Shown here one piece after another: positions 1 to 40,586 of a stretch of 40,586 nucleotides of DNA. Source of the DNA: a plasmid. Made by a program: the position numbers and the translations under genes. The notes beneath the pieces were generated by a model, which was not told where the DNA came from, did not search any database, and saw nothing but the letters and a program-made list of their open reading frames with translations. The DNA lies in the NCBI RefSeq assembly GCF_055900595.2, contig NZ_JBVWEU010000005.1. The stretch is one strand, 5' to 3'. Every line of letters begins with the position of its first letter. Within the stretch, counting starts at the first letter, position 1.

Positions 1-3000
1 ATTAGTAGCCTCTGTGATGCTCCCTGCCGTTGCGTAACCTTCGGCCACAATCAACACCGGGGATTCTTTAAGCGCATCCAGCCCGCCAATGACATGGAAA
101 CATCCCTCTTTGCGAGCGTTTTTGGCAAAACGTTTTGTGCCATCCTCGTTGATGTACTGCATAGTCCATTGCTTACCATGGACATCATAAGCAGGAATAA
201 AGGTTTTCTGTCCGTCCTTATCAGTGAACACACCTTTATGTACCTGCAGCCCTTTCTTCTTCAGGTAAGCAGTTTGCTGCTGAGGTTCATTGAGTTTAGC
301 GAGCTGCTTTTGAACACGCTTTGCAGAGGACTCATGGTCTTTTTGCTGCTGTGCCGCTTTTTCGGCCTGTTTCTGAGCAGCCTGCGCCCGCAGGAGCGCT
401 TTTTCTTCGTCGGACATCACATTTCCTTTGGAAGACCAGCGTAACTCTTCTTTGGTGCGGTTGTTCTGCATGAAGCCTGCAGGATGGCCGTCAGTATAGA
501 TGATATAAAAACCTGACTTTTCCCCTTTCTTGTCTCCCTCTACCGTGATCCGATGCTTCTTACCATCCATAATTGGATGTTTCTGTCCTTTGTCAGTATC
601 GGCATCAAGGATGCACCCAATATCTTTCAGCGCGGTTTCTACTTCCTCCTTTAGCGTCATGGCCGGTGACTGTTCGATCACCACATTTTCCGGTTTCCAC
701 TTCGCCAGTTTTTGCATATCTGCCCCAGCTTCGGCATACCAAGTTTTTTTCTCTTTGTCCCATTTAGCACCAGCTGCTTTAGCTTCTGCGCGGTCTTTAT
801 AAGGGACAGCCAGATTCTGACGCTCACCCACTTTTGGCGTTACTTCTTTCACAGATACGACAGATGAATTTTTTTCTGCAGTTGGCCCACCAACCCATTT
901 TGCAAATTTATCCAGAGATACACCTTTTGGTACAAACCAGGTCTGTTCGGTTCGATCCCATTTTGCCCCAAGCGTTTTAGCTTCATTGCGTTCTTTGTAG
1001 GGGACATTGATTGGAGTATTTTCCTGCGCAACGTTCAGACTGAATGCCGGAAGAATTCGCCCTCCATCTTCACCAAGGAAAACCGCCTCATTATCTCCCG
1101 GTTCTGGGCCAAGCGCATCCAGAGCGCTTTTCAGTTCATCCGGGCTGTCAGCGCCCTCCATCAGGCCTTCAACACGGTCTTGATACCATTCCTGTGCTTC
1201 TCCTGGTGGGAGCACGCTAATCTCATCATCAGGCTTGATAATACCTTGCTTTAAGGCTGCTTTTTCTGCTTCAAGTGTTTGATAAAAATTGTTCTGCAGG
1301 TCATTCAGATCAACCTTACCGTTATTGATGAGACGTGAGTCATAAATTGAACGGTTATCCCCTTCGTTAACAGCGGCCAGCGCCTTAACTGCACTGTTGG
1401 TCTGCATGATTATATTCACATGCTCATTCTGACCAGGATTTTCCACAATGTTATATTTCGGCTCAGGTAGAAGTGATAATGCAAAATCAATCTCACGGTA
1501 TGCGCTCTTGATCTTGTCCTGAGCCTCATTCCAGTTTTGACTGAACGAAGAATGAAATTCCTTGTTACGCTGCCAAAAATCACTATCCTGATTGCTATTT
1601 TGAGCATCATAGAGAACGTTTCGTGACAACGTAAGCTGGCGACGGTTCATATTCTGAACGTGCTTAGAAAGACCACTATCGAGATTCGAAAGAATAAATT
1701 TCTCTGCACGATACTGGCGCTGCTGCGCTGATGTAATAGACGTTTCAATTTTAGTGGTCATATCAGCCTCTGCAGCTGCTTTTGAGTTCTCCACATTTGG
1801 GGTCGACGCCAGAAAACTGGAATTAGGCCACCAGTTTTTAGGAAACTTAACATCCTGCGGTAATTCTCGCGGGTCTCCACTGATATTTTCAATCTGACTA
1901 TGAACTTTTTTAGCGACTAAAGTTAGGTTGTTATCTATGCTGGCGAAAGCGGTTTTAAGAGCATTGCTTTGCCATTCATTATCGGATGAAAATCCCGTTC
2001 CGGGGACACGCTCATCACCGATATATGTCAATGCTTTTCCACGCCCAACCACATCAGTATGAACAGGAATAGTATTTCCATTACTGTCTTCGTAATTAAC
2101 CCGAATAGTTTCTTCGCCCAGCTCACCAGTGCCACGGCTGTAATAGGTAACGTAACCAGCTTCCTCAGCTGTCTGCTCCAGTGTCATGAATGTGAAATGA
2201 TAGAGTTGAGCTGTTTCCGCATCGAAAATCTGCGGGTTAGTCAGCCGCTGTACCTCAGCCATTACCTCATTATGCTCTTTTTCGCGCTGCTCTCTTTCCA
2301 GAGTTACCGGTTGTTCCTGTATTCTCTGTTGTTCAAGGCCCAACACAAACCCCTGGATTTTTTCAGCATCAGCTGCTGCACGGAAAATTTCCAGCGGATC
2401 ATCCTGTAAGGCTTTAATCCAGGATTTTACATAGGCAACATGCTGGGAAGGGTCATGACCTATCCCCAGTTCATCGCCAATGATCATACTGGCAATCTCT
2501 GCGCGTAGTTCTTCTCTGGCGTAACCTTCACTTCCAAAAGGATGGGACAGGTCACGATCAAGACGCGATGCGTGACCTGTCCAGTGGCTCAATTCATGAA
2601 GTGCAGTGGCATAGTAACGATCAGCACTTGGAAAGGAAGCCTGCTGCGGCAAATGAATGCTGTCTGTAGACATACGGTAAAAAGCCCGGTCTACCTGGTC
2701 ATGAGAGATTTTCGCGCCAGAGGCTTCGAGAATAGATTCAGCACGTTCAATACTGTTCCAGCTCTTATCTTGGCGAACGGCCATCGGCGGTAGACCGTCA
2801 ATCTGCTCCGCATTAAACACAACTGCGTTAAATACCTTCGGTCGCTCCAGTTGGACAGTTTCTTTTACCGGTTTATCGTCTTTATCGAGCACAACGCTAC
2901 CATCATCGTTGCGTTTGATGCGTTCCTCAGTAAATTTCCAGTATTGGATCGGCGTGCCTTTTTCGCCTCTCCTTACCTGCGCATTTGCAGCCGTCGCCTG

Positions 3001-3222
3001 CTTATAGGTCATCCAACGTTGATCGCTATACCCCTGCGCCATAAGGTGAATAGCGTTAATGCCTTTATAACGTTTACCCGTCGTAGGGTTCATAGGCAAT
3101 GCGACACCAGGAGCGCCGGGGTTCCATGGTTTCTGCCATGGAGCTGTCCCCTCTTTAAGCTGGGCTATCAGGTTTTCAGCCACAATCTCATAAAATGGTT
3201 TTTTCGCTTTAGCTTCTGCCAT
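1..3222 (-). CDS. traC: TraC-like DNA primase, N-terminal ~1074 codons (ArdC-like domain, tandem ~40-aa repeats, Toprim EGYATA motif); ORF runs off the left window edge
   Basis: Hand translation of the minus strand from ATG at 3220-3222 (SD GGAG upstream) stays open to position 1: MAEAKAKKPFYEIV..., with HELSH (HEXXH) motif and ending ...LIVAEGYATAGSITEATN. Not in the ORF track because it has no stop inside the window. Confidence 0.8.
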   Translation of the reverse strand, partial: MAEAKAKKPFYEIVAENLIAQLKEGTAPWQKPWNPGAPGVALPMNPTTGKRYKGINAIHLMAQGYSDQRWMTYKQATAANAQVRRGEKGTPIQYWKFTEERIKRNDDGSVVLDKDDKPVKETVQLERPKVFNAVVFNAEQIDGLPPMAVRQDKSWNSIERAESILEASGAKISHDQVDRAFYRMSTDSIHLPQQASFPSADRYYATALHELSHWTGHASRLDRDLSHPFGSEGYAREELRAEIASMIIGDELGIGHDPSQHVAYVKSWIKALQDDPLEIFRAAADAEKIQGFVLGLEQQRIQEQPVTLEREQREKEHNEVMAEVQRLTNPQIFDAETAQLYHFTFMTLEQTAEEAGYVTYYSRGTGELGEETIRVNYEDSNGNTIPVHTDVVGRGKALTYIGDERVPGTGFSSDNEWQSNALKTAFASIDNNLTLVAKKVHSQIENISGDPRELPQDVKFPKNWWPNSSFLASTPNVENSKAAAEADMTTKIETSITSAQQRQYRAEKFILSNLDSGLSKHVQNMNRRQLTLSRNVLYDAQNSNQDSDFWQRNKEFHSSFSQNWNEAQDKIKSAYREIDFALSLLPEPKYNIVENPGQNEHVNIIMQTNSAVKALAAVNEGDNRSIYDSRLINNGKVDLNDLQNNFYQTLEAEKAALKQGIIKPDDEISVLPPGEAQEWYQDRVEGLMEGADSPDELKSALDALGPEPGDNEAVFLGEDGGRILPAFSLNVAQENTPINVPYKERNEAKTLGAKWDRTEQTWFVPKGVSLDKFAKWVGGPTAEKNSSVVSVKEVTPKVGERQNLAVPYKDRAEAKAAGAKWDKEKKTWYAEAGADMQKLAKWKPENVVIEQSPAMTLKEEVETALKDIGCILDADTDKGQKHPIMDGKKHRITVEGDKKGEKSGFYIIYTDGHPAGFMQNNRTKEELRWSSKGNVMSDEEKALLRAQAAQKQAEKAAQQQKDHESSAKRVQKQLAKLNEPQQQTAYLKKKGLQVHKGVFTDKDGQKTFIPAYDVHGKQWTMQYINEDGTKRFAKNARKEGCFHVIGGLDALKESPVLIVAEGYATAGSITEATN

Positions 3223-3227
3223 GGCCC

Positions 3228-3413
3228 TTACTCCGCATCAAAAGCGCTTTCGTATGCGTCACGTACATTCAGCGCATCATCTTCGAATGCCCCCACAAGA
3301 TCAGCCTCATCGGGAGAAAATTCGACTACATATCCCGGTGTCATCAGATCGCGATATTTTTCCTGTATTGCGTCGTTAACATCAGGGCGAATTACTGCAT
3401 TAGTATCAGTCAT
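3228..3413 (-). CDS. small acidic protein (TraD-like position between topoisomerase and primase)
   Basis: 61-aa acidic ORF tightly packed between the two genes; position matches traD in RP4 Tra1. Weak sequence-level support. Confidence 0.4.
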   Translation of the reverse strand: MTDTNAVIRPDVNDAIQEKYRDLMTPGYVVEFSPDEADLVGAFEDDALNVRDAYESAFDAE

Positions 3414-3428
3414 ATAGTGCCTCTACAA

Positions 3429-5459
3429 TTAAGCGCGTTTTATGGGGTTATAGTTTGGACTACCTTTAATATCTGGGTACGACTCCTTACAATTGGGATA
3501 ACCACTGCAAGACCAGAAGTGACCGGATTTTTTGGACGGACGACGAATAAGTCCTTTACCACATACCTTGCATTTGTACTTGTCAGAAATTTGCACACCA
3601 CCGGCAACTTTGATAGCTCCGGCATTAATAACCTTAATCTGCTCTCGTACAAATTTTTCCTGAATCTTCACAAAAGAATCAACGTCACGTTTCCCCTGCT
3701 CTATTTCCAGTAACATACGTTCGTTGATGGCTGTCATTACCGGGCTTTTAACAAGTTCTGGCAGAATGGCTATCAGCCCCCTTCCCAGCTTGGTACTGAT
3801 AATGTCTTTGCCTTTGTTTTCAATAAAACCACGTTTCTTTAAATCAGCAACAATTGTGGCGCGGGTAGCTGATGTGCCAATACCATCACCTTCCCGCAGT
3901 AATTTTTTCTGAGCCGGGTCTTCAACATACTTATGAATATTTTCCATTGCAGTGTTGAGTGTACCGTCATTAAAACGACGCGGAGCTTTAGTTTTAGCAT
4001 CCTGCCGCTGTGCCTGAGCACAAATAATTTCGTCACCATTTCTCATTGATGGAAGAGTCTGTTCAGACTCATTTTCTTTTTCTTCTTCATCCTCTCCATC
4101 TGAATAAACATCCTTCCATCCATTTTTAGTCGTTACGCGACCACCGGCCCCAAATGTTTCACCATTAACATCAATAATAATTGATGTCGCTTTATATTCA
4201 TGTACTGGATAAAATTGAGCCAAGTATGTTCTTACGATAAGGTCGTAAATATTACGCTCTTCTGGCGTAAGCCTTTCAACGTTACCTTTGTGCATCGTTG
4301 GGATAATGCCGTGATGCGCTGTAACCTTAGAGTCATCAAAAGTTTTTGATTTTACTTTTGGATCAGCCTTATCGATTAGAGCAGCTATTCCCGGATAAGT
4401 AACCCGAAGAGAATCCAGAATTTGAGGTGCATCTGCGTGTTGAGATTCAGGCAAATAAGAACTATCAGAACGTGGATAACTGGTAAGTTTATGCGTTTCA
4501 TAAAGAGACTGGCATATAGCCAGCACTTGCTCACCAGAATAACCAAACTTACTTGAAGCAACAGCGGTGATACTGCCAAGAGAATAGGCTTTTGGATGAT
4601 ATTTTTTCTTTGGCTCTTGCTTATATTCAACAACCTTACCGGATTTTCCGGTTAAAGCCGCTACTAGCTTATCAGCTTCTTTAGTGTCAATAAGCCTTCC
4701 CTCTGAATCAAGCCCTGGCTGATCTTCTCTGGCCTGCCATGCCGCAACAAACGCTCCTTTGTCATGTTTAAAGACAGCTTTAATATTGTGATAAGGAATT
4801 GGTTTGAAGTTTTCAATTTCGAGATCGCGGGCAACAACAAGTGCCAGCGTTGGTGTCTGAACTCGCCCGACCGTCAACAGAACACGCGAGCCACCACGCG
4901 CTGCCGACAACGTGAATCCTCTTGAAAGGTTCATTCCAACCAACCAGTCAGCCCGACCACGCGCAAGAGCTGCACGTCCAAAATTTACATATTTATCGTT
5001 GTTCTCAAGTCCTTTCAACGCCCTTGTGACACTTACCGTATCATTCGCATTACACCAGTAACGCAGAACCGGTTTAGTACATCCCATGTCATCAAGGATT
5101 TCATCAACCAGTAACTGCCCCTCGCGATCTGGATCGCCAGCATTTACAATCGTGTCAGCTCGCTCAACCAAATGCTGGATGGTTTTCAGCTGTTTCTCAG
5201 CATCTTCACGAGGATTAATAATCCATTTTTCGGGGATAATTGGCAGTTCATCTTCTCGCCAGATTTTTTTACCGCTTTCATTACGAGGCACATTGTCTGG
5301 TGTATATTCATCAGGTTCAGCCTGCTCAAACATATGACCAAAACACCAAGTCACATAGTCACTGCCGCACTCAATGTAACCGTCTTTTTTATTGGTTGCG
5401 CCTAATACCTCAGCGATAGCCCTTGCAACCGTCGGTTTTTCTGCAATAAATACTCTCAT
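3429..5459 (-). CDS. traE: DNA topoisomerase III (TraE-like), with C-terminal zinc ribbon
   Basis: 676 aa; N-terminal Toprim (MRVFIAEKPTVARAIAEVLG), C-terminal CxxC...C..C; strong SD (GGGAG); position as in RP4 Tra1. Confidence 0.85.
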   Translation of the reverse strand: MRVFIAEKPTVARAIAEVLGATNKKDGYIECGSDYVTWCFGHMFEQAEPDEYTPDNVPRNESGKKIWREDELPIIPEKWIINPREDAEKQLKTIQHLVERADTIVNAGDPDREGQLLVDEILDDMGCTKPVLRYWCNANDTVSVTRALKGLENNDKYVNFGRAALARGRADWLVGMNLSRGFTLSAARGGSRVLLTVGRVQTPTLALVVARDLEIENFKPIPYHNIKAVFKHDKGAFVAAWQAREDQPGLDSEGRLIDTKEADKLVAALTGKSGKVVEYKQEPKKKYHPKAYSLGSITAVASSKFGYSGEQVLAICQSLYETHKLTSYPRSDSSYLPESQHADAPQILDSLRVTYPGIAALIDKADPKVKSKTFDDSKVTAHHGIIPTMHKGNVERLTPEERNIYDLIVRTYLAQFYPVHEYKATSIIIDVNGETFGAGGRVTTKNGWKDVYSDGEDEEEKENESEQTLPSMRNGDEIICAQAQRQDAKTKAPRRFNDGTLNTAMENIHKYVEDPAQKKLLREGDGIGTSATRATIVADLKKRGFIENKGKDIISTKLGRGLIAILPELVKSPVMTAINERMLLEIEQGKRDVDSFVKIQEKFVREQIKVINAGAIKVAGGVQISDKYKCKVCGKGLIRRPSKKSGHFWSCSGYPNCKESYPDIKGSPNYNPIKRA

Positions 5460-5566
5460 TTGATACTCCCTATTTCTGCCATAAGCACTTTAATTTCTTC
5501 ACTATCAGGGATACATGAATTAATGTTATTTAATTCACAACTGAAATCCTCATTCAAATATTCTTT

Positions 5567-6100
5567 TTACCAGGTCATTACAGGTAATATCGTAGAAATA
5601 ATCTGTGACTTTGTGACCGCGCCGAAATATCTCCCGTCAAATGAAGATGCGCTGCGGTCAGTCATCAGCAACAGTTCTGATTTACCCAACGTGTACACTT
5701 CACGAATGGCGGGCAGTTTACGCCCGCCCGGATCAACACTTAACGGCTTGCTGTAAGGCAATAACTGTCCGTTGACGTAAACACCATCATCACGAAAAGC
5801 AACTTCATCACCTTTAGCCGCTAAAATCCGCTTCATCATCTCGCCATACCCCCCTGGACAAAAGCCGCTGCCGATGTAACCACGCTTCTGTGCCAGTGAG
5901 AAAATAGCCTTTTCAGGCGGGCAGAAAATTACATAGTCGCCCTTCTCTGGCGCTTTCTGGCTGATTTTGTACAAGCCAACAGGGATACTTTTCGTGGTAT
6001 TGATGCGTAACCCGGCGGCATATCCAAAGCCACACACAACTGCACCAATCAATGAAGCCGAAATAACACCAATGGCGGCATAGCGGGTCATTTTTTTCAT
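5567..6100 (-). CDS. traF: TraF pilin-maturation peptidase (signal peptidase-like)
   Basis: 177 aa, N-terminal TM segment, 4-bp overlap with traG stop; position conserved downstream of traG. Confidence 0.75.
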   Translation of the reverse strand: MKKMTRYAAIGVISASLIGAVVCGFGYAAGLRINTTKSIPVGLYKISQKAPEKGDYVIFCPPEKAIFSLAQKRGYIGSGFCPGGYGEMMKRILAAKGDEVAFRDDGVYVNGQLLPYSKPLSVDPGGRKLPAIREVYTLGKSELLLMTDRSASSFDGRYFGAVTKSQIISTILPVMTW

Positions 6101-8040
6101 ATTGCGATAGCCTCATTACTGGCGTCATCATTCGCGGCAGCTACAGCTCGAATCCGATCGGTAACTTTTGGTGCAGGTACAGAAGCACGAAGCGAGAAAA
6201 TCTCATCTTGGAAAAACAACGGCTGTTTTCCATAGATAGCCGGAAAACCTGCCACATAAATAACCATGTCACCGCGCTCGGTAATCAGACCTTCAGCATT
6301 CTTCTTAGGTCCTGGCATACGCAGGCATTCATCCACTGTCAGAAGTGGGCGCTGTACTTCCTGAATGGTTTTGGATACTCCACCCAATATCGCACTGGCA
6401 CGTTTCCCGCTGGTTGTGATCTGCTCTTTGATAACCGTTGTCTGTCCAGTCAACTTAGAAAGGTGCTCTGCAGTCTCAGTACGGTTAGGTGGATATGCGT
6501 TCTGCACATGGCAGTTAGAGGTTATTGTTTCATCCGGCCCATAACCTGTTTCACGGCTACGCAACTGATTAATATCCTGGCAGATGAGGTAGAACTTGAT
6601 GCCATAACCTGCAAGGAAAGCCAATGATTCCTGAATGATTTCGAGTTTACCCAGACTTGGAAACTCATCGATCATTCCCAGAAGACGATGTTTGTAGGTT
6701 TTCTTTGTCTGTACTCTTTTTGTTCCCTGAACTGAAAAACCAAACGCCTGTTTAAAACGCTGCCATAACGTAAGGTTGTTATCTACACGCTCAAATTCCA
6801 TCTTGTCAGCCAGCAAACGAACAATCATGTTCAGCATGATTCGTACCAGCGGACGCAGACGAGCTTTATCATTAGGCTGAGTAACGATATACAGCGAAAC
6901 CGGATCATCATGATTCATCAGGTCTTTTATTTTAAAATGTGACTCACTGACGTTACGAGCCACAACTGGATCACGGAAAAGGGCGAGATAAGATTTTGCG
7001 GTAGACAGCACGGAACCGGCTTCTTCTTCCGGGCGGTCCATCATGTCACGACCGGCAGCCCCCACCACCGGATGATTCTCGCCATTTATGTGACTATATT
7101 GCGTCATTTCCATCCACAATTCCCCTGCCCCTCTTTCCGGGTCGGCCATGATGGAGTCAACATACGGAAGCGTTGCTGGCGTACCTTCATTTTTGTGCTT
7201 GTAAAGTACATGGAGGATCACACCGACTAAAAGCGCCTGGGATGTTTTCTGCCAGTGGTCATTTAGTCCTTTACCGTCCGGGTCAACTATCAGCGTGGCA
7301 AGATTCTGAACGTCGCCAACTTCGTTTTCAGTGCCCACACGGATTTCATCAAGAGGATTCCAAGCGACGGAACCATTAGCTGCAGCAGGTTCGAATTTCA
7401 GACACAGATTCTTGGCATATTCTTTACGCCAGCCCGCCGTCATCGCCCACAGTTCACCTTTAAGGTCAGCCACTACCGTTGAATGTTTCCAGGAAAGCAA
7501 GGTGGGAACAACCAGGCCGACACCTTTGCCAGAACGGGTAGGTGCATACGTCAGAACATGTTCCGGGCCGTTGTGACGCAGATACCGCAACTGACCGTTT
7601 TTGTCTTCCCACGCACCAACATAAACACCTTCATCATTCAGCAAACCAGCATCTCTGATATCCTGCTCATCAGCCCATCTTGCAGAGCCATGAAGATATT
7701 CGTTAGCCTTGGATGAATTTGCTTTCATCATACTTGTCAGCGCGGTCAGAACTAGGCCACCGGCAGCAACCGCCGCCCCCACACTGCCAGCAGCAAAAAA
7801 CGCATCAGGTAAGCGCTCATGCCATGCTGAATACCATTTGAAATAGGACCACGGCGCATAGATGTGATTAAAGTTCGGCCCCAACAGTTCCTGATAATTA
7901 AAGCTGTAAGCAAAATACTGTGTGGCGGCCTGAATGCCAGCCGCCAGTGAAGTTATAGCCATCGCCGGGATCAGTTTCCCTTTCGCTGCCTTCTTTTTAT
8001 TACGGACCTGCGGCCCTACGGCATTATTTGGCTTTCTCAT
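6097..8040 (-). CDS. traG: type IV coupling protein (TraG/VirD4 family ATPase)
   Basis: 647 aa, N-terminal TM segments, Walker A-like PTRSGKGVG; perfect SD AAGGAG upstream. Confidence 0.9.
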   Translation of the reverse strand: MRKPNNAVGPQVRNKKKAAKGKLIPAMAITSLAAGIQAATQYFAYSFNYQELLGPNFNHIYAPWSYFKWYSAWHERLPDAFFAAGSVGAAVAAGGLVLTALTSMMKANSSKANEYLHGSARWADEQDIRDAGLLNDEGVYVGAWEDKNGQLRYLRHNGPEHVLTYAPTRSGKGVGLVVPTLLSWKHSTVVADLKGELWAMTAGWRKEYAKNLCLKFEPAAANGSVAWNPLDEIRVGTENEVGDVQNLATLIVDPDGKGLNDHWQKTSQALLVGVILHVLYKHKNEGTPATLPYVDSIMADPERGAGELWMEMTQYSHINGENHPVVGAAGRDMMDRPEEEAGSVLSTAKSYLALFRDPVVARNVSESHFKIKDLMNHDDPVSLYIVTQPNDKARLRPLVRIMLNMIVRLLADKMEFERVDNNLTLWQRFKQAFGFSVQGTKRVQTKKTYKHRLLGMIDEFPSLGKLEIIQESLAFLAGYGIKFYLICQDINQLRSRETGYGPDETITSNCHVQNAYPPNRTETAEHLSKLTGQTTVIKEQITTSGKRASAILGGVSKTIQEVQRPLLTVDECLRMPGPKKNAEGLITERGDMVIYVAGFPAIYGKQPLFFQDEIFSLRASVPAPKVTDRIRAVAAANDDASNEAIAI

Positions 8041-8212
8041 GGACTTGCTCCTTTATGTTCCAGTCATCAGCGGTGACGTCCATCACGTTTAACAGTTGTT
8101 GAACCTTGCCTGTATTCAGGCTGGCTTCGTTTGGGTTTCCTGCCAATGCACCACCATGCCCCGTATTTAGCATGGCGAGTAACAGCCCTAATTCTTCGGA
8201 ATTTTGTTTCAT
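8024..8212 (-). CDS. small Gly-rich ORF bridging the traI stop and traG start
   Basis: 62-aa ORF; its start overlaps the traI stop and its end overlaps the traG start. Could be real (translational coupling) or chance. Confidence 0.25.
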   Translation of the reverse strand: MKQNSEELGLLLAMLNTGHGGALAGNPNEASLNTGKVQQLLNVMDVTADDWNIKEQVHEKAK

Positions 8213-10842
8213 CGACTTCTTCCTTTCGTTGTCCTAACTGAACCGGAAGGGGTAAGTGTGACTGACTCCCCGACTTTAAGATTGCTCAGTCTCCGGGCGG
8301 TGTAATCGCTGACAGGCATCACAACAATTTCATCATCCCGTTTTAGCAGGGCTAACGTTTCCAGCCCGCTTTTACGTTGGCCTGCATACTCAAACAGACC
8401 TTTATCAGTAGAATTATACCCTCTATGTTTCGGTATATCGAACCCTTTAAGGCGTTTTTGCTCACGTTCATTGATATATTTTTCAGCACTACTCAGCGGT
8501 TTCTTAACCTCAGCAGGTGTTGTTATTCCTCCTGCCCCAGCCATATCCCGTCGCAGTTGATCAGCACATTCGGCTGTTTTGTGCTCCAGCTGGTCAGAAA
8601 CATTACCCTGCAATAACACTTCACTTCCTCCGGCGATGCGAACCATACCGAGTTCGGACATTGCTCGCAGACGGTTTTTTGCTGTGGGCGGCGGCTGGCG
8701 TCCAGGTCGCGCAACGTTGGGCTTACTATGTCCTCGTTCGCCATTTGGTTCGGCTGCTCGACTTCTCCCTGTACGGGTGTCATCACTCCTTCCTGGCTGG
8801 CTTCCTGCTGTAGTAACAGCATCGCCTGAGCCAATTCGTCTTCTGCTGCTGCTGGTTCCATATCCGTTTCCGGCATCAGCGGAGGTGCTTCGTCCTGTGA
8901 CTCCTGGCTCATTTGCTCCAGTAGCATTGCCATTACCGCTTCGTTCTCGTCCTGCATCGGTTCGTTCTGTTCCGGCATATCTTTGTCGTCTTTGTTCATT
9001 GTCTTTTCCCTCATTCATTCGGATAAAGTTTTCAATCCGATCTCTGGTTGCGTAAGGACCGACAAACCAGGATTTCTTTTCGGTGTCCCACATGGCTCCG
9101 GCTTGCCGGGCCTTGCCTCTTTGCTCAAAGGGGATGTGGATGTATTCACGCTCGCGGGCCGCTTTCTTAGCCAGAATTTGCCTCAACTTTTCCAGTTCAG
9201 GATCGGCAAATGACACGTCCAGCTCACGCGCAGCGGCTACAGCTACAATGCGTTTTTTAAATTCAAAACTGCCGTTAACGGTGAGTTTGTCTCCGTAACG
9301 GTGTTTAGCCATCAGCAGTGCGGCATGAAGACCGTCATCACCAGCATCACGTGATACATCCAGACGTTTACCACCGTCACGGATAGCACTCTCTCCCACG
9401 CGGTAAATAATCGTCCCTTCCTTCGTTACGCTGTCCGGTTTCAATCCAGGGATACGGCCATCTTTTTTGACTTTATCGCCATGCAGAATGTTGGCCTCTT
9501 TACGAGCCCGTTGTGCATTCCGCTGGCGTAAAATTTTTAGCGCTTCATCATCACCACCTGCGGCTTTGAACTGCAGCCAGTCAGCCCATGTACGGCGTTT
9601 ATGAATGTCATAAGCTGCCTGCCGGTCTTTTTTATAAATGGCATTTGCCCGTTCAAGTTCTTCCCCAAGCGCCTTACTTGCCAGACCATATAAATGGCGT
9701 TTATTCACACCCGGTCCTTTCAGTAACTTGATAGCTGCCCGCTTTAACCGGCCTGTCCTTTTGGCATTTTCAATGAGGCGATCACGTTTAACCTTTGCCA
9801 GACGCAGCGCTTCGTTACGGGCAGCAGTAAGCCGTTGCTGTTCACTCTGGTAGCGCCCGTAAAGAACTGAGGTACTTGCACCCTGAGAACCCAGCGGTTT
9901 GCCCTCATAGCGTTTACCACTGTTAATCGACATAACGGGAATCTCCCCAAGGTGAACCTGTCGGTTTTCACGAATTGGTGGGGGGCGTTCTCCGGGCCGC
10001 TTAACATGTACAGCTGAACCGAATCGTTGTTTAATCGCTTCTGGGGAAAGTCTGGAAGGTTTCGTGTCGGGTATGGAAGACTCAAACGAGCCTAATTTCT
10101 TTTCAAGCGCTGCTCGGGACAGAGAGCGATCTACAGAGCTGGCTTTTACAGCAAGGCCATCGGGACCAGTAATAACGAATCCATTCCCTTTCTGGCGTAA
10201 CTCAAGCCCATTCTGGCGCATTGCCTGATGTAACTCTTGCCAGTTAGCCGCTCTCTTTAATTGATCTGCGCACTCCCTCTTTATCCAGCCAAGCAAACTT
10301 TCTCTGCCGGAATGCCTTTCCATATCTGCCGCATTATTTTCGGATCGCGTCTTACTTGCCCGGTGATTATCGCTTTCAAGGCCAAATTCCTTTTCGAGTG
10401 CCATACATACCGCTGAACGGGTTTTGTAATCGTTGTAGGGGGTATGAATGTTGTAAGTTTGTGGATGGATTTTATTTATAGCGATATGGATATGCACATT
10501 ATCAGTGTCGTAATGAACAGCACTGACACGCTGATGATCGGCATACCCCATAGCCGCGCAGATACGTTCTTCTACAGCATCCAGAACCTCCTGTGACGGT
10601 TTTTCTCCAGGACGAAAGGAAACGATAAGGTGATAGGTCTTGTCGCCCGCTGCGCGCGTATTACGCCGTTGTGTAGGCTCAATCTCATAACGGGCCGCAT
10701 CAAGGATATTTTCATGATGACAGTTCGTAACCTTAATAGCACCCACGCGCTCCTGTTTGTTTTGGGGATCTTGCACATACTTGGCAAGCTCAACAAAACT
10801 ACTCTTTTTGACATTTCGCATTGGGATGTGACGCGAAATCAC
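8209..10842 (-). CDS. traI: TraI relaxase (MOBP family) with long Gly/Ser/Arg-rich C-terminal extension
   Basis: N-terminus MISRHIPMRNVKKSSF...VTNC and HYDTDNVHIHIAINKIH match the IncP TraI signature; start codon is GTG (plus-strand CAC at 10840-10842). Confidence 0.9.
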   Translation of the reverse strand: MISRHIPMRNVKKSSFVELAKYVQDPQNKQERVGAIKVTNCHHENILDAARYEIEPTQRRNTRAAGDKTYHLIVSFRPGEKPSQEVLDAVEERICAAMGYADHQRVSAVHYDTDNVHIHIAINKIHPQTYNIHTPYNDYKTRSAVCMALEKEFGLESDNHRASKTRSENNAADMERHSGRESLLGWIKRECADQLKRAANWQELHQAMRQNGLELRQKGNGFVITGPDGLAVKASSVDRSLSRAALEKKLGSFESSIPDTKPSRLSPEAIKQRFGSAVHVKRPGERPPPIRENRQVHLGEIPVMSINSGKRYEGKPLGSQGASTSVLYGRYQSEQQRLTAARNEALRLAKVKRDRLIENAKRTGRLKRAAIKLLKGPGVNKRHLYGLASKALGEELERANAIYKKDRQAAYDIHKRRTWADWLQFKAAGGDDEALKILRQRNAQRARKEANILHGDKVKKDGRIPGLKPDSVTKEGTIIYRVGESAIRDGGKRLDVSRDAGDDGLHAALLMAKHRYGDKLTVNGSFEFKKRIVAVAAARELDVSFADPELEKLRQILAKKAAREREYIHIPFEQRGKARQAGAMWDTEKKSWFVGPYATRDRIENFIRMNEGKDNEQRRQRYAGTERTDAGRERSGNGNATGANEPGVTGRSTSADAGNGYGTSSSRRRIGSGDAVTTAGSQPGRSDDTRTGRSRAAEPNGERGHSKPNVARPGRQPPPTAKNRLRAMSELGMVRIAGGSEVLLQGNVSDQLEHKTAECADQLRRDMAGAGGITTPAEVKKPLSSAEKYINEREQKRLKGFDIPKHRGYNSTDKGLFEYAGQRKSGLETLALLKRDDEIVVMPVSDYTARRLSNLKVGESVTLTPSGSVRTTKGRSR
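8523..9014 (-). CDS. traH: TraH-like acidic protein encoded in an alternate frame inside traI
   Basis: 163-aa highly acidic ORF (E/D/Q-rich), same strand as traI but a different frame; RP4 has traH nested in traI in the same way. Confidence 0.45.
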   Translation of the reverse strand: MREKTMNKDDKDMPEQNEPMQDENEAVMAMLLEQMSQESQDEAPPLMPETDMEPAAAEDELAQAMLLLQQEASQEGVMTPVQGEVEQPNQMANEDIVSPTLRDLDASRRPQQKTVCEQCPNSVWFASPEEVKCYCRVMFLTSWSTKQPNVLINCDGIWLGQEE

Positions 10843-10856
10843 GATGCCCCCAGGAT

Positions 10857-10869
10857 TTTAGCAGCTAAA
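10857..10869. promoter_or_regulatory. KorB operator (OB) TTTAGCAGCTAAA between traJ and traI
   Basis: 13-bp palindrome in the 28-bp gap between the traJ stop and the traI GTG start. Confidence 0.7.
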
Positions 10870-10870
10870 A

Positions 10871-11230
10871 TCATTTGATCAGTATCCTATCCATTACTGT
10901 TCGTAGCTCGTTTTGGGTTGACTCAATTTTTGCCAAAAGAGTTTTGATTAGTGACACGGAAAAATTACGGGTTCTCTCGTCATTGGAAAGCCACAACTTC
11001 AGTAATCCGCCAAGTCGACCTAAATCACCATTTACCCGACTCAGCTCCTGAACCTGTTCAATATCGACCATGGATTCCACTTCATAACCCATTCCAACCT
11101 TACGCAGAAATGCGGCAGTGCTCAGTCCAGCGGCATCTGCGTTGCGCTTAATGATCGCTTCTTCTTCTGGCAGAACTGGCACACGAATGTGCTTGCCATG
11201 CTTACGTGTAGTTTTCACTTGTTCCGTCAT
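10871..11230 (-). CDS. traJ: TraJ oriT-recognition protein
   Basis: 119 aa, directly flanking oriT upstream of traI; SD GAGGT. Confidence 0.8.
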   Translation of the reverse strand: MTEQVKTTRKHGKHIRVPVLPEEEAIIKRNADAAGLSTAAFLRKVGMGYEVESMVDIEQVQELSRVNGDLGRLGGLLKLWLSNDERTRNFSVSLIKTLLAKIESTQNELRTVMDRILIK

Positions 11231-11464
11231 TTGACCTCACTCGCGGCGGTAGCCGCGTAGCCTCGCAGAGCAGGACTCCCCTTGAGAATCGAAGATGCGA
11301 ATAGGGGAGAGTAAAGTTTGATAACCTGTTTACAGGTTAGCTAACTTTACATGTCCTGCCCGGCTTTCGCCGGTGTTTACGCCAAGGAAAGTCTACACAA
11401 AGAAAAGTGGAATGTCGTGTTTTTTGATGTAAAACTGTGGATATAACGAAAAAACGGCGTTACT
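11231..11464. other. oriT: origin of transfer (oriT) between divergent traJ and traK
   Basis: Imperfect 17-bp inverted repeat 11313-11329 / 11332-11348, followed by TGTCCTGCCCGGC resembling the RP4 nic region ATCCTG/CCCGGC; predicted nic between 11358 and 11359. Confidence 0.75.
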
Positions 11465-11523
11465 ATGCCGCATACACCGGAAAACCAAGGTTTTCCGGGC
11501 GGTTTACAACTGTTATCCTGCTC

Positions 11524-11565
11524 AAATACACACGTAAATACACAGAAATACCTCATAAATACACA
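11524..11565. repeat. four helically phased AAATACACA-like direct repeats (spacing 10-12 bp)
   Basis: aaatacaca at 11524, 11536 and 11557, and aaatacctc at 11546; located between oriT and the likely traK start. Confidence 0.7.
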
Positions 11566-11578
11566 CGCAGGTTATCGG

Positions 11579-12013
11579 ATGGGAAAAGACTATTTAACTG
11601 ACCTACAGGAGTGGGTTAAGCAGAAAAAGGGGCTGAACGGCAAGAGTGCAAACAGCGGGAGGGTAGTCTTCCTGGCAATCCGGGAAGACGTCAGAAATGC
11701 GATTGAAGCCGGTTACTCTCTTACTACGATATGGGAACACATGCACGAAACTGGTCGTGTTAATACCACATACGAAACTTTTCGTCGGCATGTCCGGCGA
11801 TACATAGATGAACGAAAACGTGCAGCTGCTGTTAGCGAAAGTACACCTGCTGGAGCTACGGTAAAGAAAGAAAGCCAACAAACCGGTCCGTCACCGAAGA
11901 AAGAAACAGTGATCCCGGAGAGAACGCCGGTCAAAAGAGAGCCGCCTACGAATACCGGCAGTCAGCTGCCATCTTTCAATTTTAATCCTGGAAAAAAGAA
12001 GGGGACTAACTAA
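11579..12013 (+). CDS. traK: TraK-like basic oriT-binding protein
   Basis: Track ORF 11465..12013; start moved to the internal ATG at 11579 because the upstream part overlaps the phased repeats. Position between oriT and traL as in RP4. Start is uncertain. Confidence 0.6.
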   Translation: MGKDYLTDLQEWVKQKKGLNGKSANSGRVVFLAIREDVRNAIEAGYSLTTIWEHMHETGRVNTTYETFRRHVRRYIDERKRAAAVSESTPAGATVKKESQQTGPSPKKETVIPERTPVKREPPTNTGSQLPSFNFNPGKKKGTN

Positions 12014-12798
12014 TGCCTACTGCAGATAAAAATAAAAAACAGAGTGAAGCTGAATCAGTGCCGGTACGCCATGCTGTTCACAGCGCCCAGCAAGGAAAAG
12101 GTGGTTGTGGTAAATCCGTTAGCACCGCTTTGGTGGCAATGTACAAGATTAGCAAAGGTGAGCTACCGCTGTGCATCGATACCGATCCGCTCAATCCTAC
12201 ATTCTCTAATTATGAAAAACTGAACGTCCGACAGCTGAACATCATGGAAGGTGATGAAATTAATCAGCGCAAACTGGATACCCTCATCCAGTGGATTGAT
12301 GAAGCCGGTGATAGGGACGTTATTATCGATAACGGCGCTCCGTCATTTATTCCGTTATCAAGTTATATGATTAGCCAGCAAATCCCCGCCCTGCTTTATG
12401 AAATGGGTAAACAGCTTGTCATTCATATCTCGATTGTGGGGGGGCAGGCACATGATTACACCGTCGAGGGGTTCAAGGCCATGGTGGAGCAGTATCCGTC
12501 AGAAACCCGTTTTGTTGTCTGGCTTAACCCGTATTGGGGCGCGGTGGAATCCGATCAGGGAGTGCCATTCGAAGAATCAGAAGCGTACCTGATGAATAAA
12601 GACAAGGTTGATGCGCTTATCCGTTTGCCTACACTCAAAAAGGAGTTACACGGCCAGGACTTTGCCGACATGCTGGAAAACTACAAGACCTTCGATGAGG
12701 CCATTGAAGATAAATCATTATCTATTATGGTTCGCCAGCGTCTGAAACAGGTTCGCGCCCTTATTTTCGAACAGCTTGATTTAGCAACGGTGATCTGA
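12013..12798 (+). CDS. traL: TraL P-loop ATPase (MinD/ParA-like)
   Basis: 261 aa, Walker A QQGKGGCGKS; start overlaps the traK stop. Confidence 0.8.
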   Translation: MPTADKNKKQSEAESVPVRHAVHSAQQGKGGCGKSVSTALVAMYKISKGELPLCIDTDPLNPTFSNYEKLNVRQLNIMEGDEINQRKLDTLIQWIDEAGDRDVIIDNGAPSFIPLSSYMISQQIPALLYEMGKQLVIHISIVGGQAHDYTVEGFKAMVEQYPSETRFVVWLNPYWGAVESDQGVPFEESEAYLMNKDKVDALIRLPTLKKELHGQDFADMLENYKTFDEAIEDKSLSIMVRQRLKQVRALIFEQLDLATVI

Positions 12799-13238
12799 TG
12801 GATGATAAGACGGAAGAACTCATTGCGCTCATTGCTAAAAAGCATGGTATAGCCCTGGATGAAACCGATCCGATTATGGTCGTTCCTACCCTGCTTCGTT
12901 ATTTGCTGGATGAAAGCCAGGAGAAACAGGGTGAAATTCTGGATGAGTTTAAATCCGAGCTACAAAGCGCCCTGATGCAATGGGATTACAGCGCGAAGGA
13001 TAAGGCTGACCGTATCCTTAACGCCGCGCTAAAGGCGAATACGGAAGTAATGGAGCGGGTTTTGACATCTGCCGCCACAGAAACCGCTGTCATAATCAGA
13101 AAGGAAGTTCAGGACGAGATCAGAAAATCGCGGGCGCACATAGAAGGGGCAAGAAAACTTGCCATGATGAATATGGCGGCGGCGGTGATCACCTTAATGG
13201 CTGCTGCCGTCGCATTCATTGCAACGTTTTACAAGTGA
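12798..13238 (+). CDS. traM: TraM-like protein
   Basis: 146 aa, overlapping start/stop with traL, hydrophobic C-terminus; position as in RP4. Confidence 0.7.
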   Translation: MDDKTEELIALIAKKHGIALDETDPIMVVPTLLRYLLDESQEKQGEILDEFKSELQSALMQWDYSAKDKADRILNAALKANTEVMERVLTSAATETAVIIRKEVQDEIRKSRAHIEGARKLAMMNMAAAVITLMAAAVAFIATFYK

Positions 13239-13240
13239 CT

Positions 13241-13253
13241 ATTAGCCGCTAAG
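13241..13253. promoter_or_regulatory. degenerate KorB-operator-like palindrome (ATTAGCCGCTAAG) next to a perfect one
   Basis: 11 of 13 matches to TTTAGCSGCTAAA, 1 bp from the site at 13255. Confidence 0.4.
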
Positions 13254-13254
13254 T

Positions 13255-13267
13255 TTTAGCGGCTAAA
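13255..13267. promoter_or_regulatory. KorB operator (OB) TTTAGCGGCTAAA
   Basis: Perfect 13-bp palindrome matching the RK2 OB consensus TTTAGC(C/G)GCTAAA. Confidence 0.8.
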
Positions 13268-13357
13268 ATTTTGTTATGTTGTAGCGTGCCTTATCGCCAA
13301 CCGGCCTGAACCCCGTTTATCGGGGTTTCGCTGTTTTTAGGGGGTAGGAATTGTTGC

Positions 13358-13385
13358 GGAAAAAAATCCCCGCATGACGGGGATT
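13358..13385 (-). terminator. rho-independent terminator downstream of the kfrA-like gene
   Basis: Hairpin ATCCCCG-CATGA-CGGGGAT preceded on the plus strand by an A-run (a T-run on the minus strand). Confidence 0.55.
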
Positions 13386-13395
13386 CTGTAGCTGA

Positions 13396-14076
13396 TCAAG
13401 TTATTGTTCTTGTAAGGCTCAGACCATTCCCTTTACTTAGTGATGGGGCCTGCTCTCTTTGTAGCTTTTCTTTCTGTTCTTTCGCCTGCTTCCGCATGAG
13501 ATTCTCATGCGCTCGCTGTGCAGCCCGCATTTCATCCCATCCTTCGGCAAGCTCTGGTTTATCATGCCGCACTTTGGCCGTCGCAAGTTCGTGTATACGC
13601 GGGCCATGTAACCCCATCCCGTCATGAATCTCTTTGACAGTTTCCAGCCGGTTCTGCAGGCGACTCAGCAATGACTGTTGTTGTTGTACCTGTGACTTCC
13701 ATTTTGCCTTCTGGCCGGGCAGAGCCAAAAACCCAGGCTGACGACTCATCATCTGCTGCAGAACCGCCTCCTGCTTGTCTATCAGCGATTCCAGCCGGTT
13801 TTCAAGGTTTTCTGCCTGCGTTTCTTTATCCGCTACTGCCGCCTCTACCGCATCCTTATATTCCTGCTCAATGTTACCGGCGTCAGTTTGCGAATCCTGC
13901 AAATGGGAAGGGTCATTGATCAACTGCTGCTGTTCGTCATGCAGTTGCTGTACCTGTTCCTGGATATTTACGGCTTCCGACTCTGCGAGAAGATCAGGTG
14001 TAATATCAGGCTGCTGACGAGGGGAGGAGGTATCCCGGACCGCGCCGGGATTTTTAAATGGGGTAGTTGGCTTCAT
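13396..14076 (-). CDS. kfrA: KfrA-like coiled-coil protein
   Basis: 226 aa, Q/E-rich, predicted long alpha-helical; position after korB as in RK2; perfect SD AGGAG. Confidence 0.55.
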   Translation of the reverse strand: MKPTTPFKNPGAVRDTSSPRQQPDITPDLLAESEAVNIQEQVQQLHDEQQQLINDPSHLQDSQTDAGNIEQEYKDAVEAAVADKETQAENLENRLESLIDKQEAVLQQMMSRQPGFLALPGQKAKWKSQVQQQQSLLSRLQNRLETVKEIHDGMGLHGPRIHELATAKVRHDKPELAEGWDEMRAAQRAHENLMRKQAKEQKEKLQREQAPSLSKGNGLSLTRTIT

Positions 14077-14097
14077 CCGGGACTCCTACGCTATTCG

Positions 14098-14451
14098 CTA
14101 TCTGGAGAACTTCCGGCCCTGCTTCTCTGTGGCTGCTGCTACCTGAGCTTTACCGGAAGTCTGGTCATACGAAATACTTTTTTCCGTACCTACCTCTGGC
14201 AGTTTATCGAAATTTTGGCGATCATGCTTGAAAATCTGCTTACCTACCTGCTGATATACTGATTGCTTATCTGCGTGTAAAATCGGCCCATTATAAGAGC
14301 TGGCTTTATCCGGCCCCTTGGACAGATAAAGCGGGTAAATGCCTGGCTTTATGCTGCCCGCTCTATCAACATTGTCATTTTTCCATTTTCCAGCTTCTTC
14401 GCTTTGCAGCACTCGCTGGCCGTTCATGACAAGAACACGCTGTTTGCTCAT
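14098..14451 (-). CDS. hypothetical protein (first gene of the kfrA-like operon)
   Basis: 117 aa, perfect SD AAGGAG; no recognisable motif. Confidence 0.5.
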   Translation of the reverse strand: MSKQRVLVMNGQRVLQSEEAGKWKNDNVDRAGSIKPGIYPLYLSKGPDKASSYNGPILHADKQSVYQQVGKQIFKHDRQNFDKLPEVGTEKSISYDQTSGKAQVAAATEKQGRKFSR

Positions 14452-14948
14452 GTCGGTGTTACTCCTTGTGTTATCATCAACCGTCTGTATTGAGATAGGG
14501 CTAACTGCTATTTTTAAGTTGAATCGGCAACTGATTACCCAACTACTCTTTAACCATCATCCAGGTATTCTCCGGCCCTATGGATAAATGCCGTTAAAAA
14601 TGCGTTTGTGGGCTTCTTTCAGGCGCTGTTTGTCGAAAGGACCAAGATAGGGCTTTCTTCCAGCTACGATAAGTTAAGAGCTATTGTGTCACGCTCAATC
14701 CCTCATCCCAGCCAGGTTGATAAGGATGTCAGTACTCTGATACAGATATTGGTGTTTTTGCCGCTCATTCCTAATGTTGTTTTGCATGTTGAGTATGGTT
14801 CTTAACTCTCCCTGCGTCACCTTACTCATAAGTAACATCACCGGTAATGATGCGTTTTTAGGAAATAGCCGCCAGGAACCATGAATTCTCTGCCCTGACG
14901 GAACTACATAGCCCTCAGGTTAAATTTTGTTTAGCTACATCTATACAT

Positions 14949-14961
14949 TTTAGCGGCTAAA
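14949..14961. promoter_or_regulatory. KorB operator (OB) TTTAGCGGCTAAA
   Basis: Perfect 13-bp palindrome. Confidence 0.8.
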
Positions 14962-14983
14962 ATTATGCAATAAATAATATTAA

Positions 14984-15010
14984 TAAAAAAAATCCCGCGA
15001 CTGCGGGATT
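14984..15010 (-). terminator. rho-independent terminator after korB
   Basis: Hairpin AATCCCGC-GACT-GCGGGATT with a T-run on the minus strand, 22 bp past the korB stop. Confidence 0.6.
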
Positions 15011-15031
15011 CTGAGCGGAAATTGATACCTT

Positions 15032-16045
15032 TTATCCTTCAATAAGGCAAATTATTTTCACGTTTTCGAGATTTAGCTCTTCTTCTACACCAGTTGAATC
15101 AAACTTAATCCAGGCAAGCCCTTCTTCACTTGGGCGCTTGGTCAGGATAAGGCGGCCCTGCTCCCCCAGGTACTCAACGATAACAATAGCCTTTTTGAAT
15201 TTATCAGGATCGGTTTCCTTTTCTGGCGTCTTACGGACCTTATCGGTCACATCGTTATCATCGTGGCCGTCCGTATCATCTTCGGCAGCTTCCGAATCGG
15301 TACGGCCATTGAAGGCGTCAATGGTGTCTGGATCACGCTTGCTGGATTCTTTTTCGTCCAGGAACTCACGGAAAACTTTCACCGCACTACGGGTAATGTC
15401 TTCACCCTCGTTCTCTTCAAGCAGTTTTTGAACTTCTTCCGGGTCTTGCTTGTAAGCCGTTACCAGCTCATTAACTACGGTAACATCACGGATTGAACCT
15501 TTATTAAAAGCATCTGCTATACAATCCGGCAGGTCCAGCAACGCTGCGTGTTGGGTTACGAACGCTGGCGACTTGCCAAGCCGTTTAGCAATCTGAGATT
15601 TTGATACCCCCTCAGCCAGTTTGCGGCCAATGTGTACGGCAATTTCACGCGCCGTCAGGTCATTACGCTGGATGTTCTCAATGACCTGATCATCGTCGCT
15701 ATAGTCATTATCGATAAAAGCGGGAATTTGTTTCTTCCCGGCCACTTTACTGGCTCGCCAGCGACGTTCTCCATGGTTAATAATATAGCGCCCCGCTTGC
15801 TCCGGGTTCTCGCGAACGGAGACAGGCATTTTCACACCACGCGCTTTAATGGTATCAGCCAGCTCCTTAATGGATTCCTCTGAGAACCCTGGGTTGTCCT
15901 GCTTACGCGGTTGTTCAGGATCGGGATCAATCGCATCAACGTCCAGCATCAGTGGTTTACCCTCAGCACCTGCAGACGCATCAAGAAAGTCGGAGAGATC
16001 ACCAACGGTATCAAGGCCAAGGCCGGAAGAATTTTTTTTAGTCAT
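15032..16045 (-). CDS. korB: KorB (ParB-family partitioning protein and global repressor)
   Basis: 337 aa, ParB-like, acidic linker, follows incC with start/stop overlap; its cognate operators are scattered across the window. Confidence 0.85.
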   Translation of the reverse strand: MTKKNSSGLGLDTVGDLSDFLDASAGAEGKPLMLDVDAIDPDPEQPRKQDNPGFSEESIKELADTIKARGVKMPVSVRENPEQAGRYIINHGERRWRASKVAGKKQIPAFIDNDYSDDDQVIENIQRNDLTAREIAVHIGRKLAEGVSKSQIAKRLGKSPAFVTQHAALLDLPDCIADAFNKGSIRDVTVVNELVTAYKQDPEEVQKLLEENEGEDITRSAVKVFREFLDEKESSKRDPDTIDAFNGRTDSEAAEDDTDGHDDNDVTDKVRKTPEKETDPDKFKKAIVIVEYLGEQGRLILTKRPSEEGLAWIKFDSTGVEEELNLENVKIICLIEG

Positions 16046-16809
16046 TATGCAATCTCCATCTTAGTAAAAACATGATAGGCCAGTGCTCTCATTTCCTGGC
16101 TGGCTTTACGTGCTGCTGTCTTCTTGATTTTCCAGACAGGGACATGTGAAGCCAGTGCATCAGCAATGCTGCTTCGCAACCCGACAGACACAGGAACCAT
16201 TAACGTAGGGTAGGCCGTCTGCAGCTCCTGCAGGTGGTTTACATGGCGAGGATTGCGACCATCTACCTTACTTGGAACCATACCAATAAATTCCAGCTTG
16301 CTGTTCATTTTGCGTTTCACCTGGGTGAAGGTGGTCAGCATTTTTTTAATACCCTGAATTGAGTACACCTCAAGCTCAATAGGGCATACCACAAAATCAG
16401 CGCTCGCCAGCGCAACTATAAGCGCATTGTTAACCGTAGGCGCAGTATCAATCAGGCAGACGTCAAAGCCACTGTCCGCCAGCTGCTGCAGGTTATGGCG
16501 GAACTGCTTCACCATTTCCGGCAGATTTAATTTTTCTACGTTTGCCAGTTGAATATCTGACTCAATGAGAGAAATTCCGCTCTCAGGCATTTGAGTAAAG
16601 CGAGTTGGCTCGATCTCGCCCCACATTTCATTCGCTTTAATGCCGGACGAGAACTGTTTCAGGGTAAAAGAGGCGTTGCCCTGGGTATCCATATCGATTA
16701 CAGCAACCCGCTTGCCTCGTTCTGAAAAATCAAATGCCAGATGAACCAGGGTGGAAGTCTTGCCAACACCACCTTTTTGATTTGCTGTAACCAATACTTT
16801 CATAGCCAT
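16045..16809 (-). CDS. incC: IncC (ParA-family partitioning ATPase)
   Basis: 254 aa, deviant Walker A KGGVGKTS typical of ParA/MinD. Confidence 0.85.
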   Translation of the reverse strand: MAMKVLVTANQKGGVGKTSTLVHLAFDFSERGKRVAVIDMDTQGNASFTLKQFSSGIKANEMWGEIEPTRFTQMPESGISLIESDIQLANVEKLNLPEMVKQFRHNLQQLADSGFDVCLIDTAPTVNNALIVALASADFVVCPIELEVYSIQGIKKMLTTFTQVKRKMNSKLEFIGMVPSKVDGRNPRHVNHLQELQTAYPTLMVPVSVGLRSSIADALASHVPVWKIKKTAARKASQEMRALAYHVFTKMEIA

Positions 16810-16811
16810 CG

Positions 16812-17156
16812 CTATTCTTCCTGTTTACGTTTTGCCTCGTCAGCCCACTTTTTAACAATGAAAGCCTGCCGCTCCGGTAACACTACTTCAATACGCACAA
16901 AACCGTCAGGTACTTCTTGTTTATAGGCATCCCACACTCTGTTAACTGCCTGAGAAACAGCCCCGCGAGAAATATCCAGCGTTTCAACAAAATATTTCTG
17001 CGGTCTTCCTTCAACCAGTACGCCGTAAGCGATATCAAGCGTTTGCTTACCAACATTCAGGCTTCGGGTAACTCTTGCAAATACCTCATTAGTCAGGCGT
17101 TTTTTTTCATTGCCCGTTTTGGCAACATGCGGATCATTATTATTAACAGTCGTCAT
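16812..17156 (-). CDS. korA: KorA-like repressor
   Basis: Track ORF starts at 17213, which would place the start inside the KorA operator; the internal ATG at 17154-17156 has an SD and gives ~114 aa. C-terminus carries the PDGFVRIEVVLPERQAFIVKKW motif also seen in TrbA and KlcB. Confidence 0.7.
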   Translation of the reverse strand: MTTVNNNDPHVAKTGNEKKRLTNEVFARVTRSLNVGKQTLDIAYGVLVEGRPQKYFVETLDISRGAVSQAVNRVWDAYKQEVPDGFVRIEVVLPERQAFIVKKWADEAKRKQEE

Positions 17157-17214
17157 AAATTTACTTCCCGGTTCAACGCCTTTAACTAGACGCCTTAATG
17201 ACACCGCAAACAAA

Positions 17215-17226
17215 GTTTAGCTAAAC
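17215..17226. promoter_or_regulatory. KorA operator (OA) GTTTAGCTAAAC
   Basis: Perfect 12-bp palindrome identical to the RK2 class I KorA operator, upstream of korA. Confidence 0.8.
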
Positions 17227-17246
17227 CACGTGTGCAGGTCAATAAT

Positions 17247-17259
17247 TTTAGCTGCTAAA
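17247..17259. promoter_or_regulatory. KorB operator (OB) TTTAGCTGCTAAA
   Basis: 13-bp palindrome with central T, 20 bp from OA; OA plus OB pairing as at RK2 korAp. Confidence 0.75.
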
Positions 17260-17313
17260 ATACACTTTTTTCGATATAAAGAAACAGAAAACTACTCACT
17301 TTTCATCTATTAT

Positions 17314-17341
17314 CAAAAAAAAACCGGCTTATAGCCGGTTT
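17314..17341 (-). terminator. rho-independent terminator after the kinase operon
   Basis: Hairpin AACCGGC-TTATA-GCCGGTT flanked by an A-run on the plus strand (T-run on minus). Confidence 0.55.
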
Positions 17342-17357
17342 ATCCTTGGACATTTAA

Positions 17358-17948
17358 CTAACGACTTAATTTCTTCTTTTTCATTCTGGCCTGCTCAATC
17401 TCTGTCCCAGCGACTTTTTTAAACCAATCAGGCAAATCATTAGAAATGAACTTTGTTTTATCTTGTTCTGTGCGGAAAAGTAATCGCCGTCTGTTATAAC
17501 TGTTATCAAATACCCATACCCGGTCAGCCACGGCCATAGCTTTAGGTAGGTTGGTTACAGAACGCTCGTATCGTCTGAAAATATCATCAACAGGCACATT
17601 ATGACCACCAAGGCTTACACGCTGGTTAACGCGAGCTACTGACATTCCTACATCTTTCACCCCCACATAGATTAAATTAATTTTGTAACCTGCAGTTGCA
17701 GCAAGCTGCATTAACTTAATCTCCCCCATTCCTGTGAGTGTCGTTTCTACAGCGAAAGTACATCTATTTTTGATATTTTCCGTGCGCAGAAAAAGTGCCT
17801 GCTCTCCTGCCTTTCGATTGCTTATACCTTGTTCCCGCGCAATATCATCAGGGTTAACAACCTCTATTTTCCCAAGGATATGTCGCTTAACTAGGGTAGA
17901 TTTTCCTGCACCATTAGGCCCAGCAATAACCCAGAGTTGAGGACGCAT
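17358..17948 (-). CDS. zeta-toxin-like P-loop kinase
   Basis: 196 aa; Walker A AGPNGAGKST at residues 9-18, then IEVVNPDDIA resembling the zeta-toxin hhhDNDxF segment; ATGA start/stop overlap with the upstream ORF. Confidence 0.55.
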   Translation of the reverse strand: MRPQLWVIAGPNGAGKSTLVKRHILGKIEVVNPDDIAREQGISNRKAGEQALFLRTENIKNRCTFAVETTLTGMGEIKLMQLAATAGYKINLIYVGVKDVGMSVARVNQRVSLGGHNVPVDDIFRRYERSVTNLPKAMAVADRVWVFDNSYNRRRLLFRTEQDKTKFISNDLPDWFKKVAGTEIEQARMKKKKLSR

Positions 17949-18199
17949 CAGAGCTTAACCTCAACTACTTTTTCTGTACCAGTCATGAAACTCACCAGTT
18001 CCTTACGGCCATCTGGATATTCTTTTATAACACACCCTTCTGGTGTATTTCGTTCAGCGTAATAAATAGGTACGCCACTAAGAAGATTGGCACGGGCTTC
18101 TTCACCTGCATCATATCCAAGTTGTCTATCAAAAACGGTAAAAAATCGTGCTTCATCAGAAGGTGTCATTTCGGCCAGATGAGATAGATCCATACTCAT
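17948..18199 (-). CDS. small protein translationally coupled to the kinase (candidate antitoxin/partner)
   Basis: 83 aa, acidic; its stop overlaps the kinase start. Confidence 0.45.
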   Translation of the reverse strand: MSMDLSHLAEMTPSDEARFFTVFDRQLGYDAGEEARANLLSGVPIYYAERNTPEGCVIKEYPDGRKELVSFMTGTEKVVEVKL

Positions 18200-18274
18200 A
18201 TTAAACCCTCTATAATTTACAATTAGAAATTAACTGACATTATATAATCAGAAATGCCAACGCATTCATTCTAT

Positions 18275-18598
18275 CTATGACACTTTGGGTTTCCATGTTG
18301 CCATAATGTAAGTGAGAGTAGCCAGTACAAGGAAACTGGTCACGAACGGCCAGGCTGCAGCAAATGGGCCATCACTCCATTTAAACAGCATTTTAAAAAA
18401 CTGGATGACAACGTTCGCGATCAGCAGGAAGCGAACAGGAATCCAGAGAATAACCAGCACCATGTATACCGCACCAATGACACCATACAGGATATTACGT
18501 ACTGTGTTTTCTGATGCTGGACCAGCGACATCCTCGACCGCCCGAATTTGCTGCGGTTTACTTCCCTCTTGACGAGGAAATTTAACGACATTGGTCAT
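18275..18598 (-). CDS. small inner-membrane protein (two TM helices), first gene of the operon
   Basis: 107 aa, hydrophobic core; perfect SD AGGAGG; operators immediately upstream. Confidence 0.6.
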   Translation of the reverse strand: MTNVVKFPRQEGSKPQQIRAVEDVAGPASENTVRNILYGVIGAVYMVLVILWIPVRFLLIANVVIQFFKMLFKWSDGPFAAAWPFVTSFLVLATLTYIMATWKPKVS

Positions 18599-18648
18599 AC
18601 CGGCCTCCTGCTTTATTCAAGTGGTTTACCAAACCTTTACGCATATTA

Positions 18649-18665
18649 TAGGACATATTGTCCTA
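18649..18665. promoter_or_regulatory. putative KorC-type operator TAGGACA-TAT-TGTCCTA
   Basis: Perfect 17-bp palindrome; same architecture as RK2 OC (TAGGGCATAATGCCCTA) with different half-site bases. Confidence 0.55.
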
Positions 18666-18675
18666 TAATTGCAAT

Positions 18676-18688
18676 TTTAGCAGCTAAA
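18676..18688. promoter_or_regulatory. KorB operator (OB) TTTAGCAGCTAAA
   Basis: 13-bp palindrome with central A. Confidence 0.75.
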
Positions 18689-18695
18689 ATCTGTT

Positions 18696-18956
18696 TCACA
18701 CCTTCCAGATTTTACCCAATCCTGCATATTCAACCAGAATAGCCCAGGCCGAAAAAGGAATGGGTGTATCCCCCCCAACCCAGCGCCTGACGGTTCGGCT
18801 GTCTTTCAGACCGGTCAGTGTGGCTGCTTTGCTTCCTGTTAGCTCTGCTATCTGCATCAAAGTACGAATTTCTTCTGGCGTAGGACAATCCCATCCCGCA
18901 CCAAAGGGTAAAAAACATTCTGACCTGATTAAGACAGGGTAGGGTTTAGTTTGCAT
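18696..18956 (-). CDS. korC: KorC-like small HTH repressor
   Basis: 86 aa, starts immediately after the klcB stop (klcA-klcB-korC order as in RK2 kilC); HTH-like segment LTGSKAATLTGLKDSRTVRRW. Confidence 0.5.
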   Translation of the reverse strand: MQTKPYPVLIRSECFLPFGAGWDCPTPEEIRTLMQIAELTGSKAATLTGLKDSRTVRRWVGGDTPIPFSAWAILVEYAGLGKIWKV

Positions 18957-20075
18957 TCACGATTCACCTGTTTTGTTGTCTTCCAGTAATTTCAGTTGAT
19001 CAATATTGTAAAAAGTACGAACGCAAGTAGGGTCAAAATCCACTACCTGAGTTCCGCGACGGTTGATTCGATAACGTATAGGCTTATCTTCATGCGCCTC
19101 CACACATCCTGAATCGTATATCGTAACGATTTTTACAATAGTGCCAATATTTTTAGCAAACACCGGATGATGCACACTCACGATTTCACATCGAGCACCA
19201 ACGTAAAATTCTTTATAACGCTGAACAGTAATCATCCGCTCTTTGTATTCTTTGGAACGCTCCTTTGCCAGTTGCTTGCGCCGTTCGCTTTCGGCCCGCA
19301 TAGTTTCTCTTTCAGCCTCCCGCTCTCTCTGCATAATAGCTGTAATGCGTTCCTGAGCTGCTACAGCCCATTTACGGGCGATAAATGCTTTAGAGGCGGG
19401 TAATAACGCCTCGACCCTAACAAAGCCGTCAGGGAGCGTTAGAGGCGTTCTATCAGGGGGGGGCGAAAGGGATTTTAACCAATCAGGCAAAGGCTCAGAT
19501 GCCAGCCTGTCACGGAAATCAGCAGAGATAAAAGCAGGTTTCTTTCTGGCGTCAATCAGGCTTTGAAATACGCGGGATACGTGTGCATCAACGGTTTCTC
19601 CAGGTCTGACTTCTGAAAGCCTAACAAAATGCGAACGATACCCTGTTTCGGATACAAAGGGTGCGCCTAAATCAACGGCATGAAACGAGGTGGAAAGATA
19701 CCCCATCATACATCCGGCTTCGACCTTAACCCTTGCTCGCATACCACTGAAACTTTCGATGATAAAATCACCGTGCTGACCCCACATAGGAACGCTACCG
19801 TCATCAGCACGGCAATATTCACTGATAACATGAGCCGCTTCATGTTCACCGGCATTACACCCAAAGAAGGTTTTACCGTTCATTTTCCAGATACAGGCTT
19901 CAAACCGGTACACAGCATCATGACGCTGTTGCAGATCACCGGTCATACAGGCTTTATTCAAATCAATTAGCGCTGAGTACGCCGCGTCCAGAATGCGATG
20001 GTCGTCCGGCAGCTGCTGCGCAATGGCTTCCATTTGCTGATCGCGAGAGTCATCGCCAGGATAATGTTTGGACAT
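18957..20075 (-). CDS. klcB: KlcB-like protein
   Basis: 372 aa; contains LPDGFVRVEALLPASKAFIARKW, the KorA/TrbA-type C-terminal motif; position after klcA. Confidence 0.6.
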   Translation of the reverse strand: MSKHYPGDDSRDQQMEAIAQQLPDDHRILDAAYSALIDLNKACMTGDLQQRHDAVYRFEACIWKMNGKTFFGCNAGEHEAAHVISEYCRADDGSVPMWGQHGDFIIESFSGMRARVKVEAGCMMGYLSTSFHAVDLGAPFVSETGYRSHFVRLSEVRPGETVDAHVSRVFQSLIDARKKPAFISADFRDRLASEPLPDWLKSLSPPPDRTPLTLPDGFVRVEALLPASKAFIARKWAVAAQERITAIMQREREAERETMRAESERRKQLAKERSKEYKERMITVQRYKEFYVGARCEIVSVHHPVFAKNIGTIVKIVTIYDSGCVEAHEDKPIRYRINRRGTQVVDFDPTCVRTFYNIDQLKLLEDNKTGES

Positions 20076-20122
20076 ATTAAACCCCTGAAAAATCCCCTGC
20101 AGAGCAGGGGATAAAGACTCAC

Positions 20123-20590
20123 TTAATCGATGGCCGCACGGAACTGCTCATATTCTTGATGCCCGCTGGCGTAATCAAACAGCTGATGATAATAAGCACT
20201 GCATCTTTCTGAAAATGGCAGATTAGAATTAGCAAGCTGGGCCAGCACAAAACTGGTTGCCACCATACCTGCAGCTTCTGCGCTTAACAAACCGTCAAAG
20301 TAATTACCCTGGACAGAAATACGGTAATGTTCACGGCTGTTTGGTGCCATAAAATAACCACCATTTGAAAGTTCATAAAAATCCCACTCACCACCATCGT
20401 AATGGGCTTCAATTTTATCCAGCGCACTACTTAAATATTGGCTTTTATTTTCAGGACTTAATTTACGCATCCACTTATAAGTGTGGTTTTCCACCAAACG
20501 CCAGTATTGGCCGAAGAATTTCGGCATAAACATCAGGCGTTCTTCATAATCTGTAAGTTTACGAGCAGTAACGATAACTTCATTATTCAT
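20123..20590 (-). CDS. klcA: KlcA/ArdB-family antirestriction protein
   Basis: 155 aa; position and size match KlcA downstream of oriV; putative OC in its promoter. Confidence 0.6.
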   Translation of the reverse strand: MNNEVIVTARKLTDYEERLMFMPKFFGQYWRLVENHTYKWMRKLSPENKSQYLSSALDKIEAHYDGGEWDFYELSNGGYFMAPNSREHYRISVQGNYFDGLLSAEAAGMVATSFVLAQLANSNLPFSERCSAYYHQLFDYASGHQEYEQFRAAID

Positions 20591-20643
20591 CGGAGTTCTC
20601 CGGTAATTGACCTGAGTGACTTACCCGGCCTTCACAAACATTA

Positions 20644-20660
20644 TAGGACATTTTGTCCTA
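20644..20660. promoter_or_regulatory. putative KorC-type operator TAGGACA-TTT-TGTCCTA
   Basis: Perfect 17-bp palindrome about 55 bp upstream of the klcA start. Confidence 0.55.
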
Positions 20661-20679
20661 TAATGTGAAGTGTTTTATT

Positions 20680-20886
20680 TTATTTCCCGACAAATTCTGG
20701 ATACAGCAACCACCCAATAACAATGATACATGCAATATCAAAAAATAGAGAACAGTATAAATAAATACCTTCTGCTTTAATAAATTTTGTGAAGTGTGAA
20801 TTAAACAAATCAGCACTTATATTCTCTTTGAGATCTTTATTCATTTTCTTGGCGTCAATCATCGCGTCAATTGACTTTATTAGCAA
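20680..20886 (-). CDS. small AT-rich hydrophobic ORF (possible membrane peptide)
   Basis: 68 aa, hydrophobic C-terminus, low GC; no convincing SD checked. Confidence 0.25.
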   Translation of the reverse strand: MLIKSIDAMIDAKKMNKDLKENISADLFNSHFTKFIKAEGIYLYCSLFFDIACIIVIGWLLYPEFVGK

Positions 20887-21366
20887 TCAAAATGGAACAT
20901 GGAGCCACCAATTTAGAACATTCGAAAAATGATCCAATTTCGCATAACGATTCTAAGACGATCCCTTTAAAGCCCTTCTTTCTGGCGTAAACCCTCCGGT
21001 TCTGTAGCGCATCAGTATTTTGAAGTGTGCTTGGTATCTCTAGCGAGTATCTATGCCCGGCAAAGGTACTTTGCCGAGAGCGAAGCGGCCTATGCTCGCG
21101 TAGCGAGTGAGTCATCTTTGGGGTGAAGACCGCTTGCGGTCGAGGGGCTTGCCCCTGGGGGGATGGGAGGCCGCTTGCGGCCGGGAGGGATTGAGAAGGG
21201 GGGTTTCCCCCCTTCGGGGGCGTCGTTAGACGCGGTTAAAAATAAGGTTAATTTTTTTGGTTAAAAGTGGTTAAAGGATCGGTTAAAAGATCGGTTAAAG
21301 ATCTGGTTAGAGGGGTGTGCAAAACTCAATTAAAGCCATGATTATTAAGGGGAAAAATATCCACAT

Positions 21367-21495
21367 GCGCCCCTCATATGTCATAAAGTAGCCCCTCAAG
21401 TGTCGTAATTCCGCCCCTCAAATATCATGATAGCGCCCTTCATATGTCATAATAGCGCCCCTCAAGTGTCACCTTTCCGCCCCTTAAATGTCGTA
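21367..21495. repeat. six 17-bp iterons at exact 22-bp spacing
   Basis: Copies of GCGCCCCTCAAGTGTCA-like sequence (reverse complement TGACACTTGAGGGGC, the RK2 iteron consensus) with CCCCTCA cores at 21370, 21392, 21414, 21436, 21458 and 21480. Confidence 0.85.
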
Positions 21496-21625
21496 TCTTT
21501 ACCGGGATATTAACAGACTTATCCACAAATTAAGGGGATAATTCTAACGTCTGGTTAAGCTCTATACGCCTAAACAAAATTTCGTGCGGGCTAAACTCGT
21601 CCTAAACAAAGAAGGGCGCAATAAA

Positions 21626-21673
21626 GCGCCCCTCAACTGTCATAAAAAAAATATGTGCCCCTCAAGTGTCACC
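21626..21673. repeat. two further iterons, the second overlapping the trfA stop codon
   Basis: gcgcccctcaactgtca (core 21629-21635) and gtgcccctcaagtgtca (core 21658-21664); the trfA stop (plus-strand tca at 21662-21664) sits inside the second core. Confidence 0.75.
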
Positions 21674-22540
21674 ATTCCTCGCTGCGGCATCGTTAGTTCG
21701 TTTGCAATGAATACGATCTTTATCTATCCAAGCACTATGAATTAACCCACTATCTTTAAGCTCAGCACATGCTTTATTAACCTGCTCTCGCCACTTTTTC
21801 AGGCGGTCGGATTCCGAGCCACACATCATCTTGAATGTATCTAATTTCATAGGATATGGCTCCCGGTGAGAACCAAAGTAATCAAAGAGGCGGCGAGCTG
21901 TAGGTGAAAGTTTACGGTATTTCTCCCACACAAACTTTGAATAGTGCTCACCTGCAAAAAGCAAAACCATCTCTTTATCAATGATGACTTCACATCTTGA
22001 CGACCGTTTCCCACGGTCAAGAACGCGAAAGCGACCAATCAATGAAACAGATTCCAGTTGACCGACACGCTCAGAAATAAATTGCATGGCTGTTGCCTGT
22101 AGGCGTGTTAGGCACTCCTCGGCCTTTTCTATATAACGACCATTATAAGACCAGCCTAGATCCTGGCAAAGTTCGTAAAACGTGAAGGTAATAGGTTCAC
22201 CCATTGGTTTCCTTTTGGCGTATTCAAGAACCTGCTGCCACACAAGTTCATCGTCATCAGCACGTAACTCAAGCCCGGTATAGGTGATCCGCACATCTTT
22301 ATTAATGTGGAAAATCTCTTTCTTCTGCAGTGCTTCACGGGGCTGACGTTTATTCTTGACAGTAAACAGAGCAGAACGAGCATAATCGTTAGGTAATGCC
22401 CGCATCGAATCCGGCCATGGTGCAATGTCAAATAGCGTCAGTTGCTTCTCTGTCTGCCCTTCATTCGCCATTCTGGAGCGCTGATCAAGCGCTGCCTTTT
22501 TTAGCTTTTCAAGTTCAGAATTATTATTGTCATTCTTCAT
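21662..22540 (-). CDS. trfA: TrfA replication initiator
   Basis: 292 aa; segment LSPTARRLFDYFGSHREPYP matches TrfA as I recall it; iterons immediately downstream. Confidence 0.85.
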   Translation of the reverse strand: MKNDNNNSELEKLKKAALDQRSRMANEGQTEKQLTLFDIAPWPDSMRALPNDYARSALFTVKNKRQPREALQKKEIFHINKDVRITYTGLELRADDDELVWQQVLEYAKRKPMGEPITFTFYELCQDLGWSYNGRYIEKAEECLTRLQATAMQFISERVGQLESVSLIGRFRVLDRGKRSSRCEVIIDKEMVLLFAGEHYSKFVWEKYRKLSPTARRLFDYFGSHREPYPMKLDTFKMMCGSESDRLKKWREQVNKACAELKDSGLIHSAWIDKDRIHCKRTNDAAARNGDT

Positions 22541-22614
22541 AAGTGCCTCACCGCTTTGAAGCGCATTGAGAAAAGGCCCTCATCGGGCCTTCCATTCTAT
22601 ACCATCTTGCCCCA

Positions 22615-22989
22615 TCAATCAGTTTTCTTACCTGCAACTGCGGAACTGCTTGCCGGGGATTTTATATTTAAATACTGAATATTCTCTGCAATGTAATCGA
22701 TGCCATACACTTTTTGGCCGTTTGATTCATACTGGGTGTTACGCATAGAACCTTCTACAAAGACCTGCGAGCCTTTTCCTAGGAACTTTGCAGCGTTTTC
22801 TGCAGCCTTACCCCATACCTTGATGCGGAAAAAGTCGGTATATTCCTTAACTTCACCGGTTTCCTGATCTTTATAGCTCCCGTTAACCGCTATATCGAAA
22901 ATTGCGATTGGTGTGCTTTTTGCTGTATACCGTAACTCTGTGTCTTTTGTTAGATTTCCGATAAACTGAAAACGATTAAGATTTTTCAT
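22615..22989 (-). CDS. ssb: single-stranded DNA-binding protein
   Basis: 124 aa OB-fold SSB-like sequence (FQFIGNLTKDTELRY...), upstream of trfA as in RK2. Confidence 0.8.
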   Translation of the reverse strand: MKNLNRFQFIGNLTKDTELRYTAKSTPIAIFDIAVNGSYKDQETGEVKEYTDFFRIKVWGKAAENAAKFLGKGSQVFVEGSMRNTQYESNGQKVYGIDYIAENIQYLNIKSPASSSAVAGKKTD

Positions 22990-23024
22990 ATGCAGTCTCG
23001 ATTTCTGTGACTAAGGAATACAGA

Positions 23025-23036
23025 GTTTAGCTAAAC
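23025..23036. promoter_or_regulatory. KorA operator (OA) GTTTAGCTAAAC
   Basis: Perfect 12-bp palindrome between divergent ssb-trfA and trbA. Confidence 0.8.
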
Positions 23037-23055
23037 AATTTAATTCGGTCAATAT

Positions 23056-23068
23056 TTTAGCCGCTAAA
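23056..23068. promoter_or_regulatory. KorB operator (OB) TTTAGCCGCTAAA
   Basis: Perfect 13-bp palindrome 20 bp from OA. Confidence 0.8.
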
Positions 23069-23147
23069 ATTTACATCGAGGCGTAAGCGTATCGTGTACA
23101 ACCTAATTTTTTTTACTAACATCCTCAGACTTCTTGAAGAAAGAGAC

Positions 23148-23498
23148 ATGACAAAGCAGGAACTATCCCAAAAAGCTGGGGTTTCAATCTCTTTTTTGTC
23201 GGACCTAACAAATGGAAAAGCGAACCCATCTTTAAGGGTGATGGAATCCATTGCTAATGCCCTCGATGTAGCCCTTCCCGTTCTCCTTGAAACAACTGAC
23301 CTTGATGAACACAGTCTTATGCTTATGGCTGATGGAAAACCTGTAAAAAGTCTCCCTCCCGGATATGTAAGAGTGTCCGTAATTCTTTCTGAACAGCAAG
23401 CCTTTCGGGTACGAATGTGGAGTGAACATACACGTCAGAAGTTAGAGCAAGAAGCCAAAGCAATGCTGGAGATCATGCAAGAAAAGAAAAACAGTTAA
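23148..23498 (+). CDS. trbA: TrbA-like repressor (XRE HTH plus KorA-type C-terminal domain)
   Basis: Track ORF starts at 23094; the ATG at 23148 (MTKQELSQKAGVSISFLSDL...) starts the HTH. C-terminal motif PPGYVRVSVILSEQQAFRVRMW. Confidence 0.7.
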   Translation: MTKQELSQKAGVSISFLSDLTNGKANPSLRVMESIANALDVALPVLLETTDLDEHSLMLMADGKPVKSLPPGYVRVSVILSEQQAFRVRMWSEHTRQKLEQEAKAMLEIMQEKKNS

Positions 23499-23532
23499 CG
23501 CCAAAAAGGAATGGGACTGCAGGGATGCAGAT

Positions 23533-23545
23533 TTTAGCCGCTAAA
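23533..23545. promoter_or_regulatory. KorB operator (OB) TTTAGCCGCTAAA in the trbB promoter region
   Basis: Perfect 13-bp palindrome between trbA and trbB. Confidence 0.8.
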
Positions 23546-23680
23546 AAACATCCCCTTTCCCGTCTTCGAACTACCAATAATTTCACTTTAATGTTTGCTT
23601 AACTATTGCCTGAAAACTTGTTTCGTTATATCGTTTGTCGTAATTCCCATTATAAACGCAGTAAAAATAAAGGATGAATT

Positions 23681-24637
23681 ATGGACACTGTAGATTCCGT
23701 CGATTTAAGAGCGATAGAAAAGCTCAAAAGGGACATGGGACGAAGCCTAATGGAAGCGTTAGAAGATCCTGAAACACTAGAAATAATGCTGAATCCAGAT
23801 GGTAAGTTATGGCGTGAAAAATTCGGTCAACCCATGTTCTGCATGGGAACTGTGCCTGTACAACGTTCAAAAACCATTATTCAAACTATCGCGGGCTTTC
23901 ACAAAAAGATTATCGATTCCAACTCGCCATTTCTTGAATGTGAACTCCCTATTGACGGTTCCCGTTTTGCTGGTCAACTGCCGCCACTGGTTGCAGGTCC
24001 AACCTTTGCTATTCGTAAGAAAGCCTCACGTATTTTCCTTCTGGATGAATATGTAGATAAAGGCGTAATGACCAGGGTGCAGGCTGATTTTATTTGTCGC
24101 GCAATTGCCGCTCATAAAAATATTTTAGTTATTGGTGGTACTGGTTCAGGGAAAACAACGCTGTTAAACGCCATCATTGCTGAAATAGTTCGTCAGTTTC
24201 CAGACGAGCGCATCTGCATTATCGAAGATACGGGCGAACTGCAGTGCGCCGCGCTGAATTTTGTTCAATATCACACCACCATTAATGTCACTATGACTGA
24301 CATTCTTCGTCTGATCCTGCGTATGCGACCTGACCGTATTTTCGTAGGCGAGACTCGCGGTCCAGAAGCTCTCGATATGCTTGACGCCTGGAACACCGGT
24401 CATGAGGGCGGCGCGGCCTCACTTCACGCCAATAACACACTTTCTGCTCTCACGCGTCTGCGTTCTTTAATCTCACGTAACCCCTTTGCTCCGCGAGAAA
24501 TTGAGCCAGTAATTGGCGAAGCGGTCAACGTGATCGTTCAGATATCTAAAACTTCTGAGGGTCGCCGGATTAAAGAAATTCGCGAGATTCAGGGTTATGA
24601 AAACGGGGAATATATTTCCCAACTCATTGCGGCTTAA
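23681..24637 (+). CDS. trbB: TrbB (VirB11-family secretion ATPase)
   Basis: 318 aa, Walker A GGTGSGKTT; SD AAGGA. Confidence 0.9.
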   Translation: MDTVDSVDLRAIEKLKRDMGRSLMEALEDPETLEIMLNPDGKLWREKFGQPMFCMGTVPVQRSKTIIQTIAGFHKKIIDSNSPFLECELPIDGSRFAGQLPPLVAGPTFAIRKKASRIFLLDEYVDKGVMTRVQADFICRAIAAHKNILVIGGTGSGKTTLLNAIIAEIVRQFPDERICIIEDTGELQCAALNFVQYHTTINVTMTDILRLILRMRPDRIFVGETRGPEALDMLDAWNTGHEGGAASLHANNTLSALTRLRSLISRNPFAPREIEPVIGEAVNVIVQISKTSEGRRIKEIREIQGYENGEYISQLIAA

Positions 24638-24750
24638 AACATGGAGGGCATATCTACTACACACAGCAACGAAACTCAGGCCATTGAGCAGGCCATAAAG
24701 CTCAACCTAATTCAAATCATTCCAGAACAACCTTTATAAGGGGTTATTTA

Positions 24751-25134
24751 ATGAAAACAGGTTTATTCCACTTCAATCTGAGCAAGCACGCCTTTATTGC
24801 ATTTTTAGGTGCCATGCTGTTCCTCATGGCAGCTGAACCTGCTCTGGCGTCAAACACATCAGGCGGTGGCTTGCCGTTCGATGACTGGATGACCAATATC
24901 CGTACTTCTATTACAGGACCATTTGCATTTACCGCTTCCATTATCGGCATTGTCGGTGCAGGTGCGATGTTGATCTTTGGCGGTGATATGAACGGATTCC
25001 TTCGCACTCTGATTTTCATCGTTCTTGTTCTTAGCTTCCTGGTTGCAGCACAAAACACTTTGTCTGCAATCACAGGGCAGGGTGCCGAACTGGTAGCAAT
25101 GCTGACTAATTCTAAAACTGGGGGAGCGGCATAA
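24751..25134 (+). CDS. trbC: TrbC pilin precursor (VirB2-like)
   Basis: 127 aa, signal sequence plus two hydrophobic segments; SD AAGGGG. Confidence 0.8.
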   Translation: MKTGLFHFNLSKHAFIAFLGAMLFLMAAEPALASNTSGGGLPFDDWMTNIRTSITGPFAFTASIIGIVGAGAMLIFGGDMNGFLRTLIFIVLVLSFLVAAQNTLSAITGQGAELVAMLTNSKTGGAA

Positions 25135-25136
25135 CC

Positions 25137-25463
25137 ATGGCATTACGCACGATCCCCATTCGTAGGGCGGCTTCAAGAACGAACCTCTTCATGGGCGGGG
25201 ACCGTGAATTGGTTATGTTTTCAATCCTACTGGCAGCGGTCCTTATCTTTATGTCACAAGACTGGATCGCTGTTGGTATAGGCATAGTGATGTGGGGGGG
25301 ATCACTTTTCCTGTTAAGGAAAATGGCTAAATCAGATCCGATGTTACGTCATGTTTATCTACGTAGCCTCAAATACAACCAGCCGTATTATGCGCCCCGT
25401 GCCACGCCGTTCCGCAAAAATACAGGAACCCAAGGCAAACGTTATGAAAGGGTGAAAAAATGA
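25137..25463 (+). CDS. trbD: TrbD (VirB3-like)
   Basis: 108 aa membrane protein, start 3 bp after the trbC stop. Confidence 0.8.
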   Translation: MALRTIPIRRAASRTNLFMGGDRELVMFSILLAAVLIFMSQDWIAVGIGIVMWGGSLFLLRKMAKSDPMLRHVYLRSLKYNQPYYAPRATPFRKNTGTQGKRYERVKK

Positions 25464-28003
25464 ATACCGCAATTCCTGTTTTAGTTGCGCTGATAGGGCT
25501 GATCTTGCTTGGCATGATGCTGGCTTACTATCAGCGTATGGTGAAGGAATATCACCTTAAAAAATATCGCTCAAAGGATGAATCCTTCGCCGACATGCTT
25601 AATTACGCCGCTGTTGTTGATGATGGTGTAATCGTATGTAAGAACGGTTCTTTTATGGCGTCTTTCTTTTTTAAAGGTGCAGACAACGCGAGTGCGACAG
25701 ACCAAGAAAGAGAGCTTGTCTCATTTCGTATTAATAAGGCAATTGGCAGACTCGGCAACGGCTGGATGATGCACGTTGATGCGATTCGCAATCCGGCTCC
25801 GTCATACAGTGACCGAAACGCTTCACACTTTCCTGATCGAGTTTCCGCTGCCGTGGATGAAGAACGTCGCCGCCTGTTTGAAAAGCTGGGGCAACTGTAC
25901 GAAGGCTGCTTTATCGTTACGTTCACCTGGTTTCCACCTGCACTGGCGGAAAGTAAATTCACGGAACTGATGTTTGATGATGAACGCGAAGTTTCTACCG
26001 ATAAAGACACTACGCTGAATCTCATTGAAAAATTTAAACATGAGATCAGCATAATTCAGGCAAACCTTTCGCAGGCTGTTTCGATTGAACGACTGAACGG
26101 CGTGAAAATCGAACAGGAAGACGGCTCCGTTGCAACGATGGATCAGCAGCTGGAGTACCTGCAGTATTGCATTACGGGGCTGCAACATCCTATACGTCTG
26201 CCAAACAATCCTATTTATCTGGATAGCCTCATTGGTGGTCAGGAGTTTATTCCTGGCATCACGCCACGTATCGGGAAAAACTTCATTCAGGTTGTGGCGA
26301 TTGAAGGCTACCCCTCTGAATCTTATCCAGGCATTCTCAGCAAGCTGGCCGAGCAGCCATGTGAATACCGCTGGTCTACGCGCTTTATTTTCCTTGATTC
26401 TCACGAAGCCATATCAAAACTGACGGCATTCCGCAGGAAATGGAAACAGAAAGTACGCGGCTTTATGTCCCAGCTATTCAATACCAATAACGGTTACGTT
26501 GATGAGGACGCCTTGTCCATGGTCAACGATGCATCTTCCGCTATTGCAGAAACTAACTCTGGTTTAGTCAGCCAAGGTTATATAACCAGTGTCATTGTCC
26601 TGATGAATGAGGACCGCCAGAAAGTCGAGGATGCCGCAGAGTTTATGCGCAAGGCTGTTAACAATACTGGCTTCGCTGCGAGAATTGAAACAGTAAATAC
26701 GGTGGATGCCTACTTTGGTTCCTTACCCGGCCACGGTGTTGAAAACGTACGGCGACCGCTGGTAAACACTCTTAACCTTGCCGATCTGATGCCAACCAGC
26801 ACTATCTGGCCGGGCGAAAATAAAGCCCCAAGTCCGCTATTCGAAGTAGGTGCACCGCCATTAACACACTGCGTTACTTCTGGAAACACTCCGTTCAGAC
26901 TTAACCTACATGTTCGTGATCTCGGCCACGCTTTCATGTTTGGGCCAACCCGTGCAGGTAAGTCTACCCACCTGGCGTTAACCGCTATGCAGTGGCGTCG
27001 TTACTCTAATTCGCGAATTTTCACTTTCGACAAAGGACTGTCGATGTTTGCAACCTGCAAGGCTGTAGGTGGAAAACATTTCACGATTGCCGGTGATGAT
27101 AACCAACTGGCGTTTGCACCTTTATCACGCCTTGATACCCCTACTCGCCGCACATGGGCGATGGAATGGATTGAAGCCATTCTGATCCTAAATGGGGTCA
27201 ATGTTGACGCACCTATGCGCAACTCTATAGCTGATGCTATTAAGAGTATGTCTGAGACTCATTCCAAAACCCTGTCTGAATTTACAGTCACGGTACAGAA
27301 CAATGTTATTCGTGAGGCGCTCAAACAATACACCATTGATGGCAACATGGGGCATCTGCTTGATGCAGAGGAAGATGGTCTTGATATTTCTGATTTCATG
27401 ACGTTCGAGATTGAACACCTTATGAACATGGATCAGAAATACGCACTACCTGTGCTGCTCTATCTCTTTCGTCGCATTGAAGAATCTCTGGATGGTAATC
27501 CTACACTCATCATTCTTGATGAGGCTTGGCTCATGCTGGGTCATCCAGAATTCAGGGGAAAAATCCGCGACTGGCTTAAATCCATGGCGAAGAAAAACTG
27601 CGCTGTTCTTATGGCAACTCAGCAGCTTAGTGATGCGGCCAATTCTGGCATTCTTGATGTCATTATTGAGTCAACTGCCTCCAGATTTTTCTTGCCAAAC
27701 GGCAATGCCCTGCAGGAAGAAGCTATGTCTCTGTATATCAATATGGGGCTTAATCGCCGCCAAATTGAAATCATCGCGTCAGCTGTACCAAAACGCGATT
27801 ACTACTATGTATCCGAACAAGGTCGTCGCCTGTATCAGCTTGCACTAGGGCCACTTGCGTTGGCATTTGTAGGAGCCACAGATCCCGATTCAATCGCAAC
27901 AATTAAACAACTGTCTGAAACATACGGTGATGGTTGGGTTGATGAATGGCTACGCACTAAAGGACTGGACTTAAATGATTACGAGTATGAGGTTGCTGCA
28001 TGA
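25460..28003 (+). CDS. trbE: TrbE (VirB4-family ATPase)
   Basis: 847 aa, Walker A GPTRAGKST, start overlaps the trbD stop. Confidence 0.9.
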   Translation: MNTAIPVLVALIGLILLGMMLAYYQRMVKEYHLKKYRSKDESFADMLNYAAVVDDGVIVCKNGSFMASFFFKGADNASATDQERELVSFRINKAIGRLGNGWMMHVDAIRNPAPSYSDRNASHFPDRVSAAVDEERRRLFEKLGQLYEGCFIVTFTWFPPALAESKFTELMFDDEREVSTDKDTTLNLIEKFKHEISIIQANLSQAVSIERLNGVKIEQEDGSVATMDQQLEYLQYCITGLQHPIRLPNNPIYLDSLIGGQEFIPGITPRIGKNFIQVVAIEGYPSESYPGILSKLAEQPCEYRWSTRFIFLDSHEAISKLTAFRRKWKQKVRGFMSQLFNTNNGYVDEDALSMVNDASSAIAETNSGLVSQGYITSVIVLMNEDRQKVEDAAEFMRKAVNNTGFAARIETVNTVDAYFGSLPGHGVENVRRPLVNTLNLADLMPTSTIWPGENKAPSPLFEVGAPPLTHCVTSGNTPFRLNLHVRDLGHAFMFGPTRAGKSTHLALTAMQWRRYSNSRIFTFDKGLSMFATCKAVGGKHFTIAGDDNQLAFAPLSRLDTPTRRTWAMEWIEAILILNGVNVDAPMRNSIADAIKSMSETHSKTLSEFTVTVQNNVIREALKQYTIDGNMGHLLDAEEDGLDISDFMTFEIEHLMNMDQKYALPVLLYLFRRIEESLDGNPTLIILDEAWLMLGHPEFRGKIRDWLKSMAKKNCAVLMATQQLSDAANSGILDVIIESTASRFFLPNGNALQEEAMSLYINMGLNRRQIEIIASAVPKRDYYYVSEQGRRLYQLALGPLALAFVGATDPDSIATIKQLSETYGDGWVDEWLRTKGLDLNDYEYEVAA

Positions 28004-28707
28004 AACTTTTTAACAATAAAAAAACCCCTCAACCTGATAGCCCTAATCCGTATCTCAACGCACGTCGTTCATGGAATATCCATATGGGACATGTGCAGCA
28101 GTTCGGGACGCTGGGTATTTTCATTGGCGTAGCGGGCCTGCTTATTGGTCTGGCTGCTGTGGGGGGAATTACCTATATCGGAAGCCAATCGAAAATCATC
28201 CCGATGGTCTATGAACAGGACAGGGCTGGTAACTATATCAGCCTGACAAGGGCAGACCGCTTGTCTCCAGCCAAAATCGACGACTACCGTACCGCTGTAT
28301 GGAACTTTATCGATAACATAAGAATGGTTACGCCAGATGGCGAACTACAACGTAAAGCCGTATTACGCACCTACGCATTTTTATCCCCGGATGATCCGGC
28401 CACAAAAAAAGCGAATGAATATTTGAATAGTTCGAAAGAACGTAATCCTTTCACCCGAGCAAAAACGGAAATGGTTAGCAATGAGCTAATTTCCGTTCTG
28501 CAGCAAACACCTGACACCTGGCAGGTTGACTGGATTGAGACAACACGTAACCGCGACGGTACGTTAAAAAATCCACCGGTTCGAATGAGAGCACTGGTCA
28601 ATCTTTATCAGAACACTGACTTGAACGCAAATATTAAAGAAAACAATGACGTGATAAACCCACATCGTATTTTCATTAAAGATTTTAACTGGTCAAAACA
28701 ACTGTAA
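28000..28707 (+). CDS. trbF: TrbF (VirB8-like)
   Basis: 235 aa, single N-terminal TM segment, overlapping start. Confidence 0.8.
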   Translation: MKLFNNKKTPQPDSPNPYLNARRSWNIHMGHVQQFGTLGIFIGVAGLLIGLAAVGGITYIGSQSKIIPMVYEQDRAGNYISLTRADRLSPAKIDDYRTAVWNFIDNIRMVTPDGELQRKAVLRTYAFLSPDDPATKKANEYLNSSKERNPFTRAKTEMVSNELISVLQQTPDTWQVDWIETTRNRDGTLKNPPVRMRALVNLYQNTDLNANIKENNDVINPHRIFIKDFNWSKQL

Positions 28708-28722
28708 ATTCGGGGCCGAAAC

Positions 28723-29613
28723 ATGAAAAAGTCAATTATCTCAGCGTTAATTTTGAGCTTACCGCTTCTGGCTAATGCGGCTCCTGGAAGTGATCCGCTG
28801 GCTGATCAATATTTCTCTAATAATGAACCATCCCTCACACCGCAGGAACAAGCCGCCATCGGAATAGGCCAAAAATGGCAGACTGGTGCTGGTAGCGTAA
28901 CCAGTAAACCATTTGCTGGACCAGACGGTGCTATCAGTTACGTATATACAACAGGGCAGACACAAATTGTCTGCGCTGTACTGCAACTGTGTGACATCGC
29001 TTTACAACCCGGAGAAAACGTCAACAACATTGATGTTGGTGATCCACGCGTAACGGTATCTCCTTCAATCACTGGTTCTGGTGCCACACAGCAATTGCAT
29101 CTAATTATAAAGCCACTTGATGTGGGACTTGATACTTCCCTAGTAGTGACAACTGACCGTCGTACATATCGTATGCGTGTTAAAACCAGCCGCACCAAAT
29201 TTATGCCATATGTGTCTTTTACCTACCCGGAAGATGCCAAGGCTAAATGGGATGCAATTCGGACGCGTGAAGCCAAACAATTGCGTGATAACACAATTCC
29301 TCAAACTGGTGAATACCTGGGAAATCTGGATTTCAACTATAAAATAAGCGGTTCTGCCAGTTGGAAACCCGTTCGGGTATATAACGATGGGGTTAAAACC
29401 ATTATCCAATTCCCTAAAACAATTTCTTCTGGCGAAACCCCAATCCTTCTGGTCGTGCGTAAAGAAGGCGGACTGTTCTCTAAAGATGAAACACAAATGG
29501 TTAATCTGCGAACCCAAGGAGATAGAACTATTGTCGATGGTCTTTTTGACAAGGCATATCTGGTTATTGGTGTCGGTTCGAGCCAGGAAAAAGTGACTAT
29601 CACAAGGGGATAA
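28723..29613 (+). CDS. trbG: TrbG (VirB9-like)
   Basis: 296 aa with signal peptide. Confidence 0.8.
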   Translation: MKKSIISALILSLPLLANAAPGSDPLADQYFSNNEPSLTPQEQAAIGIGQKWQTGAGSVTSKPFAGPDGAISYVYTTGQTQIVCAVLQLCDIALQPGENVNNIDVGDPRVTVSPSITGSGATQQLHLIIKPLDVGLDTSLVVTTDRRTYRMRVKTSRTKFMPYVSFTYPEDAKAKWDAIRTREAKQLRDNTIPQTGEYLGNLDFNYKISGSASWKPVRVYNDGVKTIIQFPKTISSGETPILLVVRKEGGLFSKDETQMVNLRTQGDRTIVDGLFDKAYLVIGVGSSQEKVTITRG

Positions 29614-29615
29614 TA

Positions 29616-30059
29616 ATGAAAGCAGCAATGAAATTAACCTCCGTTATGGTGCTAATCGCAAGCCTGTTAACGACTGGCTGTGTATCTTCGAGTTATGGAA
29701 ACTATTCGAATGCTAACATGTTTGCCTCTGCAAGCATGGCTGATAACACCGTTGTTAATCTGGCAACGCTGTATCCTCCTGGACGTACAACATTCACGAT
29801 GAAACAACCTGCTAAAGATCCTTTCGGTTCAGCACTTGTTCAGCGTTTGCGTTCACGCGGTTATGCTGTCATCGAGTTCACGAAAGACGGCAAACCTCAG
29901 AGCACCTCAGGGACACCTCTTGGTTATGTTGTGAACACTATCGTTCCCAATCTCTACCAAGTCACAGCATTTGTGGGCGACGTCAAATTAAGCCGGGGAT
30001 TCGTTTTGGCAACAGACGGCAAGGCATACCCGGCTGGCCCATGGACTCGCGAGGAATAA
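29616..30059 (+). CDS. trbH: TrbH lipoprotein (VirB7-like)
   Basis: 147 aa, lipobox LLTTGC. Confidence 0.7.
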   Translation: MKAAMKLTSVMVLIASLLTTGCVSSSYGNYSNANMFASASMADNTVVNLATLYPPGRTTFTMKQPAKDPFGSALVQRLRSRGYAVIEFTKDGKPQSTSGTPLGYVVNTIVPNLYQVTAFVGDVKLSRGFVLATDGKAYPAGPWTREE

Positions 30060-30062
30060 AAG

Positions 30063-31457
30063 ATGGCAGAACAAGATAAAATGTCCCCCGACGCGTCTCC
30101 TGGCGTCGCAAACAAAACTGGTGTACGCCGCGTTAATAAAAGACCAATGTACATTGCTATTGGTGGCTTCGCTTTATTCTGCATTCTCGTGGCGTACATT
30201 GCCAATAAACGAGCCAACCAAGGCATGTCAAATACGGCAGAAACAACTATTCAGCGTGGGAGCAGCCGAGATACCTCGGCAATGGCAATGGACGTTATGG
30301 GAGGAAGTACCTCCGGCATTATTGAAGCCCCAACAGCACCGTCAGAAATTCCGACACAGGATAATAAAACCCAACAGAGCACGAATTATACATCGGTCCC
30401 CATTGTTCCAGTAGCTGATCCAGATCAGCCCCCCGTTCCGCCACAATCGGTAACGTCACGGTCAAACGATCCAGAAGCAGACCAGATTCGCCGCAATAAA
30501 ATGCGTGATTTTATTGAAGCTGTAAAAGCAAAAACAGAAGTCAATTTGCCTAACCAACTAGGACGCTCGAGTACTACAGGTAATACACCACAAACCCGCG
30601 ATGAAATGCTGCAAGAAATTGCTAACGTTCGCCGTCAGATGGAACAGAACAACGCTGGCGATGCAACTGCAAGTTACGACGCTCAGGTTCAGAGAATCCG
30701 GGCTTCAATGAATGGCGTCACAGATAGCAATAGCGATACAGGTATGCAATTGGCATCAGTGGGTGGCGTATCCGTTTCTCATAATGACATCAACCAGTTC
30801 GGTAAGAAAGGGCAGGGTGACAGGTGGTTACTGGATGAACAAATTTCAGCACCACATAGCCAATACGAACTTCGTGCAGGTTGGGTCATTCCTGGCGTCA
30901 TGATTAGTGGCATTAACTCGGATCTTCCAGGGCAGATTATTGGTCAGGTTGCTCAGGACGTTTATGACTCAGCAACAGGCAAATACCTTCTTATTCCTCA
31001 TGGAACTCGTGTGATAGGTACATATTCAAGTGATATTACCTATGGTCAGGAAGGGGTCATGATTGCCTGGCAACGTCTAGTGTTCCCAGATGGAAAAGCT
31101 CTTGATTTAGGTTCCATGCCGGGAGCAGACATGGCCGGTTACTCTGGTTTCCGAGATCAGGTTAATAACCATTACTTCCGCATTTTTGGCAATGCCTTAC
31201 TGCTATCTGGTATCACCGCGACAATTGCTTATTCTCAGGATCGTAACCAAAACAATAACAACTCGAATCAAGCTCCGAACATGAGCAGTGAAATGAGTGC
31301 AGCGCTGGGTCAGGTATTCGGCCAAGCTATTGCACAGGTTGTACAAAAAAACCTGAATATCTCACCTACGCTCGAAATTCGACCGGGTTATCGCTTCAAT
31401 ATAATGGTTACTAAAGACTTAGCATTCACAAAACCTTACCAAGCCTTTGATTACTAA
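30063..31457 (+). CDS. trbI: TrbI (VirB10-like)
   Basis: 464 aa, N-terminal TM segment, Pro-rich linker, conserved C-terminal domain. Confidence 0.85.
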   Translation: MAEQDKMSPDASPGVANKTGVRRVNKRPMYIAIGGFALFCILVAYIANKRANQGMSNTAETTIQRGSSRDTSAMAMDVMGGSTSGIIEAPTAPSEIPTQDNKTQQSTNYTSVPIVPVADPDQPPVPPQSVTSRSNDPEADQIRRNKMRDFIEAVKAKTEVNLPNQLGRSSTTGNTPQTRDEMLQEIANVRRQMEQNNAGDATASYDAQVQRIRASMNGVTDSNSDTGMQLASVGGVSVSHNDINQFGKKGQGDRWLLDEQISAPHSQYELRAGWVIPGVMISGINSDLPGQIIGQVAQDVYDSATGKYLLIPHGTRVIGTYSSDITYGQEGVMIAWQRLVFPDGKALDLGSMPGADMAGYSGFRDQVNNHYFRIFGNALLLSGITATIAYSQDRNQNNNNSNQAPNMSSEMSAALGQVFGQAIAQVVQKNLNISPTLEIRPGYRFNIMVTKDLAFTKPYQAFDY

Positions 31458-31469
31458 TAGGGGAAGACG

Positions 31470-32240
31470 ATGAATACACGTTTCGTTTTAGCCGCTAAAA
31501 AAGCGTTACTAGCTTCCTTCGTGGCGTCAATCATGGCCCTACCTGCGAAAGCTGGTATTCCTGTTATTGATGCTACTAATGTGGTGCAGACCACAATCAG
31601 CGCTGTCAATAACGTTCAGGCTGTGGCTAAACAGATCCAACAGTATCAGACGCAGTTGCAACAATATGAAAACATGCTGAGAAACACAGTCGCACCTGCG
31701 GCCTATATATGGGATCAGGCCAATTCAACTATCAACAAATTATTGCAGGCACAGGACACTCTTAATTACTACAAAAATCAGGCCGGGAGTCTTGACTCAT
31801 ATCTAAAACGTTATCAGGACATTAATTACTACCGTTCATCGCCATGCTTTAACAGTAATGTTGAATGCACTGCAGATGAAATTAGCGCACTACGTAAAGC
31901 TGAACAAAATAACTCTGAGGCTCGTAAAAAGGCCAATGACGCTGTTTTTAAGGTTCTCGATGAACAGCAAGAAACACTGCAAAGAGATGCAGATAACCTT
32001 GCTGACTTACAAACTCAAGTAACTGGAGCACAGGGGCAAATGGAAGCTATTCAGGCCGCTAACCAGCTTGCCAGTGCGCAAACAAACCAGTTACTGCAAA
32101 TCCGCTCGCTTCTAGTTGCCCAGCAAAACGCTGCAACTACACTGGCGCAGGCTCAGGCCGATAAAGAGGCCCAGCAAGCGGCTGCATCAGAAACTTTTAG
32201 GGCAGGGACTTATACCAAAAGCCCCGCTCAATCTTGGTAA
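31470..32240 (+). CDS. trbJ: TrbJ (VirB5-like)
   Basis: 256 aa, signal peptide, coiled-coil; codons 5-10 carry a KorB operator. Confidence 0.8.
   Translation: MNTRFVLAAKKALLASFVASIMALPAKAGIPVIDATNVVQTTISAVNNVQAVAKQIQQYQTQLQQYENMLRNTVAPAAYIWDQANSTINKLLQAQDTLNYYKNQAGSLDSYLKRYQDINYYRSSPCFNSNVECTADEISALRKAEQNNSEARKKANDAVFKVLDEQQETLQRDADNLADLQTQVTGAQGQMEAIQAANQLASAQTNQLLQIRSLLVAQQNAATTLAQAQADKEAQQAAASETFRAGTYTKSPAQSW
31487..31499. promoter_or_regulatory. KorB operator (OB) TTTAGCCGCTAAA inside the trbJ coding sequence
   Basis: Perfect 13-bp palindrome encoding part of the TrbJ signal peptide (FVLAAKK). Confidence 0.7.
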
Positions 32241-32252
32241 GGTGGTACTCCT

Positions 32253-32426
32253 ATGAAATATATCATTCCTCTCATTCTGTCGGCGTTTTTTATCACTGCT
32301 TGCGACCCAAAAACCGATCCCAACCAGGTTGATTGCAATAAGTCAGTATCAAAGATGACTGACCAGGAAAAAACGCAATGTGGTAAATCAGGCGAATTTA
32401 CAAAAAGCCCCGAAAAGAAATGGTGA
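32253..32426 (+). CDS. trbK: TrbK-like small lipoprotein (candidate entry-exclusion protein); below the ORF-track size cutoff
   Basis: Hand-translated 57-aa ORF MKYIIPLILSAFFITACDPKTD... with lipobox FITAC, between trbJ and trbL as in RP4. Confidence 0.55.
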   Translation: MKYIIPLILSAFFITACDPKTDPNQVDCNKSVSKMTDQEKTQCGKSGEFTKSPEKKW

Positions 32427-32430
32427 CAGA

Positions 32431-33975
32431 ATGAAATTCAGGCATCTAATTTATCCTTGCTTATCTGTGTTGCTGATATTAATCAGCACACAGGCACAGG
32501 CTGCGCCATTAGATAGTGCTGGGTTACTTGATGATATCCTTAAGCGCTTTGCAAATGTTGCCAGCACCTGGGCTGGAACCATACAAAATTACGCGACCTG
32601 GATATTTTGGTCATTAGCGGTAATTTCAATGGTATGGACATTCGCAATGATGGCAATGCAGGGCGAAGGATTATCGGCAGCTCTTGCGGAAGTAGTTCGT
32701 TTTTTTGCTGTGTTAGGTTTTTTCTTCTATCTGCTAAAAAACGGCCCGGCAATATCGGTAGATATTCAGGATTCATTACGTCAACTCGCGGCTAATGCTT
32801 CTGGTTTATCAAAATCATTCTCGCCTTCGGGCATTGTAGATATAGGGTTTGATATCGTATCAAGAGTCGTTGACCAGTCTTCTATTTGGTCCCCGGCAGA
32901 CTCCACTGTCGGCTTGATTTTAGCCGGAGTTATTCTATGCGTATTAGCACTTGTCGGTGTGAATATGCTTCTTCTGCTGATTACCGGCTGGATTTTAAGT
33001 TACGGCGGTATTTTCTTACTCGGTTTTGGGGGGTCTCGTTGGACTTCCGATATTGCCATTACATACTTCAAAACAGTTCTAGGAATTGCCCTGCAGCTGT
33101 TCACAATGGTTCTAATTGTTGGTATTGGAAAATCCTTCATAGACCAGTATTACCAGGCAATGGGCGATGACGCAGTACAAATGAAATCTATGTTTGTAAT
33201 GCTTGTAGCCTCAATTGTTCTTTTGGTTCTTGTTAATAAAGTTCCTCCTATGGTTGGCAGTATTGTAGGCGGTGCTTCAATGCAAGGCATTGGTGGCTTT
33301 GGTGCCGGTGCAATTATTGGGGCTGCAGCTGCAGCAGGAGCCGCAATAGCAGCAGCTGGCGCTGCTGCGGCAGCAGGTGCTGCAAATGCTGCCGGAGGTG
33401 CATCAGCACTTAAAGCGGCATTTGAATCGGCACAAGCAGCGATGGCCGAAGAGTCTAGTACTGGTAGTAAAGGCGGTTCAGGTGGAGGATTTGGCAGTGG
33501 GGAGGATACCGGTTCTGTAGATACTTCTGGAGGACAACCATCAGGCGGTTCCGGTGGTTCGTCTGCAGAGAACAGTACAGGTAGTTCCAGTGGAGGAAGC
33601 CAGGGCTTTGCTTCATCATTCTCACGAGCTGGCCGCATGGCTTCGCATATGGCGAATAGTTTGGCTAACGGCCTGGCTGCACGCAATGCAGCCAAGCATG
33701 ACTCAAAAGTCAGAGCGGCAAGAGACATCATTGCACAAACTCCAGGTGGAAAGCTCGCTTCTCAAATCCGTTCGCAAACTGTTGAACGTCAATCGAACAA
33801 CACAGAAGAATCTTTTGGCTACGGGAGCATAACAACAAGTAACAAGTTCAACGGCGACAGTCTTGGAGGGGAGGAGCAAACAACGACTCAAACAGAAAAT
33901 ACTGGTTCTATAGATACACAAACATCACAAAGTGGTGATGAATACGAACAATTTAAAAACAAGTCAAAGTTCTGA
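32431..33975 (+). CDS. trbL: TrbL (VirB6-like) with Gly/Ala/Ser-rich C-terminal tail
   Basis: Track ORF 32380..33975; start moved to the internal ATG at 32431 (MKFRHLIYPCLSVLL..., signal-like) to avoid overlap with trbK. Multiple TM segments. Confidence 0.8.
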   Translation: MKFRHLIYPCLSVLLILISTQAQAAPLDSAGLLDDILKRFANVASTWAGTIQNYATWIFWSLAVISMVWTFAMMAMQGEGLSAALAEVVRFFAVLGFFFYLLKNGPAISVDIQDSLRQLAANASGLSKSFSPSGIVDIGFDIVSRVVDQSSIWSPADSTVGLILAGVILCVLALVGVNMLLLLITGWILSYGGIFLLGFGGSRWTSDIAITYFKTVLGIALQLFTMVLIVGIGKSFIDQYYQAMGDDAVQMKSMFVMLVASIVLLVLVNKVPPMVGSIVGGASMQGIGGFGAGAIIGAAAAAGAAIAAAGAAAAAGAANAAGGASALKAAFESAQAAMAEESSTGSKGGSGGGFGSGEDTGSVDTSGGQPSGGSGGSSAENSTGSSSGGSQGFASSFSRAGRMASHMANSLANGLAARNAAKHDSKVRAARDIIAQTPGGKLASQIRSQTVERQSNNTEESFGYGSITTSNKFNGDSLGGEEQTTTQTENTGSIDTQTSQSGDEYEQFKNKSKF

Positions 33976-33985
33976 GGCTATTAAT

Positions 33986-34294
33986 ATGAAAAAATATCTA
34001 TCAGTTACATTGATGGCATTATCTATTAGTATTTACAGCATTCCAACAAAGGCGGCAGATCCATGCCAACCCGTATTATGCATGTGGGGATTGGTTGCCA
34101 CAGGTAGTGTCCAGGATGGTTGTTCGGGGAGTGTGAACAACTATTTCAGTCAAATCAGCTTCAAGCATGGAAAATTCAGCGCAAGTCGAACAGAGAAAAA
34201 AAGAAGAGGATGGCTAACTAATAATTGTCCATCAGCTTCACCTGCTTACGTAGATAAAATACAGAATAAATTTGGTCGTCTACGCTTTTTTTGA
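33986..34294 (+). CDS. small secreted Cys-containing protein (TrbM position)
   Basis: Track ORF 33932..34294; the internal ATG at 33986 starts a signal peptide MKKYLSVTLMALSISIYSIPTKA. Confidence 0.5.
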   Translation: MKKYLSVTLMALSISIYSIPTKAADPCQPVLCMWGLVATGSVQDGCSGSVNNYFSQISFKHGKFSASRTEKKRRGWLTNNCPSASPAYVDKIQNKFGRLRFF

Positions 34295-34309
34295 CAAAAG
34301 GGAAATAAT

Positions 34310-35083
34310 ATGCCGTATTTAGATATTCCACCGGCTCAGGTTGAACGTGTAGTTTGCTCAATTACTGCAGCGATAAAATATCAGGTTCCGGCTAACATCA
34401 TGTTAGCCATAGCTGAAAAAGAGGGTGGTCGTCCCGGACTTGAGAATAAAAACCGTAACTCAAACGGCACATATGATATAGGCCGTATGCAGTTTAATAC
34501 GGTTTATTTAAAGGATCTGGAAAAATACGGCATTACAGAAGAAGATGTAGCACAGCCAGGCTGTTATTCGTATGATTTGGCTGCGTGGCGTATACGCGGC
34601 CATATCAAAAATGATAAGGGAGATATCTGGACAAAAGCAGCAAATTATCATTCAAAAACGCCTCAATTTAACAAGGTATATCGTGCTGACCTGATCAGAA
34701 AAGCAGCTAAATGGCAGACCTGGATTGAAGCTCGCTTTAATACATTTGACACAACGAAACCTGCAGGAACGACTACTCCACTGCCTCAACAGGCGACGGT
34801 TGGAGTTACGCCAGAAGAAAGAGCAGGGAAAAACATTACACTGGTTACTAACCTTGCACAAAGCGACACACTCGCTACAGAACCGCCCAAAAATGACGGA
34901 ACAACAGTAACACCGACTACACCGAATCAACTTATTGGTTTTTCCGCTTCTGTAAAACAAATACCGGTTGAAAGCGTCGTAAAAGCTGACTATCAGCAGC
35001 CCACACAGCAACTACCGGGTCGTTATAACAAGGCTGCAGCTGATGCACTGGCTGCAGTATATGGAAATATCAAACTACGTTGA
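34310..35083 (+). CDS. trbN: lytic transglycosylase (TrbN/VirB1-like)
   Basis: 257 aa; transglycosylase-like segment AIAEKEGG...YDIGRMQFN; last gene of the trb block. Confidence 0.7.
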   Translation: MPYLDIPPAQVERVVCSITAAIKYQVPANIMLAIAEKEGGRPGLENKNRNSNGTYDIGRMQFNTVYLKDLEKYGITEEDVAQPGCYSYDLAAWRIRGHIKNDKGDIWTKAANYHSKTPQFNKVYRADLIRKAAKWQTWIEARFNTFDTTKPAGTTTPLPQQATVGVTPEERAGKNITLVTNLAQSDTLATEPPKNDGTTVTPTTPNQLIGFSASVKQIPVESVVKADYQQPTQQLPGRYNKAAADALAAVYGNIKLR

Positions 35084-35247
35084 TTTTTGCGTCTAGCGTC
35101 TAAAACATGCTAATGCTGGTCGTGTCGTTATGCCTCTTTTTTGCTTTGTTCTGGCGTATTAAGGGCGGGGAGGGACCATTCCTCACCCTTTAATAAAAGA
35201 AGTTAGAAACCAAAACATTTATACGTTTGTTATGCATTATTAAATAA

Positions 35248-35616
35248 TTAGGGCTTTTTTTTCAAAGTCGAAAGTGCGTAAACTATTCTTGATATAGATA
35301 ATATATCTTTTTTATCTAAACTGGATATATTCCAGACGATGAAATTATGAGCCTTAACAACTTCGTCATTTTGCTCATCATTTTTTAGCATTGCATCTTC
35401 CTTTATATTAACAATATCTCCATGTGCCAATTCATTTAAATCAACGCCTGTCACCATCGCAATTTTAATAATATCACTGAACTTAGGTTCAGTTTTACCG
35501 GACGCTATCCTGACCAGCGTACTCACGCTAATGCCAGTCTTCTCGGCCAGTTCTTCATAAGTCGAGTTTTCCAGAATTACATTCTTGATTCTTTCCGCTC
35601 TAATTTCTTTGCTCAT
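35248..35616 (-). CDS. XRE-family HTH protein
   Basis: 122 aa, HTH LAEKTGISVSTLVRIASGK; low-GC gene downstream of the recombinase. Confidence 0.55.
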   Translation of the reverse strand: MSKEIRAERIKNVILENSTYEELAEKTGISVSTLVRIASGKTEPKFSDIIKIAMVTGVDLNELAHGDIVNIKEDAMLKNDEQNDEVVKAHNFIVWNISSLDKKDILSISRIVYALSTLKKKP

Positions 35617-35647
35617 TTAATCTCTACCTTATATTATTTAAATTTAA

Positions 35648-36274
35648 TTACTTATTTTTATGTTTAGACCATACAGCTTTTACAAGACTAACGCTACATT
35701 CACAAAGTTTCGCTGTTTCCGCAATACTCGTCTTCCTTGAACGATACTCAATGATGCGTTTATGGAGCCGTAGATTTGCAGTTCGCCCCTGATACCGGCC
35801 TTGCCGTTTAGCCAGCTCAATACCCTCTTTCTGGCGTTTACGACGGTTTTCATACTCATCCCTTGCCAACTGTAGGGCAACTTTGAGTAACATATCCTGA
35901 ACAGATTCCAGAACGACCTTCGCGACACCGGATTGAGCGTTTGCCAGTTCGGTAAGATCCACAATACCGGGAATGGCGAGCTTCGCTCCCCGCTCTTTTA
36001 TAGAGTTTATTAACGCTAACGCACTATCGAGCGGTAAACGACTGATACGATCTATATGTTCTGCAATAACTACTTCGTCTAGCTGCAGATCATCAATCAT
36101 ACGTTGCAGTTCCGGGCGGTCAGCTCTTGCACCGGACGCCTTTTCTTTATAGATACCGGCAACATAGAATCCATTATTCCTGGCATTTTCAATAATTTCA
36201 TTTTGCCGGGTTAAATCTTGTTCGTCTGTACTAACCCGCAAATATATTCGCGCTATTTTCATATAATAAAACAC
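35648..36274 (-). CDS. serine recombinase (resolvase/invertase family)
   Basis: 208 aa; N-terminal catalytic motif YLRVSTDEQ, C-terminal HTH. Confidence 0.8.
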   Translation of the reverse strand: MFYYMKIARIYLRVSTDEQDLTRQNEIIENARNNGFYVAGIYKEKASGARADRPELQRMIDDLQLDEVVIAEHIDRISRLPLDSALALINSIKERGAKLAIPGIVDLTELANAQSGVAKVVLESVQDMLLKVALQLARDEYENRRKRQKEGIELAKRQGRYQGRTANLRLHKRIIEYRSRKTSIAETAKLCECSVSLVKAVWSKHKNK

Positions 36275-36345
36275 CCCAGCAAATCAATCACGCAATCATC
36301 TATCAATATTCTCTGGTTATGTCTCTTTCTCGCATTATCCATTCG

Positions 36346-36711
36346 TTATTTAATTATGTTTTCTGATGCATGGAGCAACCAGTAGAATATAATCATTCCC
36401 GCACCAGAAAACACTGCGGCGACAGCGAGCCACAAACGCTTATGCACTCCTTCTGATATGCCTGAGAAATATCCTGTATGGAGTAGCAGCAGCGACCATG
36501 ACAACCCTCCTGCCAGACCCAGCAGGGCAGGAGGGATATGCCACAGTTCATATTTCATAATAACAATACCTTCTGCCATCATCATGGACAGAGTGCAAAC
36601 AACAAAACAGTCCCATGAAAAAAAACGCCTGTCAGCAGCAAGAAAAATCACTGTCAGTGACATCACTGTCACTTGGGCCAGCAATAAAGGCCATAAAGAA
36701 ATAAAATTCAT
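36346..36711 (-). CDS. small integral membrane protein
   Basis: 121 aa, 3-4 hydrophobic helices; upstream of the recombinase on the same strand. Confidence 0.45.
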   Translation of the reverse strand: MNFISLWPLLLAQVTVMSLTVIFLAADRRFFSWDCFVVCTLSMMMAEGIVIMKYELWHIPPALLGLAGGLSWSLLLLHTGYFSGISEGVHKRLWLAVAAVFSGAGMIIFYWLLHASENIIK

Positions 36712-36771
36712 TTAATCTTCTCCTCAAGTGCCTTTAAAGTAAATGCGTAGGCTAGTTAATTAAGGTATACC

Positions 36772-36803
36772 CTAAAAAACCACTCGGTGAGTGGCAGGTT
36801 TTT
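36772..36803. terminator. bidirectional hairpin terminator
   Basis: CCACTC-GGT-GAGTGG stem-loop flanked by an A-run on one side and a T-run on the other. Confidence 0.45.
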
Positions 36804-37012
36804 TACTGCACTCACAGTGTAAACTGGCCAGGACAATCAAGGCAACCTTAAAAAGCCATCAATGTGATAAAAATGACATGACATCACTTTTATCACTTTT
36901 TAATGTGGTAGCATCATCTAATGTTGAATCATTAATTACTGTCATTTACTACAAGATTTACGCCATAAGAAAAAAAGCAAAACTCGTAATATTAGCTATC
37001 AGCAGCTACGAT

Positions 37013-37025
37013 TTTAGCCGCTAAA
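37013..37025. promoter_or_regulatory. KorB operator (OB) TTTAGCCGCTAAA
   Basis: Perfect 13-bp palindrome. Confidence 0.8.
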
Positions 37026-37039
37026 AGATTCTCTTACTT

Positions 37040-37663
37040 CTATTTATCTTTAAATTCATCCTGCAGCTTATCAATGCCTTTAGTTAAATCTTGACTTTTA
37101 CCATCTTTATAATCAGGCCATGGAATAAACATCTTTCCTGATTCCTGCATCATTGCAATTGATGTAGGACAGCGCCATTCAGATTCATCACCTTTTTTGT
37201 ATTTAAAAACAACCATTCCACGTTCACACTTAACATCGGGGGAAATGGACTGAATAAACATCGAATTAGCGGAACCATTCTCACCGGCATTGAACATTGC
37301 GCTGTCAAAAAATATAAATGCGAGAATTAATGAGAGAACGGCACAACCAGTATTCCAGAATTTCTTTCCACGTTCGGAATAAAATGAAAACATCATCACC
37401 ATTGCTAGAGATGAAATAAAACCTAACCATTGTGACGCAACTGAAAGTTGTGAAAGCGTTTTAACTGTATAACCACCTTCACCAGAAAGGAAAGACAAAA
37501 TAAACGGTGAAACAATAAAGCAAATTGCTGGAAAACAGGTAAATATCAGTTTGGCATTATTCTTGATTAACTGGCGCTCTCCAGAAGCCGCCGCGATCAT
37601 CGACTGCCACATGATTTTTACCAGCGTCAGCATCAGAACACTGCAGATCAACATATAAAGCAC
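37040..37663 (-). CDS. membrane protein with C-terminal soluble domain, under two putative OC operators
   Basis: 207 aa, about 4 TM helices then a charged C-terminal region; function unknown. Confidence 0.55.
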   Translation of the reverse strand: MLYMLICSVLMLTLVKIMWQSMIAAASGERQLIKNNAKLIFTCFPAICFIVSPFILSFLSGEGGYTVKTLSQLSVASQWLGFISSLAMVMMFSFYSERGKKFWNTGCAVLSLILAFIFFDSAMFNAGENGSANSMFIQSISPDVKCERGMVVFKYKKGDESEWRCPTSIAMMQESGKMFIPWPDYKDGKSQDLTKGIDKLQDEFKDK

Positions 37664-37706
37664 GGCTTACTCCCAATCCTTAGACGCTTTGAAAACCACT
37701 TGCAAA

Positions 37707-37723
37707 TAGGACAAAATGTCCTA
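37707..37723. promoter_or_regulatory. putative KorC-type operator TAGGACA-AAA-TGTCCTA
   Basis: Perfect 17-bp palindrome 44 bp upstream of the 207-aa gene. Confidence 0.55.
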
Positions 37724-37732
37724 TCATAGATG

Positions 37733-37749
37733 CAGGACATAATGTCCTA
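37733..37749. promoter_or_regulatory. putative KorC-type operator CAGGACA-TAA-TGTCCTA
   Basis: Second copy 10 bp from the first; tandem arrangement. Confidence 0.5.
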
Positions 37750-37816
37750 TATGAAGGATGATAGGGAGGCAGCAACCTCCCTATCCGACACCTAAAATCC
37801 GTGCAAGGAATTTGAA

Positions 37817-38023
37817 ATGTCCCATATATCCTATAGCAAAACAGCATCATATGACAGACGGCCACTGGAGTATCTTTCCCTGTCAGATTTCATCCATGCT
37901 CTTCCAACCGTTACCATTGATGAGATTGAAAAACTCGCTGAGACAAACATCCACTTGGTCGAGCAGATACCACGTTACCTGAGCCAAATGGTCAGCCATG
38001 AATGCAGACTTATTGGTTTTTAA
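37817..38023 (+). CDS. small ORF in the divergent intergenic region
   Basis: 68 aa with AAGGA-like SD; may be a leader or regulatory peptide, or spurious. Confidence 0.25.
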   Translation: MSHISYSKTASYDRRPLEYLSLSDFIHALPTVTIDEIEKLAETNIHLVEQIPRYLSQMVSHECRLIGF

Positions 38024-38097
38024 TAGATCTTATTAAAAATAAATAGATACATATAGAATCAATTTGAAACTTTTAATGAAGACAAACCGCCCTCATT

Positions 38098-39084
38098 ATG
38101 AAGCCACACACTCTCCCAAAATGGTGCGTTATGAAAAAATTTCAGGTCAGAAATTTCCCGGACGATGCATATTTCGCCTTGGAACAGTTAGCAAACGAAA
38201 ATCAACGTTCGGTCGAAGGTGAGGCCCGCTATGCTCTGTTGAAATGGATAGCACCTCCTGAGCAGGTTTATTCTGGAGAAGAACTATACCGGCAGGAAGT
38301 GTCTGGCCGCCTCAATACAGTTCTGCGGAAAACCAACCAATTCCGTAACTACAAACCTCTTGTGCCGTCCAATGTGGCCGTAGAGCTGAGGATTGAAGAT
38401 CTTGGCCTTGTCGCCAACTGGTTCAGTGGTGACGTACTCCCTTCCTTCACTGAGCTGCAGCGGTTAAGCAAGTTATTTGGTTGTCGCGCCGACTGGTTAA
38501 TTCACGGTGAGGGGGATGTGTATGAATGGAACTCAGGCGTCAGAATGCACGGCGCAGGCCGGGCTGCTGTTAAGCACCTTCTCAGACCTGATAGTGATGG
38601 TAATAAAGTCACAGACATCAGGCTGCTAAGAGAAGATAGTGATATAGGAGCACTTCTGATACTCCGTGAGTTTGAAAATACACGGTATGTTGATGCGTTC
38701 TGGACAAACCTACACGTAAGTGAAGCCATTGGAGCCGGTGGCGAGTCTGATTTGGCTGATTTTTTTGTCACTCTTCGGGCGCTGTACAAGAGTTTTGTCA
38801 AACTTGATGTAAACGTCAAAGGCTACCTTATGCCGCGATCTGCCTATAAGCAAATCAGAGAAGAGGAACAAGCCTATCCACTGATGCTTCTCAAGGATTA
38901 TCGTGTAAATGAAAGCATGTGGTGGGAGGATATTTGGGATAAAAGTCAAAGAGGTAAATTTAATTACTGGAAAGGTGATGAGGCGCTGATTCGTCGCATT
39001 GAAGATGCAATAAAGCGTAATAAAAGATTGCTTGATGAAATTGAAGCTATTAAAAACTCAGATCCTTTGGACCATGATGATTAA
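38098..39084 (+). CDS. multidomain protein: Arc/MetJ-type ribbon-helix-helix, XRE-like HTH and a ~180-aa C-terminal domain of unknown function
   Basis: Segment MKKFQVRNFPDDAYFALEQLANENQRSVEGEARYALLKW resembles RHH proteins; ...LSKLFGCRADWLIHGEG resembles the end of an XRE HTH. True start may be the ATG at 38131. Confidence 0.55.
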   Translation: MKPHTLPKWCVMKKFQVRNFPDDAYFALEQLANENQRSVEGEARYALLKWIAPPEQVYSGEELYRQEVSGRLNTVLRKTNQFRNYKPLVPSNVAVELRIEDLGLVANWFSGDVLPSFTELQRLSKLFGCRADWLIHGEGDVYEWNSGVRMHGAGRAAVKHLLRPDSDGNKVTDIRLLREDSDIGALLILREFENTRYVDAFWTNLHVSEAIGAGGESDLADFFVTLRALYKSFVKLDVNVKGYLMPRSAYKQIREEEQAYPLMLLKDYRVNESMWWEDIWDKSQRGKFNYWKGDEALIRRIEDAIKRNKRLLDEIEAIKNSDPLDHDD

Positions 39085-39095
39085 CGTTCATTTAT

Positions 39096-39108
39096 TTTAG
39101 CCGCTAAA
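39096..39108. promoter_or_regulatory. KorB operator (OB) TTTAGCCGCTAAA
   Basis: Perfect 13-bp palindrome 12 bp after the stop of the RHH-HTH gene. Confidence 0.8.
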
Positions 39109-39118
39109 AATTAACAAT

Positions 39119-39146
39119 AGCCGGGGTTTACCCGGCTGTTTTATTT
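39119..39146 (+). terminator. rho-independent terminator
   Basis: Hairpin AGCCGGG-GTTTA-CCCGGCT followed by GTTTTATTT. Confidence 0.55.
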
Positions 39147-39356
39147 CACATTCCGCCAGGCAGACGCAGGAACCTTATCCCAGATTTTTCCATGATAAAT
39201 TTCTGCCTTGCGATGATCATAAGCACTCAGAAAATCGCTAAGATGTTCAGAAGAAACAATGTCCCGCTTATGTTCATAAAGGCGTTCAACTGTATCTATC
39301 GTTCTGCAACGCCGGAACATATACAAAAACTCGGACCTTTTATCTGAATGACTCAC
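39141..39356 (-). CDS. small hypothetical protein downstream of the lipoprotein gene
   Basis: 71-aa ORF whose first codon is GTG; overlaps the lipoprotein stop. Confidence 0.3.
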   Translation of the reverse strand: MSHSDKRSEFLYMFRRCRTIDTVERLYEHKRDIVSSEHLSDFLSAYDHRKAEIYHGKIWDKVPASAWRNVK

Positions 39357-39844
39357 TTAGTTAGTCCTTTTGCCTTAGCCTGTTCTACTGCATCTGCAAT
39401 ATCTTTAATCATTTCGCTCATTACATCAGCGCTGAACAACGGGCCTGCCGAAGTCATTACGGCGACATGATACAGCTTTAGCGGTGTGCCTTTGCTGTAT
39501 TGCTCGCTGGAACTAATGCTCAAAACGGAGTAAGACACCTTTTCAGTATTCGAGCCGCAAACCTTTTTATTGACATCAATAATACGGCTGTCTTTATTTT
39601 TCGAAAGAGTCTGTGTAAGTACACCAGAGTAAATACATTTATCGTCGTGTGATATTAAGTTTATTTCCTTCGGCGTAATGTCATTTTTTTCAATCGGAGT
39701 ATCTAGCATCACCATTATTGGTGTTTCATCAGCGTTTCCTTTTATCATATTATCAACAATTCCACAGCCAGCACATGGAAATCCGGTGGCATAAGTTAAA
39801 GGGGTAAAAATTAATAAAAACGCTGCGATATATATCTTTTTCAT
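39353..39844 (-). CDS. secreted protein or lipoprotein of unknown function
   Basis: 163 aa with N-terminal signal peptide MKKIYIAAFLLIFTPLTYA; low GC; downstream of the primase gene. Confidence 0.5.
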   Translation of the reverse strand: MKKIYIAAFLLIFTPLTYATGFPCAGCGIVDNMIKGNADETPIMVMLDTPIEKNDITPKEINLISHDDKCIYSGVLTQTLSKNKDSRIIDVNKKVCGSNTEKVSYSVLSISSSEQYSKGTPLKLYHVAVMTSAGPLFSADVMSEMIKDIADAVEQAKAKGLTK

Positions 39845-39989
39845 TTTCTGTCCTTAAAAGTAATCTTTTGATGCATTTAATTTTACCATTAAAACGAGCG
39901 CAAATTAGTGAGCGGTCCGCTCTTTTCCCTCCCTATTCCACGAGAGTAAACCATTTACTGGCCCGCAGGCAGGCCAGAGTCAGAACATC

Positions 39990-40586
39990 TTACATAGCGT
40001 GGCGAATGGTCCGTTTTTTCTCTTTTTCCTGAATGAGTTTCTTCTCTTCGGTCTGGACCTGTGACTGCTGCTGTTTTTTATTCAGCTGGTCAGCAATGAC
40101 GGCTTTCAACTGCATCGCCACACCTTCCCGGCCAAGAGAACTATTTACGGCCAGATCGTTAAAGTCAGTATAACGATCAGCACGGCGAATAATATCAAGC
40201 TGCTTTTCCGATAACTGTGCTGCCTGCAGAACCTTCACTTCGGCATCCGAGAGTGGCTTATCACCGCTCGTATGGGCCTCCAGTTTGCGCGAGGCGGTCT
40301 GGTGTGCAAGATACGCCGCCGGTTTAATCTGGCTGAGTTCGTCTTTACCAGGTAATTCACCTTTAGCAAAAACCGGAAACACAGCCACACCGCCGACAGC
40401 TTTCGCTGTTTCCAGCGCTTTTTCCCTACCGACGTTTACACTGGCTTTATCCTTCACCTTCATTTTGCATGACTGAGAAATATCATCATCACCGGCAATG
40501 ATGATTGGCTTATCGGGGTAGGCTTCTTTAAGCGTTTTCGCGACAGATTCCAGATTACCTGAATCGAAGGCGGCGACCGTTGGTAT
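39990..40586 (-). CDS. traC: C-terminal part of a Toprim primase (IIIAGDDD motif); most likely the continuation of traC across the window junction
   Basis: Minus-strand frame is open from 40586 to the stop at 39990: IPTVAAFDSGNLESVAKTLKEAYPDKPIIIAGDDD... The codon phase matches the left-edge ORF exactly. Confidence 0.6.
   Translation of the reverse strand: MPTVAAFDSGNLESVAKTLKEAYPDKPIIIAGDDDISQSCKMKVKDKASVNVGREKALETAKAVGGVAVFPVFAKGELPGKDELSQIKPAAYLAHQTASRKLEAHTSGDKPLSDAEVKVLQAAQLSEKQLDIIRRADRYTDFNDLAVNSSLGREGVAMQLKAVIADQLNKKQQQSQVQTEEKKLIQEKEKKRTIRHAM

Follow-up and report, generated by a model that had tools for sequence, protein, structure and literature searches.

A 40,586-bp plasmid without resistance genes or mobile elements, placed in the low-GC, Enterobacteriaceae-associated branch of IncP-1

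We analysed a stretch of plasmid DNA of 40,586 nucleotides (hereafter, the window). It spans a single circular plasmid in full, opened inside traC. The circular record NZ_CP075702.1 (40,792 bp) is collinear with it at 99.6% identity, and traC, when read across the window junction, is intact (1272 aa) and 100% identical to its counterpart in that record; therefore, the window represents a complete circular replicon. The modules follow each other in the order traC-D-E-F-G-I-J, oriT, traK-L-M, kfrC-kfrB, korB-incC-korA, kleE-korC-klcB-klcA, oriV, trfA-ssb and trbA to trbN. The coding density is 89% and the longest gap is at most 776 nt. The features are as follows.

1..3222, minus strand: traC, N-terminal 1074 codons, continuing at 40586..39990
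3228..3413, minus strand: traD (61 aa)
3429..5459, minus strand: traE, DNA topoisomerase III (NF005829, 718 bits)
5567..6100, minus strand: traF, conjugative signal peptidase
6097..8040, minus strand: traG, coupling protein (NF010453, 1123 bits)
8209..10842, minus strand: traI, MOBP relaxase (NF041893, 533 bits against a cut-off of 250)
10871..11230, minus strand: traJ, oriT-binding regulator
11231..11578: oriT region
11579..13238, plus strand: traK, traL and traM
13396..14451, minus strand: kfrC and kfrB
14452..15031: gap at the site of RK2 kfrA, with an OB kept at 14949-14961
15032..17156, minus strand: central control operon korB, incC (short form only) and korA
17215-17226 and 17247-17259: OA and OB, respectively, upstream of the korB-incC-korA operon
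17358..18199, minus strand: overlapping genes for orf83 and a 196-aa zeta-toxin-family P-loop kinase (zeta196)
18275..20590, minus strand: kleE, korC, klcB and klcA, with OC-like operators at 18650-18664 and 20645-20659
20591..21119: variable, AT-rich klcA-oriV spacer, including orf82
21120..21675: oriV, with a GC-rich block, AT-rich GGTTAAA repeats, DnaA boxes and iterons
21662..22989, minus strand: trfA (292 aa, TrfA2-type only) and ssb
23094..23498, plus strand: trbA regulator, with OA (23025) and OB (23056) in the divergent promoter region
23750..35083, plus strand: trbB, C, D, E, F, G, H, I, J, K, L, M and N, P-type mating-pair-formation T4SS
35112..35180, plus strand: trbP remnant (16-24 codons)
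35248-35616, minus strand: HTH regulator, after the resolvase gene
35648-36262, minus strand: ParA-type serine resolvase
36346..39844: block of non-core genes, comprising hyp121 (minus), hyp197 (minus; weak upf31.7 homologue), two OC-like operators (37708-37748), hyp317 (plus; RHH and HTH), an OB operator (39096), a Hha homologue (39141-39320, minus) and hyp163 (minus)
39990..40586, minus strand: C-terminal part of traC, where the window was linearised

Among the transfer proteins, TraI, TraG, TraJ, TraM, TraF and TrbA, D, E, G, J, L, N and K scored above the curated NCBIfam cut-offs, and TrbB passed the TIGR02782 equivalog. TraL, TrbC, TrbF, TrbH and TrbI fell below theirs; the calls of TraL, TrbC, TrbF and TrbI rest on homology. 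TraC has ArdC-N, zincin metallopeptidase, two DUF5710 and Toprim primase domains, and is 76% identical to the TraC of pDS1. The order of the trb genes is the same as that in RK2, and trbO was not found in the window. A traH-like ORF (8523-9014) overlaps inside traI in another frame (50% identity to pKJK5 TraH in tblastn, E = 8e-34). In the oriT region, an inverted repeat, AACCTGTTTACAGGTT, at 11324-11339 and a variant of the nic region at about 11340-11356 are both spanned by an Rfam traJ-II match (11259-11361, minus strand). Aligned by eye to the RP4 nic region, the window reads ACATGTCCTGCCCGG, and its putative nic hexamer, GTCCTG, is one base off the canonical ATCCTG.

The origin carries DnaA boxes at 21357 and 21519 and eight TrfA iterons at 21367-21675, arranged as 6 + 2 and lying 22 bp apart within the six. 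The 17-bp iterons (reverse complement, TGACACTTGAGGGGC) fit the IncP-1 consensus TGACA(C/G)(A/T)TGAGGGGC and retain G and C where these are conserved in the RK2 iteron consensus. One iteron overlaps the stop codon of trfA, leaving a tight oriV-trfA junction. TrfA matches Pfam PF07042 with E = 1.4e-144 and is 72%, 73% and 70% identical to the IncP-1α, β and ε proteins, respectively. The short TrfA2 is the sole form encoded; the long forms TrfA1 and IncC1 are both absent from the window.

Twelve KorB operators (TTTAGCSGCTAAA; 8 exact, the other 4 with a single mismatch) are present in the window against a chance expectation of 0.04, and the identical scan gave 12 in IncP-1α and 12 in IncP-1β. 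OA, on the other hand, occurs only twice, at the korA promoter and at the trfA/trbA promoter, compared to seven in the IncP-1α plasmid pBS228. Four OC-like palindromes were observed with the variant half-site AGGACA/TGTCCT (that of α is AGGGCA); the control scan on pBS228 gave three. The operator set had been described from the sequence alone as matching RK2. This description holds for OB, but the RK2-type set of 7 OA and 3 OC is not reproduced, which is a difference of degree that still allows membership of the family.

We used pBS228 (RK2/RP4-type α), the β plasmid of B. ambifaria AMMD and the ε plasmid pKJK5 as classical IncP-1 references. These plasmids match the window in the arrangement of the modules for replication, control, Tra1 and Trb, and they share with it the iteron consensus, the 12 OB and the OA/OB placement at the korA and trfA/trbA promoters. 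The assignment of the backbone to the IncP-1 type was thus borne out by TrfA with an iteron-bearing oriV, korA-incC-korB with its 12 OB, the MOBP relaxase TraI and trbA to trbN. The core proteins are, however, only 36-73% identical to those of the classical plasmids, and the window is without their TrfA1, IncC1, kfrA, korF/G, kleA-D/F, klaABC, parBCDE, trbO/P, upf30.5/31.0 and traA. For kfrA, there is no ORF of at least 66 aa on either strand of 14452-15031, and tblastn with the α, β and ε KfrA proteins gave no match in the window. The RK2-like gene order claimed earlier therefore stands for the modules from traC to trbN, but not for kfrA.

The GC content of the window is 45.36%, which is below the 59-66% of classical IncP-1 plasmids, as had been claimed, but also below the earlier by-eye value near 50%. 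GC3 is 0.42, compared to 0.55 in a sample of E. coli genes. The RSCU of the window correlates with that of E. coli (r = 0.70) and not with that of IncP-1β (r = -0.04). The codon usage proposed to be enterobacterial is hence closer to E. coli than to IncP-1β, although AT-richer than that of E. coli itself.

About eight genes lie outside the core; several are hypothetical, and the others comprise the zeta-toxin-family kinase pair, an HTH regulator and the Hha homologue. The plasmid is, therefore, not gene-minimal. The orf83/zeta196 pair, which is not found in pDS1, pMCR16_P053, α, β or ε, is a putative lineage-specific toxin-antitoxin or addiction pair. Together with the Hha homologue, the regulators and the hypotheticals, it may plausibly serve stability and host adaptation. 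The ParA resolvase is 65% identical to the IncP-1α ParA and 84% identical to that of pDS1.

NCBIfam scans detected no resistance gene, transposase, IS or integron in the window, and a near-identical deposited record has no AMRFinder/RGI rows. Neither terminal repeats nor scars of transposons or IS elements were found in the window, and catabolic and virulence genes are also absent; the sole recombinase is the backbone ParA resolvase homologue. These scans, together with the coding density, agree with the sequence-only reading, in which no such elements had been recognised. The plasmid is an empty vehicle, without resistance genes or mobile elements. The description as cargo-free is true only in this respect, because about eight non-core genes are carried. 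Near-identical relatives have insertions of blaCMY-42, ISEcp1, IS91 or Tn3 (in pEC27-5, blaCMY-42 sits in the klcA-oriV interval), and mcr-1 (e.g. mcr-1.6) or blaKPC-2 occurs in plasmids farther off in the clade.

The lack of cargo could be secondary or artefactual, if the window had recently arisen by deletion from a resistance plasmid, or if an insertion had been collapsed during assembly. Deletions have happened, since kfrA and two small traE-traF ORFs of the relatives are missing. The trbP remnant points in the same direction, and accessory genes could vanish during plasmid capture (PMC9499019). Against this, the window shows no terminal repeats or scars and has a tight oriV-trfA junction, and the same empty structure recurs in many independent complete records (39-42 kb) drawn from varied hosts, countries and sources. 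We consider this origin very improbable.

The closest relatives are pSTEC2018_607-e of E. coli (NZ_CP075702.1; 40.8 kb, 99.6% nucleotide identity over 99% of the window) and pCFSA664-2 of Salmonella enterica (CP033354; 41.7 kb, 98.4% over 98%). Both have a gene order like that of the window, an identical TrfA and equal counts of operators (12 OB, 2 OA, 4 OC). They differ from it at 20682-21076, between klcA and oriV, where the sequence is replaced in both; E. coli CD09 plasmid 5 and pMCR16_P053 have this segment in common with the window. In addition, pCFSA664-2 departs at 37105-37616 and is just 86-90% identical over traI-5'/traJ/oriT (10-12 kb). For each window half, 25 to 48 PLSDB records reach a coverage of 80% or more; among 5,426 complete E. 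coli genomes, 39 gave a match of at least 95% identity. All the close relatives come from Enterobacterales.

Two plasmids are more distant. pMCR16_P053, an mcr-1 plasmid of the 'new unnamed IncP clade', is 86-100% identical in proteins and 92% in nucleotides; it has the module order and OC variant of the window, a GC content of 47% and 13 exact OB sites, and shares Hha, hyp163 and the ParA resolvase. At the position of orf83/zeta196 it has klaC and DUF2688. Unlike the window, the mcr-1 IncP plasmids, of which pMCR_1511, pHNFP671 and pHS102707 are further examples in the literature, carry mcr-1-pap2 together with further cargo between trbN and traC. The IncP-1η plasmid pDS1 (KC170283; 40,596 bp, GC 47%) is like the window in being without resistance genes, encoding only the short TrfA, lacking kfrA and having the same module order. 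It differs in its backbone proteins other than TrfA, which reach only 64-92% identity, in having trbP, parB, higBA and a TlpA-domain gene, and in being without Hha, hyp317, zeta196 and AGGACA-type OC sites, all of which the window has.

Over 15 concatenated proteins, the identity of the window to α, β and ε is 58-61%, as against 72-83% among these three. In a neighbor-joining tree of these proteins (4,467 columns; γ, δ, ζ, θ, ι, κ, λ, μ, ο and ρ references left out), it joined pCFSA664-2, then pMCR16_P053 and then pDS1, with a bootstrap of 100 at each step, and α, β and ε stood apart. This backbone phylogeny had been proposed as a check on the IncP-1 assignment. TrfA is 94% identical to that of pDS1 and 87% to that of pMCR16_P053, whereas all other backbone genes rank these two the other way round: outside TrfA, the proteins are 86-100% identical to pMCR16_P053 as compared with 47-92% to pDS1 (76% at the nucleotide level). 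The plasmid appears, from these identities, to be a mosaic. Because TrfA and the remaining backbone disagree on the nearest relative, its subgroup label depends on the marker.

The divergence from α, β and ε, and replicon typing by MOB-suite as rep_cluster_2175 instead of 'IncP', would fit a previously unrecognised, naturally minimal IncP-1-like lineage, which the sequence-only reading had implied. The divergence is real; minimality fails on the non-core genes, and novelty is refuted by the database and literature matches, so that this view has next to no probability left. Deposited plasmids are 98.4-99.6% identical, and dozens of relatives of about 41 kb are in public databases. pCFSA664-2 was assigned to IncP/P-1 'clade II' by Hayakawa et al. 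2022 (PMC9499019), where pDS1 is also classified, and related mcr-1 and KPC-2 carriers have been named a new IncP clade since 2017 (PMC5660977, PMC8614947); 'new unnamed IncP clade' is the term of Zhao et al. 2017 and an alias of clade II. In PMC9499019, the group of pCFSA664-2 has only trfA2; kfrA, traH and trbP are scored absent in this plasmid, as are kleA/B and upf30.5. The window repeats this pattern except for its traH-like ORF. The same paper also describes many captured IncP/P-1 plasmids that lack accessory genes. The lineage has already been described and is frequent in E. coli, Salmonella and Klebsiella, and the window is an ordinary member, not a new one.

Taken together, the comparisons argue, with a probability of about 0.93, that the window is a complete self-transmissible plasmid of the low-GC, Enterobacteriaceae-associated IncP-1 branch, clade II, of the pCFSA664-2/pSTEC2018_607-e subtype. 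On the other side stand the GTCCTG hexamer, the mere two OA, the variant OC half-sites, the discordant identities of TrfA and the traH-like ORF. From the homology with RK2, its short TrfA2-type initiator would bind the eight iterons beside the DnaA boxes, and IncC and KorB would provide partition and global repression via the 12 OB sites. KorA (2 OA), KorC (4 variant OC) and TrbA are predicted to join in repression. Multimers would be resolved by the ParA-type serine resolvase. In transfer, oriT would be nicked by TraI and the DNA passed via TraG and the TrbB-N P-type T4SS. The replication, transfer, incompatibility and host range of the plasmid are all predictions.

Compatible with this clade II assignment is the view that the plasmid is IncP-1 genetically but functionally a separate, narrow-host-range enterobacterial type that would be compatible with classical IncP-1 plasmids and would not replicate beyond Enterobacteriaceae. 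We regard it as a serious possibility, at somewhat less than even odds. The encoding of TrfA2 alone, the GC3 and RSCU values, the Hha homologue and the confinement of close relatives to Enterobacterales all favour it. In the same direction, the clade II mini-replicons of pDS1, pMNCG080-1 and pMNCG082-1 failed in P. putida, and some clade II mini-replicons were compatible with mini-pBP136, an IncP-1β mini-replicon (PMC9499019). The paper also gives clade II a trinucleotide composition nearer to E. coli, and a narrower host range for the three clade II plasmids tested. Clade plasmids were not found, or did not replicate, in Pseudomonas (PMC9499019, PMC8614947). Membership of IncP-1 by phenotype is uncertain, because some clade II mini-replicons are IncP-1β-compatible and the clade II plasmids tested did not become established in Pseudomonas (PMC9499019). 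However, mini-pDS1, whose TrfA is the one 94% identical to that of the window, was incompatible with mini-pBP136 (PMC9499019), and the iterons of the window agree with the RK2 consensus at the conserved G and C.

The plasmid (40,586 bp, GC 45.36%) aligned end to end with NZ_CP075702.1 (E. coli pSTEC2018_607-e, circular, 40,792 bp) in three collinear blocks of 98.9-99.9% identity, and the sole alignment break was at window 20682-21076. Both ends of the window lie inside traC, and circularisation restored an intact TraC (1272 aa, 100% identical). Therefore, we concluded that the window is one complete circular plasmid that was linearised arbitrarily. For annotation, the PGAP calls of the near-identical record were moved over by tblastn and the proteins were checked against NCBIfam and Pfam. 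No NCBIfam model matched TrfA, TraC, TraK, KlcA, KleE or KfrB; these were named via homology to annotated IncP-1 genes and Pfam. Coding density was 89%, with a longest gap of 776 nt.

Gene order of the plasmid, read from traC
join 3222..1 and 40586..39990, minus strand: traC
after traC, minus strand: traD, traE (topoisomerase III), traF, traG, traI, traJ
after traJ: oriT, then traK, traL, traM
after traM: kfrC, kfrB, then korB, incC, korA
after korA: zeta-toxin-family kinase and a small overlapping upstream ORF
after the kinase pair: kleE, korC, klcB, klcA, then a variable spacer, then oriV
after oriV: trfA, ssb, then trbA, trbB to trbN
after the trb genes: 4.9-kb region (HTH regulator, serine resolvase, three hypotheticals, Hha homologue, one further hypothetical)

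The modules follow the RK2/RP4 order, as claimed in the sequence-only reading, except that kfrA is missing. Neither strand of the 580-nt interval 14452-15031 carries an ORF above 65 aa, and tblastn with KfrA of α, β and ε plasmids gave no match in the window.

TrfA matched Pfam PF07042 (E = 1.4e-144). We compared 15 core proteins (4,467 ungapped columns) in a concatenated NJ tree, using pBS228 (α), the B. ambifaria AMMD plasmid (β), pKJK5 (ε) and pMCR16_P053 in place of RK2 (BN000925), R751 (U67194), pBP136 (AB237782) and pMCR_1511 (KX377410). pKJK5 was compared up to 50 kb, a stretch that does not include incC, korA, kle and klc.

Identity to the window
pSTEC2018_607-e: concatenated proteins 99.9%; whole-plasmid nucleotide 99.6%
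E. coli CD09 plasmid 5: concatenated proteins 99.2%; whole-plasmid nucleotide 98.8%
pCFSA664-2: concatenated proteins 98.4%; whole-plasmid nucleotide 98.4%
pMCR16_P053: concatenated proteins 95.9%; whole-plasmid nucleotide 92.1%
pDS1 (IncP-1η): concatenated proteins 87.4%; whole-plasmid nucleotide 76.3%; TrfA 94%
α, β, ε: concatenated proteins 58-61%; TrfA 72-73% (α and β), 70% (ε)
mcr-1 IncP plasmids: TrfA 87%
24 PLSDB records: TrfA 100%

The α, β and ε plasmids are mutually 72-83% identical over the same 15 proteins. The window grouped apart from them, and the splits between these groups had bootstrap values of 100. Both the TrfA search and the tree agree with the IncP-1-type backbone that had been proposed.

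[quoted passage not shown] 2022, PMC9499019). Clade II plasmids carry trfA2 only, and pCFSA664-2 is without kfrA, trbP, kleA/B and upf30.5 (PMC9499019). The window reproduces this published gene content, having trfA2 only, no kfrA, kleA/B or upf30.5, and a mere remnant of trbP. The same study found the trinucleotide composition of clade II nearer to E. coli than to Pseudomonas, that the tested clade II plasmids fail to establish in Pseudomonas, that replicons are swappable between otherwise near-identical backbones, and that many captured IncP/P-1 plasmids are without accessory genes (PMC9499019). Related resistance carriers are described as a new unnamed IncP clade in the passages of PMC5660977 and PMC8614947 that cite Zhao et al. 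2017. Dozens of ∼41-kb relatives are present in public data; their hosts are E. coli, Salmonella, Klebsiella and Shigella, and their sources human, animal, food and water. A match at ≥95% identity was found in 39 of the 5,426 E. coli genomes that are complete. Given the published clade, these relatives and the frequency in E. coli, this is a lineage described before and often encountered, not a new one. The suggestion of a divergent, naturally minimal IncP-1-like lineage therefore stands as to divergence (58-61% to α, β and ε) but not as to the novelty it implied (98.4-99.6% to deposited plasmids). The plasmid has small value as a discovery and is useful as context.

Automated typing splits this lineage: MOB-suite calls in PLSDB give rep_cluster_2175 for NZ_CP075702.1, rep_cluster_1242 for pDS1, neither of them 'IncP', and IncP for pMCR16_P053. 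Routine typing can thus miss the plasmid, as its replicon is called rep_cluster_2175; a literature search for this name found no paper.

GC content had been put near 50% by eye; the computed value is 45.4%, next to 47.1% for pDS1, 47.2% for pMCR16_P053, 59.0% for pBS228, 65.8% for the AMMD β plasmid and 60.8% for pKJK5. GC3 is 0.42; sampled E. coli K-12 genes have 0.55 and IncP-1β genes 0.88. The RSCU of the backbone genes correlated with E. coli (0.70) and not with IncP-1β (-0.04). Codon usage leans much more toward enterobacteria than in classical IncP-1, as had been thought, yet is more AT-rich than that of the host. Plasmids are usually more AT-rich than their hosts.

Several other RK2/R751 genes were not found in the window, namely korF/G, kleA/B/C/F, klaABC, parB/C/D/E, trbO, upf30.5/31.0 and traA, and the long TrfA1 and IncC1 forms are missing. 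The remnant of trbP (TraX family) has 16-24 codons, and lies directly downstream of trbN (window 35112-35180, plus strand). It matches the corresponding stretch of pMCR16_P053, where trbP is split, at 100% identity, which speaks for a deletion in the window's sub-lineage. The plasmid illustrates the AT-rich drift of an IncP-1 backbone toward enterobacterial composition, with kfrA, the TrfA1 and IncC1 forms and a number of accessory stability genes lost; these losses fit the narrower host range that was reported for clade II (PMC9499019). A traH-like ORF without PGAP annotation overlaps traI in another frame (window 8523-9014, minus strand, 163 codons; 50% identical to pKJK5 TraH over 117 aa, E = 8e-34); traH was scored absent in pCFSA664-2 (PMC9499019). 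Between traE and traF, two small ORFs of ∼108 aa each are present in CD09 plasmid 5, pEC27-5 and pMCR16_P053 (12473-13125 in the record L009, 5456-6108 in the record L011); the window (5460-5566) and pSTEC2018_607-e are without them, tblastn finding just a trace.

The operators had been said to match those of RK2/RP4. We observed 12 KorB operators (OB; 8 exact, 4 with one mismatch; chance expectation 0.04), only two KorA operators (OA), at the korA and trfA/trbA promoters, and four KorC-type palindromes (OC) with the half-site AGGACA instead of AGGGCA. An identical scan of IncP-1α pBS228 gave 12 OB, 7 OA and 3 OC, the numbers known for RK2, which validates the scan. Relative to RK2, the KorB set is thus alike, the KorA set smaller and the KorC set variant. 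Three of the 12 OB sites are intragenic, at 1909 (traC), 5813 (traF) and 31487 (trbJ); several RK2 OB sites are likewise located inside coding sequences. Overall, the feature is real and its initial classification essentially right; three details were wrong, namely the listing of kfrA, the GC figure and the match of the operators.

The absence of resistance genes, transposases, IS elements and integrons noted by eye was confirmed in the window by NCBIfam, the record annotation and a terminal-repeat scan. The scan for transposon/IS terminal repeats and attI1 returned no match, which is a weak negative. PADLOC gave weak P-loop or HTH matches only, on which no defence system was called in the window. 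The sole recombinase, with 65% identity to the resolvase ParA of IncP-1α and 84% to that of pDS1, is by homology a backbone gene for multimer resolution. pEC27-5, which has the window's replicon type, carries blc-blaCMY-42 between klcA and oriV, pMCR16_P053 has mcr-1.6-pap2 inside the trbN-traC region, and other close relatives bear IS91, ISEcp1 or Tn3-family elements. Both sites are free of mobile elements in the window. The plasmid is therefore an unloaded version of a conjugative vehicle; in E. coli, Salmonella and Klebsiella, backbones nearly identical or sister to it bear blaCMY-42, ISEcp1-associated genes, mcr-1 and blaKPC-2 (PMC5660977, PMC8614947).

TrfA (window 21662-22540) is the only backbone protein nearer to pDS1 (94%) than to pMCR16_P053 (87%), and CP056799.1 combines this backbone with a TrfA of just 75.6% identity. 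Both observations argue for an exchange of replicons inside clade II. Window 10001-12000 (traI 5' end, traJ, oriT and traK) is 100% identical to pSTEC2018_607-e and only 86-90% to pCFSA664-2, with flanks above 98.5%; it looks like a recombination tract over the relaxosome specificity region. The klcA-oriV spacer 20682-21076 is common to CD09 plasmid 5 and pMCR16_P053 and not shared by the two closest plasmids. The population clearly recombines, and recombination was already reported for pMNCG080-1 and pMNCG082-1 (PMC9499019).

Next to korA, the small ORF orf83 and zeta196, a 196-aa zeta-toxin-family/AAA_33 P-loop protein, overlap by ATGA (window 17358-18199, minus strand), where RK2 has kleF and pMCR16_P053 klaC. 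The matches of zeta196 to Pfam Zeta_toxin and AAA_33 are weak. On plasmids of Lactobacillales, Acinetobacter, Agrobacterium and Zymomonas, homologues (30-43%) bear the label 'zeta toxin family'; homologues so labelled are found on plasmids of many phyla, sometimes beside a ParD-like gene. The pair is best read as a putative addiction or toxin-antitoxin-like module. In the trbN-traC region, two KorC-type palindromes AGGACAnnnTGTCCT (37708-37722 and 37734-37748) lie over promoter-like hexamers between the divergent hypothetical ORFs hyp197 and hyp317. This pair of palindromes is also present in pSTEC2018_607-e, pCFSA664-2 and pMCR16_P053 and not in pDS1, IncP-1α or β, which suggests that KorC control reaches into the trbN-traC region. 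The N-terminus of hyp317 (38131-39084, plus strand) is a ribbon-helix-helix (FitA-like), and the protein also matches HTH_3 weakly. This uncharacterised gene is widespread on plasmids: homologues at 25-39% identity occur on over 1,100 of them in enterobacteria, most from Klebsiella, and among the matches listed nearly all are annotated 'hypothetical protein'. PDB sequence searches with zeta196, hyp317, the hypothetical ORF hyp163 and TrfA gave nothing useful. The 59-aa Hha/YmoA-family protein (39141-39320, minus strand) scored 60.8 bits against NF008191, under the 90-bit cut-off. It is present in pMCR16_P053 (83%) and absent from pDS1 and from CD09 plasmid 5, which is without window 39163-39906. 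Taken with the AT-rich composition, this homologue points to a possible interaction with H-NS/Hha silencing in enterobacteria.

The pCFSA664-2-like subtype may be a recombinant, its TrfA (94% to pDS1) being inside a pMCR_1511-type backbone. orf83 with the zeta-family kinase, Hha and the KorC-operator-controlled hyp197 and hyp317 may be an enterobacterial adaptation and stability module and not passive passengers. We tentatively put forward, at a probability of roughly 0.3, a joint reading that combines an η-type replicon within a pMCR_1511-type backbone, lineage genes wired in as an adaptation/stability module, a KorC regulon extended into trbN-traC, and replicon swaps that evade incompatibility. 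If true, replicon swapping would serve escape from incompatibility among co-circulating clade II plasmids.

The likely workings of the plasmid are taken at every step from homology to RK2. TrfA2 on the iterons would, with host DnaA, open the AT-rich region of oriV. There are six iterons at 22-bp spacing and two more (reverse complement TGACACTTGAGGGGC), with DnaA boxes on both sides of the cluster and an adjoining AT-rich repeat block and GC-rich block. The DnaA box count across the window is not above chance, and only the two boxes beside the cluster are meaningful, because of their location. IncC and KorB would carry out partition and, with KorA, KorC and TrbA, repress the replication, maintenance and transfer operons via the mapped operators; ParA would resolve multimers. 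TraC, which has ArdC-N, zincin and Toprim domains (Pfam), and KlcA are likely to aid establishment and restriction evasion in the recipient. orf83/zeta196 could have an addiction or toxin-antitoxin-like role, and the Hha homologue might interplay with host H-NS/Hha silencing. In transfer, TraJ, TraK, TraI and probably a TraH-like protein would form the relaxosome at oriT, which TraG would couple to the TrbB-N T4SS; TraF would mature the TrbC pilin and TrbK would confer entry exclusion. oriT has an inverted repeat (11324-11339) and a putative nic-region variant ACATGTCCTGCCCGG (about 11340-11356), one base from the canonical ATCCTG|C. The only Rfam match of the window, traJ-II RNA RF01760 (11259-11361, minus strand; 99.9 bits, gathering score 40), spans both. 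Because of this overlap, the traJ-II 'RNA motif' may partly reflect conserved oriT DNA structure, instead of or besides a traJ 5' UTR element.

Follow-up and report, generated by a model that had tools for sequence, protein, structure and literature searches.

The window, that is, the whole 40,586-nt stretch of DNA that was analysed, is part of an enterobacterial plasmid that is IncP-1-like (MOBP11). The genes around the relaxase gene were assigned with Pfam and NCBIfam models and with the annotation of a near-identical plasmid (Table 1). They follow the order traJ-traI(traH)-traG-traF and form a Tra1-type operon next to oriT. A second ORF was found wholly within traI, offset by 1828 nt from its start and directly preceded by a TGA stop in its own frame. 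It covers TraI residues 610–773, which make up a Gly/Arg/Ser-rich linker between the Pfam domains DUF5710 (residues 565–606) and TraI-like_C (residues 786–870). The NCBI annotation pipeline PGAP made no call for the nested traH, and the RefSeq record of plasmid R751 is also without a traH annotation.

Table 1. Features of the traI/traH locus in the window
Feature	Position	Strand	Description
traG	6097..8040	minus	Type IV coupling protein, downstream of traI; Pfam
traI	8209..10842	minus	877 aa, MOBP11/IncP-type relaxase; TraI/MobA(P), NCBIfam NF041893, E 7e-160
Nested ORF (traH frame)	8523..9014	minus	163 aa + stop, ATG start, frame +1 of traI
Probable traH CDS	8523..8999	minus	158 aa, second ATG (M6 of the 163-aa ORF)
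C-terminal TraH domain	8526..8723	minus	SPTLxxL, then RRP, then CxxC...W...CxC..M...W...CDG
Acidic N-terminal region of TraH	8724..8999	minus	Net charge about -21, largely disordered
Shine-Dalgarno-like GAGGG	9008..9012	minus	8 nt upstream of ATG 8999, inside the traI coding sequence
traJ	10871..11230	minus	oriT-binding relaxosome protein, upstream of traI; Pfam/NCBIfam

The initial annotation had described an acidic, E/D/Q-rich ORF of 163 aa inside traI, on the same strand and in another frame; both the coordinates and the composition (E 13.5%, Q 10.4%, D 6.7%) were reproduced. The product, taken as 158–163 aa, has a pI of 4.05 and a net charge of about -22 to -23, while the TraI-frame reading of the overlap segment has a pI of 10.2 and a net charge of +6. 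The same DNA thus encodes an acidic and a basic segment, as had been supposed, the latter being the Gly/Arg/Ser-rich linker of TraI. The probability that such an ORF stays open by chance was estimated with 2000 synonymous-codon shuffles of traI. No stop occurred across the nested-ORF span in 3.5% of the shuffles, and an open run of at least 163 codons was present in the +1 frame in 7.9%; the +1 frame of traI is stop-poor in general. The openness and length of the ORF are therefore weakly unusual and insufficient as evidence for a gene. Length as a proof was rejected, since 3.5–8% of synonymous recodings of traI are equally open. The ORF is significant because its frame is conserved, not because of its length.

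BLASTP comparison with TraH of R751, which served as the IncP-1 reference for sequence comparison, gave 45 identical residues out of 66 (68%, E 7e-36) over the C-terminal 66 aa; all five cysteines and the motifs SPTL and RRP are shared. TraH of the IncP-1 plasmids (RP4/RK2, R751) is likewise small and acidic, and its gene shares the strand of traI, is read in frame +1 relative to it, and lies between the parts that encode the LPD7 domain and TraI-like_C; the IncP-1 operon order traJ-traI/H-traG-traF is also that of the window. In pMBUI8, the frame relation of traH to traI is the same as in the window and R751. The TraH-like identity proposed for the ORF thus agrees with its sequence as well as with its nesting, strand, frame, and gene order. 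The predicted product is longer than TraH of R751 (158 aa vs. 130 aa), and its acidic N-terminal part can be aligned with the latter at a short helix motif only. The traI of the window also differs from most of its relatives in having the extra DUF5710 domain just before the overlap.

The start of traH is likely the second ATG, at 8999, with its own initiation site inside traI, which would give a product of 158 aa. The calculated Shine-Dalgarno duplex energy was -6.1 kcal/mol for M6 vs. +0.1 kcal/mol for M1. In most loci, the sequence aAGGAGa precedes the ATG by 6–8 nt at a position equivalent to GAGGG of the window, and the M6 start is homologous to the Shine-Dalgarno sequence and ATG of most relatives. 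A length of 158 aa is also that of the database proteins P0001 and P0002 and of the annotation in OW848976.1. Automatic choice of the best Shine-Dalgarno sequence pointed to the internal ATG of M78 for the clade of the window. This start was rejected in favour of the homologous M6 because the spacing between GGAG and its ATG, just 2 nt, is too short.

Judging by sequence, the homology-defining part of TraH is the C-terminal domain with five invariant cysteines (C116, C119, C133, C135, and C154 in the numbering of the 163-aa ORF). The AlphaFold2 model of this domain (pLDDT 84.8, pTM 0.73) contained a three-stranded sheet. Small cysteine-knuckle domains of the zinc ribbon/treble-clef type resemble it in having a CxxC knuckle followed by beta-strands with more invariant cysteines within about 60 aa, yet comparison of the predicted fold with the PDB gave no significant match. 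A PDB search with a 122-sequence profile returned chance hits only (E ≥0.2), and neither the ORF nor 16 family members matched a family model in Pfam, NCBIfam, or PHROGs. No description of a cysteine or zinc domain of TraH was found in the literature. The invariance of the cysteines suggests that the domain probably binds a metal ion. In the acidic N-terminal region, two helices were predicted (residues 17–33 and 52–67 in the 158-aa numbering), which carry the motif D-E-x-x-A-x-x-A-M-L-L. This region is net negative in 92% of 87 TraH family members and alignable within close relatives only. An internal duplication of the helix (9 of 17 residues identical, E 0.01) and a 23-nt repeat with 74% identity hint at small internal duplications, by which the region appears to be enlarged relative to TraH of R751.

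The C-terminal domain was detected by tblastn in 776 plasmid records, under annotations of traI or other relaxases; where the nested gene itself was annotated, it was labelled traH. A total of 214 homologous proteins were found, several of them named TraH, and hits from both the tblastn and the protein searches carried the annotation 'TraH, relaxosome stabilization'. When 1.84 billion cluster representatives were searched with a profile, 664 clusters (50% identity) were obtained. Without exception (95/95), the loci first examined had the domain within a long relaxase ORF, in its +1 frame, and the same nesting was observed in Pseudomonas and MobQ-type plasmids and in two metagenomic contigs. 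Overall, about 100 loci had the five-cysteine domain nested in the +1 frame of a relaxase gene, with the exception of a single stand-alone metagenomic copy. The motif is kept in this frame across plasmids of Gamma-, Beta-, and Epsilonproteobacteria; conservation of the overlapping frame in relatives, which had been proposed as a check, was found from Enterobacteria to Campylobacter. The host relaxases belong to at least three N-terminal catalytic types, namely Pfam Relaxase (MOBP), MobA_MobL (MOBQ), and an unassigned type of Pseudomonas/Arsenophonus, and the position of the TraH domain relative to the LPD7 domain varies among them. In two proteins, P0159 (640 aa) and P0180 (637 aa), the TraH domain is fused in frame to the N-terminal part of a relaxase. 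Nothing was found in the literature on the spread of TraH beyond IncP. We tentatively suggest, while holding it somewhat doubtful, that the five-cysteine TraH proteins form a large uncurated family whose genes hardly ever occur outside an overlap, the other gene being always that of a relaxase and the frame always +1, and that the pair is a mobile dual-coding module of old origin whose sequence is set by the nested gene and not by the relaxase. Nesting of this fixed kind may allow TraH to assemble co-translationally with the nascent relaxase, or may keep the expression of the two at a fixed ratio.

Pairwise comparison of the C-terminal domain in 84 distinct sequences gave nucleotide differences of 0.205/0.214/0.426 at TraH codon positions 1/2/3. 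By TraI codon position, the variation of this domain was 0.42/0.20/0.22, vs. approximately 0.37/0.29/0.64 in the rest of traI; in the control, the non-overlapped traI domains, TraI position 3 was the most variable (0.63–0.66). Amino-acid identity among the 84 sequences was highest in the TraH frame (0.695), followed by the TraI frame (0.512) and the third frame (0.482); in the overlap, the TraI-frame identity was no better than that of a non-coding frame. In the close clade, the counts of variable sites at TraI codon positions 1/2/3 were 55/35/227 upstream of the overlap and 6/5/27 downstream of it, compared with 26/12/16 in the acidic part and 8/3/0 in the cysteine domain. Comparison with Salmonella diarizonae gave dN/dS values for the cysteine domain of 0.064 (TraH frame) and 2.5 (TraI frame); for the acidic part, the values were 0.31 and 0.79, respectively. 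In two closer pairwise comparisons, dN/dS of the acidic part was alike in both frames. These patterns indicate that selection in the overlap acts mainly on the TraH frame and that it is weak on the acidic N-terminal part. Each of the 33 Asp/Glu codons in TraH overlaps a Gly or Arg codon of the TraI frame. The acidic/basic mirror arises because, in a +1 overlap, GAN codons in one frame force xGA in the other. The sequence of the TraI linker, including its richness in Gly and Arg, is thus largely dictated by TraH via the genetic code, and no separate selection on TraI is needed to account for the basic character of the overlap.

With high confidence, we regard the nested ORF as traH, a genuine conserved gene and the counterpart of IncP traH, translated independently and acting in the relaxosome as outlined below. 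The analysis directly established that the ORF exists and is nested, that it is homologous to TraH, that the TraH frame is conserved and under purifying selection, and that the ribosome-binding site is conserved, and it yielded a predicted fold. Expression of traH in this plasmid is what we infer from these results. Ribosomes would probably initiate at the internal Shine-Dalgarno sequence and ATG 8999 and produce a separate TraH of 158 aa. Its N-terminal part would be strongly acidic and for the most part disordered, apart from one or two short amphipathic helices, and would be followed by a compact five-cysteine domain that probably holds a metal ion. By homology with TraH of RP4 and R751, the protein would most likely be an accessory component of the relaxosome that binds TraI and TraJ by protein–protein contacts and stabilises the TraJ-TraI-oriT complex, and not a nicking enzyme. 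We know of no report that TraH is essential for transfer. In PMC7314908, which cites Pansegrau et al. 1990, an acidic TraH encoded in the other frame within traI is described as stabilising the TraJ-TraI interaction at oriT; this role is known from in vitro biochemistry of RP4 only, and RP4 TraH was reported as a separate small acidic protein.

The ORF could also be a by-product of composition, the codons of the Gly/Arg/Ser-rich linker leaving the +1 frame open with nothing being made from it. Such an origin would suit the stop-poor +1 frame and the proportion of equally open shuffles (3.5–7.9%), and the GC-rich traI of R751 indeed contains other +1 open runs of 124–159 codons. It is, however, hard to reconcile with a five-cysteine motif conserved in the +1 frame while the TraI-frame identity is at a non-coding level, with codon periodicity shifted to the TraH frame, where dN/dS is 0.06, and with a conserved Shine-Dalgarno sequence; we consider it extremely improbable. 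Just as improbable is a ribosomal frameshift from traI, whose product would be a shortened relaxase with the TraH domain at its end and not a separate small protein. Fusions P0159 and P0180 join the relaxase N-terminus to the TraH domain in just this way, but they switch frame at different places and account for 2 of the 664 clusters, as would be expected of indels or errors in sequencing. Moreover, a stop is located in the TraH frame immediately upstream of the first ATG, the Shine-Dalgarno sequence and ATG are conserved across the family, and RP4 TraH was reported as a separate small protein (PMC7314908).

A real traH might still have its main role elsewhere, as an adaptor of the relaxase to TraG/T4SS (cf. 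MobB-MobA of R1162), as a transferred protein, or as a regulator of traI; we regard this as unlikely, yet less so than the two preceding explanations. Retention of the domain across catalytic families and positions fits a shared partner, such as a coupling protein of the VirD4/TraG type, and we also counted in favour of another role the unrelated, analogous MobB, nested in frame +1, which was reported by Parker and Meyer in 2007 to assist relaxase transport. The stabilisation data on RP4 are in vitro only (PMC7314908). On the other hand, nothing in this analysis points to TraG binding, and relaxosome stabilisation is the sole reported activity of the family (PMC7314908). We prefer stabilisation of the relaxosome as the role of TraH.

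TraH is an expected, usually unannotated part of the DNA-transfer machinery of the plasmid. The result is mainly a correction of annotation, as a real transfer gene is absent from PGAP annotations of a clinically common plasmid group that includes carriers of mcr-1 and carbapenemase genes. The traH/traI pair also represents a clean and quantifiable case of bacterial same-strand dual coding, in which the nested gene dominates selection and the genetic code accounts for the "low-complexity basic linker" of the host protein. Should the wider pattern hold true, TraH-type proteins would be a general, overlooked component of the relaxosome, present in conjugative plasmids of Neisseria gonorrhoeae, tetracycline-resistance plasmids of Campylobacter, plasmids of Legionella and Pseudomonas, and small MobQ plasmids.

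A comparable arrangement is that of MobB of the IncQ plasmids RSF1010/R1162, a small protein encoded wholly inside the relaxase gene mobA in frame +1, with an offset of 748 nt, in the linker after the nuclease domain. MobB is reported to stabilise the relaxosome. The MobB used for comparison was that of an IncQ1 plasmid found by tblastn. Unlike TraH, it has no cysteines and possesses a hydrophobic C-terminal segment. Homology was rejected with an hhalign probability of 0.05% and the lack of cysteines, and MobB is an analogue of TraH and not a homologue. Other small plasmids of the MobQ type (L007 and L098) carry a true TraH-type nested gene.

An ORF rich in Glu, Asp and Gln inside traI had been described in the initial annotation, and its position, strand and length proved exact (table below), with E, D and Q making up 31% of its residues. 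The ORF begins at an offset of 1828 nt within traI, is therefore read in frame +1, and spans TraI residues 610–773, the linker from DUF5710 to TraI-like_C. The proposal that the same DNA is acidic in one frame and basic in the other also held, with a pI of 4.05 for the nested product vs. 10.2 for the TraI frame. The openness of the nested frame was by itself poor evidence for a gene: when the synonymous codons of traI were shuffled, no stop occurred across the span in 3.5% of recodings, and the +1 frame stayed open for 163 codons or more in 7.9%. Further long open +1 runs are present in the GC-rich traI of R751. Since openness alone is weak evidence, the case for a real gene rests on conservation.

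Coordinates of the features discussed (positions refer to the window unless another record is named)
Feature	Location	Strand	Description
traH (nested ORF)	8523..9014	-	163 aa
traI	8209..10842	-	877 aa; TraI/MobA(P) relaxase, NF041893, E 7e-160
DUF5710 of TraI	9017-9148, residues 565-606	-	directly upstream of traH start
TraI-like_C	TraI residues 786-870		
21-nt tandem repeat	8937-8978		acidic part of traH; 81% identity, encodes MPEQNEP/MQDENEA
23-nt repeat	8791-8813 / 8902-8924		acidic part of traH; copies 111 nt apart, match two helix motifs
62-aa ORF	8024-8212	-	between traI and traG
L102 ORF	4001-4513 (ERZ27257198 k141_761660)		170 aa, two tandem TraH-like Cys domains
TraH-type, L096	3489-3848		Pseudomonas
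TraH-type, L097	3498-3917		Pseudomonas
MobB, L099	2549-2962 (IncQ1 plasmid pQ1)		offset 748 nt in mobA

The TraH ORF taken from R751 was 68% identical to the nested product over 66 aa (E 7e-36). A tblastn search of 72,556 plasmids matched the C-terminal ~65 aa in 776 records, always under a relaxase annotation. Proteins searched by a word index included 214 homologues, several of them named TraH; when a profile was run against 1.84 billion cluster representatives, 664 clusters matched (334 with E ≤1e-10). The original observation is confirmed and its TraH interpretation is supported. Orthologous to a known gene and found in a divergent IncP-1-like clade, the nested gene belongs to an already known kind and is ordinary to a plasmid specialist.

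Conservation of the overlapping frame in relatives, the check named in the initial annotation, was found throughout: the TraH domain lay in frame +1 of a long same-strand ORF in 95/95 collected loci. These came from the window clade, IncP-1, Neisseria gonorrhoeae pConj, Campylobacter pTet-type plasmids, small Klebsiella and E. coli Mob plasmids, Acinetobacter, and Arsenophonus, and 80 species genomes were included (e.g., Legionella, Burkholderiales, Methylococcales, Desulfobulbus, and Geomonas). The same nesting was seen in two metagenomic contigs, one MobQ-type 6-kb plasmid, and Pseudomonas plasmids, where the relaxase is split by PGAP yet a frame of 1259–1280 codons is continuous. The sole stand-alone copy found, from an uncharacterised metagenomic contig (L102), has two domains in tandem; stops close both of its other frames, and the genes beside it had no Pfam match. 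A second tandem version (P0170, locus L101) is nested in a relaxase ORF.

The host relaxases carried Pfam Relaxase, TraI_middle and LPD7 domains, or MobA_MobL, or one N-terminal type without a Pfam match. The nested gene follows LPD7 in IncP-type genes, precedes it in Acinetobacter, Pseudomonas and Arsenophonus genes, and lies at the 3′ end of the relaxase gene in Campylobacter. Since the host catalytic domains and the position relative to LPD7 vary, the five-Cys ORF may be an old or mobile dual-coding module. Hosts differing in these respects were 6–8.6 kb plasmids of E. coli and Klebsiella (L007/L098), Campylobacter (L006), Pseudomonas (L096/L097), Acinetobacter (L008), and Arsenophonus (L009). 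In the Pseudomonas/Arsenophonus subfamily (L096, L097, and protein P0265), the acidic tail is C-terminal, not N-terminal, to the Cys domain, and PGAP annotates the small ORF and truncates the relaxase.

In an alignment of 84 distinct Cys-domain sequences over 59 codons, pairs differed on average by 0.205/0.214/0.426 at TraH codon positions 1/2/3, and the same overlap counted by TraI codon positions gave 0.415/0.195/0.217. Elsewhere in these genes, the relaxase, TraI_middle, LPD7, and TraI_C domains gave about 0.35–0.43/0.28–0.33/0.63–0.66; therefore, the periodicity shifts to that of TraH precisely where the two frames overlap. Read as TraH, the aligned domain had an amino-acid identity of 0.695, compared with 0.512 when read as TraI and 0.482 in the third, unused frame; conservation of the TraI residues in the overlap is no higher than that of a non-coding frame. 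When sites variable within the close enterobacterial clade were sorted by TraI codon position, the counts were 55, 35, and 227 upstream, 26, 12, and 16 in the acidic part, 8, 3, and 0 in the Cys domain, and 6, 5, and 27 downstream. Against a Salmonella diarizonae relative, dN/dS was 0.064 (TraH frame) vs. 2.5 (TraI frame) for the Cys domain, 0.31 vs. 0.79 for the acidic part, and 0.08–0.10 for flanking traI. In two closer comparisons, the acidic part looked equally relaxed in both frames, so its constraint is mostly compositional.

The genetic code links the two compositions. In a +1 overlap, a TraH GAN codon (Asp/Glu) is xGA in TraI, which is exclusively Arg, Gly or stop; all 33 TraH Asp/Glu codons overlie Gly (17) or Arg (16), and those for Gln lie over Thr, Ala, Pro or Ser codons. 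Of 87 loci compared, 92% had a TraH N-region of net negative charge and 95% a co-encoded TraI segment of net positive charge. Because of this forced pairing and charge mirror, the “low complexity” of the TraI linker, with its abundant Gly, Ser and Arg, is largely a shadow of TraH.

The Cys domain has the consensus SPTLxALDESRRP-x5-C-E-x-C-P-N-S-V-W-F-x7-K-C-Y-C-R-V-M-x-L-x-T-W-S-x9-C-D-G, whose invariant residues are five cysteines, one Trp, one Met, and the Asp. AlphaFold2 predicted for this domain alone (pLDDT 84.8, pTM 0.73) a short SPTL helix, a CxxC turn, and three antiparallel strands, with another short helix at the end; the full-length model was confident only for this domain and an N-terminal helix, the remainder being disordered. 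With five invariant cysteines in 60 aa, this cytoplasmic domain may bind metal. The N-terminal helix motif (T)EDELIxAALAAL is common to many relatives. The window TraH has a related motif twice, together with small DNA duplications; its acidic region seems to have grown by duplication, which may explain its greater length. In most relatives aAGGAGa lies 6–8 nt 5′ of the ATG opening the N-terminal motif. The first ATG in the window (9014) had no Shine-Dalgarno pairing (+0.1 kcal/mol), and the second (8999), aligned with the family start, is preceded 8 nt upstream by GAGGG (−6.1 kcal/mol). The product is likely 158 aa, the length of database proteins P0001 and P0002 and of the OW848976.1 annotation.

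Functional information on TraH comes from RP4 only, where, according to a passage in PMC7314908 (citing Pansegrau et al., 1990), the acidic protein, read from traI in another frame, stabilises the TraJ–TraI interaction at oriT and traH is induced jointly with traJ and traI. By homology, the window TraH, putatively expressed from an internal ribosome-binding site, would stabilise the same interaction; its Cys domain may supply a specific protein contact and its acidic tail may contact basic partners, possibly including the TraI linker it overlaps. Alternatively, TraH could adapt the relaxase to the coupling protein, as MobB of IncQ plasmids reportedly does. MobB is likewise +1-nested, in mobA, but the RSF1010-type protein shows no sequence similarity to TraH, lacks cysteines, and is hydrophobic in a C-terminal segment. 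Acquisition of a nested accessory gene by a relaxase linker seems to have happened more than once.

The further findings are that the nested frame dominates, that the mirror composition is forced by the code, that the five-Cys domain is uncurated and without a structural relative, and that TraH-type genes occur in MOBQ-type and other relaxases; these are of modest extra interest and require confirmation from the literature and by experiment.

Nested genes of this family appear systematically under-annotated. No model in Pfam, NCBIfam or PHROG matched TraH, and PGAP leaves traH out both in plasmids of this group and in the RefSeq entry for R751. It was absent from the gene tables, themselves incomplete, of R751 (L095, NC_001735.4) and two further loci (L001 and L002). 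R751 is the reference plasmid where traH was classically described, yet its table does not list it. Wherever depositors annotated nested genes, the label was traH, “relaxosome stabilization”; one non-PGAP record (OW848976.1) has a hypothetical protein at the nested locus. Rare in-frame joins of a relaxase N-terminus and a TraH domain (P0159, 640 aa; P0180, 637 aa; P0268, 257 aa) have differing junctions; frameshift mutations or errors of assembly are thus a likelier origin than programmed frameshifting.

The IncP-1-like backbone is complete in the window (TrfA, Kor/Inc/Kfr, Trb, and Tra1 genes). Over a tested 3.3 kb, E. coli plasmid pSTEC2018_607-e was 99.9% identical, and ~110 enterobacterial plasmids of 40–60 kb were 90–96% identical, among them pJJ1886_4, assigned to the MOBP11/IncP1 family (PMC4270462). 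DUF5710 is missing from TraI of most relatives, the TraI alignment having no well-occupied columns there. The 62-aa ORF had no match in Pfam or NCBIfam; its overlap is 4 nt with the traI stop and 17 nt with the traG start, and its counterparts in relatives are annotated as hypothetical and vary in length (51–69 aa).

Follow-up and report, generated by a model that had tools for sequence, protein, structure and literature searches.

Are the many copies of a 13-bp palindrome (TTTAGCNGCTAAA) in this plasmid operators of KorB, and do they wire the whole molecule into one regulon, as a preliminary description of its sequence had proposed? The window, i.e. the whole stretch of DNA analysed, is a complete circular, IncP-1-like plasmid of 40,586 bp with 45% GC. 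It carries eight iterons (GCCCCTCAnnTGTC, 22-bp spacing, 21365-21670) and a traJ-II RNA located at oriT, and trfA, the korA-incC-korB operon and the Trb (Tra2) and Tra1 regions are all found in the annotation of near-identical records. A near relative, pCFSA664-2, was assigned to IncP/P-1 (Hayakawa 2022; PMC9499019). Judged by these features, the window has an IncP-1 (IncP/P-1) backbone of a low-GC Enterobacterial subgroup. We hold it very probable that the molecule is a complete circular conjugative plasmid of this type and subgroup, and that its 13-bp palindromes are KorB operators. The control system, already known from IncP-1 resistance plasmids, is ordinary in kind.

The palindrome and its distribution

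An exact search of both strands returned 11 perfect matches (starting at 5813, 10857, 13255, 14949, 17247, 18676, 23056, 23533, 31487, 37013 and 39096), compared with a mean of 0.01 and a maximum of 1 in 100 dinucleotide-preserving shuffles, so that chance occurrence is indeed negligible, as had been asserted. The both-strand search with one mismatch allowed, as suggested earlier, added 1909 alone (TTTAGCGACTAAA, in traC), and two mismatches added 35092 (TCTAGCGTCTAAA, directly 3' of trbN) and 32726. The ten perfect coordinates of the preliminary description were all correct, and the degenerate copy that it reported at 13241 (ATTAGCCGCTAAG, 2 mismatches, both outermost) is real. Its total of eleven was right by accident only, since ten perfect sites and one degenerate site had been counted, and the perfect site at 5813, which lies in traF outside the span then claimed, had been missed.

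All 12 arm positions are perfect in 11 of 11 sites, and ten of them extend to a 15-bp palindrome (TTTTAGCNGCTAAAA). All four bases (C, G, A and T) are represented at the centre, the one non-palindromic position; however, because the site is palindromic, they amount to two classes only, G/C in eight sites, as in RK2 and R751, and A/T in three (10857, 17247 and 18676). At 10857 the centre varies among relatives, being A, T, G or C. A direct site comparison found no A/T-centred KorB operator in R751, and none is known from RK2, from which the window differs in these three sites. By analogy with RK2, KorB would tolerate an A/T central base.

R751 (NC_001735, IncP-1beta) was compared directly, while the comparison with RK2 is drawn from the literature and not from direct sequence alignment. 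Of the KorB sites in R751, 10 are perfect and 2 contain one mismatch. Nine of the 11 perfect sites of the window and its two decayed sites share positions with R751 KorB operators; these orthologous sites are identical at 12-13 of 13 bases, whereas their 60-bp flanks are just ~42-77% identical. The R751 sites with a counterpart are those of the kfrA, korA, kleA, trfA and trbB promoters, the trbJ start, the 3' side of trbN, traC, traF and traJ/traI. KorB operators at the klcA promoter (8528) and in the kfrB-kfrC gap are found in R751 but not in the window, whereas a tandem KorB site between traM and kfrC is found in the window but not in R751; for 37013 and 39096 the positional comparison gave no R751 counterpart. 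Among seven relatives, with a divergence of up to ~8-10%, the backbone KorB sites are all conserved. RK2/RP4 (IncP-1alpha, OB1-OB12) has the same 13-bp core, TTTAGC-N-GCTAAA, and, like the window, distal and intragenic KorB sites in its tra and trb regions. Its copy number is near that of the window (12, against 11 perfect sites; PMC3199767). Unlike RK2, the window has 45% GC, belongs to an unnamed IncP/P-1 subgroup, lacks kfrA and has no KorB operator at its klcA promoter.

One might suppose that the palindrome is a product of chance or composition, or a generic mobile repeat without any tie to KorB. Nothing but the AT-rich arms of the motif speaks for this idea. Against it stand the chance expectation given above, the identity of the motif at orthologous positions of a plasmid with 64% GC, and its absence from foreign cargo: as a negative control, no KorB operator was found in the transposon/integron cargo of R751 or in the mcr-1 cassette of the relative L005. 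Based on the shuffle expectation, the R751 orthology and the positional match, we rejected a chance or compositional repeat, and consider this whole explanation extremely improbable.

The regulators and the proposed mechanism

The window encodes korB, as had been claimed (Table 1). Besides RK2 KorB, its product matches 1R71, the chain of the KorB-operator complex (E 7.5e-63), and the structures of Spo0J, ParB and Noc (E 1e-15 to 1e-21). The motifs RDVTVVNEL and ITR are conserved, and the printed alignment shows identical residues at R117, N146, T211, R240 and F249, where the numbering of T211 and R240 derives from the 1R71 chain. Khare et al. are said to have identified T211 and R240 in 2004 as the DNA-specificity residues of RK2 KorB. 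R117 and N146 belong to the CTP pocket and F249 serves partner docking (PMC11790492). In KorA the position of Y84 is taken by F, also aromatic, and TrbA has a KorA-like C-terminal domain with an F in the conserved QAF motif, corresponding to F104. Thus the clamp-locking residues are in place in KorB (R117, N146, F249), in KorA (Y84 position) and in TrbA (F104). Both partner proteins, KorA and TrbA, have thus retained the aromatic residue of their interface with KorB, as this interface is described in bioRxiv 10.64898/2026.05.27.728120. As in RK2, KorA, KorB, KorC and TrbA are all encoded, and the interface and CTP-pocket residues are conserved. The naming of the palindromes as KorB-type operators is well founded, given the operator sequence of RK2 and R751, the encoded KorB orthologue with its conserved DNA-recognition residues, the nine shared R751 positions and the RK2-like geometry of the korA and trfA promoters.

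We infer KorB binding, sliding and repression on this plasmid from RK2. A dimer of KorB, as a member of the ParB family, would bind each palindrome, then take up CTP and close to a clamp that can slide on the DNA. Where KorA or TrbA occupies the -10 of a target promoter, the sliding clamp would be held in place, and RNA polymerase would be blocked.

Table 1. Coordinates of operators, promoters and regulator genes in the window.
Feature	Position	Strand	Remarks
Decayed KorB operator in traC	1909..1921	.	1 mismatch; perfect in L005, L009
KorB operator within traF (codons L-A-A-K)	5813..5825	.	perfect; R751 orthologue 46603 in traF, frame identical
Candidate TrbA operator TTTCGGTATATCGAA within traI, upstream of traG	8431..8440	.	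between KorB operators 5813 and 10857
KorB operator, traJ stop to traI start	10857..10869	.	A/T centre; R751 orthologue 51058
Tandem pair at convergent traM/kfrC ends	13241..13267	.	degenerate 13241-13253, perfect 13255-13267
KorB operator, 3' of korB / 5' of kfrB	14949..14961	.	same place as R751 kfrA promoter site
korB, ParB-family CTPase clamp, 337 aa	15032..16045	-	E 1e-91 to RK2 KorB (PDB 8QA8)
incC, ParA partner of KorB	16045..16809	-	ORF; 'ParA family protein' in relatives' annotation
korA	16812..17156	-	Pfam KORA E 9e-26; RK2 KorA structures E 1.5e-29
korA promoter	17214..17259	-	KorB operator 17247-17259; -35 TTGACC 17237-17242; KorA operator 17215-17226 covering -10 TAAACT
kleE promoter	18645..18688	-	A/T-centred KorB operator 18676-18688; -35 TTGCAA; -10 TATAAT
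korC	18696..18956	-	56% identity to R751 KorC, E 7e-29
klcA promoter	20640..20669	-	KorC operator 20644-20660
trfA (ssb-trfA) promoter, divergent from trbA	23024..23068	-	KorB operator 23056-23068; -35 TTGACC 23047-23052
trbA	23094..23498	+	65% identity to R751 TrbA
KorB operator, trbA-trbB gap (trbB promoter region)	23533..23545	.	orthologue of R751 site 17375
Candidate TrbA operator TTCGTTATATCG	23624-23633		~90 bp downstream of KorB operator 23533
KorB operator within trbJ (codons 6-10, L-A-A-K)	31487..31499	.	R751 orthologue 25579, frame identical
Decayed KorB operator directly after trbN stop	35092..35104	.	2 mismatches; perfect in L005, L008, L009
Branch-specific KorB operator, directly 3' of orf207 stop	37013..37025	.	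~300 bp upstream of orf121-resolvase-HTH genes
Block promoter TTGCAA-16-TATCAT	37700..37749	+	drives orf68 (37817-38023) and orf328 (38098-39084)
Sub-branch-specific KorB operator, convergent orf328/hha ends	39096..39108	.	adjoins two-way terminator hairpin 39116-39140

Operators at promoters, within genes and at operon ends

Three KorB operators lie immediately upstream of a -35, at a distance of 4 bp for the korA promoter, 3 bp for trfA and 1 bp for kleE. The 'proximal' class of KorB operators is described with 4-10 bp (PMC11790492). Since the operator abuts the -35 at all three promoters, we propose that repression there would be direct. At korA and at trfA, the -10 is covered by a perfect KorA operator (GTTTAGCTAAAC; at trfA in 23025-23036), and RK2 has the same arrangement at both promoters, with a KorB operator just 5' of the -35 and a KorA operator over the -10. 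The centres of the KorB and KorA operators are 32.5 bp apart at korA and 31.5 bp at trfA, whereas the distance is 32.5 bp for R751 and was reported as 33 bp for RK2 (PMC3199767). The two operators of the trfA promoter are orthologues of the R751 sites 16902 and 16870, and the spacer of the kleE promoter holds a KorC operator (18649-18665). In total, the window has only two perfect KorA operators while RK2 has seven (PMC3199767), and therefore fewer promoters can use KorA-KorB cooperation. A degenerate KorA operator (14929-14940) lies beside the KorB operator 14949, whose R751 counterpart, site 2481, is accompanied by a KorA-operator-like sequence at 2465.

The KorC operator, a 17-bp palindrome (TAGGACAnnnTGTCCTA), occurs at 18649, 20644, 37707 and, with 1 mismatch, 37733, against 0.09 expected, and the same sequence is present at the kleA and klcA promoters of R751 (TAGGACAAAATGTCCTA). 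R751 (49019) and L005 (18338) have the motif of the candidate TrbA operator 8431 at the corresponding location.

A generic promoter scan was no richer than shuffles (19 hits where 23 were expected, and 8 where 12.8 were), so that the promoters were called from orthology and the placement of operators instead. Recognisable promoters lie near about six sites only, namely at korA, trfA/trbA, trbB, kleE, kfrB and possibly orf121, and for five or six KorB sites no promoter could be recognised up to a distance of 200 bp. The notion of one regulon is thus overstated, since other sites are intragenic or at operon ends: those of traF, traJ/traI, trbJ, traM/kfrC and 39096. Intragenic and operon-end KorB sites without an adjacent promoter are known from RK2 as well.

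In traF and trbJ the palindrome encodes L-A-A-K by the same codons (TTA GCN GCT AAA), and R751 shares them despite its 64% GC, which suggests that selection acts on the DNA as such. The two copies of the traM/kfrC tandem are separated by 1 nt and jointly give a stem of 11 bp with a T-run behind it, which was flagged as terminator-like; the pair is kept in relatives. The R751 counterparts of the decayed sites 1909 and 35092, located in traC (41267) and 3' of trbN (29563), have 1 mismatch each.

The intragenic or intergenic sites of tra and trb and those of the accessory block would serve as distal loading sites, and at least one KorB site would be the partition centromere of IncC/KorB. Because KorB is also a partition (ParB) protein, some sites may be centromeric instead of operators. 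One might go further and regard the sites as chiefly parS-like partition sites for IncC/KorB, in which dispersed copies load KorB and repression is incidental. As in ParB-parS systems, KorB has the ParB N-terminal CTPase fold with the GxRR motif, the loading sites are palindromic and the ParA gene (incC) is adjacent. Several sites are intragenic or at operon ends, away from promoters, and KorB operator 3 of RK2 is reported to be required for partitioning (Williams 1998). However, in contrast to ParB-parS, the sites are scattered over the replicon and set against promoters with partner repressors, and they are not grouped as a single centromere. Furthermore, three of them abut a -35 and are accompanied by a KorA or KorC operator, a layout that matches RK2 and R751 exactly and is an architecture of repression, not of segregation. 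In RK2 both roles exist and are not mutually exclusive (PMC11790492). A chiefly partitioning function is thus conceivable, yet we consider it rather unlikely.

The lower-GC accessory block

The lower-GC block mentioned in the preliminary description is real but modest, as 35084-39989 has 40.7% GC compared with 46.0% for the remaining window. Between Tra1 and Tra2 the window has two extra KorB and two KorC operators, while none are reported for RK2, and the trb-tra accessory region of R751 (a Tn402-type element) has neither a KorB nor a KorC operator. The ~38-bp island around 37013 is conserved in 7 of 7 relatives examined, with differing flanks, and the block with this site occurs in ~108 PLSDB records at an identity of at least 95%, with varying neighbouring genes. 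Since the site is kept while the adjoining genes differ, the regulatory scaffold of the block is old. The promoter of the block has a perfect KorC operator (37707-37723) as well as a second one with 1 mismatch (37733-37749), and it is conserved in all relatives. In contrast, the 39096 site is present in L001, L002, L006 and L007 and absent in L005, L008 and L009.

It had been argued that 37013 and 39096 extend the regulon into this block, and that its genes are consequently integrated backbone functions and not recent cargo. The first part gains support beyond the evidence then given: judged by its KorC operators and the conserved 37013 site, the block is tied into the control network of the plasmid. 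The second part does not follow, because the genes adjoining 37013 are swapped or deleted among close relatives, 39096 is limited to the sub-branch of the window and in one relative only ~150 bp separate an mcr-1 cassette from the corresponding KorB operator; a nearby KorB operator is therefore no proof of backbone over cargo. Overall, the interpretation of the preliminary description is thus partly supported.

Alternatively, 37013 and 39096 might be passengers of exchanged IncP-1-like gene modules, or relics, without any regulation in the block. This would fit the occurrence of 39096 only in plasmids in which the orf68-orf328 module abuts hha, the position of both sites at gene 3' ends without an adjoining -35, and the variable flanking genes, with homology breaking exactly at the operator island. 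However, the 37013 island outlives independent deletions on either side and persists throughout the ~108 records, whereas the other non-promoter sites 1909 and 35092 have decayed in the same plasmid. Moreover, the KorC operators of the block lie over a promoter that is conserved branch-wide. We therefore regard the passenger or relic status as doubtful and favour a block under plasmid control, in which two extra KorB sites within a variable set of genes are a departure of this branch from the known IncP-1 scheme.

The replicon and its relatives

The traC frame (1277 codons, primase, minus strand) is unbroken from 39990-40586 into 1-3222. Since it is continuous across the ends, the window is a complete circular plasmid (40,586 bp) whose sequence was opened within traC. 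Over long stretches it shares 99-100% identity with conjugative plasmids of about 41 kb from E. coli, Klebsiella and Salmonella, pSTEC2018_607-e and pCFSA664-2 being near-identical examples. The annotation of these relatives comprises a full IncP-1 backbone (trfA, ssb, korA-incC-korB, kfrB, kfrC, klcA-klcB-korC, kleE, trbA to trbN and traC to traM). The GC content of the window is 45.4%, compared to 64.1% in the IncP-1beta reference plasmid R751. The branch amounts to about 110 PLSDB records from E. coli, Klebsiella, Salmonella and Enterobacter, and its cargo includes mcr-1, blaCMY-2 and other resistance genes.

pCFSA664-2 was assigned to an unnamed IncP/P-1 subgroup without kfrA (Hayakawa et al., 2022, PMC9499019). 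In our window kfrA is absent, as a tblastn search of the 480-bp korB-kfrB gap was negative (best E 1.1, for a match elsewhere). At 14452-14948, a stretch of about 480 bp with no convincing ORF lies between a KorB/KorA-operator-like promoter region and kfrB. In the related plasmid L009, kfrC and traM are separated by a gene whose product resembles KfrA (29% identity to that of R751), with a KorB operator on either side. In reverse-complement orientation, the RK2 iteron consensus given in PMC9499019 matches the oriV iterons, and an Rfam search of the window gave nothing besides the known traJ-II element.

KorB operators

In an exact search of both strands, the 13-bp palindrome TTTAGCNGCTAAA was found in 11 perfect copies (see table), against a mean of 0.01 and a maximum of one in 100 dinucleotide-preserving shuffles. 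Chance occurrence is thus negligible, as the preliminary description had held. The ten perfect positions it listed are all right, but it overlooked the site at 5813, outside the span it gave. Its degenerate copy at 13241 (ATTAGCCGCTAAG) was correctly placed as well, with two outer-position mismatches and one base from the 13255 site. The one-mismatch search of both strands that had been named beforehand as a check added only 1909 in traC; two mismatches added 35092, after trbN, and 32726, the latter probably fortuitous. All four central bases do occur, as had been claimed, but in a palindrome they reduce to two classes, G/C in eight sites and A/T in three. The palindrome extends to 15 bp in 10 of the 11 perfect sites. 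On the circle, their widest spacing is 7,954 bp, so any point of the plasmid lies within about 4 kb of a KorB loading site.

To compare operator positions, R751 (NC_001735) was assembled from two fetched pieces and scanned, which gave 10 perfect and two one-mismatch sites and none in its transposon and integron segments. Nine of the 11 perfect sites of the window, and both decayed ones (1909 and 35092), have a counterpart at the same gene position in R751. The 13-mers are identical at 12-13 of 13 positions, whereas the 60-bp flanks share only about 42-77%. In both plasmids, the sites inside traF (5813-5825) and trbJ (31487-31499) are read in the same frame as L-A-A-K, and the codons TTA-GCN-GCT-AAA, including the rare TTA, are kept even in the 64% GC of R751, an argument that selection acts on the DNA itself. 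Sequence comparison thus gives good support to reading the palindromes as KorB operators, a feature of a thoroughly known kind. Modestly new are the operators with an A/T centre and, between the transfer regions Tra1 and Tra2, the KorB and KorC operators specific to this branch. An origin by chance or as a mobile repeat was rejected on the shuffle counts, the operator positions in R751 and the comparison of R751 flanks.

Every backbone KorB site is kept in seven relatives (L001, L002 and L005-L009), whose divergence reaches about 8-10%. L005 (pMCR16_P053), L008 and L009 have perfect sites both in traC and after trbN; the window has therefore lost these two through point mutations. Among the relatives the arms are invariant, but the central base is not: it varies at 17247, at 18676 and at 10857, where all four bases occur. 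This natural evidence suggests that the centre is unconstrained, although equal affinity does not follow. One plasmid, pJJ1886_4, has an additional KorB operator, private to it, among its accessory genes.

Regulatory and replication features of the plasmid
Feature	Position	Strand	Context
oriV iterons GCCCCTCAnnTGTC, n=8	21365-21670		six at 22-bp spacing
traJ-II cis-regulatory RNA	11259-11361	minus	Rfam, 99.9 bits; upstream of traJ, oriT region
korA promoter	KorB operator 17247	minus	-35 TTGACC, 4-bp gap; perfect KorA operator GTTTAGCTAAAC (17215) over -10
trfA promoter	KorB operator 23056	minus	-35 TTGACC, 3-bp gap; perfect KorA operator (23025) over -10
kleE promoter	KorB operator 18676	minus	-35 TTGCAA, 1-bp gap; KorC operator TAGGACATATTGTCCTA in spacer
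KorB site	23533		between trbA and trbB; about 90 bp upstream of TTCGTTATATCG
KorB site	14949		after korB terminator, before kfrB; degenerate KorA operator alongside
KorB site	10857		15 bp upstream of traI start codon
KorB site	5813		inside traF
KorB site	31487		inside trbJ
KorB sites	13255, 39096		convergent operon ends
KorB site	37013		accessory block
Block KorC operators	37707-37723 (perfect); 37733-37749 (one mismatch)		over plus-strand promoter TTGCAA-16-TATCAT

Promoters and regulators

Three KorB operators, at korA, trfA and kleE, are promoter-proximal, a term used for operators 4-10 bp from the promoter (PMC11790492). From KorB to KorA operator, the centre-to-centre distance is 32.5 bp (korA) and 31.5 bp (trfA) in the window, 32.5 bp at both promoters of R751 and 33 bp in RK2, an IncP-1alpha plasmid (PMC3199767). 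A generic sigma-70 promoter scan showed no enrichment over shuffles and was consequently not taken as independent evidence. At two mismatches, KorA operators are no better than chance (4 found, 2.1 expected), and only the degenerate copy at 14929, which adjoins a KorB operator, is tentatively considered. At 17358-18199 (minus strand), after kleE, a zeta-toxin-family gene is preceded by an 83-aa partner. The pair appears to belong to the operon of the kleE promoter with its KorB and KorC operators; if so, a toxin-antitoxin-like pair would be under global control.

As stated in the preliminary description, korB is encoded here (15032-16045, minus strand). Its product matches RK2 KorB (8QA8, E 1e-91) and the chain of the KorB-operator complex (1R71, E 7.5e-63), and the RK2 residues R117, N146, T211, R240 and F249, counted along the printed alignment, are unchanged. 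Work by Khare from 2004 is said to have marked T211 and R240 as the DNA specificity residues of RK2 KorB. R117 and N146 belong to the CTP pocket, and F249 is where KorA and TrbA dock (PMC11790492). KorA (16812-17156) matches RK2 KorA structures (E 1.5e-29) with F at the position of Y84, TrbA (23094-23498) is 65% identical to that of R751 and keeps the QAF motif, and KorC (18696-18956, 86 aa) is 56% identical to its R751 counterpart. The plasmid thus has the complete set of four global regulators known from the RK2 network. Since operator, promoter geometry and protein interface residues are shared with RK2, its control logic very probably holds largely intact in this branch as well. Results on sliding and locking of the KorB clamp in RK2 should then apply to clinically circulating plasmids, and so should any inhibitor of the KorB interface.

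By homology with RK2, we infer that KorB would load at each operator, bind CTP, close and slide, and that KorA or TrbA at the -10 box would lock the clamp and keep RNA polymerase out. The basis for this analogy is RK2 KorB (PMC11790492) and a 2026 TrbA preprint. R751 bears the motif downstream of site 23533 in the same place ahead of trbB (TTCGATATATCG), which makes it a candidate TrbA operator. With one mismatch, the TrbA operator core CGATATATCG was found three times (0.7 expected), which is not significant alone. The motif TTCGnTATATCG lies at 23624-23633 upstream of trbB, at 8431-8440 inside traI and upstream of traG, and at 22888-22897 inside ssb. The copies at 8431 and 23624 have matching places in R751 and L005, and it is only this conservation that makes the candidates credible. 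Lying between sites 5813 and 10857, the candidate at 8431 is a plausible target for both of these orphan KorB sites. To wire all sites into one regulon, as had been proposed, is an overstatement.

A decayed copy lies directly beside the perfect operator at both 13255 and 37013 (13241-13267; 36990-37025), and in L005 and L008 the equivalent of 37013 is preceded by A(T/C)TAGCGGCTAcgat. With an 11-bp stem followed by a T-run, the 13241/13255 pair may also serve to terminate traK-L-M transcription; among the KorB sites, this tandem is the leading candidate for the centromere.

The accessory block between Tra1 and Tra2

The variable block at 35084-39989 has 40.7% GC, compared to 46.0% elsewhere in the window. 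It encodes an HTH protein, a resolvase, orf121, orf207, orf68, orf328, Hha and orf163. Pfam and NCBIfam gave only weak RHH/HTH matches for orf328 and no function for orf121, orf207, orf68 and orf163; a backbone function can therefore not be judged by gene identity. The Hha/YmoA-family gene (39141-39320, minus strand) stands at the tail of the traC operon and is kept in about 110 related plasmids at 86% identity or more. Hha/YmoA proteins are partners of the nucleoid protein H-NS.

Four KorC operators were found in the window, against 0.09 expected. Those of the block have the sequence of the R751 KorC operator; their promoter can be aligned to those of kleE and klcA, and all relatives examined possess it. 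Site 37013 lies within a conserved island of roughly 38 bp, which pairwise comparison of the blocks found retained with different genes on either side: the window lacks the 295-aa and 65-aa genes that flank it in L006, L007 and L008, and orf207 is missing from L006 and L007. Queried together with the 65-aa gene, the island has matches of at least 95% identity in 108 PLSDB records, and most of the alignments start exactly at the island. Site 39096 is restricted to the sub-branch of the window (L001, L002, L006 and L007). In L005, an mcr-1.6-pap2 cassette (3055-5718) lies about 150 bp from the equivalent of the 37013 operator and truncates the 65-aa gene adjoining the island.

As the island is kept while neighboring genes differ, the regulatory scaffold of the block is old and branch-specific, whereas its gene content turns over. 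The operators at 37013 and 39096 had been taken to mark these genes as backbone rather than recent cargo. The KorB and KorC operators and an old scaffold bear this out in part, but for the genes themselves the claim goes too far, and a KorB operator nearby does not certify a gene as backbone.

The branch-conserved KorB operator island sits exactly at the junction of gene-module swaps. One might speculate, though we consider it unlikely, that the KorB/KorC network was extended to police the Tra1-Tra2 region, with the island as a fixed clamp-loading point and the A/T centres providing graded affinity. The island would then damp the expression, and hence the fitness cost, of any cargo inserted beside it. 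The branch-specific operators offer a natural test of whether distal KorB loading sites silence neighboring cargo. Upstream of orf121-resolvase, 36870-36925 (read on the minus strand) holds the repeats AAAGTGAT and the inverted repeat GTGATAAAA...TTTTATCAC, which could function in resolution (res) or as an operator recognised by the block's HTH protein.

Follow-up and report, generated by a model that had tools for sequence, protein, structure and literature searches.

In the 40,586-nucleotide stretch of plasmid DNA analysed here (the window), traJ and traI are neighbours on the minus strand. The traJ ORF (10871 to 11230) encodes an oriT-binding relaxosome protein of 119 amino acids, as indicated by a NikA-like Pfam match (E = 4e-21) and by the traJ annotation in NZ_CP075702.1. 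The traI ORF (8209 to 10842) encodes a MOBP relaxase of 877 amino acids with the Pfam domains Relaxase, TraI_middle and TraI-like_C, and its GTG start is supported by the N-terminus MI(A/S)(K/R)H.PMR, which is conserved in relatives. The gap between the two genes is 28 nt long and contains the palindrome TTTAGCAGCTAAA, read on the plus strand at 10857 to 10869, which is separated by 1 nt from the traJ stop codon and by 14 nt from the GTG. The order on the minus strand is ATC AAA TGA (traJ stop, 10873 to 10871), T, TTTAGCTGCTAAA, ATCCT-GGGGG-CATC and GTG (10842 to 10840). The GGGGG at 10847 to 10851 (minus strand), between the palindrome and the GTG, reads as the traI Shine-Dalgarno sequence. 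Most relatives have a G-rich Shine-Dalgarno sequence at the same place, which is weak or missing in pHNFP671, in pAcX50c and in the Xylella plasmid. The initial annotation had placed the site in a 28-bp gap, just after the traJ stop codon and about 15 bp from the GTG, and this layout proved accurate.

Both 6-base arms of the palindrome are those of the IncP-1 KorB operator TTTAGC(G/C)GCTAAA, and 12 of the 13 positions match. The sole departure from the RK2 consensus is the central base of the dyad, which is A/T rather than G/C. A flanking T and A lengthen the palindrome to 15 bp (10856 to 10870). Since the central base is off consensus, the affinity of KorB for this site could be lower. The operator at the korA promoter (17247, with a KorA operator at 17215) shares the A/T centre, which argues that the A/T variant is functional, and an A/T base at the dyad centre appears to be tolerated.

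We searched the 40.6-kb window for TTTAGCSGCTAAA with at most one mismatch, using 100 dinucleotide-preserving shuffles as the control. The window contained 12 KorB-operator matches as against 0.04 expected, a number that none of the 100 shuffles reached. Eight of these sites were perfect and three, including the one between traJ and traI, differed at the centre alone; the remaining site, inside a traC-like gene, had an arm mismatch. R751 likewise carries 12 operators, and about 10 positions are common to the two plasmids. Given as window and R751 coordinates, these operators lie inside traC (1909 and 41267, degenerate in both), inside traF (5813 and 46603), in the traJ/traI gap (10857 and 51058), at the kfr/traM end (13255 and 834), in the korB-kfr gap (14949 and 2481), at korAp (17247 and 4789), in the kle region (18676 and 6444), at trfAp/trbAp (23056 and 16902), in the trbA-trbB gap (23533 and 17375) and at the trbI/trbJ junction (31487 and 25579). 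The whole KorB operator constellation, including the sites in coding regions, is kept in this divergent enterobacterial lineage.

Some of the operators are located within or at the edge of coding regions, at 1909 to 1921 (traC-like), 5813 to 5825 (traF) and 31487 to 31499 (trbI/trbJ junction). The mismatches of the traC site differ between the plasmids, the window reading TTTAGCGACTAAA and R751 TTTAGCGGCTGAA.

The window is a complete E. coli plasmid of the IncP/P-1 type and is 99 to 100% identical (summarised as 99.5%) to the E. coli plasmid pSTEC2018_607-e (NZ_CP075702.1, 40.8 kb), the whole circle of which is covered. The sole sizeable difference from NZ_CP075702.1 is an indel-rich stretch (20681 to 21077) on the oriV side; in total the window is shorter by 206 bp. 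The plasmid is conjugative (MPF_T/MOBP) and has an IncP-1 backbone consisting of trfA-ssb, trbA-trbB..., korA-incC-korB, kfrB/C and traM-L-K/oriT/traJ-I-G-F-E-C. Its relatives include pJJ1886_4 and, at a greater distance, pHNFP671. These relatives appear to fall in or near the IncP/P-1 "clade II" of Hayakawa et al. (PMC9499019), whose tree was built without the window plasmid. The members of the lineage include mcr-1-bearing plasmids, for example pHNFP671 and relatives of pMCR_1511.

We then compared the traJ/traI junction with that of 19 other plasmids: R751, 16 diverse plasmids picked over a TraJ identity range of 75% to about 41%, and two close relatives. In this comparison, pBS228 (alpha) and R751 (beta) stand in for RK2. 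The palindrome was present at the junction in 18 of the 19 plasmids, i.e. in R751, in 15 of the 16 diverse plasmids and in the close relatives pYDC107_41 and pJJ1886_4. Operators with perfect arms were found in p588889_3, pHNFP671, pAcX50c (Azotobacter), Variovorax RA8 plasmid 4, Xylella pXF-CO33, Vibrio pVb1636, pMCBF6, pBS228, pMHAD031, pRSB223, pBAM1, pYKBG036, a Sphingobium plasmid, pKS77 and a Neisseria gonorrhoeae conjugative plasmid. The junction reads TGA-CTTC-TTTAGCGGCTAAA-17 nt-ATG in R751 and TGA-CTTT-TTTAGCCGCTAAA-17 nt-GTG in the IncP-1alpha plasmid pBS228. The operator stood 13 to 17 nt from the start of traI in nearly all relatives, and in two plasmids it overlapped the traJ stop codon. 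A five-way alignment of the close relatives showed that the arms TTTTAGC and GCTAAAA were invariant and the centre was T or G, whereas the flanking gap and codons diverged. Invariant arms around a variable centre are the pattern expected of a symmetric DNA site bound by a dimer, in which the base at the dyad centre is not read. The excess of sites over expectation and the positional conservation together rule out a chance occurrence of the palindrome. They also uphold, with the match of both arms to the consensus, the assignment of 10857 to 10869 as a KorB operator in the initial annotation.

The sole exception among the 19 plasmids was Legionella pPC1000_2, with no operator at its traJ/traI junction. 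In this plasmid the gap (1843 to 1880) has the sequence ACTTCTTTATAGCCCAAAGTGCGG, perhaps what is left of a decayed operator, or else a binding site for a KorB of other specificity.

Judged by sequence and position, the palindrome is the ortholog of OB4 of RK2/RP4 and R751. The resemblance comprises the 13-bp TTTAGCNGCTAAA palindrome, preceded by the traJ stop codon and followed by the traI ribosome-binding site, the same backbone operator set elsewhere, and the same regulators KorB, KorA and TrbA. The differences from OB4 of RK2/R751 are the A/T instead of G/C centre, a gap of 28 rather than 34 nt, and a distance to the traI start of 14 rather than 17 nt. In addition, the plasmid that carries the site is a member of a divergent enterobacterial IncP/P-1 lineage, its TraJ being about 53% identical to the alpha protein and its TraI 877 amino acids long. 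The feature is therefore already known as OB4, which the initial annotation had not recognised: its counterpart has been described since the sequence analyses of RP4/RK2 in the early 1990s and is conserved across the IncP-1 family. The KorB sites of the transfer regions are said to have been mapped, and this site first noted, by Balzer et al. in 1992 and Pansegrau et al. in 1994. OB4 of RP4 is located in the traJ-traI gap, and KorB represses traGp via OB4 and leaves traJp unaffected, according to PMC7314908, which cites Bingle et al. 2005 for the latter effect.

The proteins that would act on the operator are encoded in the window. The korB gene (15032 to 16045, minus strand) encodes an operator-binding CTPase of the ParB family with the Pfam domains ParB_N, KorB and KorB_C. 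Comparison with the PDB gave E = 1e-91 for 8qa8 and E = 7.5e-63 for 1r71, the DNA-binding domain of RK2 KorB. Alignment to RK2 KorB showed that the equivalents of R116/R117 (GERRWR), N146 (ENIQRN), T211, R240 and F249 (FREF) were conserved. T211 and R240 are reportedly the residues that read the operator (ascribed to Khare et al. in 2004). R116/R117 and N146 function in CTP binding and clamp closure, and F249 belongs to the partner interface (PMC11790492; bioRxiv 10.64898/2026.05.27.728120). The korA gene (16812 to 17156, minus strand) encodes the clamp-locking co-repressor (Pfam KORA, E = 6e-26; PDB KorA, E = 1.5e-29), which has an aromatic residue, F, at the Y84 position when aligned to RK2 KorA. 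The second KorB co-repressor is encoded by trbA (23094 to 23498, plus strand), recognised by an HTH_3 domain and the KorA-like C-terminal motif LSEQQAFRVRMW. This motif aligns with R751 TrbA and KorA, with the F in a QAF motif, so that the aromatic residue of the interface is retained in KorA and TrbA alike. KorB and both of its known co-repressors are present and, from the conserved residues, look functional.

A 372-aa ORF at 18957 to 20075 (minus strand) contains GFVRVEALLPASKAFIARKWAVAAQ, a motif like the KorA/TrbA C-terminal domain, and resembles IncP-1 KlcB. On account of this resemblance, it may encode a third KorB-interacting protein.

KorB loads at OB, binds CTP and closes as a sliding clamp; its repression reaches promoters at a distance of at least 1.5 kb, and operator-bound KorA locks the clamp at promoters (PMC11790492). 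TrbA also locks the KorB clamp, as described in a 2026 preprint (bioRxiv 10.64898/2026.05.27.728120). Neither of these two clamp papers makes specific mention of OB4, traG or traJ.

The traG gene (6097 to 8040, minus strand, ATG at 8040; mapped from the NZ_CP075702.1 annotation) encodes the coupling protein and is the likely regulated target. A promoter scan detected a candidate traGp, TCGATA-17-TATAAT with 10 of 12 matches, at 8413 to 8441 (minus strand), within the 3' end of traI. The -35 region of this candidate is overlapped by a palindrome resembling a TrbA operator, CGGTATATCG, found by motif search at 8431 to 8440. The element precedes the traI stop codon by about 220 bp, and an identical CGGTATATCGAA occupies the same relative place in R751 (49019). 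We take the TrbA operator consensus to be CGATATATCG, a choice backed by such sites before trbB and within traI, in R751 as well as in the window. The sole other close match in R751 is a perfect CGATATATCG just upstream of trbB, the promoter of which is the classic TrbA-regulated promoter, and the window contains a related CGTTATATCG at 23624, also upstream of trbB. In view of the R751 counterpart and the trbB sites, 8413 to 8441 can be read as a traG promoter that contains a TrbA operator, and the element is likely traGp. It is situated about midway between two distal KorB operators, the one at 10857, 2.43 kb upstream, and the one inside traF, 2.62 kb downstream. The latter, TTTAGCCGCTAAA at 5813 to 5825, has an orthologous traF site in R751. 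The distance from the junction operator to the candidate traGp is 2.4 kb in the window compared with about 2.0 kb in R751.

Beyond the junction in the opposite direction, the oriT contains a nic-like GTCCTG/CCCGG (plus strand, around 11351 to 11363) beside an inverted repeat of the 19-bp type. On the trailing side of nic, about 0.5 kb separate it from the operator at 10857. The sequence TTCGTTATATCC (around 11439 to 11451) resembles the TrbA-site region of the RP4 oriT.

We consider it probable that the OB4 ortholog is a promoter-distal class III loading site, from which KorB-CTP clamps are captured by TrbA at the Tra1 promoters. Sliding, capture and target are features that we infer for this plasmid by analogy with the behaviour of RK2 OB4. 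KorB dimers would nucleate on the palindrome, which is part of the traJ-traI-... transcription unit, and, with CTP bound, would form a closed clamp that moves along the DNA until it is caught by operator-bound TrbA. The main candidate for the place of capture would be the conserved TrbA-operator/promoter taken as traGp, 2.4 kb downstream in the 3' end of traI; further possible targets would be the TrbA sites of traJp/traKp, which lie in oriT about 0.5 kb upstream. The operator would work with no promoter of its own, and it would add one KorB-occupied position to the partition and silencing network of the plasmid. The initial annotation had suggested a class III distant site as one possibility, and the suggestion agrees with the description of the orthologous RK2/RP4 OB4 in PMC7314908, which refers to Bingle et al.; for this plasmid, the class would hold by analogy.

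A minus-strand scan of traJ and the gap detected no promoter-like or terminator-like site, the scan being a weak one that also missed traJp and the oriT promoters. The search of the window for OA placed no KorA operator beside the traJ/traI site. Among the candidate regulated promoters that have a TrbA-operator-like site, the closest is at a distance of 2.4 kb, and the oriT promoters are about 0.4 to 0.6 kb away; if these respond to KorB, the site would be class II for them. The sliding distance shown in experiment is 1.5 kb, as against the 2.4 kb needed here.

It is unlikely that the site is instead an additional centromere-like (parS-type) KorB site, serving partition or compaction by IncC/KorB with little regulatory role. 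In favour of such a role, KorB is the ParB of the IncC/KorB system (Pfam ParB_N; bioRxiv 10.64898/2026.05.27.728120). The site is also far from any recognisable promoter, and conserved operators occur in the coding regions of traF, traC and trbJ, where a promoter is not expected. However, the partition site of RK2 is regarded as OB3, which is different from OB4 and counts against this explanation. A regulatory effect of RK2 OB4 on traGp has moreover been reported (PMC7314908). The partition and regulatory roles are compatible and do not exclude each other.

The close placement of the operator against the traI ribosome-binding site exceeds what a pure loading-site model requires. A minimal intercistronic gap may be all that lies behind it. 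Given that the placement is near-invariant among plasmids whose TraJ proteins are about 45 to 55% identical, a position-specific function beyond clamp loading can be envisaged, through polymerase-swept clamps or through the TraJ:TraI ratio, but we regard it as quite improbable. In the former variant, RNA polymerase from traJp would push KorB clamps down the operon to the TrbA-bound traG promoter, and, if true, the swept clamps would couple transcription of the relaxosome genes to expression of the coupling protein. In the latter, transient occupancy by KorB would set the TraJ:TraI ratio.

The initial annotation had also proposed that KorB tunes the relaxase independently of traJ. KorB in the gap would then control traI apart from traJ, either by repressing a traI-specific promoter or as a roadblock or attenuator for transcripts from traJp, and would so set the TraJ:TraI ratio. 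This proposal draws on the fact that the operator abuts the traI ribosome-binding site with the nearly constant spacing noted above, but it found no support, and we judge it very improbable. A promoter downstream of the operator would have no room in the 14 nt that are filled by the ribosome-binding site, and the minus-strand scan, with the weakness already mentioned, detected none upstream of it. In RP4, traI is transcribed solely from traJp, which KorB at OB4 spares, and traJ, traI and traH are induced together (PMC7314908). A stable roadblock is unlikely, since CTP-bound clamps of the ParB type leave their loading site (bioRxiv 10.64898/2026.05.27.728120).

A role at the RNA level, by which a hairpin in the traJ-traI mRNA would affect translational coupling, traI initiation or mRNA stability, is hardly credible: the palindrome can indeed form a hairpin (8 bp, A/U-rich) immediately before the Shine-Dalgarno sequence, but the stability of the junction fold does not exceed that of shuffled sequence (z = 0.08; 100 of 200 shuffles gave folds as stable), the Shine-Dalgarno sequence is left unsequestered in the fold, the same 13-mer occurs at 11 other, unrelated places in the window, and the arms are invariant rather than covarying over very divergent plasmids, which fits recognition of DNA by a protein.

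As a probable promoter-distal loading site for KorB clamps, the operator resembles the ParB-parS sites of chromosomal ParB, Noc and VirB, where a ParB-fold CTPase closes on a palindromic nucleation site and slides off. The KorB of the window retains the GxRR and ENxQR residues of the CTP motifs. In contrast to ParB-parS, the KorB clamp serves mainly for transcriptional silencing, with KorA or TrbA locking it at promoters, and the site lies inside an operon, not near an origin. The candidate traGp, placed between operators at 2.4 and 2.6 kb, would be a natural test case for the reach of KorB-CTP and for capture by TrbA.

The operator also shares its recognition sequence and protein with the promoter-proximal class I operators (such as korAp OB1 and trfAp OB10), which are exemplified in the window by those at 17247 and 23056. 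Unlike these, the operator between traJ and traI is without a neighbouring KorA operator, and the hundreds of bp around it contain no recognisable promoter. Perfect KorA operators (GTTTAGCTAAAC) stand about 31 bp from a KorB operator twice, at 17215 to 17259, the korA promoter, and at 23025 to 23068, the divergent trfA/trbA promoter region, which matches the class I arrangement of RK2. These two, at 17215 and 23025, are the only perfect OA sites in the window.

Two further features of the operator set were observed outside the transfer genes. The region from korB to kfrB (14452 to 15031) has no ORF of the size of kfrA, the longest being 82 aa (14339 to 14587, overlapping the kfrB start) and 65 aa (14608 to 14805), yet a perfect operator is present at 14949, the place of the kfrA promoter operator in RK2 and R751. 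Two perfect KorB operators without a counterpart position in R751 (37013 to 37025 and 39096 to 39108) are intergenic and lie on the accessory side, where their neighbours are hypothetical genes, a gene of the Hha family and a recombinase gene.

Follow-up and report, generated by a model that had tools for sequence, protein, structure and literature searches.

In plasmid RP4/RK2 (IncP-1 alpha), oriT is situated between the divergent genes traJ and traK and contains an imperfect 19-bp inverted repeat that ends 8 bp before the nick (PMC7314908). TraJ binds at this repeat, 8 bp from nic, and is required for cleavage by TraI; from the same position it represses its own promoter as well (PMC7314908). 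On the traK side of oriT, TraK covers about 200 bp of curved DNA; the traJ side constitutes the trailing region, and OB4 occupies the traJ-traI gap (PMC7314908). The RP4 relaxosome consists of TraI, TraJ and TraK (together with TraH), and specificity for the native oriT is given by TraJ plus TraK (PMC12696120). The pMCR_1511-, pHNFP671- and pMCR16_P053-like 'IncP' plasmids of Enterobacteriaceae form an unnamed subgroup of IncP/P-1 clade II (PMC9499019, PMC7823714), and transconjugants containing pMCR_1511-like IncP plasmids document their laboratory transfer (PMC7823714). In the literature searched, we came across no account of an oriT from these plasmids.

The DNA analysed here, hereafter the window (40,586 nucleotides in all), shares with RP4 an oriT between divergent traJ and traK genes, an imperfect 19-nt repeat whose end lies 8 nt short of the nick, a nick region of the form NTCCTG/CCCGGC (the slash marks nic), the conserved blocks GCGAATAAGG, TTGAG and CCAAGGAAAGTCTACAC, a KorB operator in the traJ-traI gap, and homologous TraI, TraJ and TraK proteins. 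It is unlike RP4 in having G for A at position -6 and A for C at -8, the arm GTTAGCTAAC instead of GTGGGCCTAC, the TraJ motif HIRVPV instead of PIKVYC, an AT-rich repeat and a TraI of 877 aa that is 145 aa longer than that of RP4 (732 aa), with protein identities of only 47-58%. Judged from these sequences, positions 11231-11578 very probably represent a functional RP4-like transfer origin of an IncP-1 clade II plasmid, of the class that we call type B, which would be used by its own relaxosome and not efficiently by that of RP4. As first stated, this finding is a routine annotation, namely an oriT placed by homology in a plasmid family already known.

A clade II plasmid and its relaxosome genes

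The window is 100% identical to the Escherichia coli plasmid pSTEC2018_607-e, whose record is typed MOBP, MPF_T and conjugative, and it comprises an almost complete IncP-1 "clade II" plasmid with trfA, korA/incC/korB-like, kfr, tra and trb genes. The pMCR_1511-like group, to which this plasmid belongs, has a low-GC backbone (about 45%), and its origin is essentially that of the window. For pMCR16_P053 (KY352406), described as a close relative with a backbone more than 99% identical (PMC7823714), identity to positions 11000-11700 of the window is 97.7%. Dozens of Escherichia, Klebsiella, Salmonella and Enterobacter plasmids have an origin nearly identical to it. According to the open reading frames and the record annotation, the order traI-traJ-oriT-traK-traL-traM is that of RP4, and the Tra1 core genes are all intact reading frames with strong family scores, TraL falling slightly under its NCBIfam subfamily cut-off (332.6 versus 360). 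Twelve matches to the KorB-operator-like sequence TTTAGCSGCTAAA with at most one mismatch are present in the window, where 0.04 would be expected by chance; one of them, the palindrome TTTAGCAGCTAAA (10857-10869), lies in the traJ-traI gap.

The traI gene (8209-10842, minus strand) encodes a MOBP11-type relaxase that scores 533 bits against the NCBIfam TraI/MobA(P) equivalog NF041893 (cut-off 250) and carries the Pfam Relaxase domain PF03432 over residues 22-155. Its identity to RP4 TraI amounts to 47% overall and to 58% over the nuclease domain (residues 1-157, encoded by 10372-10842); Tyr22, the HLxVSFR motif and the HxDTDNxHIHIAINKIHP motif align with their RP4 counterparts, which bears out the RP4-like TraI N-terminus noted in the initial annotation. 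The product of traJ (10871-11230, minus strand; 119 aa) is a NikA-like ribbon-helix-helix accessory protein (PRK13877 TraJ equivalog, 165.6 bits versus a cut-off of 134; Pfam NikA-like PF21983, E = 4e-21) that is 53% identical to RP4 TraJ and 52% identical to TraJ of pBP136. Its N-terminal strand motif reads HIRVPVLP ('type B'), as opposed to PIKVYCLP in RP4. On the other side of oriT, traK (11579-12013, plus strand) encodes an oriT-binding accessory protein of 144 aa, labelled "TraK family protein" in NZ_CP075702.1, that is 49% identical to RP4 TraK over the N-terminal 76 aa (BLASTP, E = 4e-26) and matches Pfam DUF5338 (E = 1.5e-23).

Inverted repeat, nick region and upstream box

The intergenic region between the divergent genes traJ and traK (11231-11578) could be aligned over its full length with its counterpart from genuine RP4 DNA (CP152305.1, locus L002) and from nine other IncP-like plasmids, and the same architecture was found in these 10 IncP-like origins and then in a larger set of 18. 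The sequence features that define an IncP-1 or MOBP11-type oriT are present, i.e., the location, the nick homology, the 19-bp repeat, the relaxase, and both TraJ and TraK; the likeness to RP4 proposed for the nic region extends over the entire intergenic region.

The distal (left) arm GTAAAGTTTGATAACCTGT of the repeat (11311-11329, plus strand) is in register with the RP4 repeat, and the nick-proximal (right) arm ACAGGTTAGCTAACTTTAC (11332-11350, plus strand), within which 11336-11345 form a perfect 10-bp palindrome, GTTAGCTAAC, occupies the position homologous to the TraJ-binding repeat of RP4 and is the predicted TraJ binding site, which the initial annotation had expected in the repeat. The two arms are complementary at 17 of 19 positions and are separated by a 2-nt spacer, giving outer coordinates of 11311-11350; the 17-nt repeat originally described (11313-11329 and 11332-11348) is real and complementary at 15 of 17 positions, but it captures only the inner part of this 19-nt structure. 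No other repeat in the 40.6-kb window reaches at least 17 matches out of 19 with a loop no longer than 6 nt, and none of 200 dinucleotide-preserving shuffles produced one. Folded as single-stranded DNA, the repeat yields -16.4 kcal/mol (z = -5.2). Across 17-18 origins, both sides have changed in 15 of the 19 repeat pairs, and 85% of the repeat cells are paired, compared with 34-46% when the partner columns are slid. By its uniqueness, the shuffles and the covariation, the 19-nt repeat appears to be under selection.

Eight nucleotides (11351-11358) separate the end of the repeat from the predicted nick, exactly as in RP4. The nick region ATGTCCTG/CCCGGC (11351-11364, plus strand) is in register with CTATCCTG/CCCGGC of RP4, and over the wider segment 15 of 18 positions are identical (ACATGTCCTG/CCCGGCTT versus ACCTATCCTG/CCCGGCTG), the mismatches being at -8, -6 and +8. 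We therefore retain the nick proposed between 11358 and 11359: by homology to nic of RP4, G11358/C11359 is the predicted cleavage site, with the plus strand as the transferred strand and the traK side leading. The motif TGTCCTGCCCGGC previously placed at 11353-11365 is indeed present, but it occupies 11352-11364, and its likeness to the RP4 core ATCCTG/CCCGGC is not an identity, since the core reads GTCCTG here, sharing five of six bases, with G at -6. Positions T-5, C-4, T-2 and G-1 and the CCC that follows the nick are unchanged in all 18 origins. The hexamer ATCTTG is found in the accepted members pBP136 and pQKH54, and the literal RP4 hexamer is therefore no requirement for membership; the G-6 core ATGTCCTG itself is preserved in four contexts: in the window, in its sister p591229_1, in small plasmids without a relaxase (about 59), and in a chromosomal island of E. 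coli. The sequence RTCCTGCCCGGC occurs once in the window, and 21 of 100 shuffles also gave a match with at most one mismatch. We rejected the nick motif alone as significant on this account, a 12-mer with one mismatch being seen in 21% of shuffles; the nick region owes its significance to context and homology, the motif by itself being weak.

An upstream box, GCAGAGCAGGAC (11265-11276, plus strand), and the nick region make up an outer inverted repeat, with the box as its left arm: the box contains the core GCAGGAC (11270-11276) and is complementary to 11353-11364 at 10 of 12 positions. In 17 of 18 traJ-linked origins, the hexamer corresponding to 11271-11276 is the exact reverse complement of the nick-core hexamer, and the two variable positions covary through two independent double changes, with CAGGAC and GTCCTG in the window and CAAGAT and ATCTTG in beta and gamma plasmids. 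Complementarity that is kept through two double changes would imply either an intrastrand stem holding the nick region or a second relaxase site; if the latter, this recognition site may sit in the traJ control region.

Between the upstream box and the repeat, the conserved boxes TCCCCTTGAG (11277-11286) and GCGAATAGGG (11297-11306) flank a small variable hairpin on the plus strand, in which 95% of cells are paired and both sides have changed in two of five pairs. The motifs TTGAG and GCGAATA show no variation in the 18 traJ-linked origins and are also kept in the mini-origins of small plasmids described below. On the traK side, the block CCAAGGAAAGTCTACAC (11382-11398, plus strand) is identical in RP4 and kept in most IncP-like origins; we infer that it marks the start of the TraK-bound region. 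Just upstream of traK, Tandem Repeats Finder reported an 11-nt phased repeat (AAATACACAG; about 3.9 copies; period 11, score 43) at 11524-11565 on the plus strand, the helical phasing of which suggests intrinsic curvature. A sigma-70 promoter scan of 11150-11650 found no consensus and therefore did not place the divergent promoters expected for traJ and traK.

Proposed TraJ/arm classes and use of the origin

The TraJ-binding arm comes in two types across 17 IncP-like origins, GTGGGCCTAC in RP4 and GTTAGCTAAC in the window, pBP136 and pQKH54, and the arm type agrees with the N-terminal motif of TraJ (PIKVYC versus H[IL]RVPV) in 17 of 17 cases. The RP4-type arm GGTGGGCCTACTTCAC is absent from the window, whose arm reads GGTTAGCTAACTTTAC; the central palindromes of window and RP4 differ at four of ten bases. 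The window arms are identical to the RP4 arms at 11 of 19 and 12 of 19 positions, while the right arm matches that of pBP136 at 15 of 19, including an identical central 13 nt (counted by eye from the alignment). These 13 nt, GGTTAGCTAACTT, are shared with both the IncP-1 beta (R751-like pBP136) and gamma (pQKH54) plasmids, which also have the TraJ motif H[IL]RVPV in common with the window. The beta and gamma plasmids differ from it in their nick core, ATCTTG (T at -3) with an upstream CAAGAT instead of GTCCTG with CAGGAC, and the proteins show 52% (TraJ overall) and 56% (TraI nuclease domain) identity.

By arm and TraJ motif, the origin is of the R751-like ('type B') class and not of the RP4 ('type A') class, 'type B' being a grouping proposed here and not an established family. 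A type-B arm core GTTAGCTAAC together with an H[IL][RH]VPV motif is common to the window, pBP136, pQKH54, pHP-42 and Rugamonas; variants are GATTAGCTAAT with QIHVPV in a delta-proteobacterial MAG and GGATAGCTATC in Massilia. A contig scan with the loose pattern GCGAATANGGN{25,52}TCYTGCCC returned mostly chance matches, and filtering for an adjacent TraJ (LGRLGG motif) left at least seven real loci. Two comparisons reveal mosaics, one between the window and its sister plasmid and the other between Xanthomonas arboricola L100 and pBP136: the TraJ strand motif and the arm switch jointly while the remainder of TraJ stays similar. The two-class specificity model derives from covariation between sequences that are related to one another, and the independent switches behind it may be few.

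In the mechanism that we propose, the steps of which we infer by homology, a TraJ ribbon-helix-helix dimer would occupy the nick-proximal arm at the palindrome, TraK would coat the DNA on the traK side, and both would enable TraI, through Tyr22, to cleave the plus strand 8 nt past the repeat. TraI would remain on the 5' end; traK, traL and traM would enter the recipient first, the repeat with traJ and traI would trail, and the repeat hairpin would then aid termination. We would expect the plasmid's own relaxosome to act on such an origin; relaxosomes that contain a type-B TraJ may do so too, but the one of RP4 would use it inefficiently.

This last expectation runs against the view that the origin is close enough to RP4 for the TraI, TraJ and TraK proteins of RP4 to recognise and nick it, and for RP4 donors to mobilise a clone efficiently; the initial annotation had considered cross-recognition with IncP-1 relaxosomes likely. 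The nick region, identical at 15 of 18 positions, with its unchanged spacing, the identical CCAAGGAAAGTCTACAC block and a TraI nuclease domain that is 58% identical to that of RP4, with its catalytic motifs kept, speak for such use. Purified RP4 TraI cleaves single-stranded oligonucleotides with the nick region only, so that a TraJ-independent activity is conceivable here. Against it stand an arm of the other type, differing at four of ten palindrome bases and following the TraJ motif in 17 of 17 origins, the greater resemblance of the right arm to pBP136 (15 of 19) than of either arm to RP4, the G at -6 and a diverged TraK. Moreover, TraJ is needed for cleavage of double-stranded DNA, and TraJ and TraK confer native specificity (PMC7314908, PMC12696120). 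The arm type, the requirement for TraJ and TraK, G-6 and the divergence of TraK together make efficient use by the RP4 relaxosome unlikely, and we do not uphold cross-recognition in the sense of mobilisation by RP4. TraJ and TraK of RP4 and R751 are reportedly not interchangeable, a result attributed to Fuerste et al. 1989. An R751-type TraJ would be a more plausible cross-binder than that of RP4. For RP4-based donors such as S17-1 and MFDpir, mobilisation of the window plasmid should not be assumed.

Two further readings concern the function of the region as such. The repeat might serve mainly as an operator for traJ autoregulation, with the true nick elsewhere in the intergenic region, as could be suspected from the autorepression exerted by RP4 TraJ at its repeat (PMC7314908) and from the nick-core hexamer being present a second time, on the other strand, at 11270-11276. 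We consider this very improbable: in RP4 one role as operator and another in the relaxosome go together, and relaxase-less plasmids without traJ have retained the arm along with the 8-nt spacer and ATGTCCTG/CCCG. The small plasmids lack the upstream inverted hexamer, which argues that 11353-11359 is the site that matters in cis. Even less credible is a decayed remnant on a plasmid that no longer transfers, for which the TraL score would speak; the Tra1 reading frames are intact and score strongly, the record is typed conjugative, near-identical origins are spread over dozens of plasmids in four genera, and pMCR_1511-like relatives transfer (PMC7823714). An RP4-like origin of type B, served by its own relaxosome, remains our preferred interpretation. 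Its class predicts which helpers move the plasmid or copies of its origin, a matter of some practical value, since mcr-1, mcr-3 and cfr are found on this backbone in Enterobacteriaceae.

Mini-origins and an exchanged cassette

A collapsed copy of the window origin is present on about 59 small plasmids that lack a relaxase; in it, GCGAATAAGG..GTAAAGTTAGCTAACTTTACATGTCCTGCCCG represents the origin core. These plasmids measure 2.3-7 kb, stem from Escherichia, Klebsiella, Enterobacter and Pantoea, and are typed non-mobilisable; in the three that were examined, no homologues of TraI, TraJ or TraK were found. Compared with the window, their repeat is a perfect 10+10 palindrome from which the inner 20 nt are missing, and they have neither the CAGGAC box upstream nor the region on the TraK side. 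Relaxase-less 'pOriT' plasmids carrying the origins of conjugative plasmids have been described, with an 'RP4-like' family among them (Ares-Arroyo et al., PMC10123127). ColE plasmids of the pSNC3-Kan type (PMC9282650) were considered as relatives of the mini-origin plasmids and rejected, as they use a ColE-type origin with Mob proteins of their own. Among complete E. coli genomes, 32 contained a mini-origin and 59 a match to the window-type traI-traJ-repeat query, which also detected 77%-identical type-A plasmids; the two sets did not overlap, with about 0.35 shared genomes expected by chance. Co-residence of a mini-origin plasmid with a clade II helper was not found in three accession-neighbour pairs, which proved to be different strains of the same collection (Taiwan, Ghana and Ecuador).

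A separate observation concerns p591229_1, a sister plasmid that is 99% identical to the window plasmid: a cassette of about 1 kb, comprising the relaxase domain, traJ and the repeat, has been swapped between the two, and the last difference lies at position 11343, 15 nt before the nick. At least two forms of this cassette exist in the pMCR_1511-like group, type B in the window and the majority of plasmids, and type A in p591229_1 and in mcr-3 plasmids such as pNCYU-29-69-3. Tentatively, and with the odds rather against it, IncP-1 origins might be viewed as exchangeable specificity modules with a DNA fold more elaborate than 'repeat plus nick'. None of these side observations overturns current understanding; if they hold, the two-class TraJ/arm code, the nick-bounded swap, the mini-origins and the covariation of the upstream box would make the model system newly testable. 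TraJ/arm classes would then decide which relaxase-less mini-origin plasmids a helper carries. The edge of the cassette at the nick would fit a relaxase-mediated recombination between two oriT sites that switches the TraJ/arm class.

An IncP-1-Type Origin of Transfer

The plasmid carries a 19-nt inverted repeat whose arms, 11311-11329 (GTAAAGTTTGATAACCTGT) and 11332-11350 (ACAGGTTAGCTAACTTTAC), are complementary at 17 of 19 positions and separated by a 2-nt spacer. No other repeat in the window reaches 17/19 matches with a loop of 6 nt or less, and 200 dinucleotide-preserving shuffles yielded none of this quality. When folded as single-stranded DNA, it yields -16.4 kcal/mol (z = -5.2). The initial annotation had described arms of 17 nt; this repeat is real, but those arms are the inner part of a longer structure. 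The predicted nick, G11358|C11359, is positioned 8 nt past the end of the repeat, inside ATGTCCTGCCCGGC. While the motif TGTCCTGCCCGGC sits at 11352-11364, one base below its previous placement, the nick position proposed with it does coincide with the G|C junction 11358|11359. By itself, the 12-mer nick motif is not significant, as a match with at most one mismatch occurred in 21 of 100 shuffles.

As reference for RP4, we used pRP4 of E. coli J53 (CP152305.1, from PLSDB), with which the RP4 oriT/traJ sequence is 100% identical. The traJ-traK intergenic region aligns with that of RP4 over its full length; the repeat lies in the same register, the 8-nt spacer between repeat and nick is present in both plasmids, and the block CCAAGGAAAGTCTACAC is identical. 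The nick region reads ACCTATCCTG|CCCGGCTG in RP4 and ACATGTCCTG|CCCGGCTT in the window. TraI is 47% identical to its RP4 counterpart overall and 58% over the nuclease domain, with Tyr22 and the His motif aligned, so that the RP4-like N-terminus originally attributed to it is borne out. TraJ, a NikA-like ribbon-helix-helix protein, is 53% identical, and both TraI and TraJ score above the cut-offs of their NCBIfam equivalogs. The first 76 residues of TraK (Pfam DUF5338) are 49% identical. Since the intergenic region and the flanking proteins match those of RP4, the assignment of an IncP-1-type oriT with its predicted nic at 11358|11359 is well supported, and we regard its homology-based identification as correct at the level of sequence.

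Ten PLSDB origins (from alpha, beta and gamma plasmids, from plasmids of Xylella, Xanthomonas, Marinobacter and Photobacterium, and from two E. coli sister lineages) and eight added ones (seven from a genome scan, among the matches listed, and one from a chromosomal island) all align in register. Relative to the nick, the core is invariant at T-5, C-4, T-2 and G-1, followed by CCC. Position -3 is T in the beta and gamma plasmids and in two others; G at -6 is found only in an Enterobacterial lineage comprising the window, its sister plasmid p591229_1, small plasmids and the chromosomal island. The symmetry of the repeat is under selection: changes on both sides affect 15 of its 19 pairs, and 85% of the cells of the alignment are paired, vs. 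34-46% with slid controls. Its mismatches cluster at three central positions, which are the same in every lineage.

Three further elements were observed. A small hairpin at 11286-11299, between the conserved boxes TTGAG and GCGAATA, is paired in 95% of the cells, with two of its five pairs changed on both sides. The palindrome CGCGGC-GGTA-GCCGCG (11242-11257) lies shortly upstream of the traJ start and seems by eye to covary between plasmids, with GCCGGCGGTAGCCGGC in RP4 and GACGGCGGTAGCCGTC in pQKH54. At 11524-11565, an 11-nt unit (AAATACACAG) is repeated about 3.9 times in helical phase; this stretch abuts the traK start on its upstream side and may be the counterpart of the intrinsically curved DNA bound by TraK in RP4.

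Proposed TraJ Specificity Classes and a Putative Cassette Exchange

The observations on specificity classes, cassette exchange, covariation and mini-origins should be taken as leads, not as results. The nick-proximal arm of the repeat occurs in two forms. Type A (GTGGGCCTAC) is present in RP4, Xanthomonas, pXF-RIV5, Methylotuvimicrobium, Nevskiales, Zobellella and the E. coli sisters p591229_1 and pNCYU-29-69-3, with a one-base variant (GTGGGGCTAC) in pP9014. Type B (GTTAGCTAAC) forms a perfect palindrome of 10 bp and is present in the window, pBP136, pQKH54, pHP-42 and Rugamonas; variants that are one or two bases off occur in Massilia and a delta-proteobacterial MAG. Ribbon-helix-helix proteins read DNA by their N-terminal strand, and by analogy the same would apply to TraJ. 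This strand is PIKVYC with type A and H[IL][RH]VPV with type B, concordantly in 17 of 17 cases. Two mosaics indicate that this link is independent of the rest of TraJ. The window and p591229_1 share the C-terminal part of TraJ (84% identical) and differ in strand motif and arm. In Xanthomonas arboricola pv. guizotiae CFBP 7408 (NZ_MDSK01000005.1), a type-A PIKVYC strand and a type-A arm accompany a TraJ body nearly identical to that of IncP-1 beta; this makes a second case, independent of the first, in which strand motif and arm switch together.

Cleavage needs TraJ bound at the repeat (PMC7314908), and specificity for the native origin is conferred by TraJ together with TraK (PMC12696120). 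Because the arm and TraJ strand of the window are type B and those of RP4 type A, we would not expect RP4 to serve this origin efficiently. The cross-recognition with IncP-1 relaxosomes that had been anticipated, taken as mobilisation by RP4, is therefore probably wrong for RP4; the predicted outcome of such an experiment is poor transfer.

The window is about 99% identical to p591229_1 (CP073604.1) plasmid-wide, except for a divergent patch of about 1 kb (~10370-11343) with an identity of ~77% overall and ~50% around the 5' end of traJ. This patch comprises TraI residues 1 to ~157, corresponding to the Pfam Relaxase domain (residues 22-155), the whole of traJ with its upstream region, and the 19-nt repeat. 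TraI is 81% identical within these residues and 97% elsewhere. The patch closes with a difference at base 11343, which lies 15 nt ahead of the predicted nick and is the last base of the TraJ palindrome that would determine specificity; across 11344-11629, the plasmids differ in one base only. These data would fit a swapped "relaxosome specificity module", one edge of which falls at the nick region. The right-hand edge is placed as relaxase-mediated oriT-oriT recombination would place it, ordinary homologous recombination being the alternative. Beyond ~11630 of the window, the alignment breaks, and p591229_1 apparently lacks traK, its annotated traJ being followed by traL (20237-20648 vs. window 11630-12012); it is nonetheless typed as conjugative.

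An Upstream Box and Mini-Origins

In an outer inverted repeat, 11265-11276 pairs with 11353-11364, which includes the nick core. In the upstream arm, CAGGAC (11271-11276) forms part of the invariant block GCCTCGCAGAGCAGGA; its reverse complement is the nick-core hexamer. Exact complementarity is kept in 17 of the 18 traJ-linked origins: CAGGAT occurs with ATCCTG (10 origins) and, through two double changes, CAAGAT with ATCTTG (four) and CAGGAC with GTCCTG (three). The exception, Rugamonas, combines the nick core ATCCTG with a 1-nt deletion in the upstream copy. The transferred strands of the window and RP4 are predicted to fold into a junction (z = -7.3 and -4.6, respectively), in which the nick core and the upstream box form an outer stem that encloses a TCCC/GGGA stem, the covarying hairpin and the hairpin of the 19-nt repeat. 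The box may serve as a second site for recognition by the relaxase within the traJ control region, or it may aid termination or recircularisation.

Matches to a mini-origin were found in 131 PLSDB records, 59 of them typed as non-mobilisable. In these 59, the mini-origin reads CCnTTGAG..GCGAATAAGG..GTAAAGTTAGCTAACTTTACATGTCCTGCCCG. It corresponds to the origin core of the window (11277-11380), except that the repeat lacks its inner 20 nt, and it keeps the perfect 10+10 palindrome GTAAAGTTAGCTAACTTTAC, exactly the predicted type-B TraJ site. This is followed by ATGTCCTG|CCCG, with an 8-nt spacer as in the window and G at -6 of the nick core. As mini-origins lack the upstream box, it would be dispensable in cis for any transfer they support. 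The non-mobilisable carriers are 2.5-7 kb in size, reside in Escherichia, Klebsiella, Enterobacter and Pantoea, and represent at least three replicon clusters. Examples are found at 2385-2490 of locus L003, 404-530 of L004 and 1775-1900 of L005, and also in L137, L139 and L141. The three small plasmids examined encode no TraI, TraJ or TraK homologues, and none of the complete E. coli genomes was seen to combine a mini-origin plasmid with an IncP-1 clade II helper. These plasmids are an instance of the relaxase-less "pOriT" phenomenon (Ares-Arroyo et al., PMC10123127).

Matches were also found at 11 chromosomal places (H254-H264). In E. coli NCTC11023 (NZ_LS483297.1, 3686994-3699376), a degenerate integrated element with trbL, trbJ and a traJ pseudogene adjoins tRNA-Thr and an integrase, with IS1 and a retron defence locus adjacent. 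Its IncP-type origin looks intact: the repeat is perfect, each arm contains the type-B palindrome, and the nick core reads ATGTCCTG.

Plasmid Backbone and Affiliation

The window is 100% identical to the E. coli plasmid pSTEC2018_607-e (NZ_CP075702.1; 40,792 bp), typed as MOBP, MPF_T and conjugative. The backbone, with a GC content of ~45%, contains the IncP-1 genes trfA, ssb, korA/incC/korB-like, kfr, kle, tra and trb. KorB-operator-like palindromes (TTTAGCSGCTAAA, at most one mismatch) occur at 12 sites (1909, 5813, 10857, 13255, 14949, 17247, 18676, 23056, 23533, 31487, 37013 and 39096) vs. 0.04 expected by chance, a count equal to that reported for RK2. The site at 10857 has a counterpart in RP4, which likewise possesses a KorB operator in the traJ-traI gap (PMC7314908). 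Like pMCR_1511 and pHS102707, the plasmid is a member of the Enterobacterial "IncP" group; Hayakawa et al. assign this group to IncP/P-1 clade II and give it no subgroup name (PMC9499019). The region 11000-11700 is 97.7% identical to the related pMCR16_P053 (KY352406; PMC7823714), and plasmids of the pMCR_1511 type are contained in transconjugants (PMC7823714).

A 62-aa ORF (8024-8212) between traI and traG gave no family match. TraI (8209-10842) comprises 877 aa vs. 732 aa in RP4, with an insertion at residues ~260-305 relative to the latter, and its C-terminal half contains the Pfam domains LPD7 and DUF5710.

Follow-up and report, generated by a model that had tools for sequence, protein, structure and literature searches.

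A conserved array of phased direct repeats as the probable core of the TraK binding region in IncP/P-1 'clade II' plasmids

Four short direct repeats, following one another at 10–12 bp steps, lie between nic and traK of the IncP-1 plasmid analyzed here, and on the evidence of sequence comparisons this array is a real, conserved and functionally constrained element. We propose, with a probability of roughly 0.65 and on the basis of sequence, a predicted structural model and analogy, that TraK binds the clade II IncP-1 oriT here, the array being the sequence-specific core of its binding region, with a build like that of the stbDR repeats of StbA. The DNA analyzed (40,586 bp, hereafter the window) is an almost complete plasmid. 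Over the region, pSTEC2018_607-e (40,792 bp) is 99.8–100% identical to the window, and pJJ1886_4, pHS102707 and many other plasmids of E. coli, Klebsiella and Salmonella are 93–98% identical to it. The relatives of the window are typed as MOBP/MPF_T, and the backbone genes are of the KorA/IncC/KorB/KfrB/KfrC type. As pHS102707, pMCR_1511 and pDS1 were assigned to IncP/P-1 'clade II' in a 2022 survey (PMC9499019), the window plasmid is a member of this clade (pHS102707/pJJ1886_4/pDS1 type).

An exact search of both strands of the window detected three matches to the motif AAATACACA, all of them on the plus strand within 11524–11565: copy 1 (11524–11532), copy 2 (11536–11544), which is the best conserved of the copies, and copy 4 (11557–11565). 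By comparison, 0.40 matches were expected from 100 dinucleotide shuffles, only one of which reached three matches anywhere. Copy 3 (11546–11554, plus strand) is a variant, AAATACCTC, that has only the first six of nine bases in common with AAATACACA and scores 9.8 bits against the position weight matrix. The start-to-start distances are 12, 10 and 11 bp (mean 11.0), leaving spacers of 3, 1 and 2 bp, and Tandem Repeats Finder independently reports 11524–11565 as a repeat of period 11 with 3.9 copies and the consensus AAATACACAG. Both searches confirm the four copies at 10–12 bp spacing described in an initial, sequence-only reading of this DNA, with the nuance that the third is a variant. The relaxed core A[AT]ACAC forms no other cluster (at least three in 60 bp, or two in 25 bp) on either strand of the whole window, where the position weight matrix likewise finds only scattered single matches outside the array. 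A continuous 11-bp TACA grid extending back to nic was considered and dropped, since the matrix scan between nic and the array returned weak matches only, at most 7 bits.

To place the array among its relatives, we aligned the intergenic regions of 15 loci whose TraK proteins are 52–100% identical to that of the window, from Lonsdalea, Salmonella, Serratia, Pantoea, E. coli and metagenomes; those with the exact motif all come from Enterobacterales hosts or from gut or environmental metagenomes. The intergenic length is 346–351 bp throughout, and the copies are in register, with steps of 12/10/11 bp in 14 of the 15 relatives and of 11/10/11 bp in the remaining one, which has lost 1 bp of a spacer. 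Weighted column entropy amounts to 0.28 bits for the 8-mers, 1.15 bits for the spacers and 0.42 bits for the remaining DNA between nic and the array; thus, the array cores are about four times less variable than the spacers, which accept almost any sequence. Within copy 1, CAC is invariant and the A-tract nearly so; in copy 2, ATACACA has six invariant positions and one that is almost invariant; and in copy 4, AA.ACAC is invariant, the most distant relatives having AAAAACAC. The variant form of copy 3 is retained at its position in all relatives (AAATAC[C/T/A]T[C/T], with TAC.T invariant). Because the cores are kept in register while the spacers drift, the array appears to be a sequence-specific, phase-dependent element.

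One plasmid of this group, pGDZJ002-1 (NZ_MH043623, 1486–1987), carries a natural 93-bp in-frame tandem duplication corresponding to window positions 11490–11582 (GTTTTCCGG...array...CGGATGG), which provides it with eight motif copies and with a doubled ribosome-binding site and ATG upstream of traK.

The array lies in a transfer region of familiar layout. On the minus strand are traI (8209–10842) and traJ (10871–11230; NikA-like by Pfam), and a 348-bp oriT intergenic region separates traJ from the leader operon traK-traL-traM, which, judged by gene order and Pfam matches, is divergent from traJ-traI. On the plus strand, traK (11579–12013) encodes a 144-aa protein of the DUF5338/TraK family (Pfam E 2.4e-23), the proposed binder of the array; traL (12013–12798), co-operonic with traK, encodes a ParA/StbB-like ATPase whose translation contains the Walker A sequence KGGCGKS; and the product of traM (12798–13238) has an Activator-TraM Pfam match. 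TraL of the window has no Pfam match, and the TraL proteins of relatives match CbiA. By alignment with IncP-1 oriTs, the nic region is TCCTG/CCC (11354–11361, plus strand; the slash marks the nick), which is invariant in the relatives and places the putative nick between 11358 and 11359; it aligns with ATCCTG/CCCGG of RP4-type and other IncP-1 oriTs. A 19-bp imperfect inverted repeat (11310–11351; 16 of 19 positions matching) is the counterpart of the 19-bp inverted repeat that is bound by TraJ in RP4 (PMC7314908). Classical IncP-1 oriTs (alpha, beta, epsilon and others) align to the left two thirds of the intergenic region, and the alignment to the RP4-type oriT ends about 45 bp past nic. The array itself occupies nic+166 to +207 and lies 14 bp upstream of traK, which starts at nic+221 (RP4: +229). 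The Rfam family RF01760 (traJ-II RNA), a cis-regulatory RNA motif, matches 11259–11361 on the minus strand with 99.9 bits (gathering score 40); the match spans both the 19-bp inverted repeat and the nic region of oriT, i.e., the traJ 5' leader.

Upstream of the array we identified a putative traK promoter, with a -10 box TACTAT (11461–11466, plus strand) and a -35-like TGGATA (11438–11443) 17 bp upstream of it. TA.TAT is invariant in all 15 relatives, and TACTAT aligns with GCTATAATG of the RP4-type oriT, which is reportedly the -10 box of RP4 traKp (Zatyka 1994). A sigma-70 consensus scan of 11150–11700 called no promoter, TGGATA-17-TACTAT scoring 8/12, which is below threshold; the assignment therefore draws on homology and invariance, and not on the scan. 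The one terminator-like match is on the minus strand, at 11471–11454. At the start of the putative traK leader is a perfect 9-bp inverted repeat, CCGGAAAAC-CAAG-GTTTTCCGG (11477–11498, plus strand), which forms a stem in both the minimum-free-energy and the consensus folds and shows compensatory changes at two pairs, seen in pDS1, Serratia and the relative P0021; RP4 has an unrelated hairpin at this place. The array is bracketed by an imperfect inverted repeat, whose left arm is the conserved block CAACTGTTATCCTGC (11507–11521, plus strand), near-invariant in the relatives, and whose right arm, GCAGGTTATCGGATG (11567–11581, plus strand), includes the Shine-Dalgarno (SD)-like AGG (11569–11571) and the traK ATG, with GCAGG and ATG invariant in the 15 relatives. 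At 11515–11521, 3 nt before copy 1 and on the same strand as the putative nic, is a second nic-like heptamer, ATCCTG/C, which is kept in 14 of the 15 relatives. The IncP nick consensus is YATCCTG/Y, and this heptamer fits it better than does the primary site, TCCTG/C (11354–11359).

The sequence-only reading had pointed to a report that RP4 TraK wraps oriT-adjacent DNA, and the literature bears this out: RP4 TraK binds and wraps the DNA between nic and traK, stimulates relaxation, and represses both traJp and traKp (PMC7314908, PMC3098194, PMC6414798). The array falls in the interval homologous to this target, downstream of the putative traKp. The predicted model of TraK is all-helical, lacking an N-terminal beta strand, and its structural neighbours are helix-turn-helix and homeodomain-like proteins, the top structural match, a modest one, being the DNA-binding domain of StbA. 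Searching PDB sequences with a profile of the TraK alignment returned nothing relevant and did not detect StbA, and NCBIfam gave only a sub-threshold match to an IS21-transposase helix-turn-helix.

By analogy with these systems, we propose TraK as the protein that would bind the array, wrap the DNA and repress the operon. An N-terminal StbA-type helix-turn-helix domain of TraK would bind head-to-tail to the four AAATAC(A/C)(C/T)(A/C) sites, all of which would be presented, owing to the 11-bp cycle, on one face of DNA that is already curved. Cooperative binding may then nucleate or anchor a larger wrapped complex over the approximately 200-bp stretch from nic to traK, and this complex would help TraJ and TraI to nick at oriT. 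As the array follows the traK promoter and precedes the traK start codon, its occupation by TraK may also autoregulate traKLM. The four sites span 42 bp, the RP4 complex covers about 180–200 bp, and no further strong sites were found between nic and the array; hence, the array would be only part of the TraK target.

That the DNA is curved is a prediction of two dinucleotide wedge models (Bolshoy-Trifonov and De Santis) run with approximate parameters, so that the values are approximate as well. In these models, no other 60-bp stretch of the oriT region is as curved as the array, which ranks among the top 1.2–1.8% (Bolshoy-Trifonov) or 0.03% (De Santis) of 60-bp stretches of the window, and the 200-bp stretch from nic to traK is within the top 0.01–1.5%. 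Locally, the predicted bending is strongest at about 11426, upstream of the array. The window-wide maximum is found elsewhere, at about 18135 (18100–18170), where phased A5/A6 tracts (TCAAAAACGGTAAAAAATCG) lie between the open reading frames 17358–17948 and 18275–18598.

A qualitative comparison across IncP-1 groups suggests that the type of motif found upstream of traK tracks the type of helix 3 in TraK. TraK proteins with a YETFRRHV helix 3 (this clade, pPE52IMP, P0044 and a Shewanella element) are preceded by [AT][AT]ACAC or ATGCAC units at 11- or 23-bp steps, those of the Shewanella element being TTACAC-11-ATACAC-11-ATGCAC. The YETFRSHARRHI type (RP4-like plasmids and a Xanthomonas plasmid) is accompanied by A[AT]ACAG or ATGCAG units about 10 bp apart, and the YD[AT]F..VNRLI type (pKJK5 and a Methylotuvimicrobium plasmid) by AAATCG units at 11, 23 or 31 bp. 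In general, other groups of IncP-1 type (loci L009, L010, L011 and L023–L027) have short direct repeats of their own directly ahead of traK (about 60 bp), at steps of approximately 10–11 bp or multiples thereof. A role of TraK as reader of these motifs would fit both this tracking and the published dependence of oriT specificity on TraJ and TraK.

Taken one step further, these observations permit a more speculative reading, which we regard as possible but put forward tentatively. The array would provide the first clearly readable recognition code for the TraK/DUF5338 family: a head-to-tail helix-turn-helix array on 11-bp direct repeats like that of StbA, the repeats of which co-vary with helix 3 across IncP-1 subgroups (TACAC, ACAG and AAATCG types) and so account for the TraK-dependent oriT specificity that has long been known, with traKLM being a module of the StbABC type. 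If this is true, traKLM would couple relaxosome architecture, autoregulation of the leader operon and, via the bracketing anti-SD repeat, translation.

Alternative explanations of the array range from coding sequence to a site for a host protein. An open frame runs from an ATG at 11465 into traK in the window and in six relatives, so that the repeats might encode an N-terminal extension of TraK (a 182-aa form), and one public annotation does have a long form. The sequence-only reading had argued from the repeats that traK starts at 11579 rather than at 11465; this conclusion is right and now strongly supported, but for other reasons, the repeats being a weak argument on their own. In tblastn and an alignment of 36 sequences, homologues, RP4 TraK (MPKSY...) among them, begin to align at the first residue of the short form (at the N-terminus of RP4-type TraK, MPKSYTDELAEWV against MGKDYLTDLQEWV), none aligns upstream of it, and Pfam DUF5338 begins only at residue 47 of the long form. 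Annotations of relatives by PGAP or by depositors, all but one, start at the equivalent of 11579, where the ATG is present in 15 of 15 relatives. The 11465 ATG, in contrast, is frame-shifted, stop-interrupted or absent (ATT) in 8 of the 15, lacks a preceding Shine-Dalgarno sequence, and overlaps the last part of the invariant TAnTAT -10-like box, the G of the ATG not being invariant. Since two of the repeat steps, 10 and 11 bp, are not divisible by three and the upstream frame is not conserved, the array does not appear to be coding, and it shows no clear codon-position pattern. For practical purposes, frame and homologue alignment thus refute an N-terminal extension; the start of traK is settled as that of the 144-aa protein, and some public annotations are wrong. 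The exception among the annotations is on a contig of GCA_051798345.1 (1501–2043), where a 180-aa TraK (P0006) is made to begin at the ATG that lies in the -10-like box; P0019 (191 aa) may have been over-extended in a similar way. It is also very improbable that the array has no function and was left behind by replication slippage or tandem duplication. Duplications of this short tandem kind do arise here, as that of the whole array in pGDZJ002-1 illustrates, but a neutral remnant would not be expected to keep its register down to 52% TraK identity, with cores so much less variable than spacers, or to maintain copy 3 as a distinct variant in all lineages. On these sequence comparisons, the array is neither a recent slippage product nor coding sequence, and both ideas are effectively excluded.

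The main alternative to a TraK array is a role at the RNA level, which we consider unlikely. The array would then form a loop of the traK 5' leader, A/C-rich, conserved and without structure, that serves as a translational enhancer or as the site of an RNA-binding regulator; with the loop closed by a CAACUGUUAUCCUGC/GCAGGUUAUCGGAUG helix that masks the Shine-Dalgarno sequence and the AUG, its occupancy would tune TraK translation. The position of the putative -10 box at 11461–11466 puts the array within the transcript, so it is probably transcribed. Single-sequence and consensus folds leave it unpaired, RNAalifold predicts a 12-pair helix with three mismatches (11507–11521 with 11567–11581) that brackets it and pairs the SD-like AGG and the AUG with an upstream segment containing CCUGC, the two arms hardly vary among 12 relatives, and the leader folds better than shuffled sequences (z = -2.67). 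However, this helix is almost without covariation (one pair in one sequence), and its right arm would be conserved anyway as ribosome-binding site and start codon. Moreover, a general unstructured enhancer would be expected to keep its composition rather than an 11-bp register of four 8-mers whose spacers vary freely, an Rfam search placed no family on the array, and the homologous RP4 DNA binds TraK in vitro according to the literature. Distinctly unlikely, in our estimation, is a site for a host factor (a tandem site for an OmpR/PhoB-type regulator, ArcA, or H-NS, Fis or IHF with a preference for phased A-tracts) or a pure element of curved DNA. OmpR/PhoB-type response regulators do bind direct repeats at 10–11 bp, and direct repeats at 10–12 bp, A-tracts, flexible CA steps and strong predicted curvature would suit such a site, as would a host factor common to the Enterobacterales and metagenomes in which the exact motif occurs. 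By eye, however, the array contains no match to the consensuses of IHF (WATCAR...TTR), ArcA (TGTTA-N6-TGTTA) or RstA (TACA-N6-TACA), and the ACAC half of the motif, which curvature alone would not need, is conserved at least as well as the A-tract. In addition, where plasmids of other hosts differ in the type of TraK helix 3, related motifs ahead of traK appear to differ with it, which argues for a plasmid-encoded reader.

Several observations weigh against TraK as the reader of the array: RP4 itself has no regular repeat, the motif is not reused at other promoters, unlike the stbDRs, the sharpest predicted bend lies outside the array, the four sites are much shorter than the RP4 complex, and the array is probably transcribed. 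If TraK does bind here, the compact four-site array offers a concrete target for TraK footprinting and a handle on oriT specificity and mobilisation, and it may help to predict which oriTs a given TraK serves. Plasmids of this clade (pHS102707, pMCR_1511 and pJJ1886_4 types) are vehicles by which mcr-1, KPC and CTX-M genes spread among Enterobacterales.

A close counterpart is the RP4/RK2 system (IncP-1 alpha), the TraK-oriT nucleoprotein complex of which was reportedly described by Ziegelin et al. in 1992, with 'srk' as its site. RP4 and the window plasmid have in common the gene order (traI-traJ, oriT, traK-traL-traM), homologous nic regions and 19-bp inverted repeats, and homologous TraK proteins, which are about 35% identical and align from Met1 (in an alignment that includes the TraK proteins of pB8 and pKJK5). 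The target, too, would occupy the equivalent interval from nic to traK, after traKp, in DNA with intrinsic curvature (here predicted). In contrast, RP4 has no regular 9-bp repeat; what it has is CAAATGCAGGAAATTACTGA, a degenerate look-alike as far from the ATG as copies 2–3 are here, and its oriT DNA ceases to resemble the window soon after nic, as described above. Furthermore, binding, wrapping and repression were demonstrated for RP4, whereas for the window plasmid they are proposed.

Arrays of direct repeats at about 10–12 bp are also found in type II/III partition centromeres (R1 parC/ParR, the ParR systems of pB171 and pSK41, and tubC/TubR of pBtoxis), which are located upstream of an operon, are bound cooperatively on one face to give a curved or superhelical scaffold, and are autoregulating. 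These centromeres, however, have many more repeats and function in segregation rather than in relaxosome assembly. As ParR is a ribbon-helix-helix protein and TraK is predicted to be all-helical and helix-turn-helix-like, a type II centromere of the ParR/parC kind was rejected as an identity for the array. TraD of NAH7 (IncP-9), which belongs to another plasmid family, is a StbA homologue of the leading-region StbA/TraK type that binds oriT DNA by EMSA (PMC12421886).

A further likeness is to StbA and the stbDRs (stbS) of the IncW plasmid R388. StbA binds cooperatively to 9-bp direct repeats with 2-bp gaps, two dimers occupying four repeats along a single helix face, and controls the expression of its own operon. 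Iterative PSI-BLAST (seven iterations) has linked StbA to TraK_RP4 and StbB to TraL_RP4, which share a leading-region position next to oriT, and the motif class KGGxxK[T/S] marks the TraL_RP4-type StbB homologues of MOBP plasmids (Guynet et al. 2011; PMC3098194); TraL of the window carries GKGGCGKS and thus conforms to this class. As in R388, the array in the window consists of 9-bp direct repeats with an 11-bp cycle, upstream of a three-gene leading-region operon beside oriT in which the first gene encodes a small protein, of the helix-turn-helix type in R388 and tentatively so predicted here, and the second a ParA-like ATPase. There are also clear differences. The stbDR motif is TTGCATCAT (consensus T/CTGCATCAT), as opposed to AAATACACA, and its spacers are uniformly 2 bp, compared with 3, 1 and 2 bp here; a BLAST search with a synthetic stbDR array matched a different stbDR promoter of R7K. 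R388 has two sets of five repeats overlapping the promoter, plus sets of two or three copies at other promoters, whereas the window plasmid has a single set of four, which lies downstream of the promoter, and no further set in the rest of the near-complete plasmid. StbA is, in addition, a segregation protein, a task for which IncP-1 plasmids use IncC/KorB, and its sequence homology to TraK is remote. No description of these repeats was found in the literature searched, and a search with AAATACACA returned only unrelated primer or target sequences. Most likely, therefore, a previously undescribed motif here makes up a known kind of element, a TraK-type oriT repeat array, and on this reading the old observation that RP4 TraK wraps curved DNA would be linked to the better-defined architecture of StbA and its stbDRs.

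Follow-up and report, generated by a model that had tools for sequence, protein, structure and literature searches.

The stretch of DNA analysed here, hereafter the window, is 40,586 nucleotides long and carries an IncP-1-like plasmid backbone, with trfA-ssb, trbA-trbB and the genes that follow, traC to traJ, traK-traL-traM, kfrC-kfrB, korB-incC-korA, kleE, and klcA/klcB. About 30 plasmids of approximately 41 kb are nearly identical to it, and about 80 more share 95–99% identity; the hosts of these relatives are E. coli, Klebsiella, Salmonella, and Enterobacter, and the mcr-1 plasmid pMCR16_P053 is among them. The nearest distinct relative in PLSDB is pDS1, whose TraM is 73% identical and which has been assigned to IncP/P-1 subgroup eta within a narrow-host-range “clade II” (PMC9499019). 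The window, too, belongs to this “clade II” of IncP/P-1 plasmids, whose hosts here are Enterobacteria. The trfA gene stands apart from the rest of this backbone: TrfA (21668–22480) is only ~78% identical to that of pEC187_3, against 95–100% for the remainder, which suggests a swap of the replicon (trfA), as has been reported for pMNCG080-1 and pMNCG082-1 (PMC9499019).

The locus of interest lies between two convergent gene ends. On the plus strand, traM (12798–13238), the last gene of the traK-traL-traM operon, marks the end of Tra1; it was identified as an open reading frame and from the annotation of identical plasmids. On the minus strand lie the partition-accessory genes kfrC (13396–14076) and kfrB (14098–14451), both recognized as open reading frames and by annotation and separated by a spacer of 21 bp that contains no KorB operator (OB). 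Further along the minus strand are korB (15032–16045), which encodes a ParB-type protein and was identified by annotation and by its matches to structures of RK2 KorB, and incC (16045–16809), annotated as the ParA partner of KorB. No OB with up to two mismatches is found in the window between 13267 and 14949. The gene kfrA, which classical IncP-1 plasmids carry between korB and kfrB, is absent; in its place is a segment of 580 bp (14452–15031) with an OB at 14949 and a sequence resembling a KorA operator (OA) at 14929. Plasmid pDS1 likewise has no kfrA at this position.

Three bp after the traM stop codon (TGA, 13236–13238), positions 13241–13267 read ATTAGCCGCTAAG-T-TTTAGCGGCTAAA, that is, a left 13-mer, a single T, and a right 13-mer. 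The right 13-mer (13255–13267), a palindrome to which no strand is assigned, is a perfect match to the consensus TTTAGC(G/C)GCTAAA and forms the core of the feature. The left 13-mer (13241–13253, likewise without strand) matches TTTAGC(N)GCTAAA at 11 of 13 positions, its mismatches being confined to the outermost bases, 1 and 13, so that the inner 11 bp are intact. As the central base is C in the left copy and G in the right one, each copy is the reverse complement of the other. This is precisely the arrangement described in the first-pass annotation, an 11-of-13 copy followed after 1 bp by a perfect KorB site downstream of traM.

Such sites are far from random in the window. OB-like sequences with up to two mismatches number 14 where 1.3 are expected, a count reached by none of 100 shuffled sequences, and the ten perfect OBs (any central base) are found at conserved IncP-1 landmarks. 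Chance would place ~0.01 sites with up to two mismatches no more than 20 bp from an OB, summed over all the perfect ones, and no other OB of the window has a partner with up to three mismatches within 40 bp. Given this background density and the lack of any other paired OB in the window, the pairing of left and right copies is not due to chance.

The first-pass annotation looked to KorB and IncC as the proteins acting at the site, and the plasmid does encode such a pair. The window's KorB matches the structures 8qa8 (E = 1e-91) and 1r71 (E = 7e-63) of RK2 KorB. In the alignment the protein keeps the equivalents of R117, N146, T211, and R240 of RK2 KorB; the numbering of the residues was inferred through the chain offset of 1r71, and this offset lands exactly on T and R. 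In RK2 KorB, R117 and N146 serve in CTP binding and hydrolysis (PMC11790492), while T211 and R240 are the residues responsible for operator specificity (PMC3597684). The bases beside the operator centre, which T211 and R240 contact, are intact in both half-sites of both copies. Since the specificity residues are unchanged, the cognate protein expected to recognize the site is encoded in the window itself. Thus, the right 13-mer is palindromic, is accompanied on its replicon by a KorB with the appropriate residues, and belongs to a set of copies distributed at landmarks; we have high confidence, as far as sequence comparison allows, that it is a functional KorB operator.

What, then, is the left 13-mer? 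The most informative comparison is with a locus of Pantoea sp. Mb-10 (L040), where, directly after kfrC, the sequence reads TTTAGCCGCTAAA-T-TTTAGCGGCTAAA in the orientation of the window, with both copies perfect. This 27-mer shares with that of the window the T spacer and the order of the centres, C and then G. The locus is a remnant of a related, IncP-1 clade II-like backbone; it carries, in order, korA, korB, an OB, kfrB, and a kfrC-like gene, and it has neither incC nor tra genes; its proteins are 71% (KorA), 67% (KorB), 85% (KfrB), and 62% (KfrC) identical to those of the window. It occupies 175262–181656 of NZ_JAJSDX010000006.1, inside a contig of 356 kb, and retains four perfect OBs. 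Because the same 27-mer occurs there with two perfect copies, the left copy of the window is a diverged second OB, and the claim that both elements are KorB-type operators stands on this homology. The left 13-mer is accordingly a decayed operator and no chance look-alike.

Whether the decayed copy still matters is less clear. Four members with the long form of the spacer described below, including L108 from Salmonella diarizonae, the most diverged of them (TraM 96.6%), served to gauge conservation in the clade, with 27% variable columns as the proxy for neutral change. The whole 27-mer has one variable column of 27 (P = 0.002), the left-copy position 13, which is either G or C, and the perfect copy has none of 13 (P = 0.017). 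The left copy taken alone has 1/13 (P = 0.096), and the adjacent spacer, from the OB to the ATG, has 7/21. Selection on the left copy is suggested by these figures, and residual KorB binding to it seems plausible, as its divergence spares the bases beside the centre. Its inner 11 bp stay constant through ~110 plasmids, and L108, diverged as it is, shares them; on the other hand, its two outer bases, which are off consensus, never revert to it.

The same copy could also be a functionless relic, created when an inverted duplication, by a template switch at the palindrome, doubled the OB, and decaying neutrally since, so that only the perfect OB matters. Several observations fit this account: the OB of pDS1 at the corresponding place is a single one, the outer bases of the left copy have left the consensus and its position 13 drifts between G and C, its conservation taken alone is not significant, and both the C/G centres and the palindrome at the Pantoea locus, which extends into the flanks, are in keeping with an origin by inverted duplication. 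However, neutral decay does not explain easily why the inner 11 bp have stayed constant while the 21-bp spacer next to them varies, and double OBs in which both copies are perfect, 14–21 bp apart, recur on many unrelated contigs, suggesting that doubling is selected. We regard the relic as a serious possibility, though one that probably does not hold.

The mutual complementarity of the two copies has a structural consequence. Together they form a perfect inverted repeat of 11 bp on the plus strand (13242–13266), with arms at 13242–13252 and 13256–13266 and a loop of 3 nt, GTT, for which a folding energy of −15.5 kcal/mol (z = −4.2) is calculated. The one base that varies within the clade, position 13 of the left copy, sits in this loop. 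Followed by the tail AATTTTGTTA (13267–13276), the hairpin was flagged as terminator-like by the terminator scan, for traKLM transcripts. It is conceivable, then, that what is preserved in the pair is a hairpin, of RNA or DNA, serving as a rho-independent terminator or a 3′-end stabilizer of traK-traL-traM, and that the left copy is kept for base-pairing instead of for KorB binding. In favour of such a role are the perfection and stability of the stem with AATTTTGTT behind it, its start only 3 bp after the traM stop, the complementary centres, and the confinement of the sole variable base to the loop. At the Pantoea locus the complementarity even exceeds the operators: the double OB there is embedded in a perfect palindrome of 35 bp, with a 16-bp stem of −28 kcal/mol.

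The T-run, however, is peculiar to the window's own deletion variant. In the long-form relatives, L108 among them, the same hairpin is followed by AAAAAATCC or AAAAAGTCC and is not terminator-like, and the Pantoea palindrome has no T-run on either side. As the stem occurs in all variants and the U-run in one only, a conserved terminator function of the hairpin is ruled out, and the tail AATTTTGTTA of the window is an accident of deletion. Moreover, a stronger terminator, conserved in all spacer variants, lies 40 bp downstream; this second hairpin with T-run (13308–13338, plus strand) has a calculated energy of −17.5 kcal/mol. Plasmid pDS1 lacks the second copy, and double OBs elsewhere have centres that are not complementary (G/T in L037, G/G in L197). 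Maintenance of the pair for the sake of a hairpin is, in our judgment, improbable. The opposite strand has a conserved terminator of its own for the kfr operon, a hairpin followed by U7 (UUUUUUU) at 13360–13387, located 8–11 nt after the kfrC stop (−15.9 kcal/mol, z = −3.3).

The deletion just mentioned is one instance of a broader polymorphism of the traM-kfrC spacer. About half of 109 relatives lose their BLAST homology at query positions 119–128, which places the junction, a feature without strand, at 13268–13277 of the window; the relatives carry from 376 bp to ~1.1 kb of extra DNA at this point. In the long-form relatives the extra DNA begins exactly after the perfect OB and contains a 77-aa ORF, then a second perfect OB and a KorA operator (GTTTAGCTAAAA), and then ~130 bp leading to the shared terminator; some relatives add a further ORF, of 160 aa and flanked by inverted repeats. 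The 77-aa ORF (740–973 in L004 and ~866–1100 in L108) is conserved, follows the double OB immediately on its downstream side, and is not present in the window; it has no match in Pfam, and the long-form spacer yields nothing credible in Rfam. Downstream of it, the segment 1031–1255 of L004 holds the second perfect OB, the KorA operator 25.5 bp later, ~130 nt, and a strong terminator, and is absent from the window except for its 3′ end (13277–13345). It looks like a small transcription unit controlled by KorA and KorB, in which no ORF was called; a promoter scan and an Rfam search of the segment gave nothing convincing. In pMCR16_P053 (L006, 11190–11800), the 160-aa ORF is on the minus strand of an insert with the 77-aa ORF on one side and the second OB on the other, and its flanking inverted repeats of ~30 bp (ttaatgctaatgta.gc.tacattagcattaa) make it look like a small mobile insertion.

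In all, the spacer has at least four structural forms within a clade that is 95–100% identical (window 13268–13345; L004 740–1255; L006 10945–12050). The right flank of the site in the window (AAAATT…) matches the flank of the second OB of the long form and not that of the first, and the perfect OB seen in the window may have arisen by fusion of these two OBs. Rearrangements repeatedly end exactly at OB palindromes: this is so for the deletion in the window, for a deletion of 83 bp in pCCRI24236-3 whose start coincides with the end of the second OB, and for the end of homology with the Pantoea remnant. OB palindromes may thus be hotspots of deletion or recombination.

To place the site among known KorB operators, its position was compared with that of OB3. 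Williams et al. (1998) reportedly showed OB3 to be the one KorB site that RK2 must carry in cis to be partitioned by IncC and KorB. In all seven classical or classical-like plasmids compared, namely R751, pUZ8002 (L008, a derivative of RK2 used here to represent it), pBAM1, pMBUI1, pSM0227-02, pKAM329_2, and pTE_T100_4, an OB lies in the kfrB-kfrC spacer, and none is found in the traM-kfrC spacer of the six that were scanned for it, which are the same plasmids except pTE_T100_4. The arrangement is reversed in the window and in pDS1, where the kfrB-kfrC spacer is free of OBs and one lies directly after the traM stop; that of pDS1 is single, perfect, and 2 bp from the stop codon. The double OB of the Pantoea locus is also on the outer side of kfrC, and the site itself is present in ~110 members of the clade. 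An exact positional equivalence to OB3 is thereby ruled out. The comparison points instead to a positional successor of OB3 that has moved ~0.7 kb across kfrC, and it indicates that an OB3-type site can both change sides of kfrC and be doubled.

The resemblance to OB3 goes beyond this. OB3 of RK2/RP4 and R751 has the same 13-bp consensus, the KorB proteins are 67–70% identical in the DNA-binding region with conserved specificity residues, and OB3, like the window site, goes with the far end of the kfr operon beside Tra1, with no KorA operator or promoter adjacent to it. The differences are that OB3 is single and in the kfrB-kfrC spacer (R751, 834–846; L008, 5850–5862), whereas the window site is doubled and in the traM-kfrC spacer, and that the window's clade, unlike the classical IncP-1 plasmids with OB3, lacks kfrA. 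The other IncP-1 operators (OB1, OB2, OB9, OB10, and others) have an identical consensus and serve as clamp-loading sites for repression assisted by KorA or TrbA; they are near promoters and paired with KorA operators, while the OB at 13255 has neither in this variant.

The same contrast is seen within the window. The OB at korAp (17247) has an OA 32.5 bp away, that at trfAp/trbAp (23056) has one at 31.5 bp, and that at the kfr promoter (14949) is 20.5 bp from the OA-like site at 14929; further OBs are at trbBp (23533) and at traJ/traI (10857). For the OB at 13255, the nearest sequence resembling a KorA operator is 1.67 kb away, and this is the window's only intergenic perfect OB between convergent gene ends, those of traM and kfrC. 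Because it is the counterpart of OB3, lies between convergent ends, and has no promoter or KorA-operator partner, it is the best candidate for a centromere among the OBs of the plasmid.

We therefore lean, by analogy with OB3 and with no more than moderate confidence, to the following proposal: the element is a doubled KorB operator at the border of Tra1 and the maintenance genes, and its right copy is most likely a promoter-independent, centromere-like loading site for IncC-driven segregation. From the identity of the sequence, the homology of the left copy, the conserved position, and the conserved KorB residues, we infer KorB binding, clamp loading, and a role in partition at the site. KorB dimers would bind the right copy and, with CTP, close into clamps that slide off along the DNA; the IncC (ParA) ATPase would then segregate the plasmid from KorB loaded there. 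The left copy would probably bind KorB weakly, offering additional opportunities for loading or a local roadblock, and would be dispensable, since pDS1 has one copy. A parallel is offered by the IncU plasmid RA3, whose KorB and IncC are homologues. Its centromere is reported to lie at the border of maintenance and transfer genes, a position like that of the window site, and KfrA and KfrC are reported to bind KorB. The RA3 parS differs in operator sequence and in gene order, as it follows korB-orf11-mpr.

Several points weigh against a centromere. For this clade the proposal is drawn by analogy; as KorB clamps slide, each of the ~10 perfect OBs might in principle support partition; and double OBs are found elsewhere in operator and promoter contexts, while pDS1 has no second copy. 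In the long-form relatives, in addition, the site is 21 bp upstream of the start of the 77-aa ORF, so that a regulatory role is possible there.

It may be, then, that the main job of the site is regulation, with loaded KorB sliding to distant promoters or blocking transcription locally, and that partition is served by the OB ensemble. Distant targets could be the traK/oriT region ~1.8 kb away or the promoter of kfr, which has a KorA operator at 14929; local ones could be read-through from traM into the small ORF of the long-form relatives or antisense transcription of kfrC. KorB sliding from a distal OB and locked by KorA silences promoters up to 1.5 kb away, and KorB bound at an OB can be a roadblock to other clamps (PMC11790492); the nearest OA-like site is at 1.67 kb. 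The double site just upstream of the 77-aa ORF fits a regulatory role, as do the double OBs that other contigs carry in the trbA-trbB (L037) and traJ-traI (L194, L218) intervals. Nevertheless, the kfr promoter has an OB of its own ~20 bp from its OA-like site, and neither the window nor pDS1 has a gene start beside the site. One OB is kept at the distal kfr end in the window, in pDS1, in L040, and in six classical or classical-like plasmids, nine IncP-1 lineages in all, in parallel with OB3 and its demonstrated role in partition. A mainly regulatory function seems to us rather unlikely, and we retain the centromere-like loading site as the preferred reading.

The doubling itself is a separate matter. 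The first-pass annotation had taken the two adjacent sites as able to nucleate a spreading complex and had seen in them a candidate centromere. The second part of that suggestion agrees with our preference, which is based on position, but the adjacency contributes little to it. KorB is a CTP-dependent sliding clamp for whose loading one OB suffices, and in vitro it brings about no condensation of DNA (PMC11790492), so that a neighbouring site is not required. Nor is doubling the mark of a centromere, because double OBs occur in varied contexts and the OB of pDS1 is single. A centromere does not need the tandem arrangement and cannot be diagnosed from it.

How common are such pairs? In a BLAST search of PLSDB with the perfect double OB, a true double site is found only in the window's clade; the other matches (Neisseria, Xanthomonas, Burkholderia, Nitrincola, and the kfrB end of IncP-1 plasmids) were rejected as single OBs with fortuitous similarity in the flanks. 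A wider sample of genome and metagenome contigs yielded at least 81 distinct pairs of perfect OBs with spacings up to 42 bp; most matches of the pattern scan in the genome collection were discarded as unrelated hairpins, REP-like repeats, and coding repeats. Among the matches listed, the distances between centres are 14 bp (three pairs), 15 bp (eight), 16 bp (one), 17 bp (three), 18 bp (six), 19 bp (ten), 20 bp (three), and 21 bp (two), so that 36/81 pairs fall between 14 and 21 bp. None of these matches has a spacing of 13 bp, and that of the window, 14 bp, is the minimum natural spacing among them. The contexts include trbA-trbB (L037/L107, 14 bp) and traJ-traI, besides the position after kfrC at the Pantoea locus. 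No description of natural tandem OB sites was found in the literature searched.

Doubling thus appears to be a general variant of OB architecture. The second site may raise the frequency of loading or act as a local roadblock, in line with the finding that KorB seated on an OB can stop the passage of other clamps (PMC11790492), and two KorB dimers at a centre spacing of 14 bp may clash sterically. The parS clusters of ParABS systems, on chromosomes and on plasmids, are comparable in that several ParB-loading sites close together raise the local density of ParB-CTP clamps. They are, however, usually tens to hundreds of bp apart, whereas the centres in the window are separated by 14 bp and simultaneous occupancy is uncertain. 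A degenerate partner was also considered as a possible hallmark of OB3. RK2 OB3 has a neighbour with two mismatches 25 bp away, and the site of pKAM329_2 abuts a copy with three mismatches in the region of the kfrB stop; no degenerate neighbour is found for R751, pBAM1, pMBUI1, or pSM0227-02. As ~1.5 matches with up to three mismatches are expected over all the OBs checked, these neighbours were treated as chance.

A more speculative view, which we put forward as a doubtful one, is that close double OBs (14–21 bp) are a selected and recurrent KorB architecture that is not part of the RK2 paradigm of 12 single sites. They would give more clamp output, or a one-sided roadblock that biases sliding; the pair discussed here would be the centromere of clade II, and its palindrome an indel hotspot of the spacer. 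Irrespective of this, the element is for the most part familiar: an OB is expected in the IncP-1 backbone, and the modest twist is its doubling and its position outside kfrC in a little-studied clade.

Knowing which KorB site is the centromere would help in the design of curing tools based on incompatibility and in understanding the stability of these plasmids, which, at ~41–80 kb, circulate in E. coli, Klebsiella, and Salmonella, some of them, like pMCR16_P053, with mcr-1. Natural double OBs with spacings of 14–21 bp, common in metagenomes among the matches listed, are also a simple test case for the sliding-clamp model, in which the effects of an adjacent or weakened second site on clamp loading and directionality can be followed.

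Other arrangements of the operator were seen in the course of the survey. In a metagenomic plasmid contig (L188, 12618–12702), three perfect OBs are found within 85 bp, beginning 31 bp after incC-korB; the first two are 14 bp apart and the third is 58 bp further on, an arrangement like that of a parS cluster. At least 31 distinct OB pairs in contigs L139–L255 (samples Ga0307507 and Ga0307515) are exactly 40 bp apart and share a conserved spacer, …TGCGGCATTTATAATTAAGTATTAGCA…; this family represents another kind of repeated element, built on the identical 13-bp palindrome. Finally, plasmid pYL19 of Xanthomonas fragariae (L137, 397–453) has a second type of palindrome, GATAGCAGCTAGA, in two copies beside a consensus OB, once at a distance of 14 bp; this palindrome may be an operator recognized by some other protein of the ParB/KorB kind.
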